Positions 1 through 64,000 of a stretch of 64,000 nt of DNA are shown here, one piece after another. The notes beneath the pieces were generated by a model. That model was not told the origin of the DNA. It was given only the letters and a program-made list of their open reading frames with translations, and ran no database searches. Made by a program: the position numbers and the translations under genes. Position 1 is the first letter of the stretch, and every line of letters begins with the position of its first letter. The stretch spans positions 25,854,001-25,918,000 of the forward strand of contig NC_086106.1 in the NCBI RefSeq assembly GCF_963921235.1. The letters are read 5' to 3'. This DNA comes from Mobula hypostoma. Lineage: Eukaryota.

Positions 1-2400
1 TCTGACTTCCTTTGTCAACCACTGTGGCCAGTTTTCGCCCTTTGAATCCTTGCTTCTCGGGGGGGATGAACTGATTTTGCACCTTGTGCATTATTCCCAA
101 GAATACCTGCCATTGCTGTTCCACTGTCTTTTCTGCTAGGATATCCGACCAGTCAACTTTGGCCAGCTCCTCCCTCATGGCTCCATGGTCTCCTTTGTTC
201 AACAGCAATACTGACACTTCTAATCTGCCCTTATCCCTCTCAACTTACAGATAAAAACTTATCATATTATGGTCACTACCTCCTAACGGCTCCTTCACTT
301 CAAGATCACTTATCAAATCCTGTTTATTGCACAACACTAAATCCAGAATACCCTTATCCCTGGTCGGCTCTCGTACAAGCTGCTCCAAAAAATGCATCCC
401 GTGGGCACTCTACAAACTCCCTATCCTGAGGTCCAGTACCAACCTGATTTTCCCAGTTCACCTGCATATTGAAATCCCCCATAACTACTGTGACACTTCC
501 TTTGCCACATGCCATTGTTAACTCCCTATTCAACTTGCACCCAATATCCATGCTACTGTTTGGGGGCCTGTAGATAACACCTATTAGTGTCTTTTTGCCC
601 TTACTGTTCCTCAGTTCTATCCACACTGACTCTACTTCTCCTAATTCTATGTCCCCCCTTGCAAGGGACTGAATCTCAATTCCTCACGAAACGAACAAGG
701 CGACACCACCCCCTCTGCCCACCTTTCTGTCCCTTTAATAACGCTTATACACTTGTACATTCAGTTCCCAGGTCTGATCCCCCTGCAGCCATGTTTCCGT
801 TATCCCAACAACATCATGGTTACCCATTCGCTCCTGAGCTTCAAGCTCATCCGCCTTATTTCTGACACTTCGCGCATTCCGATATAGAATTTTAACCCAT
901 TTCTCCTCTCTCTGTTTAACTCGGTATTTATTGTGCATAACCCAGCTCCCCGAACTCTCACCGGGCTATACGCCCCTTCAATTTTGTTGTCCTTCTTAAA
1001 TTTACCTACTCTTTCTGCACATTTAACTCCATGCTCCGTCAGGCCATCCCTCTGCACATGCATCCTCCTTATCACTCATTCCGCCTCACCTTTCTCTATT
1101 TCACACTCAATATTCCGGAACCATGTAGACCTCACCTGTCCATTATACTTCACCTCGCTATACCCTCTCACATTCTGGATCGCTGCCCCCTGCAAATTTA
1201 ATTTAAACCCCCTCCCCAAGCAGCACTAGCAAATTTTCCTGCAAGAATGTTAGTCCCCCTCCAGTTCAGCTGTAAACGGTGCCGTCGGAACAGATCCCAC
1301 CTTCCATGAAACAAAGCCCAATTATCTAAAAACCTGAAGACCTTCCACCTGCACCATCCTCTCAGCCACGTATTGATCTGTATAATCCTTCTGTACCACG
1401 CCTCACTCCCACGTGGCACAGGTAAAAATCCTGAGATTGTTACCCTGGAGGTCCTGCCCTTCAGCTTCGCACCTAACTCCCTGAGCTCATTACGCAGGAC
1501 CCCCTCACTCTTCCTACCAACATCGTTGGTCCCTACATGGACCACAGCAACTGGATTCTTGCCCTCCCTCTCAAGAATAACCTGCACCCGATCTGAGATT
1601 TCCCGGACCCCGGCACCAGGGAGGCAACATACCATCCGATACTCCCGATCTCCCCCACAGAATCTCCTATCTGCCTCCCTGACTATAGAATCCCCTATCA
1701 CTACCGCTGTCCTCTCTTCCCTCCTCCCCTTCTGAGTCGAGGGTCCAACCTCGGTGCCAGAGACAGGACCACTGCAATTTGTTCCTGGTAGGTCATCCCC
1801 ACCAACAGTATCCAAAACGGTATATTTATTGTTGATGGGAATGGCCACAGGGGTGCTCTGCTCTCTCTACCTGCTGCCACTCGATCTTCTGACAGTCACC
1901 CAGTTGCCTACCTCCCGGGTATTTCGGTGTGACTACCTCCCGATAACTCTTATCTATCTCTGTCTCTGCCTCCCGAATGATCCGTAGTTCATCCAGCTCC
2001 AGTTCCAATTCCCTAACTCGCTCTGATAGGAGCTGCAGCTGGATGCACCTTCTGCAGATGTGGTCATCAGGGACAACTGCGTTGACCCTGACCTCGCACA
2101 TACTGCATACGGAGCACACCACTGCTCCAACTATCTCACCCATTACCTGATGCCAGATTAATCAGAATAAATGAAAAAGTACCTACCGACCTTACCTTTT
2201 TTCCTCAGCAGGCACGTACTCAGGCTCTCTGATTACCTCTCACCGAAGACCCCCTTACGCCGAAGCCCACTGAGCCAAATCAGCACTCCGCTCCCGCGCA
2301 CTCCGCGGCCCACGCCGGAAAGTGGCCTCTTTTGAAACTCCGCCCTTGACGCTGATGTCACCCGCGCATGCGCAGTTTTACCTTCCTCCTCAGGTAATGC
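1..2400 (-). mobile_element. CR1-clade LINE, 5' portion (5'UTR, ORF1 zinc-finger/leucine-zipper plus esterase, start of ORF2 endonuclease); runs off the window start
   Basis: ORF 1826-2143 has CxxC...CxxC followed by a heptad (VVCSVCSMC...HICRRCIQLQLLSERVRELELEL). ORF 1198-1848 is SGNH-esterase-like (VIGDSIVR, VHVGTND). ORF 354-626 is APE-like (GVIYRPPNSS, VMGDFN). Frameshifted. Confidence 0.9.
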
Positions 2401-2514
2401 CTAGGTAGTCCAGATCTTACTCGGCCTGCCTACAAAGGCTGATCCTCCGATCCTCCGATCTCCAGTCGTCCGTCGACCTCGAGCACTGCTGGCTCCCGCA
2501 CCGACACTGCCCGC

Positions 2515-4095
2515 GCCTGAAAGTCGTGATACGTGTTGGGGCAAACGACATAGGCAGGAAGAGCGATGATGTCCTGAACTGTGAGCTTCGGGAATTAGGC
2601 ACACCGCTGAAGAACAGGACCTCAAGTGTGGCGTTCTCAGGATTGCTGACAGTGATGGTAAGAATTGGAGGAGATGACAGTTGAATGCGTGGCTGAGGAT
2701 TTGGTGCAGGGAGCAGGGTTTTAGATTTTTGGAACATTGGGATCTCTTCTGAGGAACGTGAGACCTGTAGATATTGAATGGGTTGCACCTGAACTCGAGG
2801 GGGAGCATTAACATTGCAGGTAGGTTCGCTGGCATGGTTCGGGAGGGTTTAAACTAATTTTCAAGGGGGATGGGACCCAGAGCGATAGAGCAGTGAAAGA
2901 AGTGCATAGAGTGAAGCCAGATCTAACATATACAGAGGCTTTGAGGAAAGAGAAGCAGAATAAACGGTGTAAAGGCAGTAGGGTAGATGGGCTGAAATGT
3001 GTGTACCTCAACGCAAGAAGCATCAGGAACAAAGGTGATGAACTGAGAGCTTGGATACATACATGGAATTATGATGTAGTGGCCATTACATAGACATGGC
3101 TGGCACCAAGTCAGGAATGAATTCTCAATATTCCCGGATTCCAGGGCTCTAAAAAGGATAGAGAGGACGGAAAATGGAGAGGAGGGTTGGCATTACTGGT
3201 CAGGGATACAATTACAGCTACAGGAAGGGTGGGTAATGTAGCAAGATACTCTTTTGAGTCAGTATGGGTGGCAGTCAGGAAAAGGAAGGGAGCAGTTACT
3301 CTATTGCGTGTATTCTATAGGCGCCCTGGTAGCAGCAGAGATACAGAGGAACAGTTTGGGAGGCAGATTTTGGAAAGGTGCAAAAATAACAAGGTGTTCT
3401 AATGGGTGACATTAACTTCCCTAATATTGATTGGCACCAAGGGTTTAGATGGGACAGAGCTTGTAAAGTGTGTCCAGGACGGATTCCTGTCACAGTATGT
3501 CGACAGGCCGTATTGGGGGAATGCCATACTAGATCCAGTACTAGGTAATGAACCGGGTCAGGACACAGATCTCTCAGTGAGTGATCATCTGGGGGACAGT
3601 GACCACCGCTCCCTGGCCTTCAGAATTATTATGGAAAAGGATAGAATCAGAGAGGACAGGAAAATTTATTAATTTGGGAAGGGCAAATTATGAGGCTACA
3701 AGGCTAGAACTTGTGGGTGTGAATTGGGATGATGTTTTTGCAGGGAAATGTACTATGGACATGTGGTCGATGTTTAGAGATCTCTCGCAGAATGTTAGGG
3801 ATAAATTTGTCCCGGTGAGTACGATAAAGAATGGTAGGGTGAAAGAACCATGGGTGACAAGTGAAGTGGAAATCTAGTTAGGTGGAAGAAGGCAGCATAC
3901 ATGAGGTTTAGGAAGCAAGGATCAGATGGGTCTATTGAGTAATATAGGGAAGCAAGAAAGGAGCTTAAGAAGGGGCTGAGAAGAGCAAGAAGGGGGCATG
4001 AGAAGGCCTTTGCGAGTAGGGTAAAGGAAAACCGCAAGGCATTCTTCAATTATGTGAAGGAAAAAAAAGGATGACAGGAGTGAAGATAGGACCGA
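2515..4095 (+). mobile_element. CR1 LINE fragment, second subfamily (end of ORF1 esterase, ORF2 endonuclease and linker), degenerate
   Basis: Frames give YLNARSIRNKGDELRAWIHTWNYDVVAIT and FYRRPGSSRDTEEQFGRQILERCKN. Closely homologous to the minus-strand copy at 50150-53460. Confidence 0.85.
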
Positions 4096-5012
4096 TTAGA
4101 GACTCAGGGCCTGGGATAGGACTTGGACTAGGAGCACAGGACCCGGACATGGAACTTATAACAAGGAGCCCGGACGAGGAACTAGGAACTCTGGTACCAG
4201 AGTGTGGGCAGGGTCTTGGAACCTCGGACCCGGGTCCCGGGCCTAGGCTAGGACTCGGGACTATGATCTTGACAAGGACTCGGGAGGAGGACCTGGATCG
4301 GACTTGAAATTCGACTGGGACTTGGATCGGAATTGACACTCGACTGGAACCTGGAACACGAGGCCTCGACTTGGAGTAGACTGGAACACGAAGCCTTGAT
4401 TTCGACTGGACGAGAACACGAATCCTTCACCTGGACTGGACTGGACCACGAAGCCTTGAGTTGCACTGGACTGTAACACGAAACACAGAGCCGGGACCCC
4501 TCCTTGGATACAGGATATGGGGCCGGGACTCCTCTTAGACACGGAACACCGAGCCAGAAGCCCTCCTTGGGTAAAAGACATAGGGCCGGGACTCTTCTTA
4601 TGCCTAGAACACTAAACACGAAGACACAGAACTCGACTCAAGGTAGCGGCAAACAGCCGGACCTACCTAGCGAAGGCGAAGACATGAAGACACATGACTA
4701 CACAACAATAGACTGCTCCTTATATTGACGAGACAAGGCTCCAGTCTCACTCGGGCTGGTTAACTTGAGAGGGATTCTAACGAAGTCACAGATGAGGTTG
4801 CAGACAAGATTACAGACGAGGTCGCAGACGAAAGCTGCTGACAAATTTTCAGAGAGGTTTCAAACGAGGTTACAGACGAGGTAACTCATAGGTTTCTGAA
4901 AGGAACGGTCCAGGTCCCCGACGGAGCAAGGGAAAAACGGAATAACCGCAGTACCGAATCCACGGACCGGACCGTGAACCGGAATGCGCACTTCACGGAC
5001 TGGACCGTAACA
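4096..5012 (-). repeat. LTR-like or unclassified interspersed repeat with internal short tandem repeats
   Basis: The minus strand begins TGTTACGG at 5012, has a TATA-like AATATAAGG near 4720, and could end ...GTGTTACA at 4472. Degenerate ctggactggaacacgaagccttga repeats at 4300-4480. No PBS seen. Confidence 0.4.
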
Positions 5013-5794
5013 TCCATAAATTGCTCTTCTAAGTGGGAGCTGAACCAGGGAAGTCAGAACTGAGCCTATTTAGCCAGCGATCTGAATGGAACTGCGACAC
5101 GGTCCGTTTCTTAATAATTTACACTAATTCTAACGTATGTGCCGACCTCACAACTCTGTCCTTCATTGTACTTTAAATGATACTTCTTTTCTAGCAATGG
5201 ATCTCCGTCTTTGATCTGTCTTTCGTGACTCTCTTAAACTTTCATCGCCGTGGTACTCTGTGCCTGTCACTGTCTCTCTCTCGCTCTCTCTCTCTCTCTT
5301 CACGCTCCCTAGCTCTGTGGGTACATCCGTTTACAAGCTGCTAGTTCACTCGGTATTCCGGTATTCACTGTCAATCTGAAAAAAAAACAATTGTTCTCCA
5401 CTTTTAAGACTCGAATGTTAATAGAGTCCACGTGAAATTTATCTTCATCAGAAGGATTTACATGACAGCTTAGCCGATGCTGTCTAGTCACATGCACCTC
5501 AGTATCTCCAGGTTGCACTTATCTTCACTGTTAATCGCGCAAGCTCGTCAAAAATTATGACCATCCAAATGTTAACCGCACAATGTTGTTATAGGCAGCA
5601 GACACACAATATTGCTATGGACACTGAGATATAGTGAAAAACGTTTCGGAAAAATCCCACAGTAATCCGAGGTAGAGCTGAACTCAAGAAGTGTTCTTCA
5701 ATGTTTGGCGCATTTTGCTGCTGAATGCAGCATTTTAAGTCGACCACGTGATCCTTATGCTTTGTGCGTGCGGCTGTTCCAGTCTCCCAGCTAT

Positions 5795-5809
5795 GGCGCC
5801 CTCTAGTGA
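5795..5809 (-). promoter_or_regulatory. CTCF-consensus motif directly downstream of the V RSS
   Basis: Minus strand TCACTAGAGGGCGCC matches the CTCF core consensus CCASYAGRKGGCRS. Sequence match only. Confidence 0.65.
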
Positions 5810-5847
5810 TCACGAATCCGGACCCGCGGTGTCCCTGCAATTCTGTA

Positions 5848-6275
5848 GGGTGCATTGCACAGTGGTATACACCAGAGTCTGGGACAAGAACTCCAGATAT
5901 ATATATAAATGAGCTGACTCTGCCTCTGTCTTTATCAGCTGAAAATCTCGCCCAACATTCTGGAGGTTGCTCCAGTGTTCCTGAGCCATATACCTTCAGC
6001 ATTTACTTTTCGAGATATTCCGCGGTGCTGGGTGTATCAAAAATATTTGCATTAGTTCTTGAGTAATTGCAGTTTAGTGTTATGAGCTGACTTTCGTCAG
6101 CCGTGAATTTGGTAGCATGCTACATCGCTGAACCTTTCTCGTTCCTGCATTAAAGGACAAAATGCACTAATATCCCTGACTTGCACTGAACTCACGTGGC
6201 GCTCCATGGTCATATGAGCAGCGTCCTGCCTGTCAGGATGACGAATGTAATGAATACAAAACAAAGGGAGCACTT
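5848..6275 (-). pseudogene. TCR-type V pseudogene, family B (leader 6230-6275, V exon 5848-6144)
   Basis: Translates to ...TLNCNY...DSGVYHCAM. ATG is mutated to AAG, the donor reads GCAGGA, there is an in-frame TAG and frameshifts. RSS heptamer is TACAGAA (5841-5847) and the nonamer is lost. Confidence 0.88.
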
Positions 6276-7514
6276 TCTTCTGACTTCCGCCTCGATAGGA
6301 CGGCAGATAACTTCCAAGAAATTATCGCTATGTTAGGGAGTAAAATCGCATCAAAAATAGATTTCACAGAGCCCTGCTCAACGATTGGTAGCTAAAACGG
6401 AGCCGAGGCCCTATGAATACTATAAACAATCGGATTTGGTTGATTTCCGCCCTCTGCCTTTTTCCCCCACACTATAAACCTTTCTCCGCATCTCTCTCTC
6501 TCATTTTCTCTCCTCTCTCTCCCCTCCCTATCTCTCTCCATCTTTCTATTTATCTACCGTTCTCTCTTTCTCGCTCTTTCACTCTGTCTTCCTTTCTCAC
6601 TCACTTGCTCTCTCCCCACCTTCTTCTCTCTCACTTCAGCTCTCTTTCCGAACATTGATTTCTATTTATCTACCTCAATTTTTCGCTCCATGAATTCATT
6701 CTCGGTTGCTTTGCCTTTCCTCTCTCCCTTCTGACACCATGTCACTCCATATTATCCAGCGTATTACTGAGTCATCCACCATGTTATGACTTTCTATTGG
6801 TCCTGCTATTTATCTTATCAATAGCCTTTTAAGTCATTGACGTAATACCTTTCAATTTATTAGCCTCCCGCTGGATATTGCTTTTCAATAGCACACCAAA
6901 TATTTACTCCCTAATATTTTTCCATAAGTGAGCCAATCTCCTATCCATTGTAATAGACTCATTTGAGAATTTGTTTTCTGCAGTTTCTTCGGCCTCACAT
7001 CTTAATGATTCCCTTCTCAGAATATAAAGACCCTGTAAGTACAGTTCACCGTGTACCAGGACGGAAATCTTGCGAAGTGTTCAAAGTTGTGACCGTGTAT
7101 TGTAGACAACGAGGGGAAATGACTATTCAGATGTCTCAAAATCTTTTAACGTCTTATTTGTACCAACAAACTGAATTTAAGCCGAGATGCCTGCGATCCT
7201 GAGAGCGGCCAGATTAAGGCGAACGAGTGAACCTCCCTCGTTTTTGCGTCCATTCTTGATTCGCTCTCTAGTCAGCGGTCTGTACACCTGCTAGCGACTG
7301 TATTTCCGTGTCGATTATTCACCTTTAATGGTGCGTGCTGCAAGGCAGAAAGATACAATGAAGAGTCCGACGCAAGTGCCTCGGTCTTTTATCATTGAAC
7401 CATCTTCGTTCACTGCGCAAAGCAGTGGTAAACAGCAAAACATATTTTCTTTGTTTCTATGTTTCTAAGTTTCTATATCTTGACGTGCTCATGTGTCTCG
7501 CTTCCGACGGGATC

Positions 7515-7693
7515 CGAAAGACCATAAGACCATAAGATATAGGGACAGAAGTACGTCATTCTGCCCATCGAGTCTGCTCCGCCATTCAATCATGGACTGA
7601 TCCGATTCTTCCAGTCGTCGTCATTCCTCTGCCTTCTCTCCATACCCTTTGCTGTTCATGCTAGTCAAGAACTTAGCTATCTCTGCCATAAGT
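7515..7693 (-). mobile_element. CR1 3'-end fragment with (CCATAAGA)n-type tail
   Basis: gaccataagaccataagatatagggacagaagtacgtcatt... is homologous to 58630 onward and is cut off by the hAT element. Confidence 0.7.
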
Positions 7694-10102
7694 CAGTGGT
7701 CCCCAACCACCGCGCCGCGGACTGCTATCGGGCCACAAAGCATGTGCAACCGGGCCGCGGGGAAACTATATGATTTGGCTCTAGGAAACGATGTGAGTTC
7801 GCTGCACCTTACATCATTCCCCGTCACTCCCACTATTGAACTTGAACGCACGCGAGGTCTTTATTCACGCGAGGACATCAGTTTTTCATTAACCTGCAAC
7901 TACTCGATGAGTAAAAAACAAAACGTAGCTTGAGAGATTCTTTGAAAGAGATGGTAGGTGACATAAAAGGCCTAACGATGATGATAACGCAGAGACAACT
8001 GAGGCCGAGACGGCAAAAAAAAAACGGAAAGCTTCCTTCAACAGAAAATGCGACGAGTCGTCCATAAAAAGTGGCTTATTACGACCGGTGACTCGCACGC
8101 TCCAAGCCCCCTGTGTGTGTTTTATGGAGACAAACTGTCTAATCAGACAATGAAGCCCTCAAAACTGCGACGGAACTTTGAGTCCAAGCACCCTGCACTT
8201 AAAGACAAAGCTGTTGAGTTTTTTGAGCAGAAGAAACGTGATCAAGCCGAACAGAAGCAAGGGCTGAGAACCACCACATCCACAAATGCTGCTGAACTGA
8301 GAGAGTCGTACTTAGTGGCTAGCCGTATTGCTGAGGCTAAGAAGCCTTTCACTGTTGGTGAAGAATTGATTCTGCCTGCTGCAAAGACATCTGCCGTGAA
8401 CTGTTGGGAACAGCTCTTTCAGCTACCACAGTTTCAAGGAGAATCGATGACATAGCGGAGGACATCGAAGCACAGCTATTGGAACGGCTTAACTAGTCTG
8501 GTTTCGCTACCCGAGTCAGAGTTTGCTCCAGAAAGACAGTCTACACACTGTGTCACACACAGGGAAATGCTGGCTAGCCGACAAATGTCACCTGACCTTA
8601 ACAGCGTATTGAGTGACGTTGTTGAAGTTATCAATCACATCAAAGCAAAAGCCCTGAACTCACATCTGTCTGAGCAGCTTTGCGAGGAAATGGATACAGA
8701 GCACAAACGCCTTCTCTTACACACTGAAGTCAGGTGGCTATCAAGGGGGCCAGGGTTTTCGAGATAAGAGGCCAGCTACAGAGATTTCTTTCGAGAAAAA
8801 AGTCACCACTGGCAGCACACTTCAGTGACGAGGAGTGGACAGCAAAACTCGCTTATCTGTGTGACATCTTCAACCTGCTCAATGAACTCAATTTGTCACT
8901 TCAGGGAGGATGACAACTGTCTTCAAGTTGTCAGATGAAGTATGTGCTTTCACAGCCAAACTGGAACTGTGGAGCCGGCGAGTGGACAGGGGCATATTTG
9001 ACATGTTCCCAACATTAGCTGGGAATTTGGGAGAGACTGAGGCTTAGAGCTGGTGCGTGAAAACCTATCTTCGCTGTCGACGGATTTCGAGCGTTACTTC
9101 CCAACCGCAAATGACCTAAGACGTGTGAAGGAATGGGTCAGTGACCTATTTGTGAATATCCCAGGTGAAACATCTATGTCAGCGCGAGAAGAATATCAAC
9201 TCATCGAGCTTGCAAATGACAGTGGGCTAAAAAGTATGCTTGACATTACATCTCTTCAGGCATTCAGGTTCAAAGTCAAGGTTAAATATACTGAGATAGC
9301 CGCGAAAGCACTGAAAACGTTGCTTCCATTTCCAACATCATGTCTCTTCGAAGCGGAGTTTTCTGCAAAGAATGCAATGGAAACTAAATTGCAGAATAGG
9401 CTGGACATAAGGAACCCTCTTATAATTCATTTATCACTATATTCATGCGAGAAAAATATGCGCTATGTGTTTAATATGGCACAGTAAAAAGAAAAGTTCA
9501 AAGTTTCTCGGAAGTCCCCCATCTCACGCAGACGGGAGAAGGCGGAAAACTCTCCCTGCCATACCCGACCATACTCCGAATCTGCGTCGTCCGAAAACTT
9601 CGAACTCTGATCAGCCCTCCGACACCTAGCACAGAGCACCATCTCTGCCCGAACGTTTCGACCTCAGCCTCGGTCGCCAGCAGCAGGCAAAGCCGGGGAT
9701 TTTGGGGCCTAACCTTCGGAGATTCTCGAGCGCACAGGAACAACAGCAGCGAACCAGGCATTCCAGAAATTTCTCCAGATGTTCCTCTCCTTCTCACGCC
9801 TGTCTTCATCAAATCAATATTGTCCACCGCCCCTACTTAACAGATTCAATATCATTTTCACCGGAGAGCCGCGCGCGTCGCGCTGCCATCTTCTCCTCCC
9901 GCCTGGGCGTATCAGCCACTGACTGAGCGTATTAGATTGAGTGCATTAACCACGGATAAGTGACTTAGAGTTGACTTATCACCTATATTCCGGTCGTTAT
10001 TGACGACACCGACACCCCCCCCCCCCGCCCCCCCACGGGCAGTTCGCAAGAATACTGTCAATATTAAACCGTTCCGCGGTGCAATAAAGGTTGGGGTTCC
10101 TG
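7694..10102 (+). mobile_element. hAT DNA transposon, Buster/Charlie (ZBED5/SCAND3-like) family, degenerate
   Basis: Left TIR CAGTGGTCCCCAACC at 7694 and imperfect right TIR GGTTGGGGTTCCTG at 10089-10102. Transposase fragments GDSHAPSPLCV..LSNQTMKPSKLRRNFESKHP, LLLHTEVRWLSRG and LLPFPTSCLFEAEFS. No matching 8-bp TSD found. Confidence 0.85.
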
Positions 10103-10169
10103 CTCCAACAAACCCAAAGTTTGTGAGTGGCGCCGGATACTTAAGGGTTGAGTCAAGAAACTGCAAGGG

Positions 10170-11790
10170 TTAAGGAACCCTGCTGGCAGCTATGCACAAG
10201 CCTCCCGACAGTATATAGAATGTGGAGCACAGATTACAAGAGGAAATAGAAAAGACGTCTCAAAAGGGTAATGTTATGGTAGTCATGGGAGATGACAACA
10301 TGCAGGTTGATTGGGAAAGTCACGTTAGATATGGATCTCAAGAGAGTGAGTTTGTTGAATACCTATGAAACGACATTTTAGAGCAGATTGTCCATCACAC
10401 TGCAAGGCGATCAGTTGTACAGCATTGGGTGTTGTGCAATAAACTGGAGATGATTAGTGACCTTATGATAAAAGAACAATTTCAAAGCAGTGATCCCAAT
10501 ATGATTGAGTTCAACTTGAAATCTGCCAGTGAGATAGTAACGTCTGACGAAACAGTATTTCAGCACAGGAAAGGAAATTTCAGTGGTGTGACAGAGGAGT
10601 TGGCCAACGAATTTCGAACGCAGGACTTGAAAGGACAGGCTGCAAGGGAGCACAACAGCGCAGTAAGGGAGTGAATTTCTGCGGAAAATGAGAAAGAAGC
10701 CCGGTAGCACTATCCAAAAAAATGAGGAAATACGCAAATGGAAAAGTGGTGCACACGTGCCTGACAAGGGGCGTCAAAGCTAATGTAAAAGCAAAAGAGG
10801 GGGTATACAACTAAGCAAAACTTAGTAGCAAGACAGGGGATCAGGAGGCTTTCAAAACCCTAGAGAAACACTAAAAGAATCATTAAGAGGAAAGAAATTA
10901 TATATGAGCGCAAGCTAGCAAACAATATCAAAGTGGATAAAAAAAAAGGTTTTTTCAAGAATGTAAAAAAAATGAAAGTGAATTGACAGTGCCTATAGAA
11001 AGCAAGAAAATGAAGCAGAAGAAATAATGCTGGGAGACAAGTTGATGGCAGATGAATGATATGGGTATTTCGCTTCAGGCTTCACTGTGGAAGACCCGAG
11101 CAGCGGGTCAGACATTGAAGGGTGCAAGGGAAGACAGGTGAGTGCAGTTACAGTTACAAGGGTGAAGGTCCTCAAAACGCTGAAGGACAGAAGAGTATGT
11201 AAGTCATCCGAACCAGATGAACTGCCCTCCTTGCGCCCTGAAAGTAGTAGCTGTAGAGATTGCGGAGGCATTAGGAATGATTTTTCAAAATCATTGTCAA
11301 TGATATAGATGATGGAATAGATGGCTGTGTTGCCAAGTTTTGTAGATGTTACAAAGATTGATGGAAGGATACGTCGTTCTGAGGAAACATGCAGAGTACA
11401 GAAGGCCAGAAAGATGAGGAGAATGGGCAAGAGAGTGGCCGATGAAGTACAATGCACCAAAACGCACGTCATGCACATTGGTATAAGAAATAAATGTGCA
11501 GACTATTTTGTAAGCGGGGAAAAAATCCAAAAATCTCCGATGCAAAGAGACTTGGCGGATCCAAGTGCAGAACACCCTGACGGTTAACTTGCAGATAGAG
11601 TCGGTTGTGAGGAAGGAAAATAGAATGTTAGCATTCAATTCGAGATGTCCAGAATACATTAGCAGAGACGTAATACAGAAGTTTTATAAGACACGTGAGG
11701 CCTCACCTTGAGTATTCTGAACAATTTTGGGTTCGTATTCTAAAAAAAAGAAGCGCTGGCATTGGAAAGGGTTCAGAGGACATTCACATG
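10170..11790 (+). mobile_element. Old, internally deleted CR1 ORF2 fragment
   Basis: Remnants of VMGDFNMQVDW, WVLCNKLEMISDL and the RT C-terminus (YKTLVRPHLEYS..FW), with many stops. Confidence 0.75.
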
Positions 11791-11942
11791 GATGACACCG
11801 TCAGTCCCATAAGCAAAGCAGCTGTCCAACTAACTGAAGAATGTAGTCTGTAATTTCTCCCCTTTCCCCTGGAGTTTCACCTTCTTAACTCATTCACGTG
11901 ATAGTGGTGGATCTGTGTTTGCGCCCCGGTTTTCCGGCAAAG

Positions 11943-11957
11943 GGCTCCCTCTAGCGA
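11943..11957 (-). promoter_or_regulatory. CTCF-like motif 23 bp downstream of the RSS nonamer
   Basis: Minus strand TCGCTAGAGGGAGCC. Confidence 0.55.
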
Positions 11958-11980
11958 GCGCTCACTGCATCACGGAGGTC

Positions 11981-12019
11981 GGATATTCTCCAGAGCCGTC
12001 ATCGCCTTGCAACACTGTG
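11981..12019 (-). other. 23-RSS (CACAGTG-23-AGAATATCC)
   Basis: Perfect heptamer, exact 23-bp spacer, nonamer diverged from ACAAAAACC. Confidence 0.85.
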
Positions 12020-14277
12020 GGCATCATGGCACAAAGATAAACGGTAGAGTCCGACACAAAAGCACCAGAGATGTTCAAATGGGCTGCCTTGCTGTCACGC
12101 TGCCAACCAGCGGTAAACCTCGCTGGTTTCCGTTCCATCGTGCCAGTGCTATATACCGTCAGCAAATATCTTGAAGATTCCACGCGATGCTGAACGTACC
12201 AAACAATAGACTGAGGATCGCCAGTGTAATTACAGTTCAGTGTTACAATTTGTTCTTCCACGATCGTTAATTCAAGAGGCCATTGCTTCGCAGAATCTTT
12301 TCCATTTGTTCCTGCAATAAAAGGACAGAATGCATGAGCATAGAAACATAGAAACATGGAAAATAGGTGCAGGAGTAGGCCATTCGACCCTTCGAGCCTG
12401 CACCGCCATTCAGTATGATTATGGCTGATCATCCAACTCAAAACCCTGTACCAGCGCTCCCTCCATACCCCTGATCCCTTCAGCCGCACGGGCCATATCT
12501 TACTCCCTCTTAAATATAGCCAATGAACTGGCTTCAACTGTTTCCTGCGGCAGAGAATTCCACAGATTCACCACTATCTGTGTGAAGAAGTTTTTCATAA
12601 TCTCGGTCCTAAATGGCTTCCCCTTTATCCTCAAACTGTGATCCCTGGTTCTGGACTTCCCCAACATCGGGAACAAACTTCCTGCATTTAGCCTGTCCAA
12701 TCCCTTTAGGATTTTATACGTTTCAATCAGATCCCCCCCCCGCCAACCTTCTAAATTCCAACGAGTATGAGCCTAGTTCATCCAGTCTTTCATCATATGA
12801 AAGTCCTGCCATCCCAGGAATCAATCTGGTGAATCTTCTTTGTACTCCCTCTATGGCAAGGATGTCTTTCCTCAGTTTAGGGGACCAAAACTGCACACAA
12901 TACTGCAGGTGTGGTCTCAGCAAGGCCTTGTAAACTGCAGTGGTATCTCCCTGTTCCTGTACTCGAATCCTCTTGCTATAAATGCCAGCATACCATTCTC
13001 CTTTTTCATCGCCTGCTGTACCTGCATGCCCACTTTCAATGACGGGTGTATAATGACACCCAGGTCTCGTTGCACCTCCCCTTTTCCTAATCGACCACCA
13101 TTCAGATAATAATCTGTTTTCCTGTTTTTGCCACCAAAGTGGATAACTTCACATTTATCCACATTAAATTGCATCTGCCATGAATTTGCCCACTCACCTA
13201 ACCTATCCAAGTCATCCTGCATCCTCTTAGCATCCTCCTCACAGCTACCCCTGCCGCCCAGCTTTGTGTCATCAAACTTGGAGATGCTGCATTTAATTCC
13301 CTCGTTTAAGTCATTAATATATATGGTAACCAAATAGGGTCCCAGCACTGAGCCTTGCGGTACCCCACTAGTCACTGCCTAGTGAAAAGGTCCTATTTAT
13401 TCCCACTCTTTGTTTCCTGTTTGCCAAACAATTCTCTATCCACATCAATACCCTACCCCCAATACCGTGTGCTTTAAGTTTGCACACTAATCTCCTGTGT
13501 GGGACCTTGTCAAAAGCCTTTTGAAAATCCAAATATACCACATCCACTGGTTCTCCCCTATCCACTCTACTACTCACATCCTCAAAAAATTCTATGAGAT
13601 TCGGCAGACATGATTTTCCTTTCACAAATCCATGCTGACTTTGTCCGATATTTTCACCGCTTTCTAATTGTGCTGTTATCACATCTTTGATAACTGACTC
13701 TAGCAGTTTCCCCACCACCGATGTTAGGCTAACCAGTCTATAATTCCCTGGTTTCTCTCTCCCTCCTTTTTTTAAAAAGTGAGGTTACATTAGCCACCCT
13801 CCAATCCTCAGGAACTAGTCCAGAATCTAAAGAGTTTTGAAAAAATATCACTAATGCATCCACTATTTCTTGGGCTACTTCCTTAAGCACACTGGGATAC
13901 AGACCATCTGGCCCTGGGGATTTATCTGCCTTTAATCCCTTCAATTTACCTAACACCACTTCCCTACTAACATGTATTTCCCTCAGTACCACCATCTCAC
14001 TTGACCCTGTGTCCCCTACTATTTCCGGAAGATTATTTATGTCCTCCTTAGTGAAGACAGAACCAAAGTAATTATTCAATTGGTCTGCCATGTCCTTGCT
14101 CCCCATAATCAATTCACCTGTAGGGGACCTACTTTTGTCTTAACCAATCTTTTTCTTTTCTCATATCTATAAAAGCTCGGAATTTATTCGCACATACGGA
14201 ACAGATAGAGGCCGTTACCGTGGAGACTCACCGGGCATCATAGTCAATATAATCAGCAGATAACACAGAGAATTCAT
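12020..14277 (-). CDS. TCR alpha/delta-like V gene, potentially functional; leader exon 14232-14277, V exon 12020-12311, intron expanded by a CR1 insertion
   Basis: Leader MNSLCYLLIILTMMP-G with GTGAGT donor and TTGCAG acceptor. Open V exon GTNGKDSAKQWPLELTIVEEQIVTLNCNYTGDPQSIVWYVQHRVESSRYLLTVYS...DSTVYLCAMMP keeps both conserved Cys and the Trp. Confidence 0.8.
12339..14177 (-). mobile_element. 5'-truncated CR1 LINE (RT and 3' end) inserted in the V leader intron
   Basis: (CATAGAAA)n tail at 12339. RT motifs YLDFQKAFDKVPH and GVPQGSVLGP. Near-identical to 53500-55360. Confidence 0.93.
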
Positions 14278-15014
14278 GGTGTCTGGCTTCAAACTCGATC
14301 GAAAGACAGCTTACTTTCAACAAGTTAATATCCTTGACCGATATTGAAGACGAAACTCAGATCTGCAGCGTATTTCAGCTGGCGTTGCCCTGCCAATGGC
14401 TTGTTTGGCTGTGAGCACCGATCTGCGCCGGTCCGACAGCAATCACAGATCGGTTTGTTTCAGTTCCTCGATATGCTTTGAAAGATCCGGCGCCAGGAGA
14501 CGTATATAGCGTCGGGCTGACAACTGTGCTAGAGTGGTTATACTTCATTCGCTCTCTCTTCCTTTCTTCTTCCAGGCAGGCTCCCATCCCTATTTCTCTC
14601 TCCTCCCGATGTTTATCGCTCTACTCTCTGTTCTATCGATCACCATCTCTCGCTCTCTCACTTCATTTCTCTTACGTCTCCCCGAGTTATCCACTTTGTC
14701 ATTCCATCATACCAAACCGCCCACTTTCTCCTCCCATTTTACTCGCCATATCAACCACCCACCGTTTTCCCTGGATATCACTTCCTCTGCCCACTCGCAA
14801 ACCGCAATTCACACTCAGACGCATTTATCTTCACATTTCTCCCCTCCGGCAAACGGGCGAAACGCCACTGACACAGACAATAAGAGAAACGACTTCACTC
14901 CGAGGACCGGGGAATGCGCGCTGTGTGTTAGTCTCTTGACTCTCTGCGATTCAGCCTTCTCTGTCCAGGAAAGTGTTTGTCGCTTGTGTCTTGTGGACGG
15001 ACGAGAGTTGGATG

Positions 15015-15165
15015 AAAGAAATGCAGATGCTGAAAATCCAATGCAACTCACAAAACTCTGGAGGAAGTCAGCAGGTCAGGCAAAATCTAGGGAAAATGGA
15101 AGTCGTCGACGTTTCGGGCCGAGACCCTTCTTCGAGACTGAGAAGTAAGGAGGGAGATGCATAAA
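15015..15165. mobile_element. Penelope-like terminal fragment
   Basis: gcagatgctgaaaatcc...gtcgacgtttcgggccgagacccttc is homologous to the end of the Penelope element at 22020. Confidence 0.6.
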
Positions 15166-15739
15166 TTTAAATGTGAAGGAACATGAAAGAGTCGAAAGGT
15201 TAAACCAGGCAGCTGGGACAGGCCAAGGGCTGTAGAAGAAATAAACTGATGATCTTATTAAGGCATAATCTTATTCAATTGCGGAGCAGGTTCGACAGGT
15301 CAAATGGCATACTCCTAGTCTTATTTCTTATGGCCTTATGTTCTGCCCTTCCACGGTGATTAATTTCTTCACATCCTGAGTTACCGAATTTACCCCACTC
15401 GTATCTGTAACAAATCTCGGACAGCGTGAGTGGCGACGAATCTTAATGACGATGTAGAACACGCTCAAACTGCTGAAGAAGAAATTCTCCAGACAGAGCA
15501 GCCATTAAAATCAACAAAAAACACAAGGGTGATACGGTGTCGGCATTAACTTCAACAGTCGGATTTTATCAAATTGTGAACCAGGTGAAGTTAATTCCGT
15601 CACGTCAGGAGCTTTAGAGGCTCCGGGGAGACACGTGCCCTTCCTCTCGAACCGGATTGGTATATTGCCAATGATGTGCCTTCGACTTACAGGCGTGCTG
15701 GGTCTAGGTCATCTTCTCTTAGGGCTTCATTTTACCCCT

Positions 15740-18030
15740 CTTACTTTGCATAGTGTAGTAAATGCCTGTTGTGTTTTCTTCATGGCAGATGTTGGAGACC
15801 TGGGAGATCCACAGTCTCCCAGGGAACTACATCTACAAGGAATGCATCTGGCTGAAGCTCCTTGAAGACAATGTTAGGGATCTGGAGTGACCAGCTCAAT
15901 GGCCTTCGGCTTGTACGACAGAGAGAGAAGATAATCGATCGGTGTCACTGGGACGTAGTCACCGCGAAGCTGCAGGAGGCAAGTGGCTATTGGACTATCA
16001 GGGGAAATGAAAGTGTGAATTGAGAGTTAGCGCAGCGCACCCCTGTTGTCATTCCTGTCAATAGTAAGAATATTTTTCTGCATACCTATCTGGGGGATGA
16101 ACTCCCAGGGGCATGCTAGGGAGACACGGCTAACGCAACGCAGCATAGGTACGTACTGCAGATGGGAAAAGGGTGAAGAAGGCAGCGGTAGCGATAGGAG
16201 ACTCAGCGATCATGGGAACAGACAGGAGATTCTGTGGACTCGAGCACAGCACCCTGACGGTATGCTGCCTTCGACATGTCAGTTTCGAATCGCGTCAACG
16301 GCATTTTAGAGAGGGAGGAGCAGCATCCAGATATCATGGTGCACATTGGCACCAATGACACACGAAGAAAAAGCAAAGAGATCCTGAAAAGTGTATTTGC
16401 AAAACAAGGAAGAAGGCACGAGCTGATGCTGACGGGTACGAGGGATGCGCAGTTACTATTACAAAGCTCAACGAGCCGAAAGAGCTAAGTTACTCGTACC
16501 AGATGAACTGCATCCTCAGGTTCTGAAAGAAGTAGTAGTAGAGATTATGGCGATACTATTAATGATCTTTCAAAATTATTGGTCTGTGGCATGGTGCCAG
16601 AGGAATGTAAAATTGGAAAAGTCACTCTACTCTTTAAGAAAAGAAGAAATAAAAGACCTGTTAGCCTGATCTCAGTGCTTGGGAATATGTTGGATTCAAT
16701 TGTTAAGGCTGAAGTTTCGGTCTGTTTGGTGACACAGGACCAGATAGGAGAAAGACAGCATGGTTTTCTTAAGGATAAGATTGCCTGACGATCATGTTGG
16801 AATTGTCGGAGGACACTACATGTAAGTCGGATAAAGCGGTTGCAATGGATGTTGTATGTGAGGAGTTTCATAAGGCCTTTGCCAAGGTGACAAATATGAG
16901 GATGCTCACCAATTTAAGAACCTATGGTATTACAGGAAGTTTACTGGCATAGTTAGAGCACTAGCTGTTTGGCAGAAAGTAGCGTATAGAACTAAAATAA
17001 TCACTCTCTGGTTGGCTACCGGTGACAAGTGGTGCTCCGCAGGGATCCGTGCTGGGACCAAGTCTTCTTATATTGCATATCAATGATTTACGTGATAGAA
17101 TCCATCGCTTTTTTGCCAGGTTTGCAGATGTTTCGAAGACTGATGAAGAGTCAGGGTGCATTGATAAAACAGGTAATCTGCAGAAGGCCTGAGACAAATG
17201 ACCAGAATGGGAAAGAAGTGGTAAATGAAATATAATGTTGGAAAATGCATGGTCATGCACTTTGTTGGAAGAAATAATTGTGCAGACTACTTTCTGAATG
17301 TGGACAAAAGCCAAACCGAAGATGTGCAAAGATGCAACGAGGCTTGGTAGCCCTTGTGCAAAACACCCAAGGGATTAATTTTCACGCAGAGTCGGCGGTG
17401 AGGAAGACAAATTCAGTCTTAGAACTCATTTCAGGGGGTCGAGAATACATGAGTAGGGATGTGGTGCTGACGTTTCAAGGCACTGGTAAGGCCCCACTTT
17501 CAGTATTATGAACAGTTTATGGCTCCTCATAGCAGAAAAAATCCGCTCGCATGGATGATTCCAGTAATGCAAGTGTTATCATCGAGGAAAGTTTGATATT
17601 TATGAGTCTGTGTCCACTGGCATTTAGAAGGATGAGGGGGATCTCACTGAATCCTTTCTAACGTTCAAAGTCCTAGACCGAGTAGATCTGCAAAGGATGC
17701 TTCATATGGTGGGGGAGTCCAGGACAAGAGGGCAAAGCCTCAGGCAAGACGGCGTCACCTTAATACAGAGATTCGCAGAGATTCCATCAGCGCGAGTGTG
17801 GTGAATGCGTTGCATCTATTAGCACGGGCAGCTGTGGAGGACAGGGGGTTGGGTATACTTAAGGCAGAGCGTGATATGTTTTCAATTGGCCACGGTATCA
17901 AAGGTTCCGAAGGGAAGACCGGGAGTGGGGCTGAGGAAAGGTCAATCGATCAGCCATAACTTAATGGCGGAGCAGATTCGATGGGTCATATGCCCTAAAT
18001 CTTCTGCTATGTTTTATGGTTTTATGATGT
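15740..18030 (+). mobile_element. Highly degenerate CR1 LINE (ORF1 remnants, RT, 3' end)
   Basis: Remnants AVAIGDS, MVHIGTND, GKVTLLFKKRRNKRPVSLISV and TSGAPQGSVLGP. Confidence 0.75.
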
Positions 18031-18189
18031 TACTGTCTCTTTCAAAATGGGCAGGTTTTAGCAGACTTTCAATTTTTCGCTCTCGACCCTTGTCGCGTGT
18101 CTTCCTCTTGCTGTATCCTTACCAGGAGATGTCTCATTTTCTTCTTTGTCTCCCTTAATCACTCTTATCGCCTCTTTCTTCTCCTTTCT

Positions 18190-18333
18190 NNNNNNNNNNN
18201 NNNNNNNNNNNNNNNNNNNNNNNNNNNNNNNNNNNNNNNNNNNNNNNNNNNNNNNNNNNNNNNNNNNNNNNNNNNNNNNNNNNNNNNNNNNNNNNNNNNN
18301 NNNNNNNNNNNNNNNNNNNNNNNNNNNNNNNNN
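18190..18333. other. Assembly gap (144 N)
   Basis: Run of N next to CT-rich sequence. Confidence 0.99.
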
Positions 18334-19501
18334 GATTCCCTGTGGATGCTCCTAATTGGCAAACATTTATCCACGCATCAGTATATTCCTCCTTGAACGA
18401 AACTGCTACTAGGGATTCAGGGTGTATTGTAGCTCTTGTCGCCCGGCCCCTTCACCCCCTTATAACCTCTGAGCAGGGAGGTTGTGTTGTCTCATGGCTC
18501 CTGAGGACGGGAAGTTGTTCGACGTTGAGCAGGATGCGGTGGGCCGCGGGCGCCCTTCATTCCAAGCGTCCATTGTACAGAAGATCTGTTCTGTAGAGAT
18601 CGGTAATCGCAATGCATTAGGGAGAGCTGATCATGCAAATATACATAGCGGAAACAGGCACAAAACCACTGAAGATATTTGAATCTAAGCAGTGGCCATT
18701 TCATGTTAAACAACCTGAAATATTCACCGATGTAGTTTGCTACTGAGTTTCACTCTCATAAGTCAACCACGTAATTCCCGCAAATATTTGGGTGCGCCAC
18801 TTCGACTTTTCTAGCACGACCCGCCCTCTAGCGACGGTTTACTGCATCACACCTCACACATACAGTATGTACTTTAAACATAAATTCACTTTGATCAATG
18901 AACATTTCTCACAGCCCGGTAATACAACGGCCAAAATACTATAAGCATTCTCTAGCACACTAAACATCTGCAGGATCTGTCGCATTATCTAAATACTCAG
19001 TATAAATCATAAGTAGCCACTGCAACATCCTTAATTTCAGCAGCATGTCACCTGCTGTTCTTTGTCTAACTAAAAACAACTATTTGCCCACGCTCTGTTT
19101 TCCCTTAGTATACCACTGTCCTACTTAACTATATTGCAGTTCCACTCCATCCTTTTGCTTCTCCATGCAGAACCTCGAACAATGTGGCCAAAGACAACCT
19201 CATTCTAGGTTGCCAATCGCGACATGCCGTTGCAGCAAAGAGGGTGGGTGAATGCACATTGCCGTATCCCGGAAATACATTATAAAGATCCAGTTTGGGT
19301 TTGCGTTGTAGTCATGAACTGTTCCATTACCTTCGGCGCCTTGTGTTGGTGATTGCAGCCCTCTTAAGTAGGGCGCGTGACTACGACTATTTTCAGTGTG
19401 CGCACTCCCAATTTACCGGCAAAAGACGCCTTCCAGTGAGATCTTTTGCTTTATACAGAACCAATTATTGTTAGAAACCCGCCTTCTTCATGCAACAGAT
19501 G

Positions 19502-19980
19502 GCACTCATTGCACAGAGATAGATGCCAGAGTCCGACACAAGAGCTTTAACGATATTCAATTGAGCGGTCTTGCTGTCTTTGTACAGGGGTATACTCCAG
19601 AGTCCGGGACAAGAATTCTAGAGATACTGAAATGAGCTGACTCTGCGTTTGTGCATAACAGCTGTTAACCTCGCCAGACATTCTGAGTCCACGCCAGTTT
19701 TCCTCATCATATATAATCAGCAGTTTTTAGGAGATACTCCGCGATGTTTGTCTTAGTTCGTGTGTTACTGCATTTCAGTGCTATCATCTGACTTTCGTCA
19801 GCCGATAATTCAGGACCATTCTGATCAAAGAATTGTACTTTCGCGTTCCTGCAATAAAGAGTAGAATGCAGTGTCTTCCCTGACTTGCACTGAAATGCGC
19901 TCTCGCTGGTCATGTGTGCAGCGTCTTAGCTGTCAGGATGGCGAATAAAACCTACAAGAAACTGAGGGACACACGCTCAC
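19502..19980 (-). pseudogene. Chimeric V pseudogene: family B leader and V up to Cys104 fused to a family A FR3 end and RSS
   Basis: Minus strand reads B-type ...LVPDSGVYPC-ACAAAGAC, then A-type KDSKTAQLNIVKALVSDSGIYLCAMS, out of frame. The heptamer is dead (CCATCTG/CATCTGT), nonamer ACAATAATT. The downstream flank is A-type and the upstream flank is B-type. Confidence 0.82.
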
Positions 19981-20911
19981 TCGCTTCAGCCACGCTGGGA
20001 TCGCGCATCACTTACAACAATTTATCAACATGACAGATAACGGAGAGTAAAACGTATCGGAAGTAGACTGAATGGTGCAATGCTCAACGATTGCAAGGTA
20101 AAAGCAGAACAAAGGCTATATCAGAACTAGTCAGAACCCAGTTAAGTTAAAATCCCCTTTTTGTCTTTTCCCACACTATAAATCCCTCTCTCTCTCTCTC
20201 TCTTTCTATCTCTCTCTCTGTCTCTCTCTAATTCTCTCTCTGTCTCTCTCTTTCTCTTGCCCTTTCTCTCTTTCTTTCACTTTCTCCCCCCCCCCCACTC
20301 TACCCCTCTCCATCTATCTATTTATCTATCTTTCTCTCTATATCGCATTCTCTCTTTCTCACTCTTTTACTCTATCGCTACCGACTTCTCTCTCTCATTC
20401 TCACTCCGGACATTGATTTCTATTTTTCTATTTATCTACTCACTCTCGTTTTCTTTGGCATTCTGCCCGTGCCCTATCCTTTTTCACAGCATGTCACTCC
20501 ATGCTAACCAGCGTATCAGCGACAATTCCAACGAGTCATCCGCAAAGTTCGGACTTCCCGCTGTTATCTAACTTATTATTAGCCTTTTAAGTTATTGACG
20601 GAATACCTTTCAATCTTCCAGGACCCCGTTGGATATTTCTTGTCAATAGCACATTAAATATTTATTCCCATAGACGAAATGGGATTAAATGTTTAGCGGT
20701 TCGTATTCGCTGACATAAAGAACCGAAATCATTCTGAGCAACAATCAGACTGTGCTTCATTTCTATTCCTCTTTCTACTTGTTTTTCCGTTCTTTGCAGG
20801 TCGCACGTGACCCCCCCCTCCCCCTTCTCTCTCATCTCTCTCCTTCCCTCTCTCTATCTATCTCTCTCCCTTCCCTCTTTCTCTCTCTTCCTCTCTTCTT
20901 TTCTCTCTCTC

Positions 20912-20954
<43 letters not shown>

Positions 20955-21147
20955 CTCTCTCTCTCTGATTTTAAATAGAATCATTGAAGCATGCTGAATA
21001 TCGACTGAGCGGAAAAATATAGGTGATAGAATGCATAATACCTACGTTTCAGTGCGGTGATATCTGGTGTCATGTCACCTGGGATCCGGTTCGTTTCCGA
21101 CATTCAATTCGATCAGCAGATACCTACGTGCTCAGTTTCCACGTTTC

Positions 21148-21707
21148 CAGTGCAGTTTTGGTCTCCTAATCTGAGGAAAGACATCTTTGCCATAACTGGA
21201 GTACAAAGAAGGTTAACCAGATTGATTCCTGGGATGGCGGGACTTTCATATGAAAAAAGACTGGATGAATTGGGCTTGTACTCGTTGGAATTTAGAAGAT
21301 TGAGGGGGGATCTGATTGAAACGTATAAGATCCTAAAGGGATTGGACAGGCTAGATGCAGGAAGATTGTTCCCGATGTTGGGGAAGTCCAGAACGAGGGG
21401 TCACAGTTTGAGGATAAAGGGGAAGCCTTTTAGGACCGAGATTAGGAAAAACTTCTTCCAACAGAGAGTGCTGAATCTGTGGAATTCTCTGCCACAGGAA
21501 ACTGTTGAGGCCAGTTCATTGGCTATATTTAAGAGGGAGTTAGATATGGCCCTTGTGGTTACGGGGGTCAGGGGGTATGGAGGGAAGGCTGGGGCGGGGT
21601 TCTGAGTTGGATGATCAGCCATGATCATAATAAATGGCGGTGCAGGCTCGAAGGGCCGAATGGCCTACTCCTGCACCTATTTTCTATGTTTCTATGTTCC
21701 TATATTA
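21148..21707 (+). mobile_element. CR1 3' fragment, young subfamily
   Basis: FWSPNLRKDIFAI...YKILKGLD and a TTTCTATG tail. Inserted in a flank that is uninterrupted at about 45230. Confidence 0.9.
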
Positions 21708-22019
21708 TGTTTTCAACGTCCCGCAAAAGATGCTCTGGGTTGCATTCCTCCTGATCGAAGTGTCACTGGGGTACCTGTTAAGAGGAATTTGCGAAAATTT
21801 GACAGATAGATCTGTGAACCATCAGAACATAATATATAGGAACAGAATTAGGCCATTTGCCCGATCGACTCTGCTCCGCCATTTCAGATCAGACAGTGTA
21901 GTAATGGAATTTTTCGAAACGGTAAACGTACCATTAAATTGAGAGTTTCAGAAATTCGAAATATAGATTTGGAAACAGATGCAATAAATTTCTGTTCCTT
22001 CTACAGTCACAAGGAAATC

Positions 22020-23150
22020 TACAGATACTGGAAATTCAAGCAACACACAAAAAAATGCTGGTGAAGACAGCAGGCCAGGCAGCATCTATAGGAAGATCTA
22101 CAGTCGACGTTTCGGGCCGGGACCCTTCGGCGGGACTAACTGAAAGAAGTGATAGTAAGGGATTTGAAAATGGAGAGGGAGGGAGAGATCCGAAATGATA
22201 GGAGAAGACAGGAGGGGAGGGGTGGATCTACGAGCTGTAAAGTTGATTGCCAAAAGGGATACCAGACTGGAGAAGGTAGAGGATCATCGGACGGTAAGCC
22301 TGGGGAGAGAGAGAAGGGGGAAGGGGAGCCCAGAGGATGGAGTGAAGGCAAGGAGTTATAGTGAGAGGGACAGAGAGAGAAATAAGAGAGACGGGAAGAT
22401 AAAAGCGGGGGGGAATAAAACATATATTAAATAAATAAATAAGGGTTGGGGTGTGAAGGGGATATGGGGCATTAACGGAAGTTGGAGAAGTCAATATTCA
22501 TGCCATCAGTCTGGAGACTACCTAGACGGAATATAAGGTGTTGTTCCTCCAACCTGAGTGTGACTTCATCTTTACAGTAGATGACCCGTGGACAAACATA
22601 TCACAATGGGAATGGGACGAGGAATTAAAATGTTTGGCCACTGGGAGATCTTGCTTTCTCAGGTGCACAGAGCCTACGTGTTCAGCGAAAAGGTCTCCCA
22701 GCTTGCGTCGAGTCTCGCCAATATATCGGAGGCCGCACCGGCAGCATCGGACGCGGTATATCGCGCCAGCCGAGTCTGAGGCGAAGTGTCGCCTCACCTG
22801 GAAGGACTGTCTGGGGCCCTGAATGGTGGTGAGGGGGAAATTGTAAGGGCAGGTGCAGCACATATTCCGCTTACAAGGATAAGTGTCGGGAGGGAGATCG
22901 GTGGGAAGGAATTGGAGGCGGGGCGTGGGTGCTAATAATCAAGGAAATGCGTAGGGAGCGATCCCTGCTGAAAGCAGAAAGGGGGAAGGGGAGGGAAAGG
23001 TATGCTTGGTGGTGAGATCCCGTTGGAGGTGGCGGAAGTTACGGAGAATTATATGTTGCACCCGGAGGCTGGTTTAGTGGTGAGTAAGAACAAGGGGAAC
23101 CCTAGTCCTAGTGGATTAGCGGAAGGATGTGGTAAGTGCAGATGTGCGTG
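22020..23150 (-). mobile_element. Penelope-like retroelement fragment (GIY-YIG endonuclease)
   Basis: ORF 22522-22863 contains AIYRVRCCRCGLRYIGETRRKLGDLFAEH...PVAKHFNSSSHSH, typical of the Penelope GIY-YIG domain. Confidence 0.85.
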
Positions 23151-24256
23151 AAACAGTAATCACCAGTAATCGGTTGTTCTCTCTATATGTCTTTTCAATC
23201 GGAAGGAAAACACTAAAGTGGAAAAGCAGTTTCTCGTGTGCACAAGTATACACTCTACCCGATTATAAGAGTATTGAACTGTAGGATGAAATTGAATCTC
23301 AATCCCAATCCACCAGGATCTGATCGTATTCTTTATTTGCTGGCTGTGCAGCATTTTTATATGTCTATACACTTTTTTTTTAATATTGTGTTATTATTTT
23401 ACTTTGTACTACCGCGATAAGCAGTGCAGTGAGATCATCTGCAATAACCGAATCGATGCAATCATGCGACAATAATAAACACATTCCGTTCGCAATCTAG
23501 GTACGTACACCAAAATACTCCATGTGGTGATTATATTGGATCCGTTAAATCTAGTTGGGAAAACAGATTATACAAGTTATCACTCTGTTGTGATCCCATT
23601 CCCTCTCTTCCTCTCTCGGTCTTTCATACTGAATATGACGTCAAAATATGAGTCTTAGCTTAGTATGTGGCCGCCTATATGTATTTTAACCATAAAATTA
23701 CTTTCAACACTGAACCTCTTTCACACAGCATGGGAATACACCGACGAACATAGTATCTGCATTCTCTGTTGCGCGAAACATACACAGGTTTTGCCGCATT
23801 ATCTATATTGTCAGTATAAACCATGAGTAGCTGTTGTATCTTCGTTAATTTCAGTGGGCTTTAATGTCTGGGTTGCGGTAGCATGCCACTTTGAATTCTT
23901 TGTTATTCTGGAAAGCACGAATTTTGCGACCCTCTGGTTTCCATTGACCACTTTAAATATATTCCGGTGCCACTCCGTCCGTATTATTTTTCCTTGCAAA
24001 CAAGCGAACAAAGTGGCCAAAGACAATGTCAGTCAAGGCTGTCCATCGTTATATACCCTTACAGTAAAAGAAGAAGATCGAATGCATATTGTGTTATTCA
24101 GGAAATGAATTGCAAATTTCCAGTTCGGTTGCGCCATGTAATCAGAAACTGTTCCTTCAGCTTCGGCGCCTTGTGCTGCTGCTTACAGCGCTCTTCCGCA
24201 GAGCACGTGACCATGGATGATTTCCGGGTGCGCCCCTTCCAGATTCGCCGCGAACA

Positions 24257-24271
24257 GGCGCCCTCCTGTGA
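24257..24271 (-). promoter_or_regulatory. CTCF-like motif 24 bp downstream of the nonamer
   Basis: Minus strand TCACAGGAGGGCGCC. Confidence 0.55.
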
Positions 24272-24295
24272 GAGCTTTGTGCATCATAAAGGACT

Positions 24296-24334
24296 GTTTT
24301 TTGTCCGGACCCGCCGTCTCCATACAACAATGTG
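24296..24334 (-). other. 23-RSS (CACATTG-23-ACAAAAAAC)
   Basis: CAC intact, exact 23-bp spacer, near-consensus nonamer. Confidence 0.9.
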
Positions 24335-24754
24335 GTACTCATTGCACAGAGATACCTGCCAGAGTCCGACATCAGAGCTTCATGAATGTTCAATTGAGCC
24401 GTCCTGCTGTCTCTCTGCAAACTAGCGGTAAACCGATTAATTCGATTCATTCCTACATAGCTGGTTACCTTCAGCAAATACTTTGGAGGTTCTACACTAT
24501 GTTGAATGTACCAAAAGATATAGTCAGCATCGTCAGTGTAGTTACAGTTCAGTGTAATGTTCTGTCCTTTCTTGGCCGTTAAGTCGGGAGGATCCTGCGT
24601 CACTGAATCTTTCCCACTCGCTCCTGCAATAAATGACAGAATACATCAACAACGCCAGCTTGTATTGAACGCCGGGGTAATTCGCTGGCCACCTTCGCGG
24701 ACACTCACCAGGCAGCACAGGCAGTGCAATCATTAATAAACAGAGGGAAATCAT
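24335..24754 (-). CDS. TCR alpha/delta-like V gene, family A, apparently intact (leader 24709-24754, 85-bp intron, V exon 24335-24623)
   Basis: MISLCLLMIALPVLP-GASGKDSVTQDPPDLTAKKGQNITLNCNYTDDADYIFWYIQHSVEPPKYLLKVTSYVGMNRINRFTASLQRDSRTAQLNIHEALMSDSGRYLCAMST. GT-AG intron. Confidence 0.88.
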
Positions 24755-25007
24755 GGTGTCTAATTTCAGACTGAATCGAACGGCAAATGCCTTCCAAGAC
24801 GTAACTATCACTCAACAGATATTGTGGTGTGAGGTCTTTTCAGCGAAACCTTTCACCTTATCTAAGAGCGGATGCACTCTCCTTGTTAAACAATTGGCTG
24901 ACACAATGAACCAAAACTTTCTGAGCATCAACTTTCTGAGCATCAATCAGAATCTGTTTTTTTCATACGTCATTCTGGCTGTTTCTCCGCTATTTCATTG
25001 TCCCGCG

Positions 25008-25054
<47 letters not shown>

Positions 25055-26074
25055 CGCTCTCTGACTGTGTCCTACTGACTTTGTTACCCTGTTATCTGCA
25101 TTATCACAACTTATTCAAAAATTTATCAATGTGTAATCATACCCATCCAGGCATTTTCCACATGGTCGTTTCTTCGACATCGACAGCATCCTGCTGGAAG
25201 TAGTTTATTTATTTATTTATTTGTTTGTTTAGTAAGTTATTTGGTGATATATCCCAAAATAGTCCTGTAGGTCAACATTTTTCATATCTTCCGGCATTGA
25301 ACTAGTTATTCAATGTCAGCAGGTGTTCATCTAGTTTGTGTTTGCTGTTGCGGAGCCAATGTGCCATCCACGCCAATAGACTCCTGAAAGCACACTGTGT
25401 GCAGCCAGCAATCTCTTCGTTAAGAAAAATACTCACATCTGCATGCCCCTCGTAATTATTTCAAATCGCATTAAAATATCGTAATAACGCATTCGCCATT
25501 TCCACCCTTATGTCAAAGCGCTGATTGTCCTCTCTGTCTATGCCTCTGGACACATTATACACAGTTATTAAGTTACCCTTCATCTTCCTTCATTACAGAA
25601 AGGAAGGGCCTTGTTCGTAGAAACTGAAATGACCGGTGGAATATACAGGCACTTACCGATGTGTAACTGAAGTTGAGCATTACGATTCCTCTTCCTCTAA
25701 TTCTTGATGCAGAGAGCCAGATCTTTCCCACACGCTTTCATAGAAGAAGGATAAAATAACTGAACATCAAGTGCTTCCATTGCACCTGAGAGACACCCAG
25801 TGACTGTTTGAAAACGATTCGCCAGGCAGCGTAGACAATATAATCAGTAAGGGTCAAGGACGCACATGGGGTCTGCTCTCACGCACGGTCTTAAGCAGAT
25901 AACAAGAAGCTGATACCACAGATTTTCCAGAATTATGTTAGATACGCTACACCCTTCACTTCGTGGAAAAGCTTCGTAATTTGCTCTTCTAACTGCGAGT
26001 TGAACCTTGGAAGTCAGAGCTGAGATTATTTCACCACCGTCGTGAATGGAACTAATACACTCTCTGTTTAATTA

Positions 26075-26815
26075 TCAGTCACTCACTTTCATTCAGGTGC
26101 CATGCCGATCGGCGTGGGCGATCATGTGTCTCCATCCATCACGGTCCCTGACCCTCCGAATTGTAATTGTTGCCTGCCCTGTTTCTAACCATGATGTTAC
26201 TCCATCTATCATTTTCCTTCTCTGTCTCGCTCTGTTACTTTTCCCTTCCAGTTTTCCAGTTGTAATTAAATGTTCTAATGTCTCTCTTCGGATCATGTAT
26301 CCAAAGAATATTGATTGCTGTTTTCTGAGTTTTTAAGTCATGTACGTTTTCTTTTCGTTCGCTGTAGTACTTCTTCGTCGGTTATTCTGCCCGTATACGA
26401 TATGCATATCATTCTTCTGAGGAACCACATCTCTGCTACATTGATTCTATTTCCCGTTGCACTTGAGATTGTCCATGACTCGCAACCATACATCAAGATA
26501 GGAAGAACTTAGCAGCTAAGTGCTCTAAGGCGGATGTCAATTGCTGCTTTCTTGTTCGTTAGGATGTTTCTGATTTCTGTAAATGCTGCTCTTGCCATTG
26601 CTATTCTTGCTTTTATGTCTGTTTCGCATTTGCCATCAGATGTTACCCATGATCGAAGGTACTTGAAGTCGTGAACATGTTTCAGGATTTTATTTCCCAA
26701 TACGATCCTAAAGTTTGGGATATCAGTTTTATTTGCTATTACCATTACTTCGGCTTTCTTTTTGTTTAAGGTTAGTCCAAGTCTTTCGCTGTCTGTGTTG
26801 AAGGTAAATCATTCA
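26075..26815 (-). mobile_element. RTE-clade LINE 3' fragment
   Basis: FKYLRSWVTSDGKCETDIKARIAMARAAF and LEHLITTGKLEGKSNRARQRRKMID, typical of the RTE/BovB-like C-terminus. Confidence 0.8.
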
Positions 26816-27554
26816 CTCTAACTACATTCTATTTGTCAATCTCACTTTTCCCTTTTTCGTTCTTTAATAAACACTTTAATAACCACTTCATTTCTTGCAA
26901 TTAATTCCTTCTGTCCCTATCTTGTTACTGTCTTATATTTCCGACGCTATGTCACTCAATGGCTCCCAGTCTGCCTCTGTATTCCAATTTTACTGAATCA
27001 TCAATGCAACTTTAAACTTGCTGTGGGAACTGCCTTTCATCCAACGTCAGTCCATTCGGTGTTAATTTGCAATTCGTAAAATAGACATCAATTTATCTGT
27101 ACTATTAGGACGCTAATGTCAATAGACACCACCTGCAATTTATCTTCATCGGAAGCATTTAGTGTGAAAGCATGTCGAATGCCATCTAGTTATATACAAC
27201 CTCAGTATCTCTTGGTTGTACTCATCTTCACTGTTAATATCTCGAGGTAGTGAAAAATGAAGTCCAGCAAAAAATTAAACACAAGATATTCTTAGAGGCA
27301 ACAGAGCGACATGGACACCACCATATAGTAGAAATGCTTCGGAAAGCCACCACAATAGCCCTGGGTAAATCTAAATTCAAGCAGTGTTCCACAGGTTTAG
27401 TCACATTTTGTTGCTGAATGCGGCATTTCAAATCCACCACGTGATCCTCATGCTTTCTGCGTACAGCTGTTCCAGTTCCGCAGCAAAAGGCGCCCTCTAG
27501 TGATCACGCAATGCTGGAGTTTGTCCAGACCCGCTATTTCCCTACAACACTGAG

Positions 27555-27970
27555 TGGTCCTTTGTACAGAAGTACTGGATACGCTTGAGTCTGGGACAAG
27601 AATTCCACAGATACTTGAATGAGCTGACTCTGCGTCTGTGCATTACAACTGTAAACCTCGCCCGATATTCTGAGGCCGCTGCAGTTTTCCTCAGCCATAG
27701 AGATTCAGCAGGTTTTAGGACAATCTCCGCGATGCTGAGTGTATCAAATAGTCTTAGTTCGTGTGCAACTGCATTTCAGTGTTATTATCTGACTTCCGTC
27801 AGCCGATAATTTAGGAGCATGCTGATGACAGATTTGAACTTTGAAATAAAGGACAGAATGCAGTGACTTCCCTGACTTGCACTGAACTACACTCTCGCTG
27901 GTCATGTGTGCAGCATCTTAGCTGTCAGGATGGAGAATGAAACCTATAAGAAACTGAGGAACACATATTC
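27555..27970 (-). pseudogene. V pseudogene, family B
   Basis: Ends YFCTKD, followed by RSS CTCAGTG-23-ACAAACTCC (27516-27554) with the critical CAC broken. Frameshifts and dead splice sites. CTCF motif TCACTAGAGGGCGCC at 27489-27503. Confidence 0.85.
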
Positions 27971-28782
27971 ACTCGCTTCAGCCCCGATAGGATCGCAAAT
28001 CACTCAGAAGAATATATCAACAGGACAGATAATGAAAAGTAAAGTGTATGAGAAGTAGATTGAATGGTGCAGTGCTCAACGATTGCAAGATAAAACCAGA
28101 ACATAGGCTATATGAGAGCTAGTCAGAATCCAGTTACGTTGAAACCCCCATTTTGCCTTTTCACACACTATAAATCTCTCTCTCTCTCCCTCCCTCTCTC
28201 TCACTCTCACTCTCTCTTTCTCTCTCTCTCTCTCTCGCTGTCCCTCTCTCTCTTCCTCTCTTTCCTTCACTTTCCGTCCCCCTCTCCCCACTCTACCTCT
28301 CGCCATTTATCTCTCTTTATCTCCGTCTCTCTTTCTAACTCTCTTGTTCTATCCCTGCCTACTTATCTCTCTCCCTCTCACTCCGGACATTGAGTTCCCT
28401 TTCTCTGTTTATCTACATGTTTCAACGCTCTAACATCTCACTCTCGCTGTCTTTGGCATTCTGCCCCTACTCTATACTTTTTCACACATTGTCACTCCAT
28501 GCTAACCAGTGTATCCGTGACGAATCCGAGGAGTCATCTGCAAAGTTATGACTTTCCACTGTTGCTGTTATGTAACTTATTATTAGCATTTTAAGTTATT
28601 GACGGAATATTTTTTAATCTTCCAGGACCCCGTTGGCTATTTCTTGTCAATAGCACATCAAATATCTATTCCCATGGACGAGCTGGGATTAGATGTTTAA
28701 CGGACATGGAAAGCTCCGGCGAGAGCAGACAAACATTGCGAACACTGAGGTGTCCAGATCATGTATCGCCGTGGAATGTTGG

Positions 28783-29185
28783 TGCTGAACTGCGCAAAGC
28801 TATTCAGTGGATTCCGGCACGATTCCCCCGAACTTATTTAAGCGGAACATCTTTGCCCAGACACCCTTAATATTACTGGACTATCTTCGCGTAGAACAAA
28901 ATCTCCTATCAGGAATATTTCCATCGTTTTTCCGGAATATTGAACGCACGACAAATAGGTTATGCCAGATTCCATGAGACTGCAGCACAGAGACACCGTT
29001 TCCCCTTCCATGGTCATTAAATCTCTCTTTCTGAGGTTCACAAAATCTGCCTCACTCGTCCCTGTATCAAACCCCGAAGGTGGGAGGGGCGCCTGAACGC
29101 AGTGACCTTGCAGGGAACGCTCTGACAGCTTCGCCAGATTCACCAAGCAGAGTAGTAAGTACAAAGAACATCGCAGTGGGAACAT
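28783..29185 (-). pseudogene. Degenerate V pseudogene, family C
   Basis: Leader-like MFPLRCSLYLLLCLV, then EGETVSLCCS..YLSCVQY and ...PESTE*LCAVQH, aligning to DSxxYLCAM. Dead RSS. Confidence 0.6.
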
Positions 29186-29435
29186 GGTAATTTGAATAAA
29201 ATAAACAGATGAAGATTTGAAGACGTTACTCCGATAAAACAGAAGTTACTCAAGTAAGTTCAAGAGACTTTCCGGGAGACACGGCGTTTCGTTTCGAAGT
29301 ATATTCGTCTCCCCTCTCTCTTCCTATGTTCCTATGGGAGAGTTTACTGCCGATTGCTGTCAGGGATATTGGAATTAAAAAAATGTTTGACTGTAACATC
29401 GAAACAGCGACTGCTGTCTCCTATCACGCTTTCGA

Positions 29436-31945
29436 ACATAGAAACATATAAACATAGAAAATAGGTGCAGGAGTAGGTCATTCGGCCCTTCGAGCTTGCA
29501 CTGCCATTTATTATGATCATGGCTGATCATCCAACTCAGAACCCCGCCCCAGCCTTCCCTCCATACCCCCGGACCCCCGTAGCCACAAGGGCCATATCTA
29601 ACTCCCTCTTAAATATAGCCAATGAACTGGCCTCAACTGTTTCCTGTGGCAGAGAATTCCACAGATTCACCACTCTCTGTATGAAGACGTTTTTCTTAAT
29701 CTCGGTCCTAAAAGGCTTCCCCTCTATCCTCAAACGGTGGCCCCTCGTTCTGGACTTCCCCAACATCGGGAAGGATCTTCCTGCATCTAGCCTGTCCAAT
29801 CCCTTTAGGATCTTATACGTTTCAATCAGATCCCCCCTCAATCTTCTAAATTCCAACGATTACAAGCCCAGTTCATCCAGTCTTTCTTCATATGAAAGTC
29901 CTGCCATCCCAGGAATCAATCTGGTGAATCTTCTTTGTACTCCCTCTATGGCAAAGATGTCTTTCCTCAGATTAGGGGACCAAAACTGCACACAATACTC
30001 CAGGTGTGGTCTCACCAAGGCCTTGTACAACTGCAGTAGTACCTCCCTGCTCCTGTACTCGAATCCTCTCGCTATAAATGCCAGCATACCATTCGCCTTT
30101 TTCACCGCCTGCTGTACCTGCATGCCCACTTTCAATGACTGGTGTATAATGACAGCCAGGTCTCGTTGCACCTCCCCTTTTCCTAATCGGCCACCATTCA
30201 GATAATAATCTGTTTTCCTATTTTTGCCACCAAAGTGGATAACTTCACATTTATCCACATTAAATTGCATCTGCCATGAATTTTCCCACTCACCCAACCT
30301 ATCCAAGTCACCCTGCATCCTCTTAGCATCCTCCTCACTGCTAACACTGCCACCCAGCTTCGTGTCATCCGCAAACTTGGAGATGCTGCATTTAATTCCC
30401 TCATCCAAGTCATTAATATATTTTGTAAACAACTGGGGTCCCAGCACTGAGCCTTGCGGTACCCCACTAGTCACCGCCTGCCATTCTGAAAAGGTCCCGT
30501 TTATTCTCACTCTTTGCTTCCTGTCTGCTAACCAATTCTCCACCCACACCAATACCTTACCCCCAATACCGTGTGCTTTAAGTTTGCACACTAATCTCCT
30601 GTGTGGGACCTTGTCAAAAGCCTTCTGAAAATCCAAATATACCACATCCACTGGTTCTCCCCTATCCACTCTACTAGTTACATCCTCAAAAAATTCTATG
30701 AGATTCGTCAGACATGATTTTCCTTTCTCAAATCCATGCTGACTTTGTCCGATCATTTCACCGTTTTCCAAATGAGCTGTTATCACATCCTTGATAACTG
30801 ACTCCAGCAGTTTCCCCACCACCGACGTTAGGCAAACCGGTCTATAATTCCCCGGTTTCTCTCTCCCTCCTTTTTTAAAAAGTGGGGTTACATTAGCCAC
30901 CCTCCAATCCTCAGGAACTAGCCCAGAATCTAACGAGTTTTGAAAAGTGATCACTAATGCATCCACTATTTCTTGGGCTACTTCCTTAAGCACTCTAGGA
31001 TGCAGACCATCTGGCCCTGGGGATTTATCTGCCTTCAATCCCTTCAATTTACCTAACACCACTTCCCTACTAACATGTATTTCGCTCAGTTCCTCCATCT
31101 CACTGGACCCTCTGTCCTTTACTATTTCTGGAGATTATTTATGTCCTCCTTAGTGAAGATAGAACCAAAGTAATTATTCAATTGGTCTGCCATGTCCTTG
31201 CTCCCCATAATCAATTCACCTGTTTCTGTCTGCAGGGAACCTACATTTGTCTTTACCAGTCTTTTCCTTTTTACATATCTATAAAAGCTTTTACAGTCAG
31301 TTTTTATGTTCCCTGGCAGTTTTCTCTCATAATCTTTTTTCCCCTTCCTAATTAAGCCCTTTGTCCTCCTCTGCTGAACTCTGAATTTCTCCCAGTCCGC
31401 AGGTGAGCCACTTTCTTTACCTAATTTGTATGCTTCTTCCTTGGAATTGATACTATCCCTAATTTCTCTTGTCAGCCACGGGTGCACTACCTTCCTTGAT
31501 TTATTCTTTTGCCAAACTGGGATGAACAATTGTTGTAGTTCATCCATGCAACCTTTAAATGCTTGCCATTGCATATCCACCGTCAATCCTTTAAGTGTCA
31601 TTTGCCAGTCTATCTTAGCTAATTCACTTCTCATACCTTCAAAGTATATTCTCATACCCTCTTTAAGTTCAGAACCTTTGTTTCTGAATTAACTATGTCA
31701 CTCTCCACCTTAATGAAGAATTCCACCATATTATGGTCACTCTTACCCAAGGGGCCTCTCACGACAAGATCGGTAATTAACCCTTCCTCATTCCTCAAAA
31801 CCCAGTCCAGAATAGCCTGCTCTCTAGTTAGTTCCTCGACATGTTGGTTCAAAAAACCATCCCGCATACATTCCAAGAAATCCTCTTCCTCAGCACCTTT
31901 ACCAATTTGGTTCACCCGGTCTACATGTAGATTGAAGTCACCCAT
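29436..31945 (-). mobile_element. 5'-truncated young CR1 LINE (2.5 kb)
   Basis: (CATAGAAA) tail at 29436. An empty site is visible at about 44560 in the paralogous cassette. Confidence 0.93.
29860..31098 (-). CDS. CR1 ORF2 reverse transcriptase fragment (412 aa open)
   Basis: KSPGPDG, YLDFQKAFDKVPH, GVPQGSVLGP and FADDTK motifs. Confidence 0.85.
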   Translation of the reverse strand: MEELSEIHVSREVVLGKLKGLKADKSPGPDGLHPRVLKEVAQEIVDALVITFQNSLDSGLVPEDWRVANVTPLFKKGGREKPGNYRPVCLTSVVGKLLESVIKDVITAHLENGEMIGQSQHGFEKGKSCLTNLIEFFEDVTSRVDRGEPVDVVYLDFQKAFDKVPHRRLVCKLKAHGIGGKVLVWVENWLADRKQRVRINGTFSEWQAVTSGVPQGSVLGPQLFTKYINDLDEGIKCSISKFADDTKLGGSVSSEEDAKRMQGDLDRLGEWENSWQMQFNVDKCEVIHFGGKNRKTDYYLNGGRLGKGEVQRDLAVIIHQSLKVGMQVQQAVKKANGMLAFIARGFEYRSREVLLQLYKALVRPHLEYCVQFWSPNLRKDIFAIEGVQRRFTRLIPGMAGLSYEERLDELGL

Positions 31946-34054
31946 TCATATCAACAAACCATATCAGACTCTCCTTTGTTAGTGTGAGAGACAGAACGCC
32001 CGTGGGACAAAGAAATGATGCAGTAAACAGCTGTTTCTTTCCTGTACTGTAGGCCAAGCCTCTTCTTGTACGTTTGCGGTGACTTCGAGGGTGGTTGGTG
32101 GTGGAAAAGCTGATGCTTTATATTGCAATAAGTGAGAGAAGTAGAAGCTGGTTAGGTTAATGCTGCTGGCCGCAGATTTTGCGAGCGACGTGACAGTGGG
32201 CGTTCAGGTTCTTACCTTTTTTTCTGATATTGTTGCTTTGGGTTTTTGTTCTGTATTAAGGATATTTGTAGAGACTATATATTCAGGTTATGTATTGTGT
32301 CCATTCTCTGACTTTAAACGTAACCGTTTAAGCAAGCTGGGCATTCTTTTCGCAGTACTCTGTTATATCTGACAACAGCAAAATATATAATAAACGTAAA
32401 CCAGTTTGGGGTATCTGTAAGCGTCTGTAAAGTGAAGGAATACATCAGTTTGTCTTTCATTAGTTCATAAAATATCGGTTGAGCGGGGAGACGGAGGTAG
32501 TTGTGCACTGCAGAGCGCCTATCGTTGAACCCTGGCGATATCTGGCGTTATTTCACCATGGATCCGGTTGGATTCCGACAATTTCGATGCTGTCAACAAA
32601 TACTTCTGTGCTCAGTATCCGCTTTTTGTGCGTTAGCAAGTACTATTCTGCCCGCAAAAGACCTCCTGGGTAACAAGTGCCCGTGATCGGAGGATCACTG
32701 AGTGTGGACGTTAAGAGGAATGTGCGACAATTGGACCGATAAATCAGTTTACCATAAGACCATAAGAATCGAGGAACTGAATTTGGCCACTTGACCTATC
32801 GAGTCTGCTCCAACATTTCAGATGAGACAGTGTGGTAATGGAATTCTTCGACATAGTAAACATTTAATTAATATAAGAGGTTCAAAAAATCGAAATATAC
32901 CTTTGGAAACAGAAGCTATCACTGTGTGCTCCCGCGGTAGTAATGTGGCGTTCCCTCTCTGTGTCTCTTCGATCGTGAGGTTATTCAAAGTTCTAAAAGT
33001 AGCAATAGATTATTTCCTTTGCAAGAGTATTGAACGCTAGGATAAAATTGAATCTCAATCCCATCCACCTCGGTATGTCCTTGCTCTTTAATTCCTGCCT
33101 GCGCTGCATTTTATACGGTTATACAATTTATTTTCACGTTATTTTATTGTTTAACTTTGTACTACCTCCACAAGGGGTGTATTGAATTCATCTGTAAAAA
33201 CCGAATCGAAGCAATCATGTGACAATAATAAACAATTTTCTATCCAATTTAGATATGTAGCGAACATCACTTGGCGATAAAATTAGATTAGTTAAATCTG
33301 GTTGGGAAACTACATTATTCAAGCAATCACCCTTTTGTAATCCCATTCCCTCTCTCCTCCCTCGCTCTCTTTCAGACTGCAAATGCCTTCAAAAAATATG
33401 AATCTCGGGGTAGTATGCGATCACGTATATGTAGTTTAATCATAAATTCACTTTAAGTATTGAACCTCTTTCTCACAGCAACGACCAAAATAGTGTCTGC
33501 ATTCTCTATCACGCTAAGCATCCGCAGGTTGTGTCGCATCATCTAAATTCTCAAAATACACAGTAAGTAGTTTTTCCCAACATCCTGACTTTCTTAACGT
33601 GCCACTTGCAATTCTTCATCAATCGGAAAACCACAAATTTTCTCACCATCTGGTGTCCTTTAGTCAGCCATTGTGCCATTTAAATATTTCCCGGATCCAC
33701 TCCGTTCTCATTATTTCTCACTGCAGACACTCAATCAAAGTGCCATAAGACAATGTCAGGCAAGGGTCTCAATGGTGATATGCCTTTGCAGCAACAGAGC
33801 GTGGCTGAATGCACATTCCGATATCCCGGAAAGTTGTGTAGTTCCAATTTGGGTCCGCGTTGTAAATAGCAACAGTTCTTTTAGAGTCGGCGTCTTGCGC
33901 TGCTGATTACAGCGCTCTTAGGTAGGATACGTGACCATGGCTGATGGATGCGCCCCTTCGAGTTTCGTCGCAAAATGACGCCCTCCAGAGAAAGCTTTTA
34001 GCATTATAGAGGACCAGTTTTTGTTTGCATCCGCCGTCGCCGTACAACAGTGTG

Positions 34055-34486
34055 GTGCTCATGGCACAGACGTACATGCCAGAGTCTGACACAAGACTTC
34101 ACTGATATTCTATTGAGCCGTCTTGCTGGCTTTCTGCAAACTAGCGGTAAACCTCACTGGGCAATCTTGATGCCGCTCCATTCCTCCTGTGCTATGTAAC
34201 TTCAGCAAATTATTTGGACGTTTTACGCTATGTTTAACGTACCAAAAGATATTTGCACTAGCGTAAGTGTAATTGCAGTAAAGTGTTATGTTCTGCCCTT
34301 CCAGCGCCATTAAGTCCGGAGGGCCCTGCGTCACCGAATCTTTTCCGCTCGCTCCTGCAATAAAAGGACAGAATACATCAACTTCGCTTGCTTGTATTGA
34401 CCGTCGGGGAAATTCGTTGGCCTGCTTCGCAGAGACTCACCATGCAGCACAGCCAATCCAATCAGCATTAAACAGATGGAAATCAT
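34055..34486 (-). pseudogene. V pseudogene, family A (leader 34441-34486, V exon 34055-34354)
   Basis: Intact leader and splice sites. FR3 has a TTG-to-TAG stop followed by a 1-bp deletion. RSS CACACTG-23-ACAAAAACT (34016-34054) is intact. CTCF-like motif at 33977-33991. Confidence 0.88.
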
Positions 34487-35725
34487 GGTGTCTAATTTCT
34501 GGCTGAATCGAACGGCAGGTTCCTTCCAGGACGTAATTATCGCTTAATAGATATTGTGGTGTGAGATCGTTTTATCAATACCTTTCAACTATTGTAAGCG
34601 CAAGGACGTTTCCCTGGTTAAAGGATGAACAGAGCCTTTCTGAGCGCCAATCAGAATTTGCTTTGTTTCGATTCGACATTCTGCCTGTTTCTTCGCTCTT
34701 TCAACGTCCCGCGTTCTCCCCCTCCCCCACTCTCTCTCTCTCTTTCTCGCTCTCTCTGTCGTCTCTCTCTCTCTTTCCCAGTGTGCTCTACTACCACTGC
34801 ATATTCACTACAGATACTTATCAATGTGTAATCCATCACAGGCCCTTCACGTTGTCGCTTCTTCAACATCAACAAGTAGTTGATGTATTTATGTATTTGC
34901 TTTATTACTTCGCTGTATGAAGACCCTTAAGCAGGCCTTTAAGACAATATGTTTCAGTCTTCCGGCATTGAACTAGTTTTTCAATGTCTGCAAGTTATTT
35001 TTTTCCCTAAGCTTTCTATGCTCTAAGGGAGGCATCTGCTAAACACGCCAATAGACTCCTGACAGCGCACTCTGTGCAGCCAACATATTCTTCGTTGAAA
35101 AACTCACATCTGGCATTCGTCTTGAGATGTCTTCCAATCGGCTTAAAACATCGTCCTCTTGCGTCCTCTTTGAAGCAACGAGATCAAATTGTCTTTGAAG
35201 TCTCCAGCCTCATCTACGGGAAACTCGGGTTCCAATTCGGTACTCTCACTTCCACTGCCCTCCTCTCTGTAGGCATGGGCCAGCTTCCCCCGGGACAACA
35301 ATAACAGTAGGCTGATCAACCACTGTCACATCTTCCCCAGCCTGGACGAAACGAAATCTTAGCCCGCTGCTTGGTTAAACTATCGACGTCGCTGAAGATT
35401 GATCCACCTGTTTTAGCAACGAAGGACAAAACCTTTCAGCATCCTGGGAGGGTGCTTAATCCGGGAAATTTTGAGGTGCTATGAGAAATTCACCAGACAC
35501 AATTACTATGAGAATCAGACGTAGGCCCCTGATCAGGATCAGCTGGGTTCCTATAAAATCGGGTTTACTACCAATTCTAGCCTGTCTGTTTGTAATTACC
35601 TCCGCCGAACTCTTTCTTACTCGCTTCCTTTGTTTCTCTTTTTTTTTCATTCGCCGCCCTTCCGTTACTTCCCTTGACTTCCTGTTTCTTTCATACTGCG
35701 CCGTCCTCTTTGCAACAGCTTTCGT

Positions 35726-35854
35726 NNNNNNNNNNNNNNNNNNNNNNNNNNNNNNNNNNNNNNNNNNNNNNNNNNNNNNNNNNNNNNNNNNNNNNNNNNN
35801 NNNNNNNNNNNNNNNNNNNNNNNNNNNNNNNNNNNNNNNNNNNNNNNNNNNNNN
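35726..35854. other. Assembly gap (129 N)
   Basis: Run of N in pyrimidine-rich sequence. Confidence 0.99.
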
Positions 35855-37859
35855 TCTGTTTTTCTTTTGCCCCTCTCAATTTAACTTTTCTGGTTCTTTA
35901 CCGTCCTACCTATTTCTTTTTCCGTGTACATCACTCGCTTCCTCTACTCCATCACTCCCAAGTTCTTAGGAACTGGACGGTTGCTCAAGTGGAAAAGTGA
36001 CATTCACCATGAGCGGGATAACTACCCTGTGTGAATTACTGATACTAATAAATTTCAATATTTCGTTGCACATCGTTGCACTGTAGCAGAGCAGGGAACA
36101 TAATACAGATCATGATATATGCTATTATGTGGGCATTTCTTTTAGGTAATGCACTTCTAATCGACTGCATTTTGCATGAGCGAGTTTGAGTCCCACACTT
36201 GCTGACTGAGGTAATTTCAAATAAGATTGGACGGTACGGTGTGATTTTATTAAGACTCAAATGAATGAAAGTTTGAATCACAAAATCAAACGATTCGTGA
36301 AATGTACAAATAACAACGTATTACTGAAACAGTTACTGGACATAACTAGAAATACTTAGTCTGCCTGGAAACGACTTTAGAGATTAACGGTTCAGACCTT
36401 TCAGGAGACTGTCAACTAATTTGGGCAGGGTCACCAAAGTGATTGTTTCATGCATAACACAACGTTAAAATAATAGTGGTAAAATATCAAGTTAGAAGTT
36501 TGAAAACAGATGCTTTCATTTTGTTTTCCTTACTTCGACAGTAAACTGAACTTTATGTGTGTTCTCTCTTCCAGTCGTGCGGGTAATACATTATGTACAG
36601 GGATAGTTTCTGTTCTGCGTACATCAGAGTATGGGCTGCAGGATGAGATAGTCTGTTAACCCCCAATGCACTTGTTCTGGCCTTACTCTTAGCTGCCATT
36701 CATTATTTGGTTATTTAGGCTGTTACTTTCTTCTGCATTTCAAAAGTCTTATACTATCTTTACTATCTCATCACACAGTGCAATGAATTGATCTGTATGA
36801 TCAGAACCAATTCAACATTTCACAGTGTGTTGGCACATTTCGCTATTTTATAAATGCAACTCTAACTTCGATAATTAACAAGTCATTGGAAGGACGCCGT
36901 TGTCATTGACATATCTATTCAGTATACATTAAACAATCTTGTTTTGTCCTACCTTGTCACTTCTATTCCTTCCTCACAGATTGTGAACACATCTATCACA
37001 ATTGTATCCGTTATATGTATCATACTATAGATCCATCGGTCGTGTGACTTATGTAAATAATCGATAAAATTAAAAGTATTTGTCACAACATCCTATCTTT
37101 CAGTGGCATACCACTTGTTATGCATAGTCAATCCGAGGAACACCGATTTTTCCCCACTCTCTGATTTTCGTTTTTGAATCAATGTCAATAGATTCCACAT
37201 GAACTTTCGCCTTGACCTGTAGCATTTGATGTTGCACCGCATTCAATGTTTTCTATCTCCAAGTTCGACGATAACCTCACTGTTGTTTCCTCAAGGATCC
37301 CTAACAAACTGGCAAAAAAACAACGTTGAATATGGTTGACAACCGTGATATGGCATCCCATGCAAAAGAGGATATTTAGATACCGTAGATATACAAGAAA
37401 TGCAATGTAATGCTTTCATTTGAGTTAAATGCAAGAATAGTACTCAGGTTTGACAGCTTTTCCGACCACGCGACGCCCCTTTAAGTCGACCACGTAACCT
37501 TACTAATATCTGTGTCCGCCCCTTGCATTTAAATGGCAAAGGCAAAACAGGCCCTCCGCTGACATTTGTTGAATTACCCAGAACTGTTTTATTTTTGTTT
37601 TTGTCGGTACCCGAGGTTTCCCTGCAAGACCGTGGTTCCTCATAACACAGAGGAACATGGTGCAGTTCCAACAAAGAGCTCCGAGATATTCTTGGCGTTA
37701 ACACCAACCGGACATTATGGAGAGCGCTCGAAATTTTCCTGAAATTATTTGAGAGATTCCCCGTAATGCTGATTGTACTAAAAGTAGTTACGCCAGAGCT
37801 AGTGTTGTGTTCTCTCTTTCTCAAACTTTAATTGAAGGGAACCCTACATCACTATTTTT

Positions 37860-38290
37860 TTCACTCAATAAAAGATAGAATGTTGGAAGATGCCTGGCTT
37901 GCACTAATCTAACTAGAAATCAGTTGGACGCCACTTTGCGACACTCGCTGGGCAAAATGCCAGTGCAAACTATAAGGGACAAAGGAATGGCCCATGGCGT
38001 CGGGCTTCTGACTCTGTCGAAAGGCAGTCTAGTTTCCAAGTAGTTACTTTTAATTGACAGATACTTGAAATCGCTTGTATAAGTAAAATTCAGTGTTATG
38101 GTCAGTCCTTATTCGAGCGTTAATTCAGGAGGGTCCTGTTTGACTAAATCTTCCCTCTCGCTTCTGCAAGAAAGAACACGTGTATGAGCATTCCTGGTTT
38201 GCAGTACAACCACGAGGCACTGATTGTCCATCACAGAGACTCACCGTACAGAACAGATAATGTAATTAGTGAGGAACGGAGGGGACGCAT
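37860..38290 (-). pseudogene. Degenerate V pseudogene (leader 38245-38290, 81-bp intron, FR1 recognisable; 3' boundary uncertain)
   Basis: MRPLRSSLITLSVLY-G with GTGAGT donor and TTGCAG acceptor at 38164-38168, then DLVKQDPPELTLE*GLTITLNF. Cys23 is lost and no RSS is recognisable. Confidence 0.65.
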
Positions 38291-38670
38291 AGTGTCGGCA
38301 CAGGCGATAGATCAGAAGCGAAACTGTAGGGTGAGAATGGATCAGCGACATCGTTCTCCGTGGGTAAGACTTGGGGCGTTCTCCGGCTAAAGTATTAGAT
38401 GATAAAGCGGAATCGGGCTTATTTAGGCAGAAATCGGCATCTATTTTAGTTCTCTTCTTCTATGCTATTTTTACCGCTCCATCAATCATTGAAGTCATCA
38501 GGGAATCTGATAACTATCGTTGCCCTAGGGTCTCCCTACACCCTACATGCCTAACTTTCTACAAGTGTTTATTTTTGTCGTTCCCTCTCTACCGTTAGTG
38601 ATCTTCCTCTCGTGCTCCCTGCTCCGTTGCAGTCGCTGTAGCATTGAGTTATTGAGGCTCCAAGACAAAT

Positions 38671-38748
38671 GGGTGACATGGCCGAGTGTTCAAGATGGAC
38701 TAAATTTCCATTGCCTCTACATGCGAGGGTTCAAATCCCACCCTGGTC
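38671..38748 (+). pseudogene. tRNA-Ser-like pseudogene or tRNA-derived SINE head
   Basis: TGGCCGAGTG...ATGGACT...TCCATTG...GGGTTCAAATCCCACCC resembles vertebrate tRNA-Ser (A and B boxes, long variable arm). The anticodon loop and D arm are damaged. Confidence 0.55.
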
Positions 38749-39969
38749 TATTGAAGTCATTTCTGCTTCTGTTTATCGGTGTCGATGCATTGACTTTTTT
38801 TTTTGAATGGAAAGAATGGACGTTTAAATCCGAAATGAAGCCTAAGGGCAACCCCTTTCCTTGCAACTTGGGAAAAAGCACTATTCCCATCTTGAATATC
38901 TCTATTTTCCCCTTTTAGTGTTCCTTTGAAGAGCCCGACCCGCAGTTACATTCTGACTTCAGTTCTTTGCGGAAATGGGGCCCGCTCCCAGGGATCCACA
39001 ACTGGCCGTTATTCGATATCAAGGATGCGGCCTAAGAGATTAGTGGTTCTGGAGACTGGCGAACCGAAGGTCAGTGTCTCTGCAGGAATCCAGTGTGTCG
39101 AGTGCACCGCAGAACGAAAGTAACGAGCTGGCTGCCGGCTGTGTGCCCCTCGACCCTCTATATTTGGGCACAGAGCTCGGAAAACGGACTTTTTACATCG
39201 CAAATCGCCGATGTTTGTTTTGTCTCCCCTCTGAATGTGGAACAGAGACACCTCTTTCTCCCTTATAAGGGAGAGAGCGACCTGTAGTAGGTCGAATACT
39301 GGGTGAACAAATGGTCTTTCGGGTAGTGGAAGTCTGTGTCTCTGCTGATGCTTTGCTGCACGCTTAAGTGCACGGTGGCGGGTGCCGATGCTTTTTACTG
39401 GTGGGGGAGAGAGGATTGTTGATTTGCTGCTGTTTATGCGTTTGACGGAGGAGCTGGGGGTGGTCTTTGGGGTTCTAACATTTAAATGTCGTTCATTCTT
39501 TGGGGGCATTCCTCTGTTTGTCCTGGATGGTTGCGAAGAAAAAGGATTTTAGGATGTATATGGTATCTCTTTCTCTCACATTAATTGTACCTTTGAAGCC
39601 TTTGAAATCTAATCAGTGTTGACAAAAGGAGAAATAGAGACACATGACTTGAAATATTCGGCTAGACTAAAAAGGTCTGAGGGGAGGGGACGTTCAGGCT
39701 TTACATCAGCACGTTCTCCTGAAAATGTCAAAGGGAATTAGCGCGCAAAAAAATAAATTTCATATATTTTATATTTATCAGGATGGCCATTGCTGATCCA
39801 TGGTGATAGGGTTAACGTGATTACGGCCCTCCTTAGATCAATTTATCGTAAAATGCAACTCGTTGAAGTCAACGTGAAAGAGCACAACCTTTTCAAATTA
39901 GCTTGAAGTATTCTATATGCGTTTTGAACAGAAGAGAGCAGCTACGTTACGTTCCACACAGAGATCTTC

Positions 39970-40350
39970 CAATGCACCTGAAGCCACAGTCAGCGTCGTG
40001 GATGTAAGTTCCATCATCAGCAGAGTGAACCCGTGGAAAGTACCTGGACTGGGTGGTGTCTAAGCCACTGTGGTTCGTTGCTGCATAACTCAGCTGGCGG
40101 GGCTACATGCAGAACATTTTCATCTCGTCCCACTTCAATATGAGGCTTCTACCTGGCTTAGAAGATCACTATTAAGTAGCGTGCCTTATTGACCACCGGC
40201 CAGTGACTCTGAATCTCTGAATCCATCATAATTTCGTGATAATGGCACAGATTAACGCCAGCTATCCAGCCAAACTCGACCCACTGCTGTTCACTACTGC
40301 CAAAGCAATTCAACAGTGGACGCCTACTTCCTAGTCTTACATGCATCTAC
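39970..40350 (+). mobile_element. Rex1/Babar-like LINE RT remnant
   Basis: NPWKVPGLGGV (compare NPRKAAGPDGV) and LDPLLF.YCQSNSTVDA (compare LDPLQFAYR.NRS..DA). Confidence 0.55.
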
Positions 40351-40628
40351 AGGTGGACGTTAAGCGAACCCACATTCGCTAGACAGCTGTTATCGATCGC
40401 GCCATGTAAAGTCCCAGTCTGGGTGCGCGTTGTAATCAGGAACAGTTCCTTTAGCTGCGGCGCCCTGTGCTACTGATTGCAGCTCTCTGAAGTAAGGCAG
40501 GAAACCATGGCTGATTTCCGGGTGCGCCCTTCCCACTTTCTGGGCAAAAAGACGCCCTCCACGGAGAGCATTTTGCATTATTCAGGACCGGTTTCTTGTC
40601 CGGACCGCCATCTGCATTCAACTTTATG

Positions 40629-41053
40629 ATACTCATTGCACAAAGATGCATGCTGGATTCTGAAGCATGAGCTTAAACGATCTGCAATTGAGCTGTCTTG
40701 CTGCCTTCCTGAGACTAGCGGTGAATCTCTCTGGGCAAACTGAATGCCGCTCCATTCTTCCTGTGCTATATACCGTCAGCAAATAATTTGGAGGTTTTCC
40801 ACATGCTGGCTCCACCAAAATATAACTGCATCATCGTGTTATGGTTCAGTGTTATAGTCTGTCCTTTTTCAGCCGTTATGTCTGGAGGATCCTGCGTCTC
40901 TGAGTCATTGAACTACTCGTTTCTGCAATAAAGGGCAGAATACATCAACATCGCTGTCATGTATTGAACGCCGGAGAAATTCGCTGGCCACCTTCGCAGA
41001 GACACACCAGGCAGCACAGCCAATTCAAACTCGATTGAACACAGAGAAATCAT
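40629..41053 (-). pseudogene. V pseudogene, family A
   Basis: Leader 41008-41053. Cys23 is lost, with frameshifts and a stop. RSS CATAAAG-22-ACAAGAAAC is dead. CTCF-like motif at 40551-40565. Confidence 0.85.
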
Positions 41054-42412
41054 GATGTCTAATTTCCTGCTGGATCGACCGGCTGACTCCTTCCAGGTCG
41101 TAAATATCACTTAGCAGTTGCTGTTGTGTGGGATCGCTGAAGCGGTACCTTTTACTATGTGTTACACCGTGGACGTTTCCCTGGTTAAAGAATTCGCTAA
41201 CACTAAGAACCGAGCCTTTCTCAGCGCTATTCAGAATCCGCTTTGTTTCCATTCGTCCTTCTGGTTTTTTCTTCTCTCATTTATGGTCCCGCGTCTACAC
41301 CCCGCACTATCCCGTCTCTCCGTATCTCTTTCTCTCTGTCTCACGCTCTCTCTTTCTTAGTGTGCCCAACTGCCTACTCCCCCTGTTCTCTGCATAATCA
41401 CAGCATATTCACGTATTTCTCGATGTGTAATCGAAATCAGTTATGAATGTTCACGTGGTCGCTTCGTCGTATTCGTCAATATTACGCCGGAAGTATTTAT
41501 TTATTTGTTTATTTATTTAGTTATTTAGAGTTATATCCACAATTGTCCCTTAAATCAACATTTATCAGTCTTCCAGCATTGAACTAGTTATTCAATGTCA
41601 GCAAGTGTTCATCTGGTTCTTCCCTAGTCTTTGTTTGCCGTTAGGGAGCCAATCTCCTATCCACGCTAATAGACTCCTCACAGCAACCTTTATGCAGCCA
41701 GCACTCCTTTCGTTAAAAAAAAACTCACGTCTGGCAGTCCCGGAATCTTTGTTTTCTGTTAGGGAACAAAAGACTGAACATTCTACAAAAGAAGGACAAA
41801 ATGACTGAACATCCATTTCTCCTGCTGCACCCGCAAGACACACACTGTATAAATCATCAATGTAGATTTTAGCTGGTGGTGGTATAATCGTTTAGTAAAA
41901 AGGTCAGTCCACTTGGGATTCATTTTCAATGCGAAAGATGAACATCTATTTATCTCCACTTTGAAGAAGCTAATGTTAATAGACGCCGCATGAAATTTAT
42001 CTTCATCTAAGCATTTAGTGTTACAGCTAATAGGATGCTGTCTGGTCATATACACCCTCAGTATTTCCAGATTGCACTCATCTTCACTGCTAATCCCTCA
42101 AGGTGGTGCAAAATGAAGTCCACAAAAAAAAATAGCCACAAGATATTGTTATAGGCAATAAAGAGAGAGATGGTCACCGAGATGTAGTGGAAATGTTCCG
42201 GAAAACCGCCACGATATGTCTAGGTAAAGCTAAATTTAAGAAGTGTTCCACAAAGTTGGGCGCATTTTGCTGCTGAAAGCCGCGTTTTAAGTTGACCACG
42301 TGATCCTCATGCTCTGCGCGTGCAGCTGTTCCCGTTTCCCAGCAAAAGTCCCCCTCTAGTGATCACACAAGGCTGGATGTTCCCGTAACCGCTGTCGCAC
42401 TGCAACACTGAG

Positions 42413-42790
42413 TCCGGGACAAGAATTCCAGAGATATTTAAATGAGCTTATTCTGCTTTTGTGCACATCAACTGGAAACCTCGTCGAATATTCTGGAGCC
42501 CGCTCTAGTTTTCCTGAGCCATATAGTTTCAGCAGTATTTTTACGAAATTTTCCGCAGTGTTGAGTATATCAAAACTATTTTCATCAGTACGTGTATAAT
42601 TTCAGTGTTATGATCTGATTTTCCTCGGCCATTAATTTAGGAGCATCCTAGATCATTCAATTTTCCCTCTCGTTACTGTAATGAATGGCAGGATGCAGTA
42701 ATATCCCTGACTTGCACTGAGATAACGTGGCATTCTCTGGCTGTGTATGCTGGATGACGAATGTAATCACTGATAAACGGAGGGAACACA
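42413..42790 (-). pseudogene. V pseudogene, family B, with the YxC end deleted
   Basis: ...LVPD joins directly to the heptamer CTCAGTG (42406-42412). CTCF-like TCACTAGAGGGGGAC at 42348-42362. Confidence 0.8.
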
Positions 42791-42995
42791 TACTCCCTGG
42801 CTTCAGCCTCGACAGAAAGGCAACTTACTTCTGACAATTTATCACTATGGCAAGTATTGAAGAGTAAAACTGTATCAAAATAGACTTCACGGTGCCCTGC
42901 TCAACGATGGCAGATAAAACAAACTGAGACTACATGAGGACGAATCAGAATCCGCTTTCTTTGAATTCCCATTTTTGCCTTTTTCCCGACAATAT

Positions 42996-43033
<38 letters not shown>

Positions 43034-43370
43034 CTACCAGCTCACTCTCGCTTACATTGCGATTCTGCCCTGCTCTCTCGCTTCTTACACCATGTGACAC
43101 CATGCGAAGCAACGTATTATTGATTCATTCGCAAAATTTTGACTTGCAGTTGTTTCTGTTATCTAAAATCATCAGCCTTTTAAGTCATTGACGAATTCCT
43201 TTCAATCTTTCAGCATTCCGCTGGATATTCTTTGTCAATAGCACGCCAAATATTTATTGCCGTGGAGCAGCTGGGCTTGGATGCTGAGGGGATACCAAAG
43301 GCTTCCGTTAGAGCAAGAAAACACTGCGAGCACTGTGGTGTCCGGATCCTGTATCGCTGTGGAAATTTGA

Positions 43371-43780
43371 GTGCTGATCTGCGAACGCTATTCAGTGGTA
43401 TCCGACACAACGCTCCCAAAGATATTTAAGCCTTTGTTGCCCAGAGACCAGAAAAACTAAACGGACTGTCCTCGAGTAGACCAAAATCTCCAATCTTGAA
43501 TACTTTCATCGGTTTTCCAGAATATTCAACGCTCAACATATAGGCTCTGCCAGATACCAAGCCACTGCAACTCAGTGACATGGTCTGCCCTTCCACGTTC
43601 ATTAAATCCCTCCTATAGGTACACAAAATCTGCCCCACTTCTCCCTGTCAGAAGCCTCGAATGTGTGAGGGGCGCCGGAACGCAGTGACCCTGCAGGACA
43701 CATTCTGACTGATTAGAAAGATTCAACAGACAAAGTAGTCGATACAGAGAAATTCCAAGGGGTGCTTGTAGCGGGAACAT
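43371..43780 (-). pseudogene. Degenerate V pseudogene, family C
   Basis: MFPLQAPLGISLYRLLCLL leader, VEGQTMSLSCSGL..AYMLSVEY and VVSDTTE*. Paralog of 28783-29185. Confidence 0.6.
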
Positions 43781-44022
43781 GGTACATTGCATAATGTAAA
43801 CAAAGGTTGATTTCTCCAATAAAAGAGAAGTAATTCAAGTAAAGGTAAGCAGAAAGTTTCCGAGAGATTCTGCGCTTCCGTTTCGAAGAATATACAGATT
43901 TTATTTCTAAATTAGGGCACTATAGCAATCCTAAAACTGCAGTGGAGTAACTCGACTCACCCCCGCCCCACCCACCCCGCCATGCATTTTGCCTCCGCCT
44001 CTCTCCGTCATGCTCCTGTTCG

Positions 44023-44209
44023 TGCATCAACATAGCTGGCTTGTATTGAACGCCGGGGAAATTCGCTGGCCAACTTCGCAGGCTCCCCAGGCAGCACAGC
44101 TAATGCAATCAGTCTAAAACAGAGATTAGATTAGATTCAACTTTATTGTCATTGTGCCGATTACAGATACAAAGCCAATGAAATGCATTTATTAAGTGAG
44201 GGAAAGCAT
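44023..44209 (-). pseudogene. Orphan family A leader and intron; V exon deleted, leader disrupted by a roughly 70-bp insertion
   Basis: ATG CTT TCC CTC [insert 44125-44195] TGT TTT AGA CTG ATT GCA TTA GCT GTG CTG CCT G. Donor mutated GT to GG. Confidence 0.78.
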
Positions 44210-46501
44210 GGTGTCTAATCTTTGTCTCGATCGAACGGCAGATTTATTCCAGGACGTAATTAACAATCAATAGATATTGTAGTGTGAGATCGTTTCAGCA
44301 CTACCTTCACTGACTGGAAGAACCGAAACTTTTCCGAGAACCGAACAGAATCAGCTTCGTTTCCATTCGTCATTGTGCTCGTTTCTCCGTTCGTTCAAGG
44401 GCTCATGAACACCACCCCACCCATCTCTCTCTCTCTCGATGCCAATGGGAGAGATGGAGATATTACTGCCGATTCCCAGCTGGGAATACCGGTATAAAAA
44501 GAATGCTTCATACTGACTGTAACATCGAAATAGTGACTGCTGATTCCTCTCTCGCTTTTGAACGAGCCATATCAGTCTTTCATTTATTAGTGAGAGAGAG
44601 AGAATGCCTGTAATACGATGAAATGTTGCAGTAAACAGCTACCTTTTGTTGTACTGTAGACCAAGCTCCTCTTTGTGTTTGCGGTTGTTTTGATGGTGGT
44701 TGGTAGTGGAAATGTTGATACTATATGCTAGAATAAGTGAGAGATGCAGAAGCTGGTCAGGTTAATTCTGCTTGCCGCTGATTGAGCGACTGATATGGCA
44801 GGGGACTTTTTAGGTTCTTATCTTTTTTCTGATATTGATGCTTGTGTTATTGTTCTTTTTTAAGGATGTCTGTGGAGACTGTAAATTTCAGGTTGTGTAT
44901 TTTGTACCTCTCTGATTTTAAGCGTAACTATTGAAACAAGCTGGGCATTATTTTCGCTGTACCCGGGTACAACTGACAACAACAGATATATAATATACAT
45001 AAACCAGTTTGATGTAACTGTGAGCGTCTGCAAAGTGAAGGAATATATCAGGCTGTCCTTCATTAGTTCACAGAACATGGGTTGAGCAGGAAAGTGGCGG
45101 GGTTGGTGGCTGCAGAGCGCCTATCATGACACCCTGGCGATATCTGGTGTCATGTCCCAGAGATTCGGTTCAATTCTGACCTTTCGATGCTGTCAGCGGA
45201 TACTTACGTGCTTAGTTTCCACGATTCCCGAGTTGCTGTATTTTCCACTGCCCGAAAAAGGCGCTCTGGGTTGCACGTGCTCGTGATCGGGGATCAGTGA
45301 ATATACCTATTAAGAGGAATTTGCGAAATTGGACAGATAAATCAGTTGACGATAAGACCATTAGATATAGGAACTGAAGTAGGCCATTTGGCTTGTCGTG
45401 TCAGCTCCGCCATTTCAGAGGAGACGATGTCGTGATGGAAATATTTGATACACTAAACATATAATTAAAATCAGATTTTCAAAAAGACGAAATATACCTT
45501 TGGAAACAGATGCCATCAGTTTGTGCTCCTTCGACTGTAACCGGACGTTCTCACTGTTTGTCTCTTCCATCGGTGGGAAAACACAAATTTCTCAAACCAA
45601 GTTCCCACGAAACAAGAATAGACTATTCCCATTTGCAAGAGTATTAAACTGTAGCATGAATCATAATCTTGGTATGACCTATCTCTTTACTTCTTGCCTG
45701 TGCTGCATTTTGAGACGTCTGTTACAGTTTAGTTTTGTATCCTTTTATTGTTTTACTTTGTACTATCTCGATCAGCTGTGTCGTGAATTCATCTGAATAA
45801 GCAGAATCAATGCAATAATGCAACAATAATTTTAAAAAAATGTTTTCAATTTAGGTATGTAGCAAAATGCTACAAGTGGTGATAACATCAGATCCGTTAA
45901 ATCTGGTTGGGAAACCAGATTATACAAGCAATCAATCTGTTGTGATCCCATTCCCGCTCTCTTCCTTCGTTCGCTTTTATACTGAAAATGCCTTCAAAAA
46001 TATGAATCTCGGGGTAGTATGCGGTCAGGTATATATACTTTAATCATAAATTTAATTCAAACATTGAACCTTTTTCTCACAGCTTGGAAACGCAACGACC
46101 AAAATAGTATTTGCATTCTCCAATACGCGAAGCATCCGTACGTTCTGTCGAATTATCTAAATGCTCAGTATAAATCATAAGTACCTGCTGCAACATCCTT
46201 AATTTCAGTAGCATGTCACTTGCAATTATTTGTCAATTCAAGAACGACCAATTTTCACACCATCTGCTTTCCTTTAGTCAACCATAGTGCCATTTAAATA
46301 TATCCCGGTTCCACTGCGTCCTCATTATTTCACACTGAAGATACTTGAACACAGGGGCTAAAGACGATTTCAAACAAGGCTGTCAAGCGTGATATGCCGT
46401 CGCAGCAAAAGATGGTGGGTGATTGCACATTGCCGTATCCCAGAAAGTTATAAAGCTCAGTTTCTGTCCGCGTTGTAATCAGGAACTGCTCCTTCAGCTT
46501 C

Positions 46502-46608
46502 GGCGCCTTCTGCTGCTGAATGCAGTGGTCTGAAGTAGGGCACGTGACTGTGACTGATTTCCGGGCGCGCCCTCTGCAGATTCCTCGGAAAAAGGCGCCC
46601 TCCAGTGA
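46502..46608 (-). promoter_or_regulatory. Cluster of three co-oriented CTCF-like motifs downstream of the RSS
   Basis: Minus strand TCACTGGAGGGCGCC (46594-46608), TCTGCAGAGGGCGC (46567-46580) and GCAGCAGAAGGCGCC (46502-46516). Confidence 0.55.
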
Positions 46609-46632
46609 GAGCTTTTTGCAATATACAGAACC

Positions 46633-46671
46633 AGTTTTTGCACGGACCCGCCGGCCCCATATAACAGTGTG
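46633..46671 (-). other. 23-RSS (CACACTG-23-GCAAAAACT)
   Basis: CAC intact, exact 23-bp spacer, A-tract nonamer. Confidence 0.9.
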
Positions 46672-47094
46672 GTACCCATTGCACAGAGATACATGGCAGA
46701 GTCCGACACAAGAGCTTCACGGATATTCAATTGAGACGTCTTGCTGCCTTTCTGTGAAGTACCGGTAATCCTCTCTGAATACCGCTGCGTTTCTCCTGTG
46801 CTATATAACTTCAGCAGATAATTTGGAGGTCGTCCAGTATGTTGAATGTACCAAAAGATATATGTACTAGCATCGGTGTAACTACAGTTCAGTGTTATAT
46901 TCTGTCCTTCGTCAGTCGTTACATCGGGAGGATCCTGCGTCACTGAATATTGCCCACTCGTTCCTGCAAGAAAGGACAGAACACATCAACAACGCTGGCT
47001 TGTATCGAATGCCGGGCAAACTCGCTAGCCAGCTTCGCTGAGACTCACCAGGCAGCAGAGCCAGTGCAATCAGCAATGAACAGAGGGAAATCAT
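46672..47094 (-). CDS. TCR alpha/delta-like V gene, family A, apparently intact (leader 47049-47094, 85-bp intron, V exon 46672-46963)
   Basis: MISLCSLLIALALLP-GTSGQYSVTQDPPDVTTDEGQNITLNCSYTDASTYIFWYIQHTGRPPNYLLKLYSTGETQRYSERITGTSQKGSKTSQLNIREALVSDSAMYLCAMGT. Confidence 0.88.
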
Positions 47095-47343
47095 GCTGTC
47101 TAATTTCTGGCTGAATCGAACGGCAGATTCCTTCCAGGGCGTTATTATCACAACAGATATTGTGGTAGTAGATTGTTTCAGCGATATATTTCACCTTGTG
47201 TAAAACCGGAGGTGTTGCTCTGGTTAAAAGATTGGCTGACAGAAAGAACCGAACCTTCCTGAGCACCAATCAGAAGCTGCTTTGTATCCAACGTCATTCT
47301 GCTTGTTTCTTCGCTCTTACAATGTCCGGTGTTCATCCCCCAA

Positions 47344-47396
<53 letters not shown>

Positions 47397-47749
47397 TCTG
47401 CTTAATCACAACATATTCACATACCTATCAATGCTGAATAAACATAAGCAAGACTTTTCACGAGTTCGCTCAAAATTAACAATATCCCGCTGGAAGTAGT
47501 TGATTACTGTATTTGTTTTGTTGGTTAGTCATTTGAAGATATATCCTACAGTAGATCCTTAAATCAATATGTTTCAATCTTCCTGCATTGAACTACTTAT
47601 TCAAAGGTCATCAATAGTTGATCTAGATATTTCCTAATCTTTGTTTGCTGCGAGGGTGCCAATTTCTTATCTACGTCAATAGACTCCCGGCAGCACTTTC
47701 TGTGTAGCGATCCACCCTCTGGTCAAAGCGCTAGTTATCCACTTTATTT

Positions 47750-47751
47750 AT

Positions 47752-47820
<69 letters not shown>
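47750..47820. repeat. (CT)n microsatellite; similar tracts at about 5270, 6480, 20180, 20810, 25010, 28170, 34730, 42990 and 47345
   Basis: Read directly from the sequence. Confidence 0.95.
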
Positions 47821-47822
<2 letters not shown>

Positions 47823-48324
47823 ACATCTTTTTACAAGCTGCCAGCTTTCTGCAAAAAAAAAAATCAATTGTTCTCCCCTTTTAAGAAGCTAATGTTAATA
47901 GAGTGAACCTGAAATTTATCTTCATCAGAAGGATTTACATGACAGCTTAGCCGATGCTGTCTAGTCACATGCACCCTCAGCATCTCCAGGTTGCACTCAT
48001 CTTCACTGTTAATCGCTCAGGCCAGTCAAAAATTATGTCCAGCCAAATGTGAACCGCACAATGTTGTTATAGGCAGCAGACACACAATATTGTTATGGAC
48101 ACTGAGATATAGTGAAAATGTTTCGGAAAAATACCAGGGTAATCCGAGGTAAAGCAGAATTCAAGAAGTGTTCCTCAAAGTTTGGCGAATGTCGCTGCTA
48201 AATGCAGCATTTTAAGTCGACCACTTGATCCTTATGGTTTCTGTGTGCGGCTGTTCCAGTCTCCCAGCTAAGGCGCCCTCTAGTGATCACGACACCGGAC
48301 CCGCTGTACCCCTGCAGTTCTGTA

Positions 48325-48751
48325 GGGTGCTTTGCACAGTGCTATACACCAGAGTCTGGGACCAGAACTCCAGATATATATAAATGAGTGGACTCTGCCT
48401 CCGTGCATATCAGCTGAAAATCTGGCCGAACATTCTGGAGGTTGCACCAGTGTTCCTGAGCCATATACCTTCAGCATTTATTTTTCGAGATATTCCGCGA
48501 TGCTGAGTGTAAAATACTTGCATTATTTCTTGTGTAATTGCAGTTTTAGTGTTATGAGCTGACTGTCGTCAGCCGTTAATTTGGCAGCATTCTAGATCAC
48601 TGAACTTTTCTCTCTCGTTCTTGCATTAAAGGACAAAATGCACTAATATCCCTGACTTGCACTGAACTCACGTGGGTCTCTCTGGTCATATGTGCAGCGT
48701 CCTGCCTGTCAGGATGACGAATGTAATGAATACGAAACAAAGGGAACACAT
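48325..48751 (-). pseudogene. V pseudogene, family B; close paralog of 5848-6275
   Basis: Leader MCSLCFVFITFVILT-G with GCAGGA donor and acceptor AG mutated to AA. Frameshifts. Same TACAGAA heptamer and nonamer deletion as the 5.8-kb gene. CTCF motif at 48272-48286. Confidence 0.88.
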
Positions 48752-50149
48752 TCTTCTGACTTCCGCCTCGATAGGACGGCAGATATCTTCCAAGAAATTA
48801 TCACTATTGCAGATATTAGGGAGTAAAATCGTATAAAAAATAGATTTCACAGTTCCCTGCTCAAAGATTGGTAGATAAAACGAAGCCTAGGCTCTATGAA
48901 CACGAAAAAGAATCCGATTTCGTTGATTTCCGCCCTCTTCCATTTTCCCCACACTATAAACCATTCTCCCCATCTCTCTCTCCTTTTCCCTCCTCTCTCT
49001 ATCTCTCTCCATCTATTTATTTATCTATCTTTCTCTCTTTCTCGCTCTTTCTCACTGTCTCTCTTTCTCACTCTCTTGCTCTCTCCCCACCTTCTTCTTC
49101 TCTCCCGTTCTCCTTCTGAACATTAATTTCTATTTATCCACCTCTTTTGCTCGCTCCATGCACTCATTCTCGCTTCTTTTGCCTCTGCTCTCTCCCTTCT
49201 CACACCATGTCACTCCATGCTAACCAGCATATTCCTGAGTCATTCACCATGTTATAACTTTCTATTGGTCCTGCTATCTATCTTATCAATAGCCTTTTAA
49301 GTTATTGAAGAAATACCTTTCAATCTATCAGCATTCCGCTAGATATTCCTTGTCAATAGCACAACAAATATTTACTCCCTAATATTTTTCCATAAGCGAG
49401 CCGATCTCCTATCCACGGCAATAGACTCAATTGTGAATTTATTTCCTGCAGTTGCCTTCGGCCTCACACCTTAATAGCTCCTTTCTCAGAATGTGAAGAC
49501 CCTGGAAGTCCAGTTCACTGTGTACCATGAAGGAAATCTTATGAAGAGATCAAAGTCGTGACAGTGTATTGTAGACAACAAGGGGAAATTGATATTAAGA
49601 TATCTCCAATATCTTTTAACTTCTTAATTGTACCTACAAATTGAATTCAGGCCTGGATGCCTGCGATCCTGAGAGCTGCTAGGTTAAGGCGAACCAGTGA
49701 CCCTCCTTCGTCTTTGCGTCCATTCTTGATTCGCTCTCTAGTCAGCGCTGTGTACACCAGCTATCGACTGTATTTCCGTGTCGATTATTCCCCTTTAACG
49801 GTGCGTACTGCATGGCAGAATGATACAAAGAAGAGTCTGACGTAAGAGCCTCGGTGATGCATCATTGAACCATCGTCATTCATTTTGCAAAGCAGTGGTA
49901 AACAGCAAAACATCAATTATCGACAAGTTGGGGTGCGGAAAAGAGACAGAGATGATGCGATGAATACAGTCTCATCAGTGTCAGCAAAACAAATAAACTG
50001 TTCCTTGAGTTCAGAAAGGGCGAGGGCGAGAGAACACAACCAATAACTTTTTCAGTTTCAGCATGTAGGCGCCATATCCAAGGAAGCTCAAAAATACCCT
50101 CAAGACCTCAGTAGGCAAAATAAAATTCGCAGGACCCCATTGACCCAAC

Positions 50150-53100
50150 ATAGAATATAAAGATAGAATAGTACAGCACATTACAGGCCCTTCGGCCCAC
50201 AAGGTTATGCCGACCCTCAAACGCTGCCTCCCATATAACCCCCACCTTAAATTCCTCCATATATCTCTGTAGTAGTCTCTAAAACTTCACTAGTGTATCT
50301 GCCTCTACCACTGACTCAAGCAGTGCACTCAACGCACCAACCACTCTCTCAGTAAAAAACGTTCCTCTAATATCCCTCCTAAACATCCCACACCTTATCT
50401 AAAGACATGTCCTCTTGTATTGAGGAGTGGTGCCCTGGGGAAGAGGCGCTGGCTATCCACTCTATATATTCCTCTTAATATCTTGTACACCTCTATCATG
50501 GCTCCTCTCATCCTCCTTCTCTCCAAAGTGTAAAGTCCTAGCTCACTTAATTTCTGATCATAATCCATACTCTCTAAACCAGGCAGCATCCTGGTAAATC
50601 TTCTCTCTACCCTTTCTAATGCTGCCACATCCCTCCTATAGTGAGGCAAGCAGAACTGGACACAGTACTCCAAGTGTGGCCTAACCAGAGTTTTAAGGAG
50701 CTGCATCACTACATCGCGACTCTTAAAGTCCATCCCTCGACTTATGAAAGCTAACACCCCATAAGATTTTTTTAACTACCCTATCTACCTATGAGGCAAC
50801 TTTCAGGGATCTGTGGACATGTACCCCGAGATCCCTCTGCTCCTCCACACTACCAAGTATCCTGCCATTTACTTTGTACTCTACCATGGAGTTTGTCCTT
50901 CCGAAGTGTACCACCTCACACTTCTCCGGGTTGAACTCCATCTGCCACTTTCCAACCCACTTCTGCATCCTATCAATGTCTCCCTGCAATCTTCGACAAT
51001 CCTCTACGCTATCTACAACATCACCAACATTTGTGTCGTATGCAAACTTGCCAACCCACTCTTCTACCCCCACATCCAGGTCGTTAATAAAAATCACGAA
51101 GAGTAGACGTCCCGGAACAGATCCTTGTGGACACAACTAGTCACAACCCTCCAATCTGAATATACTCCACGCACCACGACCCTCTGCCTTCCGCAAGCAA
51201 GCCAATTCTGAATCCAACTGGCCAAACTTCCCTGGATGTCATGTCTTCTGACATTCTGATTAAGCCTACCGTATGCAACCTTGTCAAATGCCTTACTAAA
51301 ATCCATGTAGATCACATCAACTGCACTACCCTCATCTATATGCCTGCTCACCTCCTCAACGAACTCTATCAGGTTTGTTAGATACGATCTGCCCTTCACA
51401 AAGCCATGCTGACTCTCCCTGATCAGACCATGATTCTTTAAATGCCCACAGATCCTATATCTAAGAATCTTTTCCAACAGCTTTCCCACCACAGACGTAA
51501 GGCGCGCTGGTCTATAATTACTCGGACTATCCCTACGACCTTTTTTGAACAAGCAGACAACATTCGCCTCTCTCCGATCCTCCGGTACCATTCCCGTGGG
51601 CAATGAGGACATAAAGATCAAAGCCGGAGGCTCAGCAATCTCTTCCCTCGCCTCGTGGAGCAGCCTGGGAATATTCCGTCAGGCCCCGGGGACTTATCCG
51701 TCCTAATGTATTTTAACAACTCCAAAAACTCCTCTCTCTTAATTTCTACATGCTCCAGAACATCAACCTCTCTCACATTGTCCTCACCGTCATCAAGTTC
51801 CCTCTCATTGGTGAATACCGAAGAAAAGTATTCATTGAGGACCTCGCTCACTTCCACAGCCTCCAGGCACATCTTCCCACCTTTATCTCTAATCGGCCCT
51901 ACCTTCACTCCTGTCATCCTTTTGTTCTTCACATAATTGAAGAATTCCTTGGGGTTTTACTTTACCCTACTCACCAAGGCCTTCTCATGCCCCCTTCTTG
52001 CTCGTCTTAGCCCCTTTTTAAGCTCCTTTCTTGCTACCCTACATTCCTCAATAGACCCATCTGATCCTTGCTTCCTAAACCTCATGTATTCTGCCTTCTT
52101 CCACCTGACTAGATTTTGCACCTCACTTGTCACCCATGGTTCCTTCACCCTACCTTTCTTTGTCTTCCTCACCGGGACAAATTTATCTCTAACATCCTGC
52201 AAGAGATCCCTAAACATCGACCACATGACCATAGTACATCTCTGCAAAATCATCATCCCAATTCACACCCGCAACTTCTAGCCTCATAGCCTAATAATTT
52301 GCCCTTCCCCAGTTCAAAATTTCCCTGTCCTCTCTGATTCTATCCTTTTCCATGATAATGCTAAAGGCCAGGGAGCGGTGATCACTGTCCCCCAGATGCT
52401 CACCCAATGAGAGATCTGTGACTTGACCCGCTTCGGTACCTAATACTAGATCTAGTATGGCATTCCCCTAGTCGGCCTGTCAACATACTGTGGCAGGAAT
52501 CCGTCCTGGACACATTTAACAAAATCTTCCCCATCTGAAGCGTTGGAACTAATCAGGTGCCAATCAATATTACGGAAGTTAAAGTCACCCATGATAACAA
52601 CCCTGCTATTTTTGCACCTTTCCAAAATCTGCCTCCCAATCTGCTCCTTGGTATCTCTGTTGCCACTAGGGTGTCTATAGAATACTCTCAACAGAGTAGC
52701 TTCCTGTTCCTGACTTCCACCCATACTGACTCGAAAGAGGATCCTGCTCCATGCCCACCCTTTCTGTCGCTGTAATAGTATCCCCGACCAGTAATACCAC
52801 CCCTCCTCCCCCTTTTCCTCCCTCTATCTTTTTTAAAGCACTGAACTCCAGGAAAATTGAGAATCCATTCCTGCCCTGGTTGCAGCCAAGTCTTTGTAAT
52901 GGCCACTGCATCATAATTCCATGTATGTATCCAAGCTCTTAGTTCATCCTCTTTGTTCCTGATGCTTCTTGCATTGAAGTACGCATACTTTAGTCCTTCT
53001 ATCTGACTACCTTTACACCCTTCTGCTTCTCTTTCCTCAAAGCCTCTTATATGTTAGATCTGGCTTTACTCCATGCACTTCTTTCACTACTCTATCGCTC

Positions 53101-53460
53101 TGGGTCGCATCCCTCTTGCAAATTAGTTTAAACCCTCCCGAACCATGCTCCCAAACCTACCTGTAAAGATATTGCTCCCCCTCGAGTTCAGGTGCAACCC
53201 ATCCAATCTGTACAGGTCCCACCTTCCCCAGGAGAGATCCCAATGCTCCAAAAATCTAAAACCCTGACCCCTGCACCAACTCCTCAGCCACGCATTCAAC
53301 TGTCATCTCCTCCAATTCTTACCATCACTATCACGTAGCACTGGCATCAATCCTGAGAACGCCACCCTTGAGGTCCTGTTCTTCAGCCTTCTGCCTATTT
53401 CCCGAAACTCACACTTCAGGACCTCATCCCTCTTCCTACCTATGTCGTTGGTACCAACAT
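50150..53460 (-). mobile_element. CR1 LINE, second subfamily, from the end of ORF1 esterase to the 3' end, degenerate
   Basis: EN remnants (IMGDFNFRNIDW), RT remnants (YMDFSKAFDKV, PQGSVPG, FAYDT) and a 3' end atagaatagtacagcac. Confidence 0.9.
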
Positions 53461-53803
53461 ATATCGGGACAAATTTTTGATTAACCCTATAGAAAGCATC
53501 ATTTCATAGAAACATAGAAACATAGAAACATAGAAAATAGGTGCAGGGGTAGGTCATTCAGCCGTTCGAGCCGGCACCGCCATTTATTATGATCATGGCT
53601 GATCATCCAACTCAGAACCCTGCACCAGCCTTCCCTCCATACCCCGATCCCTTTAGCAACAAGGGCCATATCTAACTCCCTCTTAAATATAGCCAATGAA
53701 CTGGCATCAACTGTTTCCTGTGGCAGAGAATTCCACAGATTCACCACTCTCTGTGTGAAGAAGTTTTTCCTAATCTCAGTCCTAAAAGGCTTCCCCTTTA
53801 TCC

Positions 53804-55288
53804 TCAAACTGTGCCCCTCGTTCTGGACTTCCCCAACATCGGGAACAATCTTCCTGCATTTAGCCTGTCCAATCCCATTAGGATCTTATACGTTTCAATC
53901 AGATCCGCCCTCAATCTTCTAAATTCCAACGAGTACAAGCCCAGTTCATTCAGTCCTTCTTCATATGAAAGTCCTGCCATCCCAGGAATCAATCTGGTAA
54001 ACTTTCTTTGTACTCCCTCTATGGCAAGGATGTCTTTCCTCAGATTAGGGGACCAAAACTGCACACAATACTCCAGGTGTGGTCTCACCAAGGCCTTGTA
54101 CAACTGCAGTAGTACCTCCCTGCTCCTGCACTCGAATCCTCTCGCTATAAATGTCAGCATACCATTCGCCTTTTTCACCGCCTGCTGTACCTGCATGCCC
54201 ACTTTCAATGACTGGTGTATAATGACAGCCAGGTCTCGTTGCACCTCCCCTTTTCCTAATCGGCCACCATTCAGATAATAATCTGTTTTCCTGTTTTTGC
54301 CACCAAAGTGGATAACTTCACATTTATCCACATTAAATTGCATCTGCCATGAAATTGCCCACTCACCTAACCTATCCAAGTCACCATGCATCCTCTTAGC
54401 ATACTCCTCACAGCTAACCCTGCCGCCCAGCTTCGTGTCATCCGCAAACTTGGAGATGCTGCATTTAATTCCCTCATCCAAGTCATTAATATATATTGTA
54501 AACAACTGGGGTCACAGCACTGAGCCTTGCGGTACCCCACTAGTCACTGCCTGCCTTTGCGAAAAGGTCCCGTTTATTCCCACTCTTTGCTTCCTGTCTG
54601 CTAACCAATTCTCTATCCACATCAATACCTTACCCCCAATACCGTGTGCTTTAAGTTTGCACACTAATCTCCTGTGTGGGAACTTGTCAAAAGCCTTTTG
54701 AAAATCCAAATATACCACATCCACTGGTTCTCCCCTATCTACTCTACTAGTTACATCCTCAAAAAATTCTATGAGATTCGTCAGACATGATTTTCCTTTC
54801 ACAAATCCATGCTGACTTTGTCCGATGATTTCACCGCTTTCCAAATGTGCTGTTATCACATCTTTGATAACTGACTCCAGCAGTTTCCCCACCACCGACG
54901 TTAGGCTAACCGGTCTATAATTCCCCGGTTTCTCTCTCCCTCCTTTTTTAAAAAGTGGGGTTACATTAGCCACCCTGAAATCCTCAGGAACTAGTCCAGA
55001 ATCTAACGAGTTTTGAAAAATTATCACTAATGCATCCACTATTTCTTGGGCTACTTCCTTAAACACGCTGGGATGCAGACCATCTGGCCCTGGGGATTTA
55101 TCTGCCTTTAATCCCTTCAAATTACCTAACACCATTTCCCTACTGACATGTATTTCGCTCAGTTCCTCCATCTCACTGGACCCTCTGTCCCCTTCTATTT
55201 CTGGTAGATTGTTTATGTCCTCCTTAGTGAAGACCGAACCAAAGTAATTATTCAATTGGTCTGCCATGTCATTGCTCCCCATAATCAA
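53804..55288 (-). CDS. CR1 ORF2 reverse transcriptase (two frames: 54512-55288 and 53804-54505)
   Basis: YLDFQKAFDK, GVPQGSVL and FADDTKLGG motifs. Confidence 0.82.
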
Positions 55289-55400
55289 TTCACCTGTTTC
55301 TGTCTGTAGGGGACCTACATTTGTCTTTACCAGTCTTTTCCTTTTTACATATCTATAAAAGCTTTTACAGTCAATTTTTATGCTCCCTGCCAGTTTTCTC

Positions 55401-56642
55401 TCATAATCTTTTTTTCCCCTTCCTAATTAAGCCCTTTGTCCTCCTCTGCTGAGCTCTGAATTTCTCCCAGTCCTCAGGTGAGCCACTTTTTCTGGCTAAT
55501 TTGTATGCTTCTTCTTTGAAATTGATACTATCCCTAATTTCTCTTGTCAGCCACAGGTGCACTACCTTCCTTGATTTATTCTTTTGCCAAACTGGGATGA
55601 ACAATTGTTGTAATTCATCCATGCAATCTTTAAATGCCTGCCATTGCATATCCACCGTCAAGCCTTTAAGTATCATTTGCCAGTCTATCTCAGCTAATTC
55701 ACGTCTCATACCTTCAAAGTTACCCCTCTTTAAGTTCAGAACCTTTGTTTCTGAATTAACTATGTCACTCTCCATCTTAATGAAGAATTCCACCATAATA
55801 TGGTCACTCTTACCCAAGGGGCCTCTCACGACAAGATTGCTAATTAACCCTTCCTCATTGCTCAAAACCCAGTCTAGAATAACCTGCTCTCTAGTTGGTT
55901 CCTCGACATGTTGGTTCAAAATACCATCCCGCATACATTCCAAGAAACCCTCTTCCTCAGCACCTTTACCAATTTGGTTCACCCAATCTACATGTAGATT
56001 GAAGTCACCCATTATAACTGCTGTTCCTTTATTGCACACATTTCTAATTTCCTGTTTAATACCGTCTCCGACCTCACTACTGCTGTTAGGTGGCCTGTAC
56101 ACAACTCTCACCAGCGTTTTCTGCCCCTTAGTGTTATGCAGCTCTACCCATATCGATTCCACATCTTCCCGGCTTATGTCCTTCCTTTCTATTGCGTTAA
56201 TCTCCTCTTTAACCAGCAACGCAACCCCACCTCCTTTTCTTTCATGTCTATCCCTCCTGAATATTGAATATCCCTGAACGTTGAGCTCCCATCCTTGATC
56301 ACCCTGGAGCCATGTCTCTGTGATCCCAACTATATCATAATCATTAATAACAATCTGCACTTTCAATTCATCCACCTTGTTACGAATGCTCCTTGTATTG
56401 ACACACAAAGCCTTCGGGCGCTCTTTTACAACTCTCTTAGCCCTTATACAATTATGCTGAAAAGTGGCCCTTTTTGATGCTTGCCCTGGATTTGTCGGCC
56501 TGCCACTTTTACTTTTCTCCTTACTACTTTTTGCTTCTACCGTCACTTTACATCCCTCTGTCCCTCTGCATTGGTTCCCATCCCCCTGCTGTGAACTAAC
56601 CTCCTCTCGCCTAGCATCTTTAATTTGATTCCCTCCCCCCAA
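55401..56642 (-). CDS. CR1 ORF2 apurinic-like endonuclease and linker
   Basis: DIVGITETWL, VYRPPNSS, IMGDFNLH and SDHIMVEF motifs. Confidence 0.8.
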   Translation of the reverse strand: MGGGNQIKDARREEVSSQQGDGNQCRGTEGCKVTVEAKSSKEKSKSGRPTNPGQASKRATFQHNCIRAKRVVKERPKALCVNTRSIRNKVDELKVQIVINDYDIVGITETWLQGDQGWELNVQGYSIFRRDRHERKGGGVALLVKEEINAIERKDISREDVESIWVELHNTKGQKTLVRVVYRPPNSSSEVGDGIKQEIRNVCNKGTAVIMGDFNLHVDWVNQIGKGAEEEGFLECMRDGILNQHVEEPTREQVILDWVLSNEEGLISNLVVRGPLGKSDHIMVEFFIKMESDIVNSETKVLNLKRGNFEGMRRELAEIDWQMILKGLTVDMQWQAFKDCMDELQQLFIPVWQKNKSRKVVHLWLTREIRDSINFKEEAYKLARKSGSPEDWEKFRAQQRRTKGLIRKGKKRL

Positions 56643-56647
56643 CCATT

Positions 56648-57148
56648 CTAGTTTAAAGTCACCTCAGTAGCCCTCGCGAATCTCCCTGCCAGGATATTGG
56701 TCCCCCCAGGATTCAAGTGTAACCCGTCCTTTTTGTACAGGTCACGCCTGCACGAAAAGAGGTCCCAATGATCCAAAAACTTGAATCCATGCCCCCTGCT
56801 CCAATCCCTCAGCCACGCATTTATCCTCCACCTCATCGCATTCCTACTCTCACTGTTGCCTGGCACAGGCAGTAATTCCGAGATTACTACCTTTGCGGTC
56901 CTTTTTCTCAACTCCCTTCCTAGCTCCCTATATTCTCCTTTCAGGACCTCTTTCCTTTTCCTACCTATGTCATTGATACCTATATGTACCACGACCTCTG
57001 GCTCCACGTCCTCCCACTTCAGGATATCTTGAACACGATCAGAAATATCCCGGACCCTGGCACCAGGGAGGCAAACTACCATCCGGGTCTCTGGGCTGCG
57101 TCCACAGAATCGCCTATCTGACCCCCTTACTATCGAGTCCCCTATCAC
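56648..57148 (-). CDS. CR1 ORF1 SGNH esterase domain (frameshifted from the N-terminal part)
   Basis: IGDSIVRG, VVHIGIND and DGLHLN motifs. Confidence 0.78.
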   Translation of the reverse strand: MIGDSIVRGSDRRFCGRSPETRMVVCLPGARVRDISDRVQDILKWEDVEPEVVVHIGINDIGRKRKEVLKGEYRELGRELRKRTAKVVISELLPVPGNSESRNAMRWRINAWLRDWSRGHGFKFLDHWDLFSCRRDLYKKDGLHLNPGGTNILAGRFARATEVTLN

Positions 57149-57191
57149 AACTGCCCTCCTCTTCCTTGCCCTACCCTTCTCAGCTACAGGG

Positions 57192-57614
57192 TCAGACTCT
57201 GTGCCGGAGGCAGGGCCACTGTCGCTTCCCCCCCGGTAAGCTGTCCCCCCCCCCCCCGACAGTACTCAAACAGGAGTACCTATTGTTAAGGGGCACAGCC
57301 ACCGGGGTACTCTCTATTACCTGACTCTTCCCCTTCCCCCTCCTAACCGTGACCCACTTGTCTGCCTCCCGTGGCCCCGGTGTGACCACCTGCCTGTAAC
57401 TCCTCTCTATCACCTCCTCACTCTCCCTGACCAGACGAAAGTCATCGAGCTGCAGCTCCAGTTCCGTAACGCGGTCCCTTAGGAGCTGCATGTCGATGCA
57501 CTTGGGGCAGATGTAGACGTCCGGGAGGCTTGGAGACTCCAGGGCCTGCCACATCCGACACCGAGAACAACAAACTGCCCTCACACTCATACTGCCCCTC
57601 TCCTCAAATAACAA
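57192..57614 (-). CDS. CR1 ORF1 N-terminal zinc-finger/leucine-zipper part
   Basis: AVCCSRCRMW...YICPKCIDMQLLRDRVTELELQLDDFR. Confidence 0.75.
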   Translation of the reverse strand: MLFEERGSMSVRAVCCSRCRMWQALESPSLPDVYICPKCIDMQLLRDRVTELELQLDDFRLVRESEEVIERSYRQVVTPGPREADKWVTVRRGKGKSQVIESTPVAVPLNNRYSCLSTVGGGGDSLPGGKRQWPCLRHRV

Positions 57615-58629
57615 CAGAAAATGAATGCCAAACCTTCCTCGCCTCGCCCGTTTCCGCCTAAGCCCGTTGAGCCGAAGCCCTTAAATCTTCACTCTGCTCC
57701 CGGCTCTCTCCGCCGCCCGCAAACTACGCTGCCCGCTGTATGAGGCTCTGTTCCTTTTAAATCTGCCGCGCTGCACTGCCCGACGTCACACACCTGCGCA
57801 GTCCCGCCTCTCTGAACGCCGTTGGAGAAAAAAAAACGAAAATTTCAAAAATGTCTTTCTCCGCACTCCCGCTCCGACTCTCAGACTTCCTTCTTCGAAT
57901 CCAGGTGCATCATGGCTTGAATGGCAAATGTTCTGCCCGTGACTGCAAGAAATGTGGCCGAGATATCGACGTAACCTAGCATATTACTGATAGAACATGA
58001 ATTCTGCCTGCACTGTTGCTGAATCAGTGAAACACCCAGCATGATCAAAATATTATCCATTCTAGACATTCGTTCATTCTCCCCTCCGATCGGGCAACAT
58101 ATATAGAAACATCAGAGTCAACCTCTAAAATTCTATTAAAAGACAACTGCATAGTTCCCCTGTAAGAGAAGTTGAACACGTGACCTCACAAGCTAAATCA
58201 AACGAAATTCACCATTTCGTCAACTTGCACAACATTTTCTTTGCAGCTGCTTAACTGTATTATCAATTCTGTTGATGACTCAGCTTTCACACCCTCAATG
58301 CACAATGCAATGATTTGATGCCTGTAAAGATATGCAAGGCAGTATTTTCACTGTGGATAAGTCACTATCTAACCAAAGCCTAAACTAGTTGGTCAGTCTG
58401 TGTGAGTAAACAAGGTGGGGCAAGAAATTAAGCCGGCATTATTTAAAGTATAGGATATACGGTTGGCGAGTAAACGTGGCGGTGGTCTTGTTCGGAAGTA
58501 TGTTTTACTTGTCAACGTGCTAAATGCTGTTCCCTGATATCTCCAGGAACCCTGTTTTAGTTCGACCACTGAATTTGTCTGAAGGTATGCCTTGACGTGC
58601 CCATGTGTCTCGCTCCTCCGGAATACGAA

Positions 58630-60245
58630 AGACCATAAGACCATAAGATATAGAAACAGAAGTACGTCATTCAGCCCATCGAGTGTGCCCTGCCATTCAA
58701 TCATGGGCTGATCCAATTCTTCCAGTCATCGCCACTCCTCTGCCTTCTGTCCATACCCTTTGATGTTCAGGCTAATCAAGAACTTAACTATCTCTGCCTT
58801 AAATGCACCCAATGACTTGGCCTCCACAGCCCCTCGTGGCAACTAATTCCAGATTTACTGCCCTTTGACTGACGTAATTTCTCTTCTGTTCTAAATGGAC
58901 GTCCTTCAATCCTGAAGTCGTGCCCTTTCCTCTTAGACTCCCTTACCATGGGAACTAACTTTGCCATATCTAATCATATCAGGCCTTCTAACATTCGGAA
59001 TGTTTCTATGAGAGCGCTCGTCATTCTGAACTCCAGGTAATGCAGCCCAGGAGCTGCCAGACGTTCCTGATACGGTAATCCTTTCATTCCTGGAATCATT
59101 CTCGTGAATCTTCTCTGAACCATCTCTAAAGTCAGTATATCCTTCCTAAAATAAGAAGCTCAAAATTGGACACAATGCTCCAAATGTGATCTCACAGTGC
59201 CTTATGGAGCCTCAACATCACATCCCTGCTCTGATATTCTACACAAATGAATGCCGAAATTGCATTCACCTTCTGCAAAACCTGCGCAACCTGGAGGTTA
59301 ACCTTTAGGATATAGTGCACAAGGACTTCCAAGTCCCTTTGCATCTCTGCATTTTGAATTCTCTCCCCATCTAAATAATAATCTGCCCGTTGATTACTTC
59401 CACCAAAGTGCATGACCATTTACTTTGCAACACCGTATTTCACTTGCCACTTCTTTGTCCCTTTCGCTAAACTATCCAAGTCTCTCTACAGGCTCTCTGT
59501 TTCCTCAACCCTACCGGCTTCTCCACCTAGCTATGTATCATCAGCAAATTTAGCTATAAATCCATTAACCCCATAGTACAAATCATTGATATACATCGTA
59601 TAAAGCAGCAGTCCTAAAACCCACCCCTGTGGAACACTACTGGTAATCGGCAGCCAGCGAGAACAAGATTCCTTTATTCCCATTCTCTGCTTTCTGCCGA
59701 TCAGCCAATGCTCCGTCCATGTTAGTAAATTCCCTGTAATTCCATGGACTCTTATCTTCCTGAGCAGCCTCATATGTTGCACCTTGTCAAAGGCTTTCTG
59801 AAGATCTAGGTACACCAGATGTACTGCAGCTCCTTTGCCACCCCTGCCTGCAATTTCCACTAAAAATTGCAGTAGGTTAGTCTTGCAGGATTTTCCTTTC
59901 AGGAAACCATGCTAAAGTTGGCCTACCTTGTCATGTGCCTCTAGTTATTTGGTAATCTCAATCTTAACAATCGTTTCCAACAACTTCCCAGCCACTGATG
60001 TCGGCTAACATGTCTATCGTTTGCTTTCTGCTGCTTTCCACCCTTCTTAAATAGCGCAGTAACATTTGCAATTTTCCAGTCATCTGGGACAATGCCACGA
60101 TATATCAATTCTTGAATGAGCATTGTCAATGCCGCTGCAATTTCTCCAGCAACTTCCTTCAGATCGCGAGGGTACATTCCTTCAGGTCCAGGAGTTTTAT
60201 CCACCCTCTGACCATTAAGCTTCCTGAGCACCTTCGCAGTCGTAA
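58630..60245 (-). mobile_element. Older CR1 LINE, third subfamily, RT and 3' end
   Basis: (CCATAAGA)n tail. YLDLQKAFDKVQH and FADDT motifs with stops. Confidence 0.85.
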
Positions 60246-61919
60246 TTACCTCTGCAAGATATTCCGACTGGTTGATAGGTGGTCTCGATTAGAAAAGAGA
60301 TCTAGATGAACACGCGAAAAAAATCGTGTTCGGGAAACAGATTGGGTGGTATGAATAATGGCAAACATAAAATGAAAATGAAGATTGTTGAAAAATATAG
60401 AGAAACTTTTGGCAACCGATGCTTTCAATCTGTGCAACTCTTCGGCATTAAACCGGGCATATTCGTCGGTCCGTCTCCCATCAATCAGAAGATCAACCTA
60501 AAGAATATCTTCTATCATGGCGGTATAACACTATTGAGCGGTGCGAAGGATTAAATATTGACCCACGCCACAGTCCCCTGTCTTATGGCGTTCTGACCTA
60601 TTGACTCCCTGCTGTATATTTTCTGGAAGGATGTTGCACTTTATTCTGATCCTGGTATTGTTTAGCTTTCAATACCACGTTGCACTGTGCAATAAATCGA
60701 TCGGTATGAACAAGACATGTCAAGACATTTTATCCTTGTATCTCGGTATACGTGGCAATAATAAAACCATTCCAAATCCATCTGGAAACAAACTCTGGCC
60801 CGTTATTCCTAGTTGTTAGATTAAGTTACAAGTTGTCACTCTTTTTATAACCTGTTTCTTTCGAGCCTTCTCTCTCCCTATCCCTTCCTGTCTCTGTCAC
60901 TCGCTTTACCGCTCGTTCCCTTTCTTTACCTTTCTCTCCGTCTCATTCTTTCCTCACAGCTTGCCAACGCATCTACCACAATATCATTTTCAAATCATAT
61001 AGAATTTCACAGTTGTCAAAGACGAGTCCAGCAAAGTTGCCAACCGCAACGTGGCGTTGAGGGAAAAATGTTAATGACAAGAACATCAAATTGCACGTTA
61101 CGATCTTTATGAAGTTAACATTTGTATGTCTCAGTACGCATTGATTTCGAGAATTGTTCATCAATCTTGAGCACATGTCACTCTTGAATGTGGCTCCGTA
61201 AAGTCTCCAAAGACCACTTTCCTTCTCACCGCTTCTTTCCTAACTTCGTGTTCTTTCTTTCCCTTTCCTCCGGATTTGTCCAGCTCTGTGTCTTGTTTCT
61301 CCTTCCCTAATCACCTCGCAGCTTAGTCCTTCTCTCAATATCTACTCAAGCTTCCTCCTTTCCCCGCCCAAGTCCTTCCCGAGTCCTCTCTCTTTACCTA
61401 CTCCTCTCCTCGTCCATCTTCTTCCTCCTTCTTCCACTTCCCTCTCTTTAACAACATTTCTCTCTCTCTCGCTGTGTGTCATTCTCATTCATTTTTTTCA
61501 CTTTCTCTCGCCTTCACCATATTTCGCTCTCCATATTTCTCACGCTATATCTCGCTCTTTCCCTCGAATTCCATCTGTCCGTTCCTCTGTCACAAAACAC
61601 TGCCTGCATTCATCCTCATCTTACTTCGGCTTACTCCATTCCACATCTGAACCTGTGCATAAGAGTCATGCCACTGATAGTAGAGAGGAAGAGTGCAGAA
61701 TTTGCTCAGAGGAGAGGGGTAGTGCTTTGCAATGGGTATCCCTAGATCCCTAGGCACTGCAGCCTTGAGAAGCCCCTCCGGAGCCAGAATGCGATGACTC
61801 CTTGTTTCCACGGACCACCTGGACTTGGCTGTTGAGGGGACACTGAAGGCCCCCTTTAGAACGAGCAAACACTGAGAACATTCAGATATCGGGATCCCGT
61901 ATTGTTGCGGAATGTTGAG

Positions 61920-62989
61920 TGCTGAACTGCGTAAAGGTATTCGGTGGAGTCCAGCACAATGCTCCCGAACATATTTAAGCGGGACTCCTGACATTTTGGT
62001 CCCAAGACTAGAAATCCTGACCGGGTTGGCTTCAAGCTACCTGGGGATACAAATTGACAATAAACTGGACTGGTCAAAGAACACTGAGGCTGTCTACAAG
62101 AAGAGCCAGAGCTGTCTCTACTTCCTGAGGAGACTGAGGTCCTTTAACATCTGGCGGATGATGCTGAGGATGATCTACGAGTCAGTGGTGGCCAGTGCTA
62201 TCATGTTTGTTGTTGTGTGCTGGGGCAGCAGGCTGAGGGTAGCAGACACCAACAGAAACAACAAACTTATTCGTAAGGCCAGTGATGTTGTGGGGATGGA
62301 ACTGGACTCTCTCACGGTGGTGTCTGAAAAGAGGATGCTGTCTAAGTTGCATGCCATTTTGGTCAATGTCTCCCATCCAAGACATAATGTACTGGATGGG
62401 CACAGGAGTACATTCAGCCAGAGACTCATTCCTCAGAGATGCAGCACAGAGCGTCATAGGATGTCATTCCTGCCTGTGGCTATCAAACTTTACAACTCCT
62501 CCCTTGGAGGGTCAGACACCCTGTGCCGATAGGCGGATCCTGGACTTATTTCATAATTTACATATTACTATTTAACTATTTATGATTCTATGACTATTTA
62601 TTATTTATGCTGCAACTGTAACGAAAACCAATTTCCCCCTGGGATCAATAAAGTATGACTATGACTATGACTATGACCATGAAGTAGAACATTTTCTCCA
62701 CTCATGAATATTTTCTTCGGTTTCGCAGAATACTGAATGCACAGCAAATTGGCTCTGCCAGTTTCCTTGTAATTGCAGCTCAATGGCACGGTCTTCTCTT
62801 CTACGATCATTAAATCCCTCCTATTGGGGTCACAAAATCTGCCCCACACGTCCCTGTAACAATCCCAGAATATGTGAGCGGCGCCGGAACGCACTGACAC
62901 TGCAGGATACGCTCCCACCGATGACACCGATTCATTAAAAGAGTAGTCTATCAAAAAAATCCTCCAGTGGATGGTTGTAATGGGAACAT
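61920..62989 (-). pseudogene. Family C V pseudogene split by a LINE (3' part 61920-62030, 5' part 62677-62989)
   Basis: 5' part VEEKTVPLSCNYKETGRANLLCIQY. 3' part LNMFGSIVLDSTEYLYAVQH, then a dead 23-spacer RSS (CTCAACA-23-ATATCTGAA). Confidence 0.65.
62035..62677 (+). mobile_element. Rex1/Babar-like LINE 3' fragment
   Basis: YLGIQIDNKLDWSKNTEAVYKKSQSCLYFLRRLRSFNI, then AATAAA and a (TATGAC)n tail. Confidence 0.82.
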
Positions 62990-63329
62990 GGTACCTTAAA
63001 TAAAGAAAAGAGAGGATCATTTGAAAATGTTATTCCAATAAAACAGAAGTGATTCAAGTAAGGAGAAGCAGAAACTCCTGAAACCTGCTCGCCAATGCTT
63101 TCTCGTGGCCCCTTCCAGCTCTCCGAATTTCTTTATTGAGCACCTTCCTGGCACCCTTGCAATCTTCTAGAGCTCTAACTGTACCTAGTTTCTTGAACCA
63201 TTCGTAACCTTTTCTTTTCTTTCTGACTAGATATGCCGCACCCTTTGAAGACCATAAGTTGCCCTCTTTCCCTACCTGCTCATTGACTTCAGGTTTAGTA
63301 AGGAGGCTCCTGTCTCCATACAGGTTGCT

Positions 63330-63640
63330 GGGATCACAGCTTCAGAACTTCAAGGGCCTTGGAATGAACATCATCCGTAGTCTGTCCTCTGCAACAACGT
63401 TGACGCCACAAGCAAGAAAGGTCGCCAGTACCGCTACTTCCTTAGGAGGCTAAAATAAAGGGTTTGTCCTCTTCGAGCTTTCCCCATTTTTGTCCACACA
63501 CCACAGAAAGCATTCTATCTACATGCATTGCGGCTTGATACAGGAAAGGCTGTGCAATTGACCACAAGAAACTGCAACCCAGAGCTTGGGCAAAGCTCAG
63601 AGCATCGCGGAAAACAAACTCTCCCCCGTGGACTCCACAA
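63330..63640 (+). mobile_element. Rex1/Babar-like remnant abutting a truncated V
   Basis: KKGRQYRYFLRRL remnant. Confidence 0.55.
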
Positions 63641-63952
63641 TCTATCTGCATCAGCGTAAGTGTAATCACAATTGAGTGTTATGGTCTATCCCTTCTCAGC
63701 TGTTCAGTCGGGAGGATCCGGCGTCACTGAATCTTTCCCAGTCGTTTCTGCAATAAAGGACACAATGCATCAACATAGCTGCTTGTATTGAACGCCGGGG
63801 AAATTCGCTGGCCACCTTCGCAGGCTCCCCAGGCAACACAGCCAATGCAATCAGTCTAAAACAGAGATTAGATTAATTTCAACTTTATTGTCGTTATGCC
63901 GAGTACAGGTACAAAGCCAATGAAATGCGTTTATTAAGAGAAGGAAAGGATG
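63640..63952 (-). pseudogene. Truncated family A V pseudogene (FR1, intron, disrupted leader)
   Basis: KDSVTPDPPD*TAEKG*TITLNCDY. ATG mutated to ATC. Same leader insertion (63867-63936) and GG donor as 44023-44209. Confidence 0.82.
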
Positions 63953-64000
63953 GTGTCTAATCTTTGTCTCGATCGAACGGCAGAGTTATTCCAGGACGTA

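What the first reader, a model, noticed from the sequence alone, without database searches (positions are those of the whole stretch)
5795..48286. A co-oriented CTCF motif sits just downstream of nearly every V RSS: candidate loop-extrusion/RAG-scanning architecture in a cartilaginous-fish TCR locus
Seen: a 15-bp motif with minus-strand consensus TCACTAGAGGGCGCC (variants TCACTGGAGGGCGCC, TCGCTAGAGGGAGCC, TCACAGGAGGGCGCC). It occurs at 5795, 11943, 18820, 19425, 24257, 27489, 33977, 40551, 42348, 46594 and 48272. All copies point the same way as V transcription and, where an RSS is present, lie 0-25 bp beyond the nonamer position. The motif is shared by V families whose flanks otherwise do not align. 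Established: this matches the CTCF core (CCASYAGRKGGCRS). RSS-adjacent CTCF elements of D-proximal mouse Igh V genes promote their use during cohesin-driven RAG scanning, whereas mouse Tcra/d V-associated sites are described mainly at promoters. Inference: RSS-coupled CTCF anchoring may be an ancestral jawed-vertebrate V-gene design. I know of no description in elasmobranchs but cannot check the literature.
Basis: partly seen in the sequence, partly recalled or inferred. Interest (0 to 1): 0.88.

Follow-up and report, generated by a model that had tools for sequence, protein, structure and literature searches.

The report
CTCF-like box behind ray TCR V segments
Every T-cell-receptor V segment in this ray window has a conserved, same-direction CTCF-like box just past its recombination signal. 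The box recurs in skate, whale shark and some bony fishes, but only a quarter of the copies here look like strong CTCF sites, and binding is untested.

Summary
All 11 reported copies exist, all on the minus strand, which is the V sense strand. I found a 12th copy at 37548 and two decayed relics at 7260 and 49730. The box sits 12 bp (family B) or 23-25 bp (families A and C) past the nonamer of a 23-RSS.

First, the flanks do align across V families. The box is the peak of a ~110-150 bp conserved module that also holds a fixed-offset CACGTG E-box. Second, the CTCF match is strong in only 3 of 12 copies, all on pseudogene V's with damaged RSSs. It is borderline in 3 and poor in 6. Family A carries G at a near-invariant A.

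Support for a functional element:
- The box is the most conserved 15-bp window across families (rank 1 of 794), level with the best-conserved coding parts.
- The identical 15-mer lies 24 bp past a V RSS in little skate.
- A same-orientation CTCF motif lies 23-47 bp past some TCR-alpha-type V RSSs in whale shark, pufferfish, paddlefish and Danionella. None was found in the sampled toad, skink or bamboo shark V's.

This most resembles the RSS-associated CTCF elements of mammalian IgH. CTCF occupancy and any role in RAG scanning remain untested. First readers of this scan noted the same arrangement in at least eight other windows of this genome; none of those notes has been checked.

The parts
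5683..5816 (-). Module copy, family B. Box at 5795-5809 is TCACTAGAGGGCGCC (PWM 20.1). The V at 5853-6143 is a pseudogene and the RSS nonamer is deleted.
11817..11976 (-). Module copy, family C. Box at 11943-11957 is TCGCTAGAGGGAGCC (PWM 10.4), 23 bp past the nonamer. RSS at 11981-12019 has heptamer CACAGTG.
12022..12312 (-). Intact V exon ending ...YLCAMM, TCR-alpha type.
18698..18852 (-). Module copy behind a decayed V end. Box at 18820-18834 is TCGCTAGAGGGCGGG (PWM 10.5).
19311..19457 (-). Module copy, family A. Box at 19425-19439 is TCACTGGAAGGCGTC (PWM -0.6). The V at 19504-19823 is a B/A hybrid pseudogene with a degenerate heptamer.
24140..24290 (-). Module copy, family A. Box at 24257-24271 is TCACAGGAGGGCGCC (PWM 7.4), 24 bp past the nonamer. 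E-box CACGTG at 24204-24209.
24296..24334 (-). 23-RSS of the intact V: heptamer CACATTG, 23-bp spacer, nonamer ACAAAAAAC.
24337..24624 (-). Intact V exon ending ...YLCAMS. Best solved-structure matches are TCR alpha V domains (E 1e-13 to 1e-17).
27376..27510 (-). Module copy, family B. Box at 27489-27503 is TCACTAGAGGGCGCC (PWM 17.3), 12 bp past nonamer ACAAACTCC. The V is a pseudogene with TGA at the Trp41 codon.
33866..34010 (-). Module copy, family A. Box at 33977-33991 is TCTCTGGAGGGCGTC (PWM 5.8), 24 bp past the nonamer. The V at 34057-34355 is frameshifted.
37478..37577 (-). Box at 37548-37562 is TCAGCGGAGGGCCTG (PWM -1.1), 33 bp past nonamer ACAAAAACA.
40434..40584 (-). Module copy, family A. 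Box at 40551-40565 is TCCGTGGAGGGCGTC (PWM -1.1). The E-box is lost and the V at 40631-40906 is a pseudogene.
42235..42369 (-). Module copy, family B. Box at 42348-42362 is TCACTAGAGGGGGAC (PWM 7.5). The V 3' end and heptamer region are deleted.
46477..46627 (-). Module copy, family A. Box at 46594-46608 is TCACTGGAGGGCGCC (PWM 9.0), 24 bp past the nonamer. Two further CTCF-like boxes lie at 46565-46583 (10.3) and 46501-46519 (14.4). RSS at 46633-46671.
46677..46964 (-). Intact V exon ending ...YLCAMG.
48160..48291 (-). Module copy, family B, a recent duplicate of the 5795 unit. Box at 48272-48286 is TCACTAGAGGGCGCC (PWM 17.3). The nonamer is deleted.
7260..7274 (-). Decayed relic of the box (TGACTAGAGAGCGAA) behind an old V-end remnant at 7305-7379.
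49730..49744 (-). Decayed relic of the box behind a V-end remnant at 49774-49869, paralogous to the 7260 relic.
18190..18333 (.). Assembly gap in CT-rich DNA. It interrupts no V, RSS or module. Continuity across it is not testable here.
35726..35854 (.). Assembly gap in CT-rich DNA. It interrupts no V, RSS or module. Continuity across it is not testable here.

Best explanation
The 15-bp box is the core of an old CTCF-binding element. It belongs to a ~110-150 bp non-coding module that is inherited with each TCR-alpha/delta-type V unit and sits directly 3' of the V 23-RSS.

The box always lies on the V sense strand. The 3' (GGCGC) end of the motif, where the CTCF N-terminus would sit, therefore faces the side on which the RSS opens, toward the D/J-C end.

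**Shown from sequence**
- The box and its fixed spacing and orientation.
- Its embedding in a module with a CACGTG E-box about 45 bp further on.
- Its top-ranked conservation across V families.
- Its presence in skate, and a positional counterpart in whale shark and some ray-finned fishes.

**Inferred**
- Consensus copies (TCACTAGAGGGCGCC) bind CTCF with high affinity.
- Family A copies, with G at the near-invariant A, bind weakly or not at all.
- Bound CTCF stalls cohesin that extrudes chromatin from the recombination centre. This would hold or expose the neighbouring RSS, as shown for the RSS-adjacent elements of proximal mouse VH genes.
- The E-box factor (USF/TFE type) may help keep the spot accessible.

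In this window the element looks partly eroded. It is best kept on dead V's and weaker on the three intact V's.
For: - **Occurrence:** 10 copies within 3 mismatches, all on one strand, against about 1 expected. Profile search finds 12 module copies, each directly behind a V-end/RSS match.
- **Spacing:** fixed linkers of 12 bp or 23-25 bp.
- **CTCF match:** 13 of 14 positions of CCASYAGRKGGCRS in three copies, which score 17-20 of 27.6 bits. The consensus is quoted in PMC6746451.
- **Conservation across families:** identity 0.80, rank 1 of 794 sliding windows. V-exon windows average 0.60 with a maximum of 0.79, and the flank beyond +150 is 0.2-0.45.
- **Close relatives:** no majority difference falls in the box, the E-box core or box 3 in contigs of three related species. 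The module has 7 differences in 150 bp and the distal flank 12 in 147 bp.
- **Not a repeat:** coverage depth of the module tracks V-exon depth, not transposon depth.
- **Little skate:** 3 of 3 V's carry the box at +24 or +31 bp (PWM 16.6 and 17.5). One has the identical 15-mer and the same linker as ray copy 11943. Module HMM hits reach E 7e-9 to 5e-6.
- **Whale shark:** a 'CAMQP' V has CACACCAGAAGGCGC 23 bp past its nonamer in the same orientation.
- **Ray-finned fishes:** pufferfish 7 of 9 V's (CCGCTAGAGGGCGA, 18.5 bits, +28), paddlefish 1 of 4 (+47) and Danionella 1 of 13 (+30), all in the same orientation.
- **Known mechanism:** RSS-adjacent CTCF sites drive use of proximal mouse VH genes, and all V-region sites point toward D-J-C (PMC6746451, PMC5859386, PMC10390877).
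Against: - Only 3 of 12 copies are strong CTCF matches, and two of those three are recent duplicates of each other.
- All three strong copies sit on pseudogene V's with defective RSSs.
- The intact V's have boxes of 10.4, 7.4 and 9.0 bits, and three copies score below 0.
- Family A has G at the position that is A in 93% of sites in the matrix.
- Within families the box is not more conserved than the flank.
- The footprint in close relatives is not significant on its own. About 1 difference is expected in 15 bp and 0 were seen.
- The window as a whole is not enriched for the loose CTCF consensus.
- The sampled bamboo shark (2 V's), toad (12 V's) and skink (8 V's) have none, and most Danionella V's lack it.
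- No occupancy, contact or V-usage data exist.
Confidence: 0.5

Rival explanations
1. Passive hitch-hiking. The box is simply part of the V flank that is copied with each duplication. It once may have been a CTCF site but has no present function in this array.
For: - Within families A and B, the box (identity 0.83 and 0.93) is no better kept than many flank windows.
- The best copies sit on dead V's, and the old relics at 7260 and 49730 have decayed together with their V's.
- Elasmobranch DNA evolves slowly. LINE copies are 82-85% identical between skate and ray, so some cross-species alignability is expected without selection.
Against: - The box ranks first of 794 windows across families whose V exons are only about 35-55% identical in protein.
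- Sequence beyond +150 no longer aligns across families.
- The identical 15-mer is present in skate although a transposon has inserted 25 bp after it.
- Canonical CTCF motifs recur at the same place and orientation in distant fishes.
Confidence: 0.2
2. The module is a V-flank enhancer or accessibility element read by other factors. Candidates are an E-box bHLH-ZIP factor such as USF/TFE, GC-box proteins and ETS proteins. It would be comparable to the V8E elements downstream of mouse VH8 RSSs, and the CTCF likeness of the box would be secondary.
For: - CACGTG lies at a fixed offset of 57-66 bp in 7 of 12 copies, with one-base variants in 4 more.
- Family A has conserved GGGGCGCAC and CCGGAAAT boxes, and family B has CAGCTG.
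- CpG observed/expected is 0.94-0.95 in the module against 0.6-0.8 around it.
- Family A keeps the GGAGGGCG half of the box while losing the CTCF-critical A.
- Open-chromatin enhancer elements directly downstream of VH8 RSSs are documented (PMC10390877).
Against: - The ancestral form of the box is a 13-of-14 match to the CTCF consensus.
- The skate module keeps the box but not the E-box.
- The fish counterparts share only the CTCF motif, not the rest of the module.
Confidence: 0.2
3. The CTCF-like box was spread by a transposable element, like the SINE-borne CTCF sites of mammals.
For: The window is rich in LINE fragments, and transposon-borne CTCF sites are known in mammals (general knowledge).
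Against: - Module depth in four runs equals V-exon depth. It is 3-4 orders of magnitude below the depth of the true repeat at 22000-23200.
- All 12 copies lie directly behind a V RSS, and none lies elsewhere in 64 kb.
- The module has no terminal repeats or tRNA-like part.
Confidence: 0.02

Closest known systems
RSS-associated CTCF-binding elements of D-proximal VH genes in mouse and human IgH (Ciccone et al. 2019, PMC6746451; Jain et al. 2018, as cited in PMC10390877)
   Same: - A CTCF-core motif at a short fixed distance past the V 23-RSS: about 17-19 bp there, 12 or 23-25 bp here.
- One orientation throughout the V array, pointing with the V toward D-J-C.
- The motif is better conserved than the surrounding sequence.
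- The elements also occur on pseudogene V's.
   Different: - The locus type is TCR-alpha/delta-type V's, not VH.
- The lineage is a batoid fish.
- The sub-consensus is TCACTAGAGGGCGC, against GACCAGCAGGGGGC in mouse VH.
- Most copies here have drifted from the consensus.
- The box is joined to an E-box module.
- Binding and function are shown in mouse and only inferred here.
CTCF sites of the mouse Tcra/Tcrd V region (Loguercio et al. 2018, PMC5859386)
   Same: The same type of locus. Most sites (129 of 144) point toward J-C.
   Different: The mouse sites lie mostly upstream of V promoters or between genes, not next to the RSS. Here no strong site was seen at V promoters.
V8E elements immediately downstream of mouse VH8 RSSs (Hill et al. 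2023, PMC10390877)
   Same: A conserved, family-specific regulatory stretch that starts right after the V RSS.
   Different: V8E is defined by open chromatin and enhancer marks and works together with PAIR elements. No chromatin data exist here, and no sequence relationship was tested.
Chicken beta-globin 5'HS4 insulator (CTCF site FII, CCGCTAGGGGGCAG, plus a USF site; FII sequence quoted in PMC6746451, USF part from general knowledge)
   Same: A CTCF core of the C(C/T)(A/G)CTAG type combined with a nearby USF-type E-box.
   Different: The context is unrelated. The resemblance is only a lead, and barrier activity was not tested.

Membership tests
RSS-associated V-gene CTCF-binding element (IgH type) | Sequence matches the CTCF core consensus or PWM | tested here: inconclusive
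   Three copies are strong (at most 1 mismatch to CCASYAGRKGGCRS; 17-20 bits). Three are borderline (9.0-10.5 bits). Six are weak or absent (7.5 down to -1.1 bits)..
RSS-associated V-gene CTCF-binding element (IgH type) | Short, fixed distance downstream of the V RSS nonamer | tested here: met
   12 bp in family B, 23-25 bp in families A and C, and 33 bp in one copy. Skate +24 and +31, whale shark +23, pufferfish +28.
RSS-associated V-gene CTCF-binding element (IgH type) | Uniform orientation, co-directional with the V and facing D/J-C | tested here: inconclusive
All 12 copies are on the V sense strand. The D/J-C end is outside the window.
RSS-associated V-gene CTCF-binding element (IgH type) | Motif conserved more than the neighbouring flank | tested here: met
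   Across families the box ranks 1 of 794 windows, and the identical 15-mer is present in skate. Within families it is not above the flank.
RSS-associated V-gene CTCF-binding element (IgH type) | CTCF and cohesin occupancy in developing lymphocytes | not testable with these tools
   No ChIP, CUT&Tag or ATAC runs were seen among the runs listed.
RSS-associated V-gene CTCF-binding element (IgH type) | Loss of the site lowers use of the adjacent V | not testable with these tools
   This needs genetics or repertoire data.
Transposon-borne CTCF site | Copy number far above that of the host gene, and copies independent of V segments | tested here: not met
   Module depth equals V-exon depth, while the true repeats in the same stretch are 1,000 to 10,000 times deeper. 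No module copy lies away from a V RSS.
TCR alpha/delta-type V segment with 23-RSS | V-domain exon ending in YxC, followed by heptamer, 23-bp spacer and nonamer; the V is closest to TCR alpha V domains | tested here: met
   The best PDB matches are TCR alpha V domains.

The most novel reading that the evidence does not exclude
A J-facing CTCF-binding element placed 20-50 bp past the V 23-RSS is an ancestral feature of jawed-vertebrate V units.

It would survive in TCR-alpha/delta V families of cartilaginous and ray-finned fishes (the 'CAM.P'-type and related V's) and in mammalian IgH proximal VH genes. It would have been lost or moved to promoters in tetrapod TCR-alpha V's.

If so, cohesin-driven presentation of RSSs to RAG would be as old as, or nearly as old as, V(D)J recombination itself.
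Probability: 0.25. Interest if true: 0.85.

Novelty: new variant of a known kind. Interest (0 to 1): 0.62.

Why it matters
RSS-adjacent CTCF elements are so far an IgH story in mammals. There they decide which proximal VH genes RAG finds during loop-extrusion scanning.

Finding the same arrangement behind TCR-alpha/delta-type V's would have two consequences. The arrangement occurs in a ray, is shared with skate, and has counterparts in a shark and some ray-finned fishes.
- It would move the origin of this design back by hundreds of millions of years.
- It would move the design into a different receptor locus.

The cases are directly testable. One can compare consensus against family A boxes, and intact against dead V's, in thymus CTCF/cohesin profiling, 3C-type contacts and repertoire data.

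The finding also warns that motif likeness alone overstates the case. In this window most copies, including those on the usable V's, are weak matches.

Tried and rejected
1. **Word-indexed protein search with the ray V exon.** It found nothing. With the skate protein it found almost nothing. The exhaustive representative search was needed to reach other genomes.
2. **Look-ups without DNA.** Three look-ups hit proteins that have no contig on record. The white-shark locus came back without DNA. Elephant-shark proteins exist only in UniRef, so no chimaera flank could be read.
3. **First read-laying run on 6 kb.** It listed only 40 of 456 differences, and many paralogous contigs were laid. The second call, on 481 bp, gave the full list but has little power for a 15-bp box.
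They reach PWM 10.3 and 14.4 only in the 46594 unit and score 6.4 bits or less in every other unit. They were rejected as general CTCF sites.
5. **Transposon origin of the box.** Rejected on depth and distribution.
6. **CTCF 'upstream motif' reading of the TGCAGT in the linker of family C, skate and paddlefish.** The spacing (6 or 12 nt) does not fit what I recall of that motif. I did not pursue it.
7. **Whole-locus blastn of the skate locus against the window.** It was swamped by microsatellite and LINE hits. Targeted alignment replaced it.
8. **Continuity across the two gaps.** It cannot be tested with paralogues. The gaps were not filled.
9. **Module HMM on the more distant loci.** It gives no hit in whale shark, bamboo shark or skink, and it was not run on the ray-finned-fish loci. 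Homology of those counterparts with the ray module, as opposed to likeness in position, is not shown.

Full report
**What is in the window**

The window holds a one-directional array of TCR-alpha-type V segments on the minus strand.
- Translating the DNA upstream of the reported motifs gives V-domain exons that end in YLCAMS, YLCAMM or YLCAMG.
- A tblastn scan finds three intact V exons (12022-12312, 24337-24624, 46677-46964). The other V's carry stops or frameshifts.
- The intact V at 24337-24624 matches TCR alpha V domains best among solved structures (E 1e-13 to 1e-17).
- Earlier follow-up notes of this scan call the genome a devil ray. They place a TCR-delta D-J block about 5.4 Mb toward lower coordinates, which is the direction these V's point. 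I did not check either point.
- The close match of the V flanks and LINE copies to little skate fits a batoid.

**The observation**

TCACTAGAGGGCGCC, allowing up to 3 mismatches, occurs 10 times, all on the minus strand. About 1.07 matches are expected, and no shuffle of 100 reached 10. The eleventh reported copy, at 40551, has 4 mismatches.

A profile built from the aligned flanks finds 12 module copies in 64 kb, each directly behind a V-end/RSS match. This adds a copy at 37478-37577, whose box is at 37548. Two old V-end relics, at 7305-7379 and 49774-49869, are followed by a decayed box, TGACTAGAGAGCGAA. The apparently free copy at 18820 has a decayed V end upstream of it.

Spacing from the nonamer is 12 bp in family B, 23-25 bp in families A and C, and 33 bp in the 37548 copy. 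In 5795 and 48272 the nonamer itself has been deleted.

The two assembly gaps lie in CT-rich DNA and touch no V, RSS or module. No paralogue spans them, so continuity across them cannot be tested here.

**Correction 1: the flanks do align**

MAFFT aligns all families for about 110-150 bp past the box. The module contains:
- the box;
- a T-rich/GC-rich stretch;
- an E-box at a fixed offset of 57-66 bp, which is CACGTG in 7 of 12 copies, a one-base variant in 4, and lost in 1;
- a CAGCAGCA…GGCGCC stretch.

An earlier first-reader note (s1-141899) described RSS, CTCF, CTCF and E-box. I confirm the E-box. The second and third boxes look like CTCF only in the 46594 unit (10.3 and 14.4 bits) and not elsewhere.

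**Correction 2: how CTCF-like is the box?**

I used two measures. One is the published consensus CCASYAGRKGGCRS, quoted in PMC6746451.
- Only three copies are strong: 5795, 27489 and 48272. They have 1 mismatch to the consensus (3 found against 0.65 expected) and score 20.1, 17.3 and 17.3 of 27.6 bits.
- Copies 11943, 18820 and 46594 are borderline (10.4, 10.5 and 9.0 bits).
- The remaining six score from 7.5 down to -1.1.
- Family A and the 37548 copy carry G where the matrix has A in 93% of sites.
- With 2 mismatches allowed, the window as a whole is not enriched (12 found against 8.9 expected).

The three strong copies all belong to family B.
- Its V's share a TGA at the conserved Trp41 codon in three of four copies and have damaged RSSs.
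- Copies 5795 and 48272 are recent duplicates of one block.
- The three intact V's carry boxes of 10.4, 7.4 and 9.0 bits.

For the idea that the box helps the adjacent RSS, this is the wrong way round in this small sample.

**Is the box under constraint?**

Across families the 15-bp box has a mean pairwise identity of 0.80.
- That is the highest of 794 sliding windows over the V exon and 400 bp of flank.
- V-exon windows average 0.60 with a maximum of 0.79.
- The rest of the module is about 0.5-0.6.
- Beyond +150 the families no longer align, at 0.2-0.45.

Within a family the box (0.83 in A, 0.93 in B) does not stand out from the flank. CpG observed/expected is 0.94-0.95 in the module against 0.6-0.8 around it.

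I also laid contigs of three related species on 23960-24440, which gave 30 majority differences.
- None falls in the box, the E-box core or the third box.
- Seven fall in the 150-bp module and twelve in 147 bp of distal flank.
- The trend fits constraint but is not significant.

In those runs the depth over the module equals the depth over the V exon. It is thousands of times below the depth of the true repeats at 22000-23200 and 26000-26800. The box is therefore not transposon-borne.

**Other species**

An exhaustive protein search with the V exon returned multi-V gene models from other vertebrates. Their species were read from the source names, and their loci were fetched.

| Species | V's examined | Same-orientation CTCF-like motif past the RSS |
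|---|---|---|
| Little skate | 3 | All 3: a duplicated pair with CCTCTAGAGGGCGCA at +31 (17.5 bits), and one with the identical ray 15-mer at +24 (16.6 bits) |
| Whale shark | 4 | 1 ('CAMQP' V, CACACCAGAAGGCGC at +23); a paralogue has a decayed version; 2 have none |
| Bamboo shark | 2 | None |
| Pufferfish (Takifugu flavidus) | 9 | 7 (CCGCTAGAGGGCGA, 18.5 bits, +28); these are recent tandem copies of one family |
| Paddlefish | 4 | 1 ('CAMKP' V, CCGCTAGATGGCAG at +47) |
| Danionella | 13 | 1 (+30) |
| Spadefoot toad | 12 | None within 140 bp |
| Skink (Lerista) | 8 | None within 140 bp |

Further points on these loci:
- The skate copy with the identical 15-mer shares its linker (…TGCAGTGAGCGC) with ray copy 11943, and a transposon has inserted 25 bp after the box.
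- The ray module profile hits all three skate flanks (E 7e-9, 4e-8 and 5e-6).
- A 12-bit hit in a given 140-bp stretch on one strand is expected about 0.003 times, judging from the shuffles. The fish hits, all on the V strand and all at +23 to +47, are therefore not chance.
- Homology of the shark flank with the ray module is not shown, because the profile does not hit it. The profile was not run on the bony-fish loci.
- Descent from one ancestor and repeated gain therefore both stay open.

**Comparison with what is known**

RSS-associated CTCF sites at a fixed distance of about 17-19 bp past the RSS are described for D-proximal VH genes of mouse and human IgH.
- They have a locus-specific sub-consensus that is better conserved than its surroundings.
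- They have one orientation throughout (PMC6746451).
- These sites are needed for use of proximal VH genes during RAG scanning (Jain et al. 2018, as summarised in PMC10390877).

Full-text searches found no description of such elements in cartilaginous or bony fishes. What is here works like the IgH arrangement, but it sits in a different locus and lineage and is joined to an E-box module. Membership in the sense of proven CTCF binding cannot be claimed.

**Mechanism I commit to (probability about 0.5)**

The box is an old CTCF-binding element carried by the V unit and facing the D/J-C end.
- Consensus copies are bound and can stall cohesin arriving from the recombination centre.
- Family A copies are weakened.
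- The E-box factor may help accessibility.

Rivals:
- passive hitch-hiking of a former site (0.2);
- a V-flank enhancer read by other factors, with the CTCF likeness secondary (0.2);
- transposon origin (0.02).

**Earlier notes of this scan**

First readers reported the same RSS-plus-CTCF-like arrangement in at least eight other windows of this genome, over more than 1 Mb of the same array. One report is on another piece, behind CASS-type V's. None of these notes had been followed up, and I used them only as leads.

**Verdict**

The cross-species recurrence is the most interesting new fact. I class it as a new variant of a known kind, with interest 0.62.

Noticed in passing
window 5853-6143, 27560-27900, 42403-42700 (minus strand): Family B V segments share a TGA at the codon of the invariant Trp41 in three of four copies. 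The family seems to have multiplied as a pseudogene, yet it keeps the best CTCF-like boxes.
   Followed up: partly
window 19504-19823 (minus strand): Hybrid V pseudogene. A family-B-like V that runs through its FR3 (…VPDSGVYPC) is fused to the FR3 and end of a family-A V (…ALVSDSGIYLCAMS). This looks like an unequal-exchange product.
   Followed up: no
window 5683-7400 and 48160-49880: A segmental duplication about 42.5 kb apart. In both copies a family-B V unit is followed, about 1.46 kb upstream, by the same old V relic with a decayed box.
   Followed up: partly
window 29860-31098 (-), 53804-56642 (-), 12336-13320, 21150-21701: Non-LTR retrotransposon fragments with reverse-transcriptase and endonuclease domains. 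Copies are 82-85% identical to LINE copies in the little skate locus L001:9411-10401.
   Followed up: partly
window 1198-1848 (-) and 61912-62532 (+): Two ORFs with weak Pfam hits. One is a GDSL-like lipase hit (31.4 bits, just under the cutoff). The other is an ALKBH8_N hit. Both are probably parts of LINE-type elements rather than host genes.
   Followed up: no
window 22000-23200 and 26000-26800: Very high-copy repeats. Summed contig depth is 1e5-1e6 in the first and 3e3-5e4 in the second, in all three related species.
   Followed up: no
window 15110-15210 and L001:3560-3650: The same short interspersed element (…GAAGAAGGGT(C/T)TCGGCCCGAAACGT…) occurs in the ray window and in skate. In skate it is inserted 25 bp after the box of V2.
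   Followed up: no
L007 (Takifugu flavidus) about 2160-2180: One pufferfish V flank carries a second CTCF-like box (CACTAGAGGGCCAC) about 110 bp after the first.
   Followed up: no
L008 (Danionella) and L006 (paddlefish): Besides the RSS-adjacent hits, strong CTCF motifs (up to 22-24 bits) lie between V segments. Most are on the V strand and a few are on the opposite strand.
   Followed up: no
window 20186-20376, 20826-20966, 28168-28264, 47346-47399, 47745-47819: Long CT/TC microsatellites. The two assembly gaps lie in similar pyrimidine-rich DNA.
   Followed up: no
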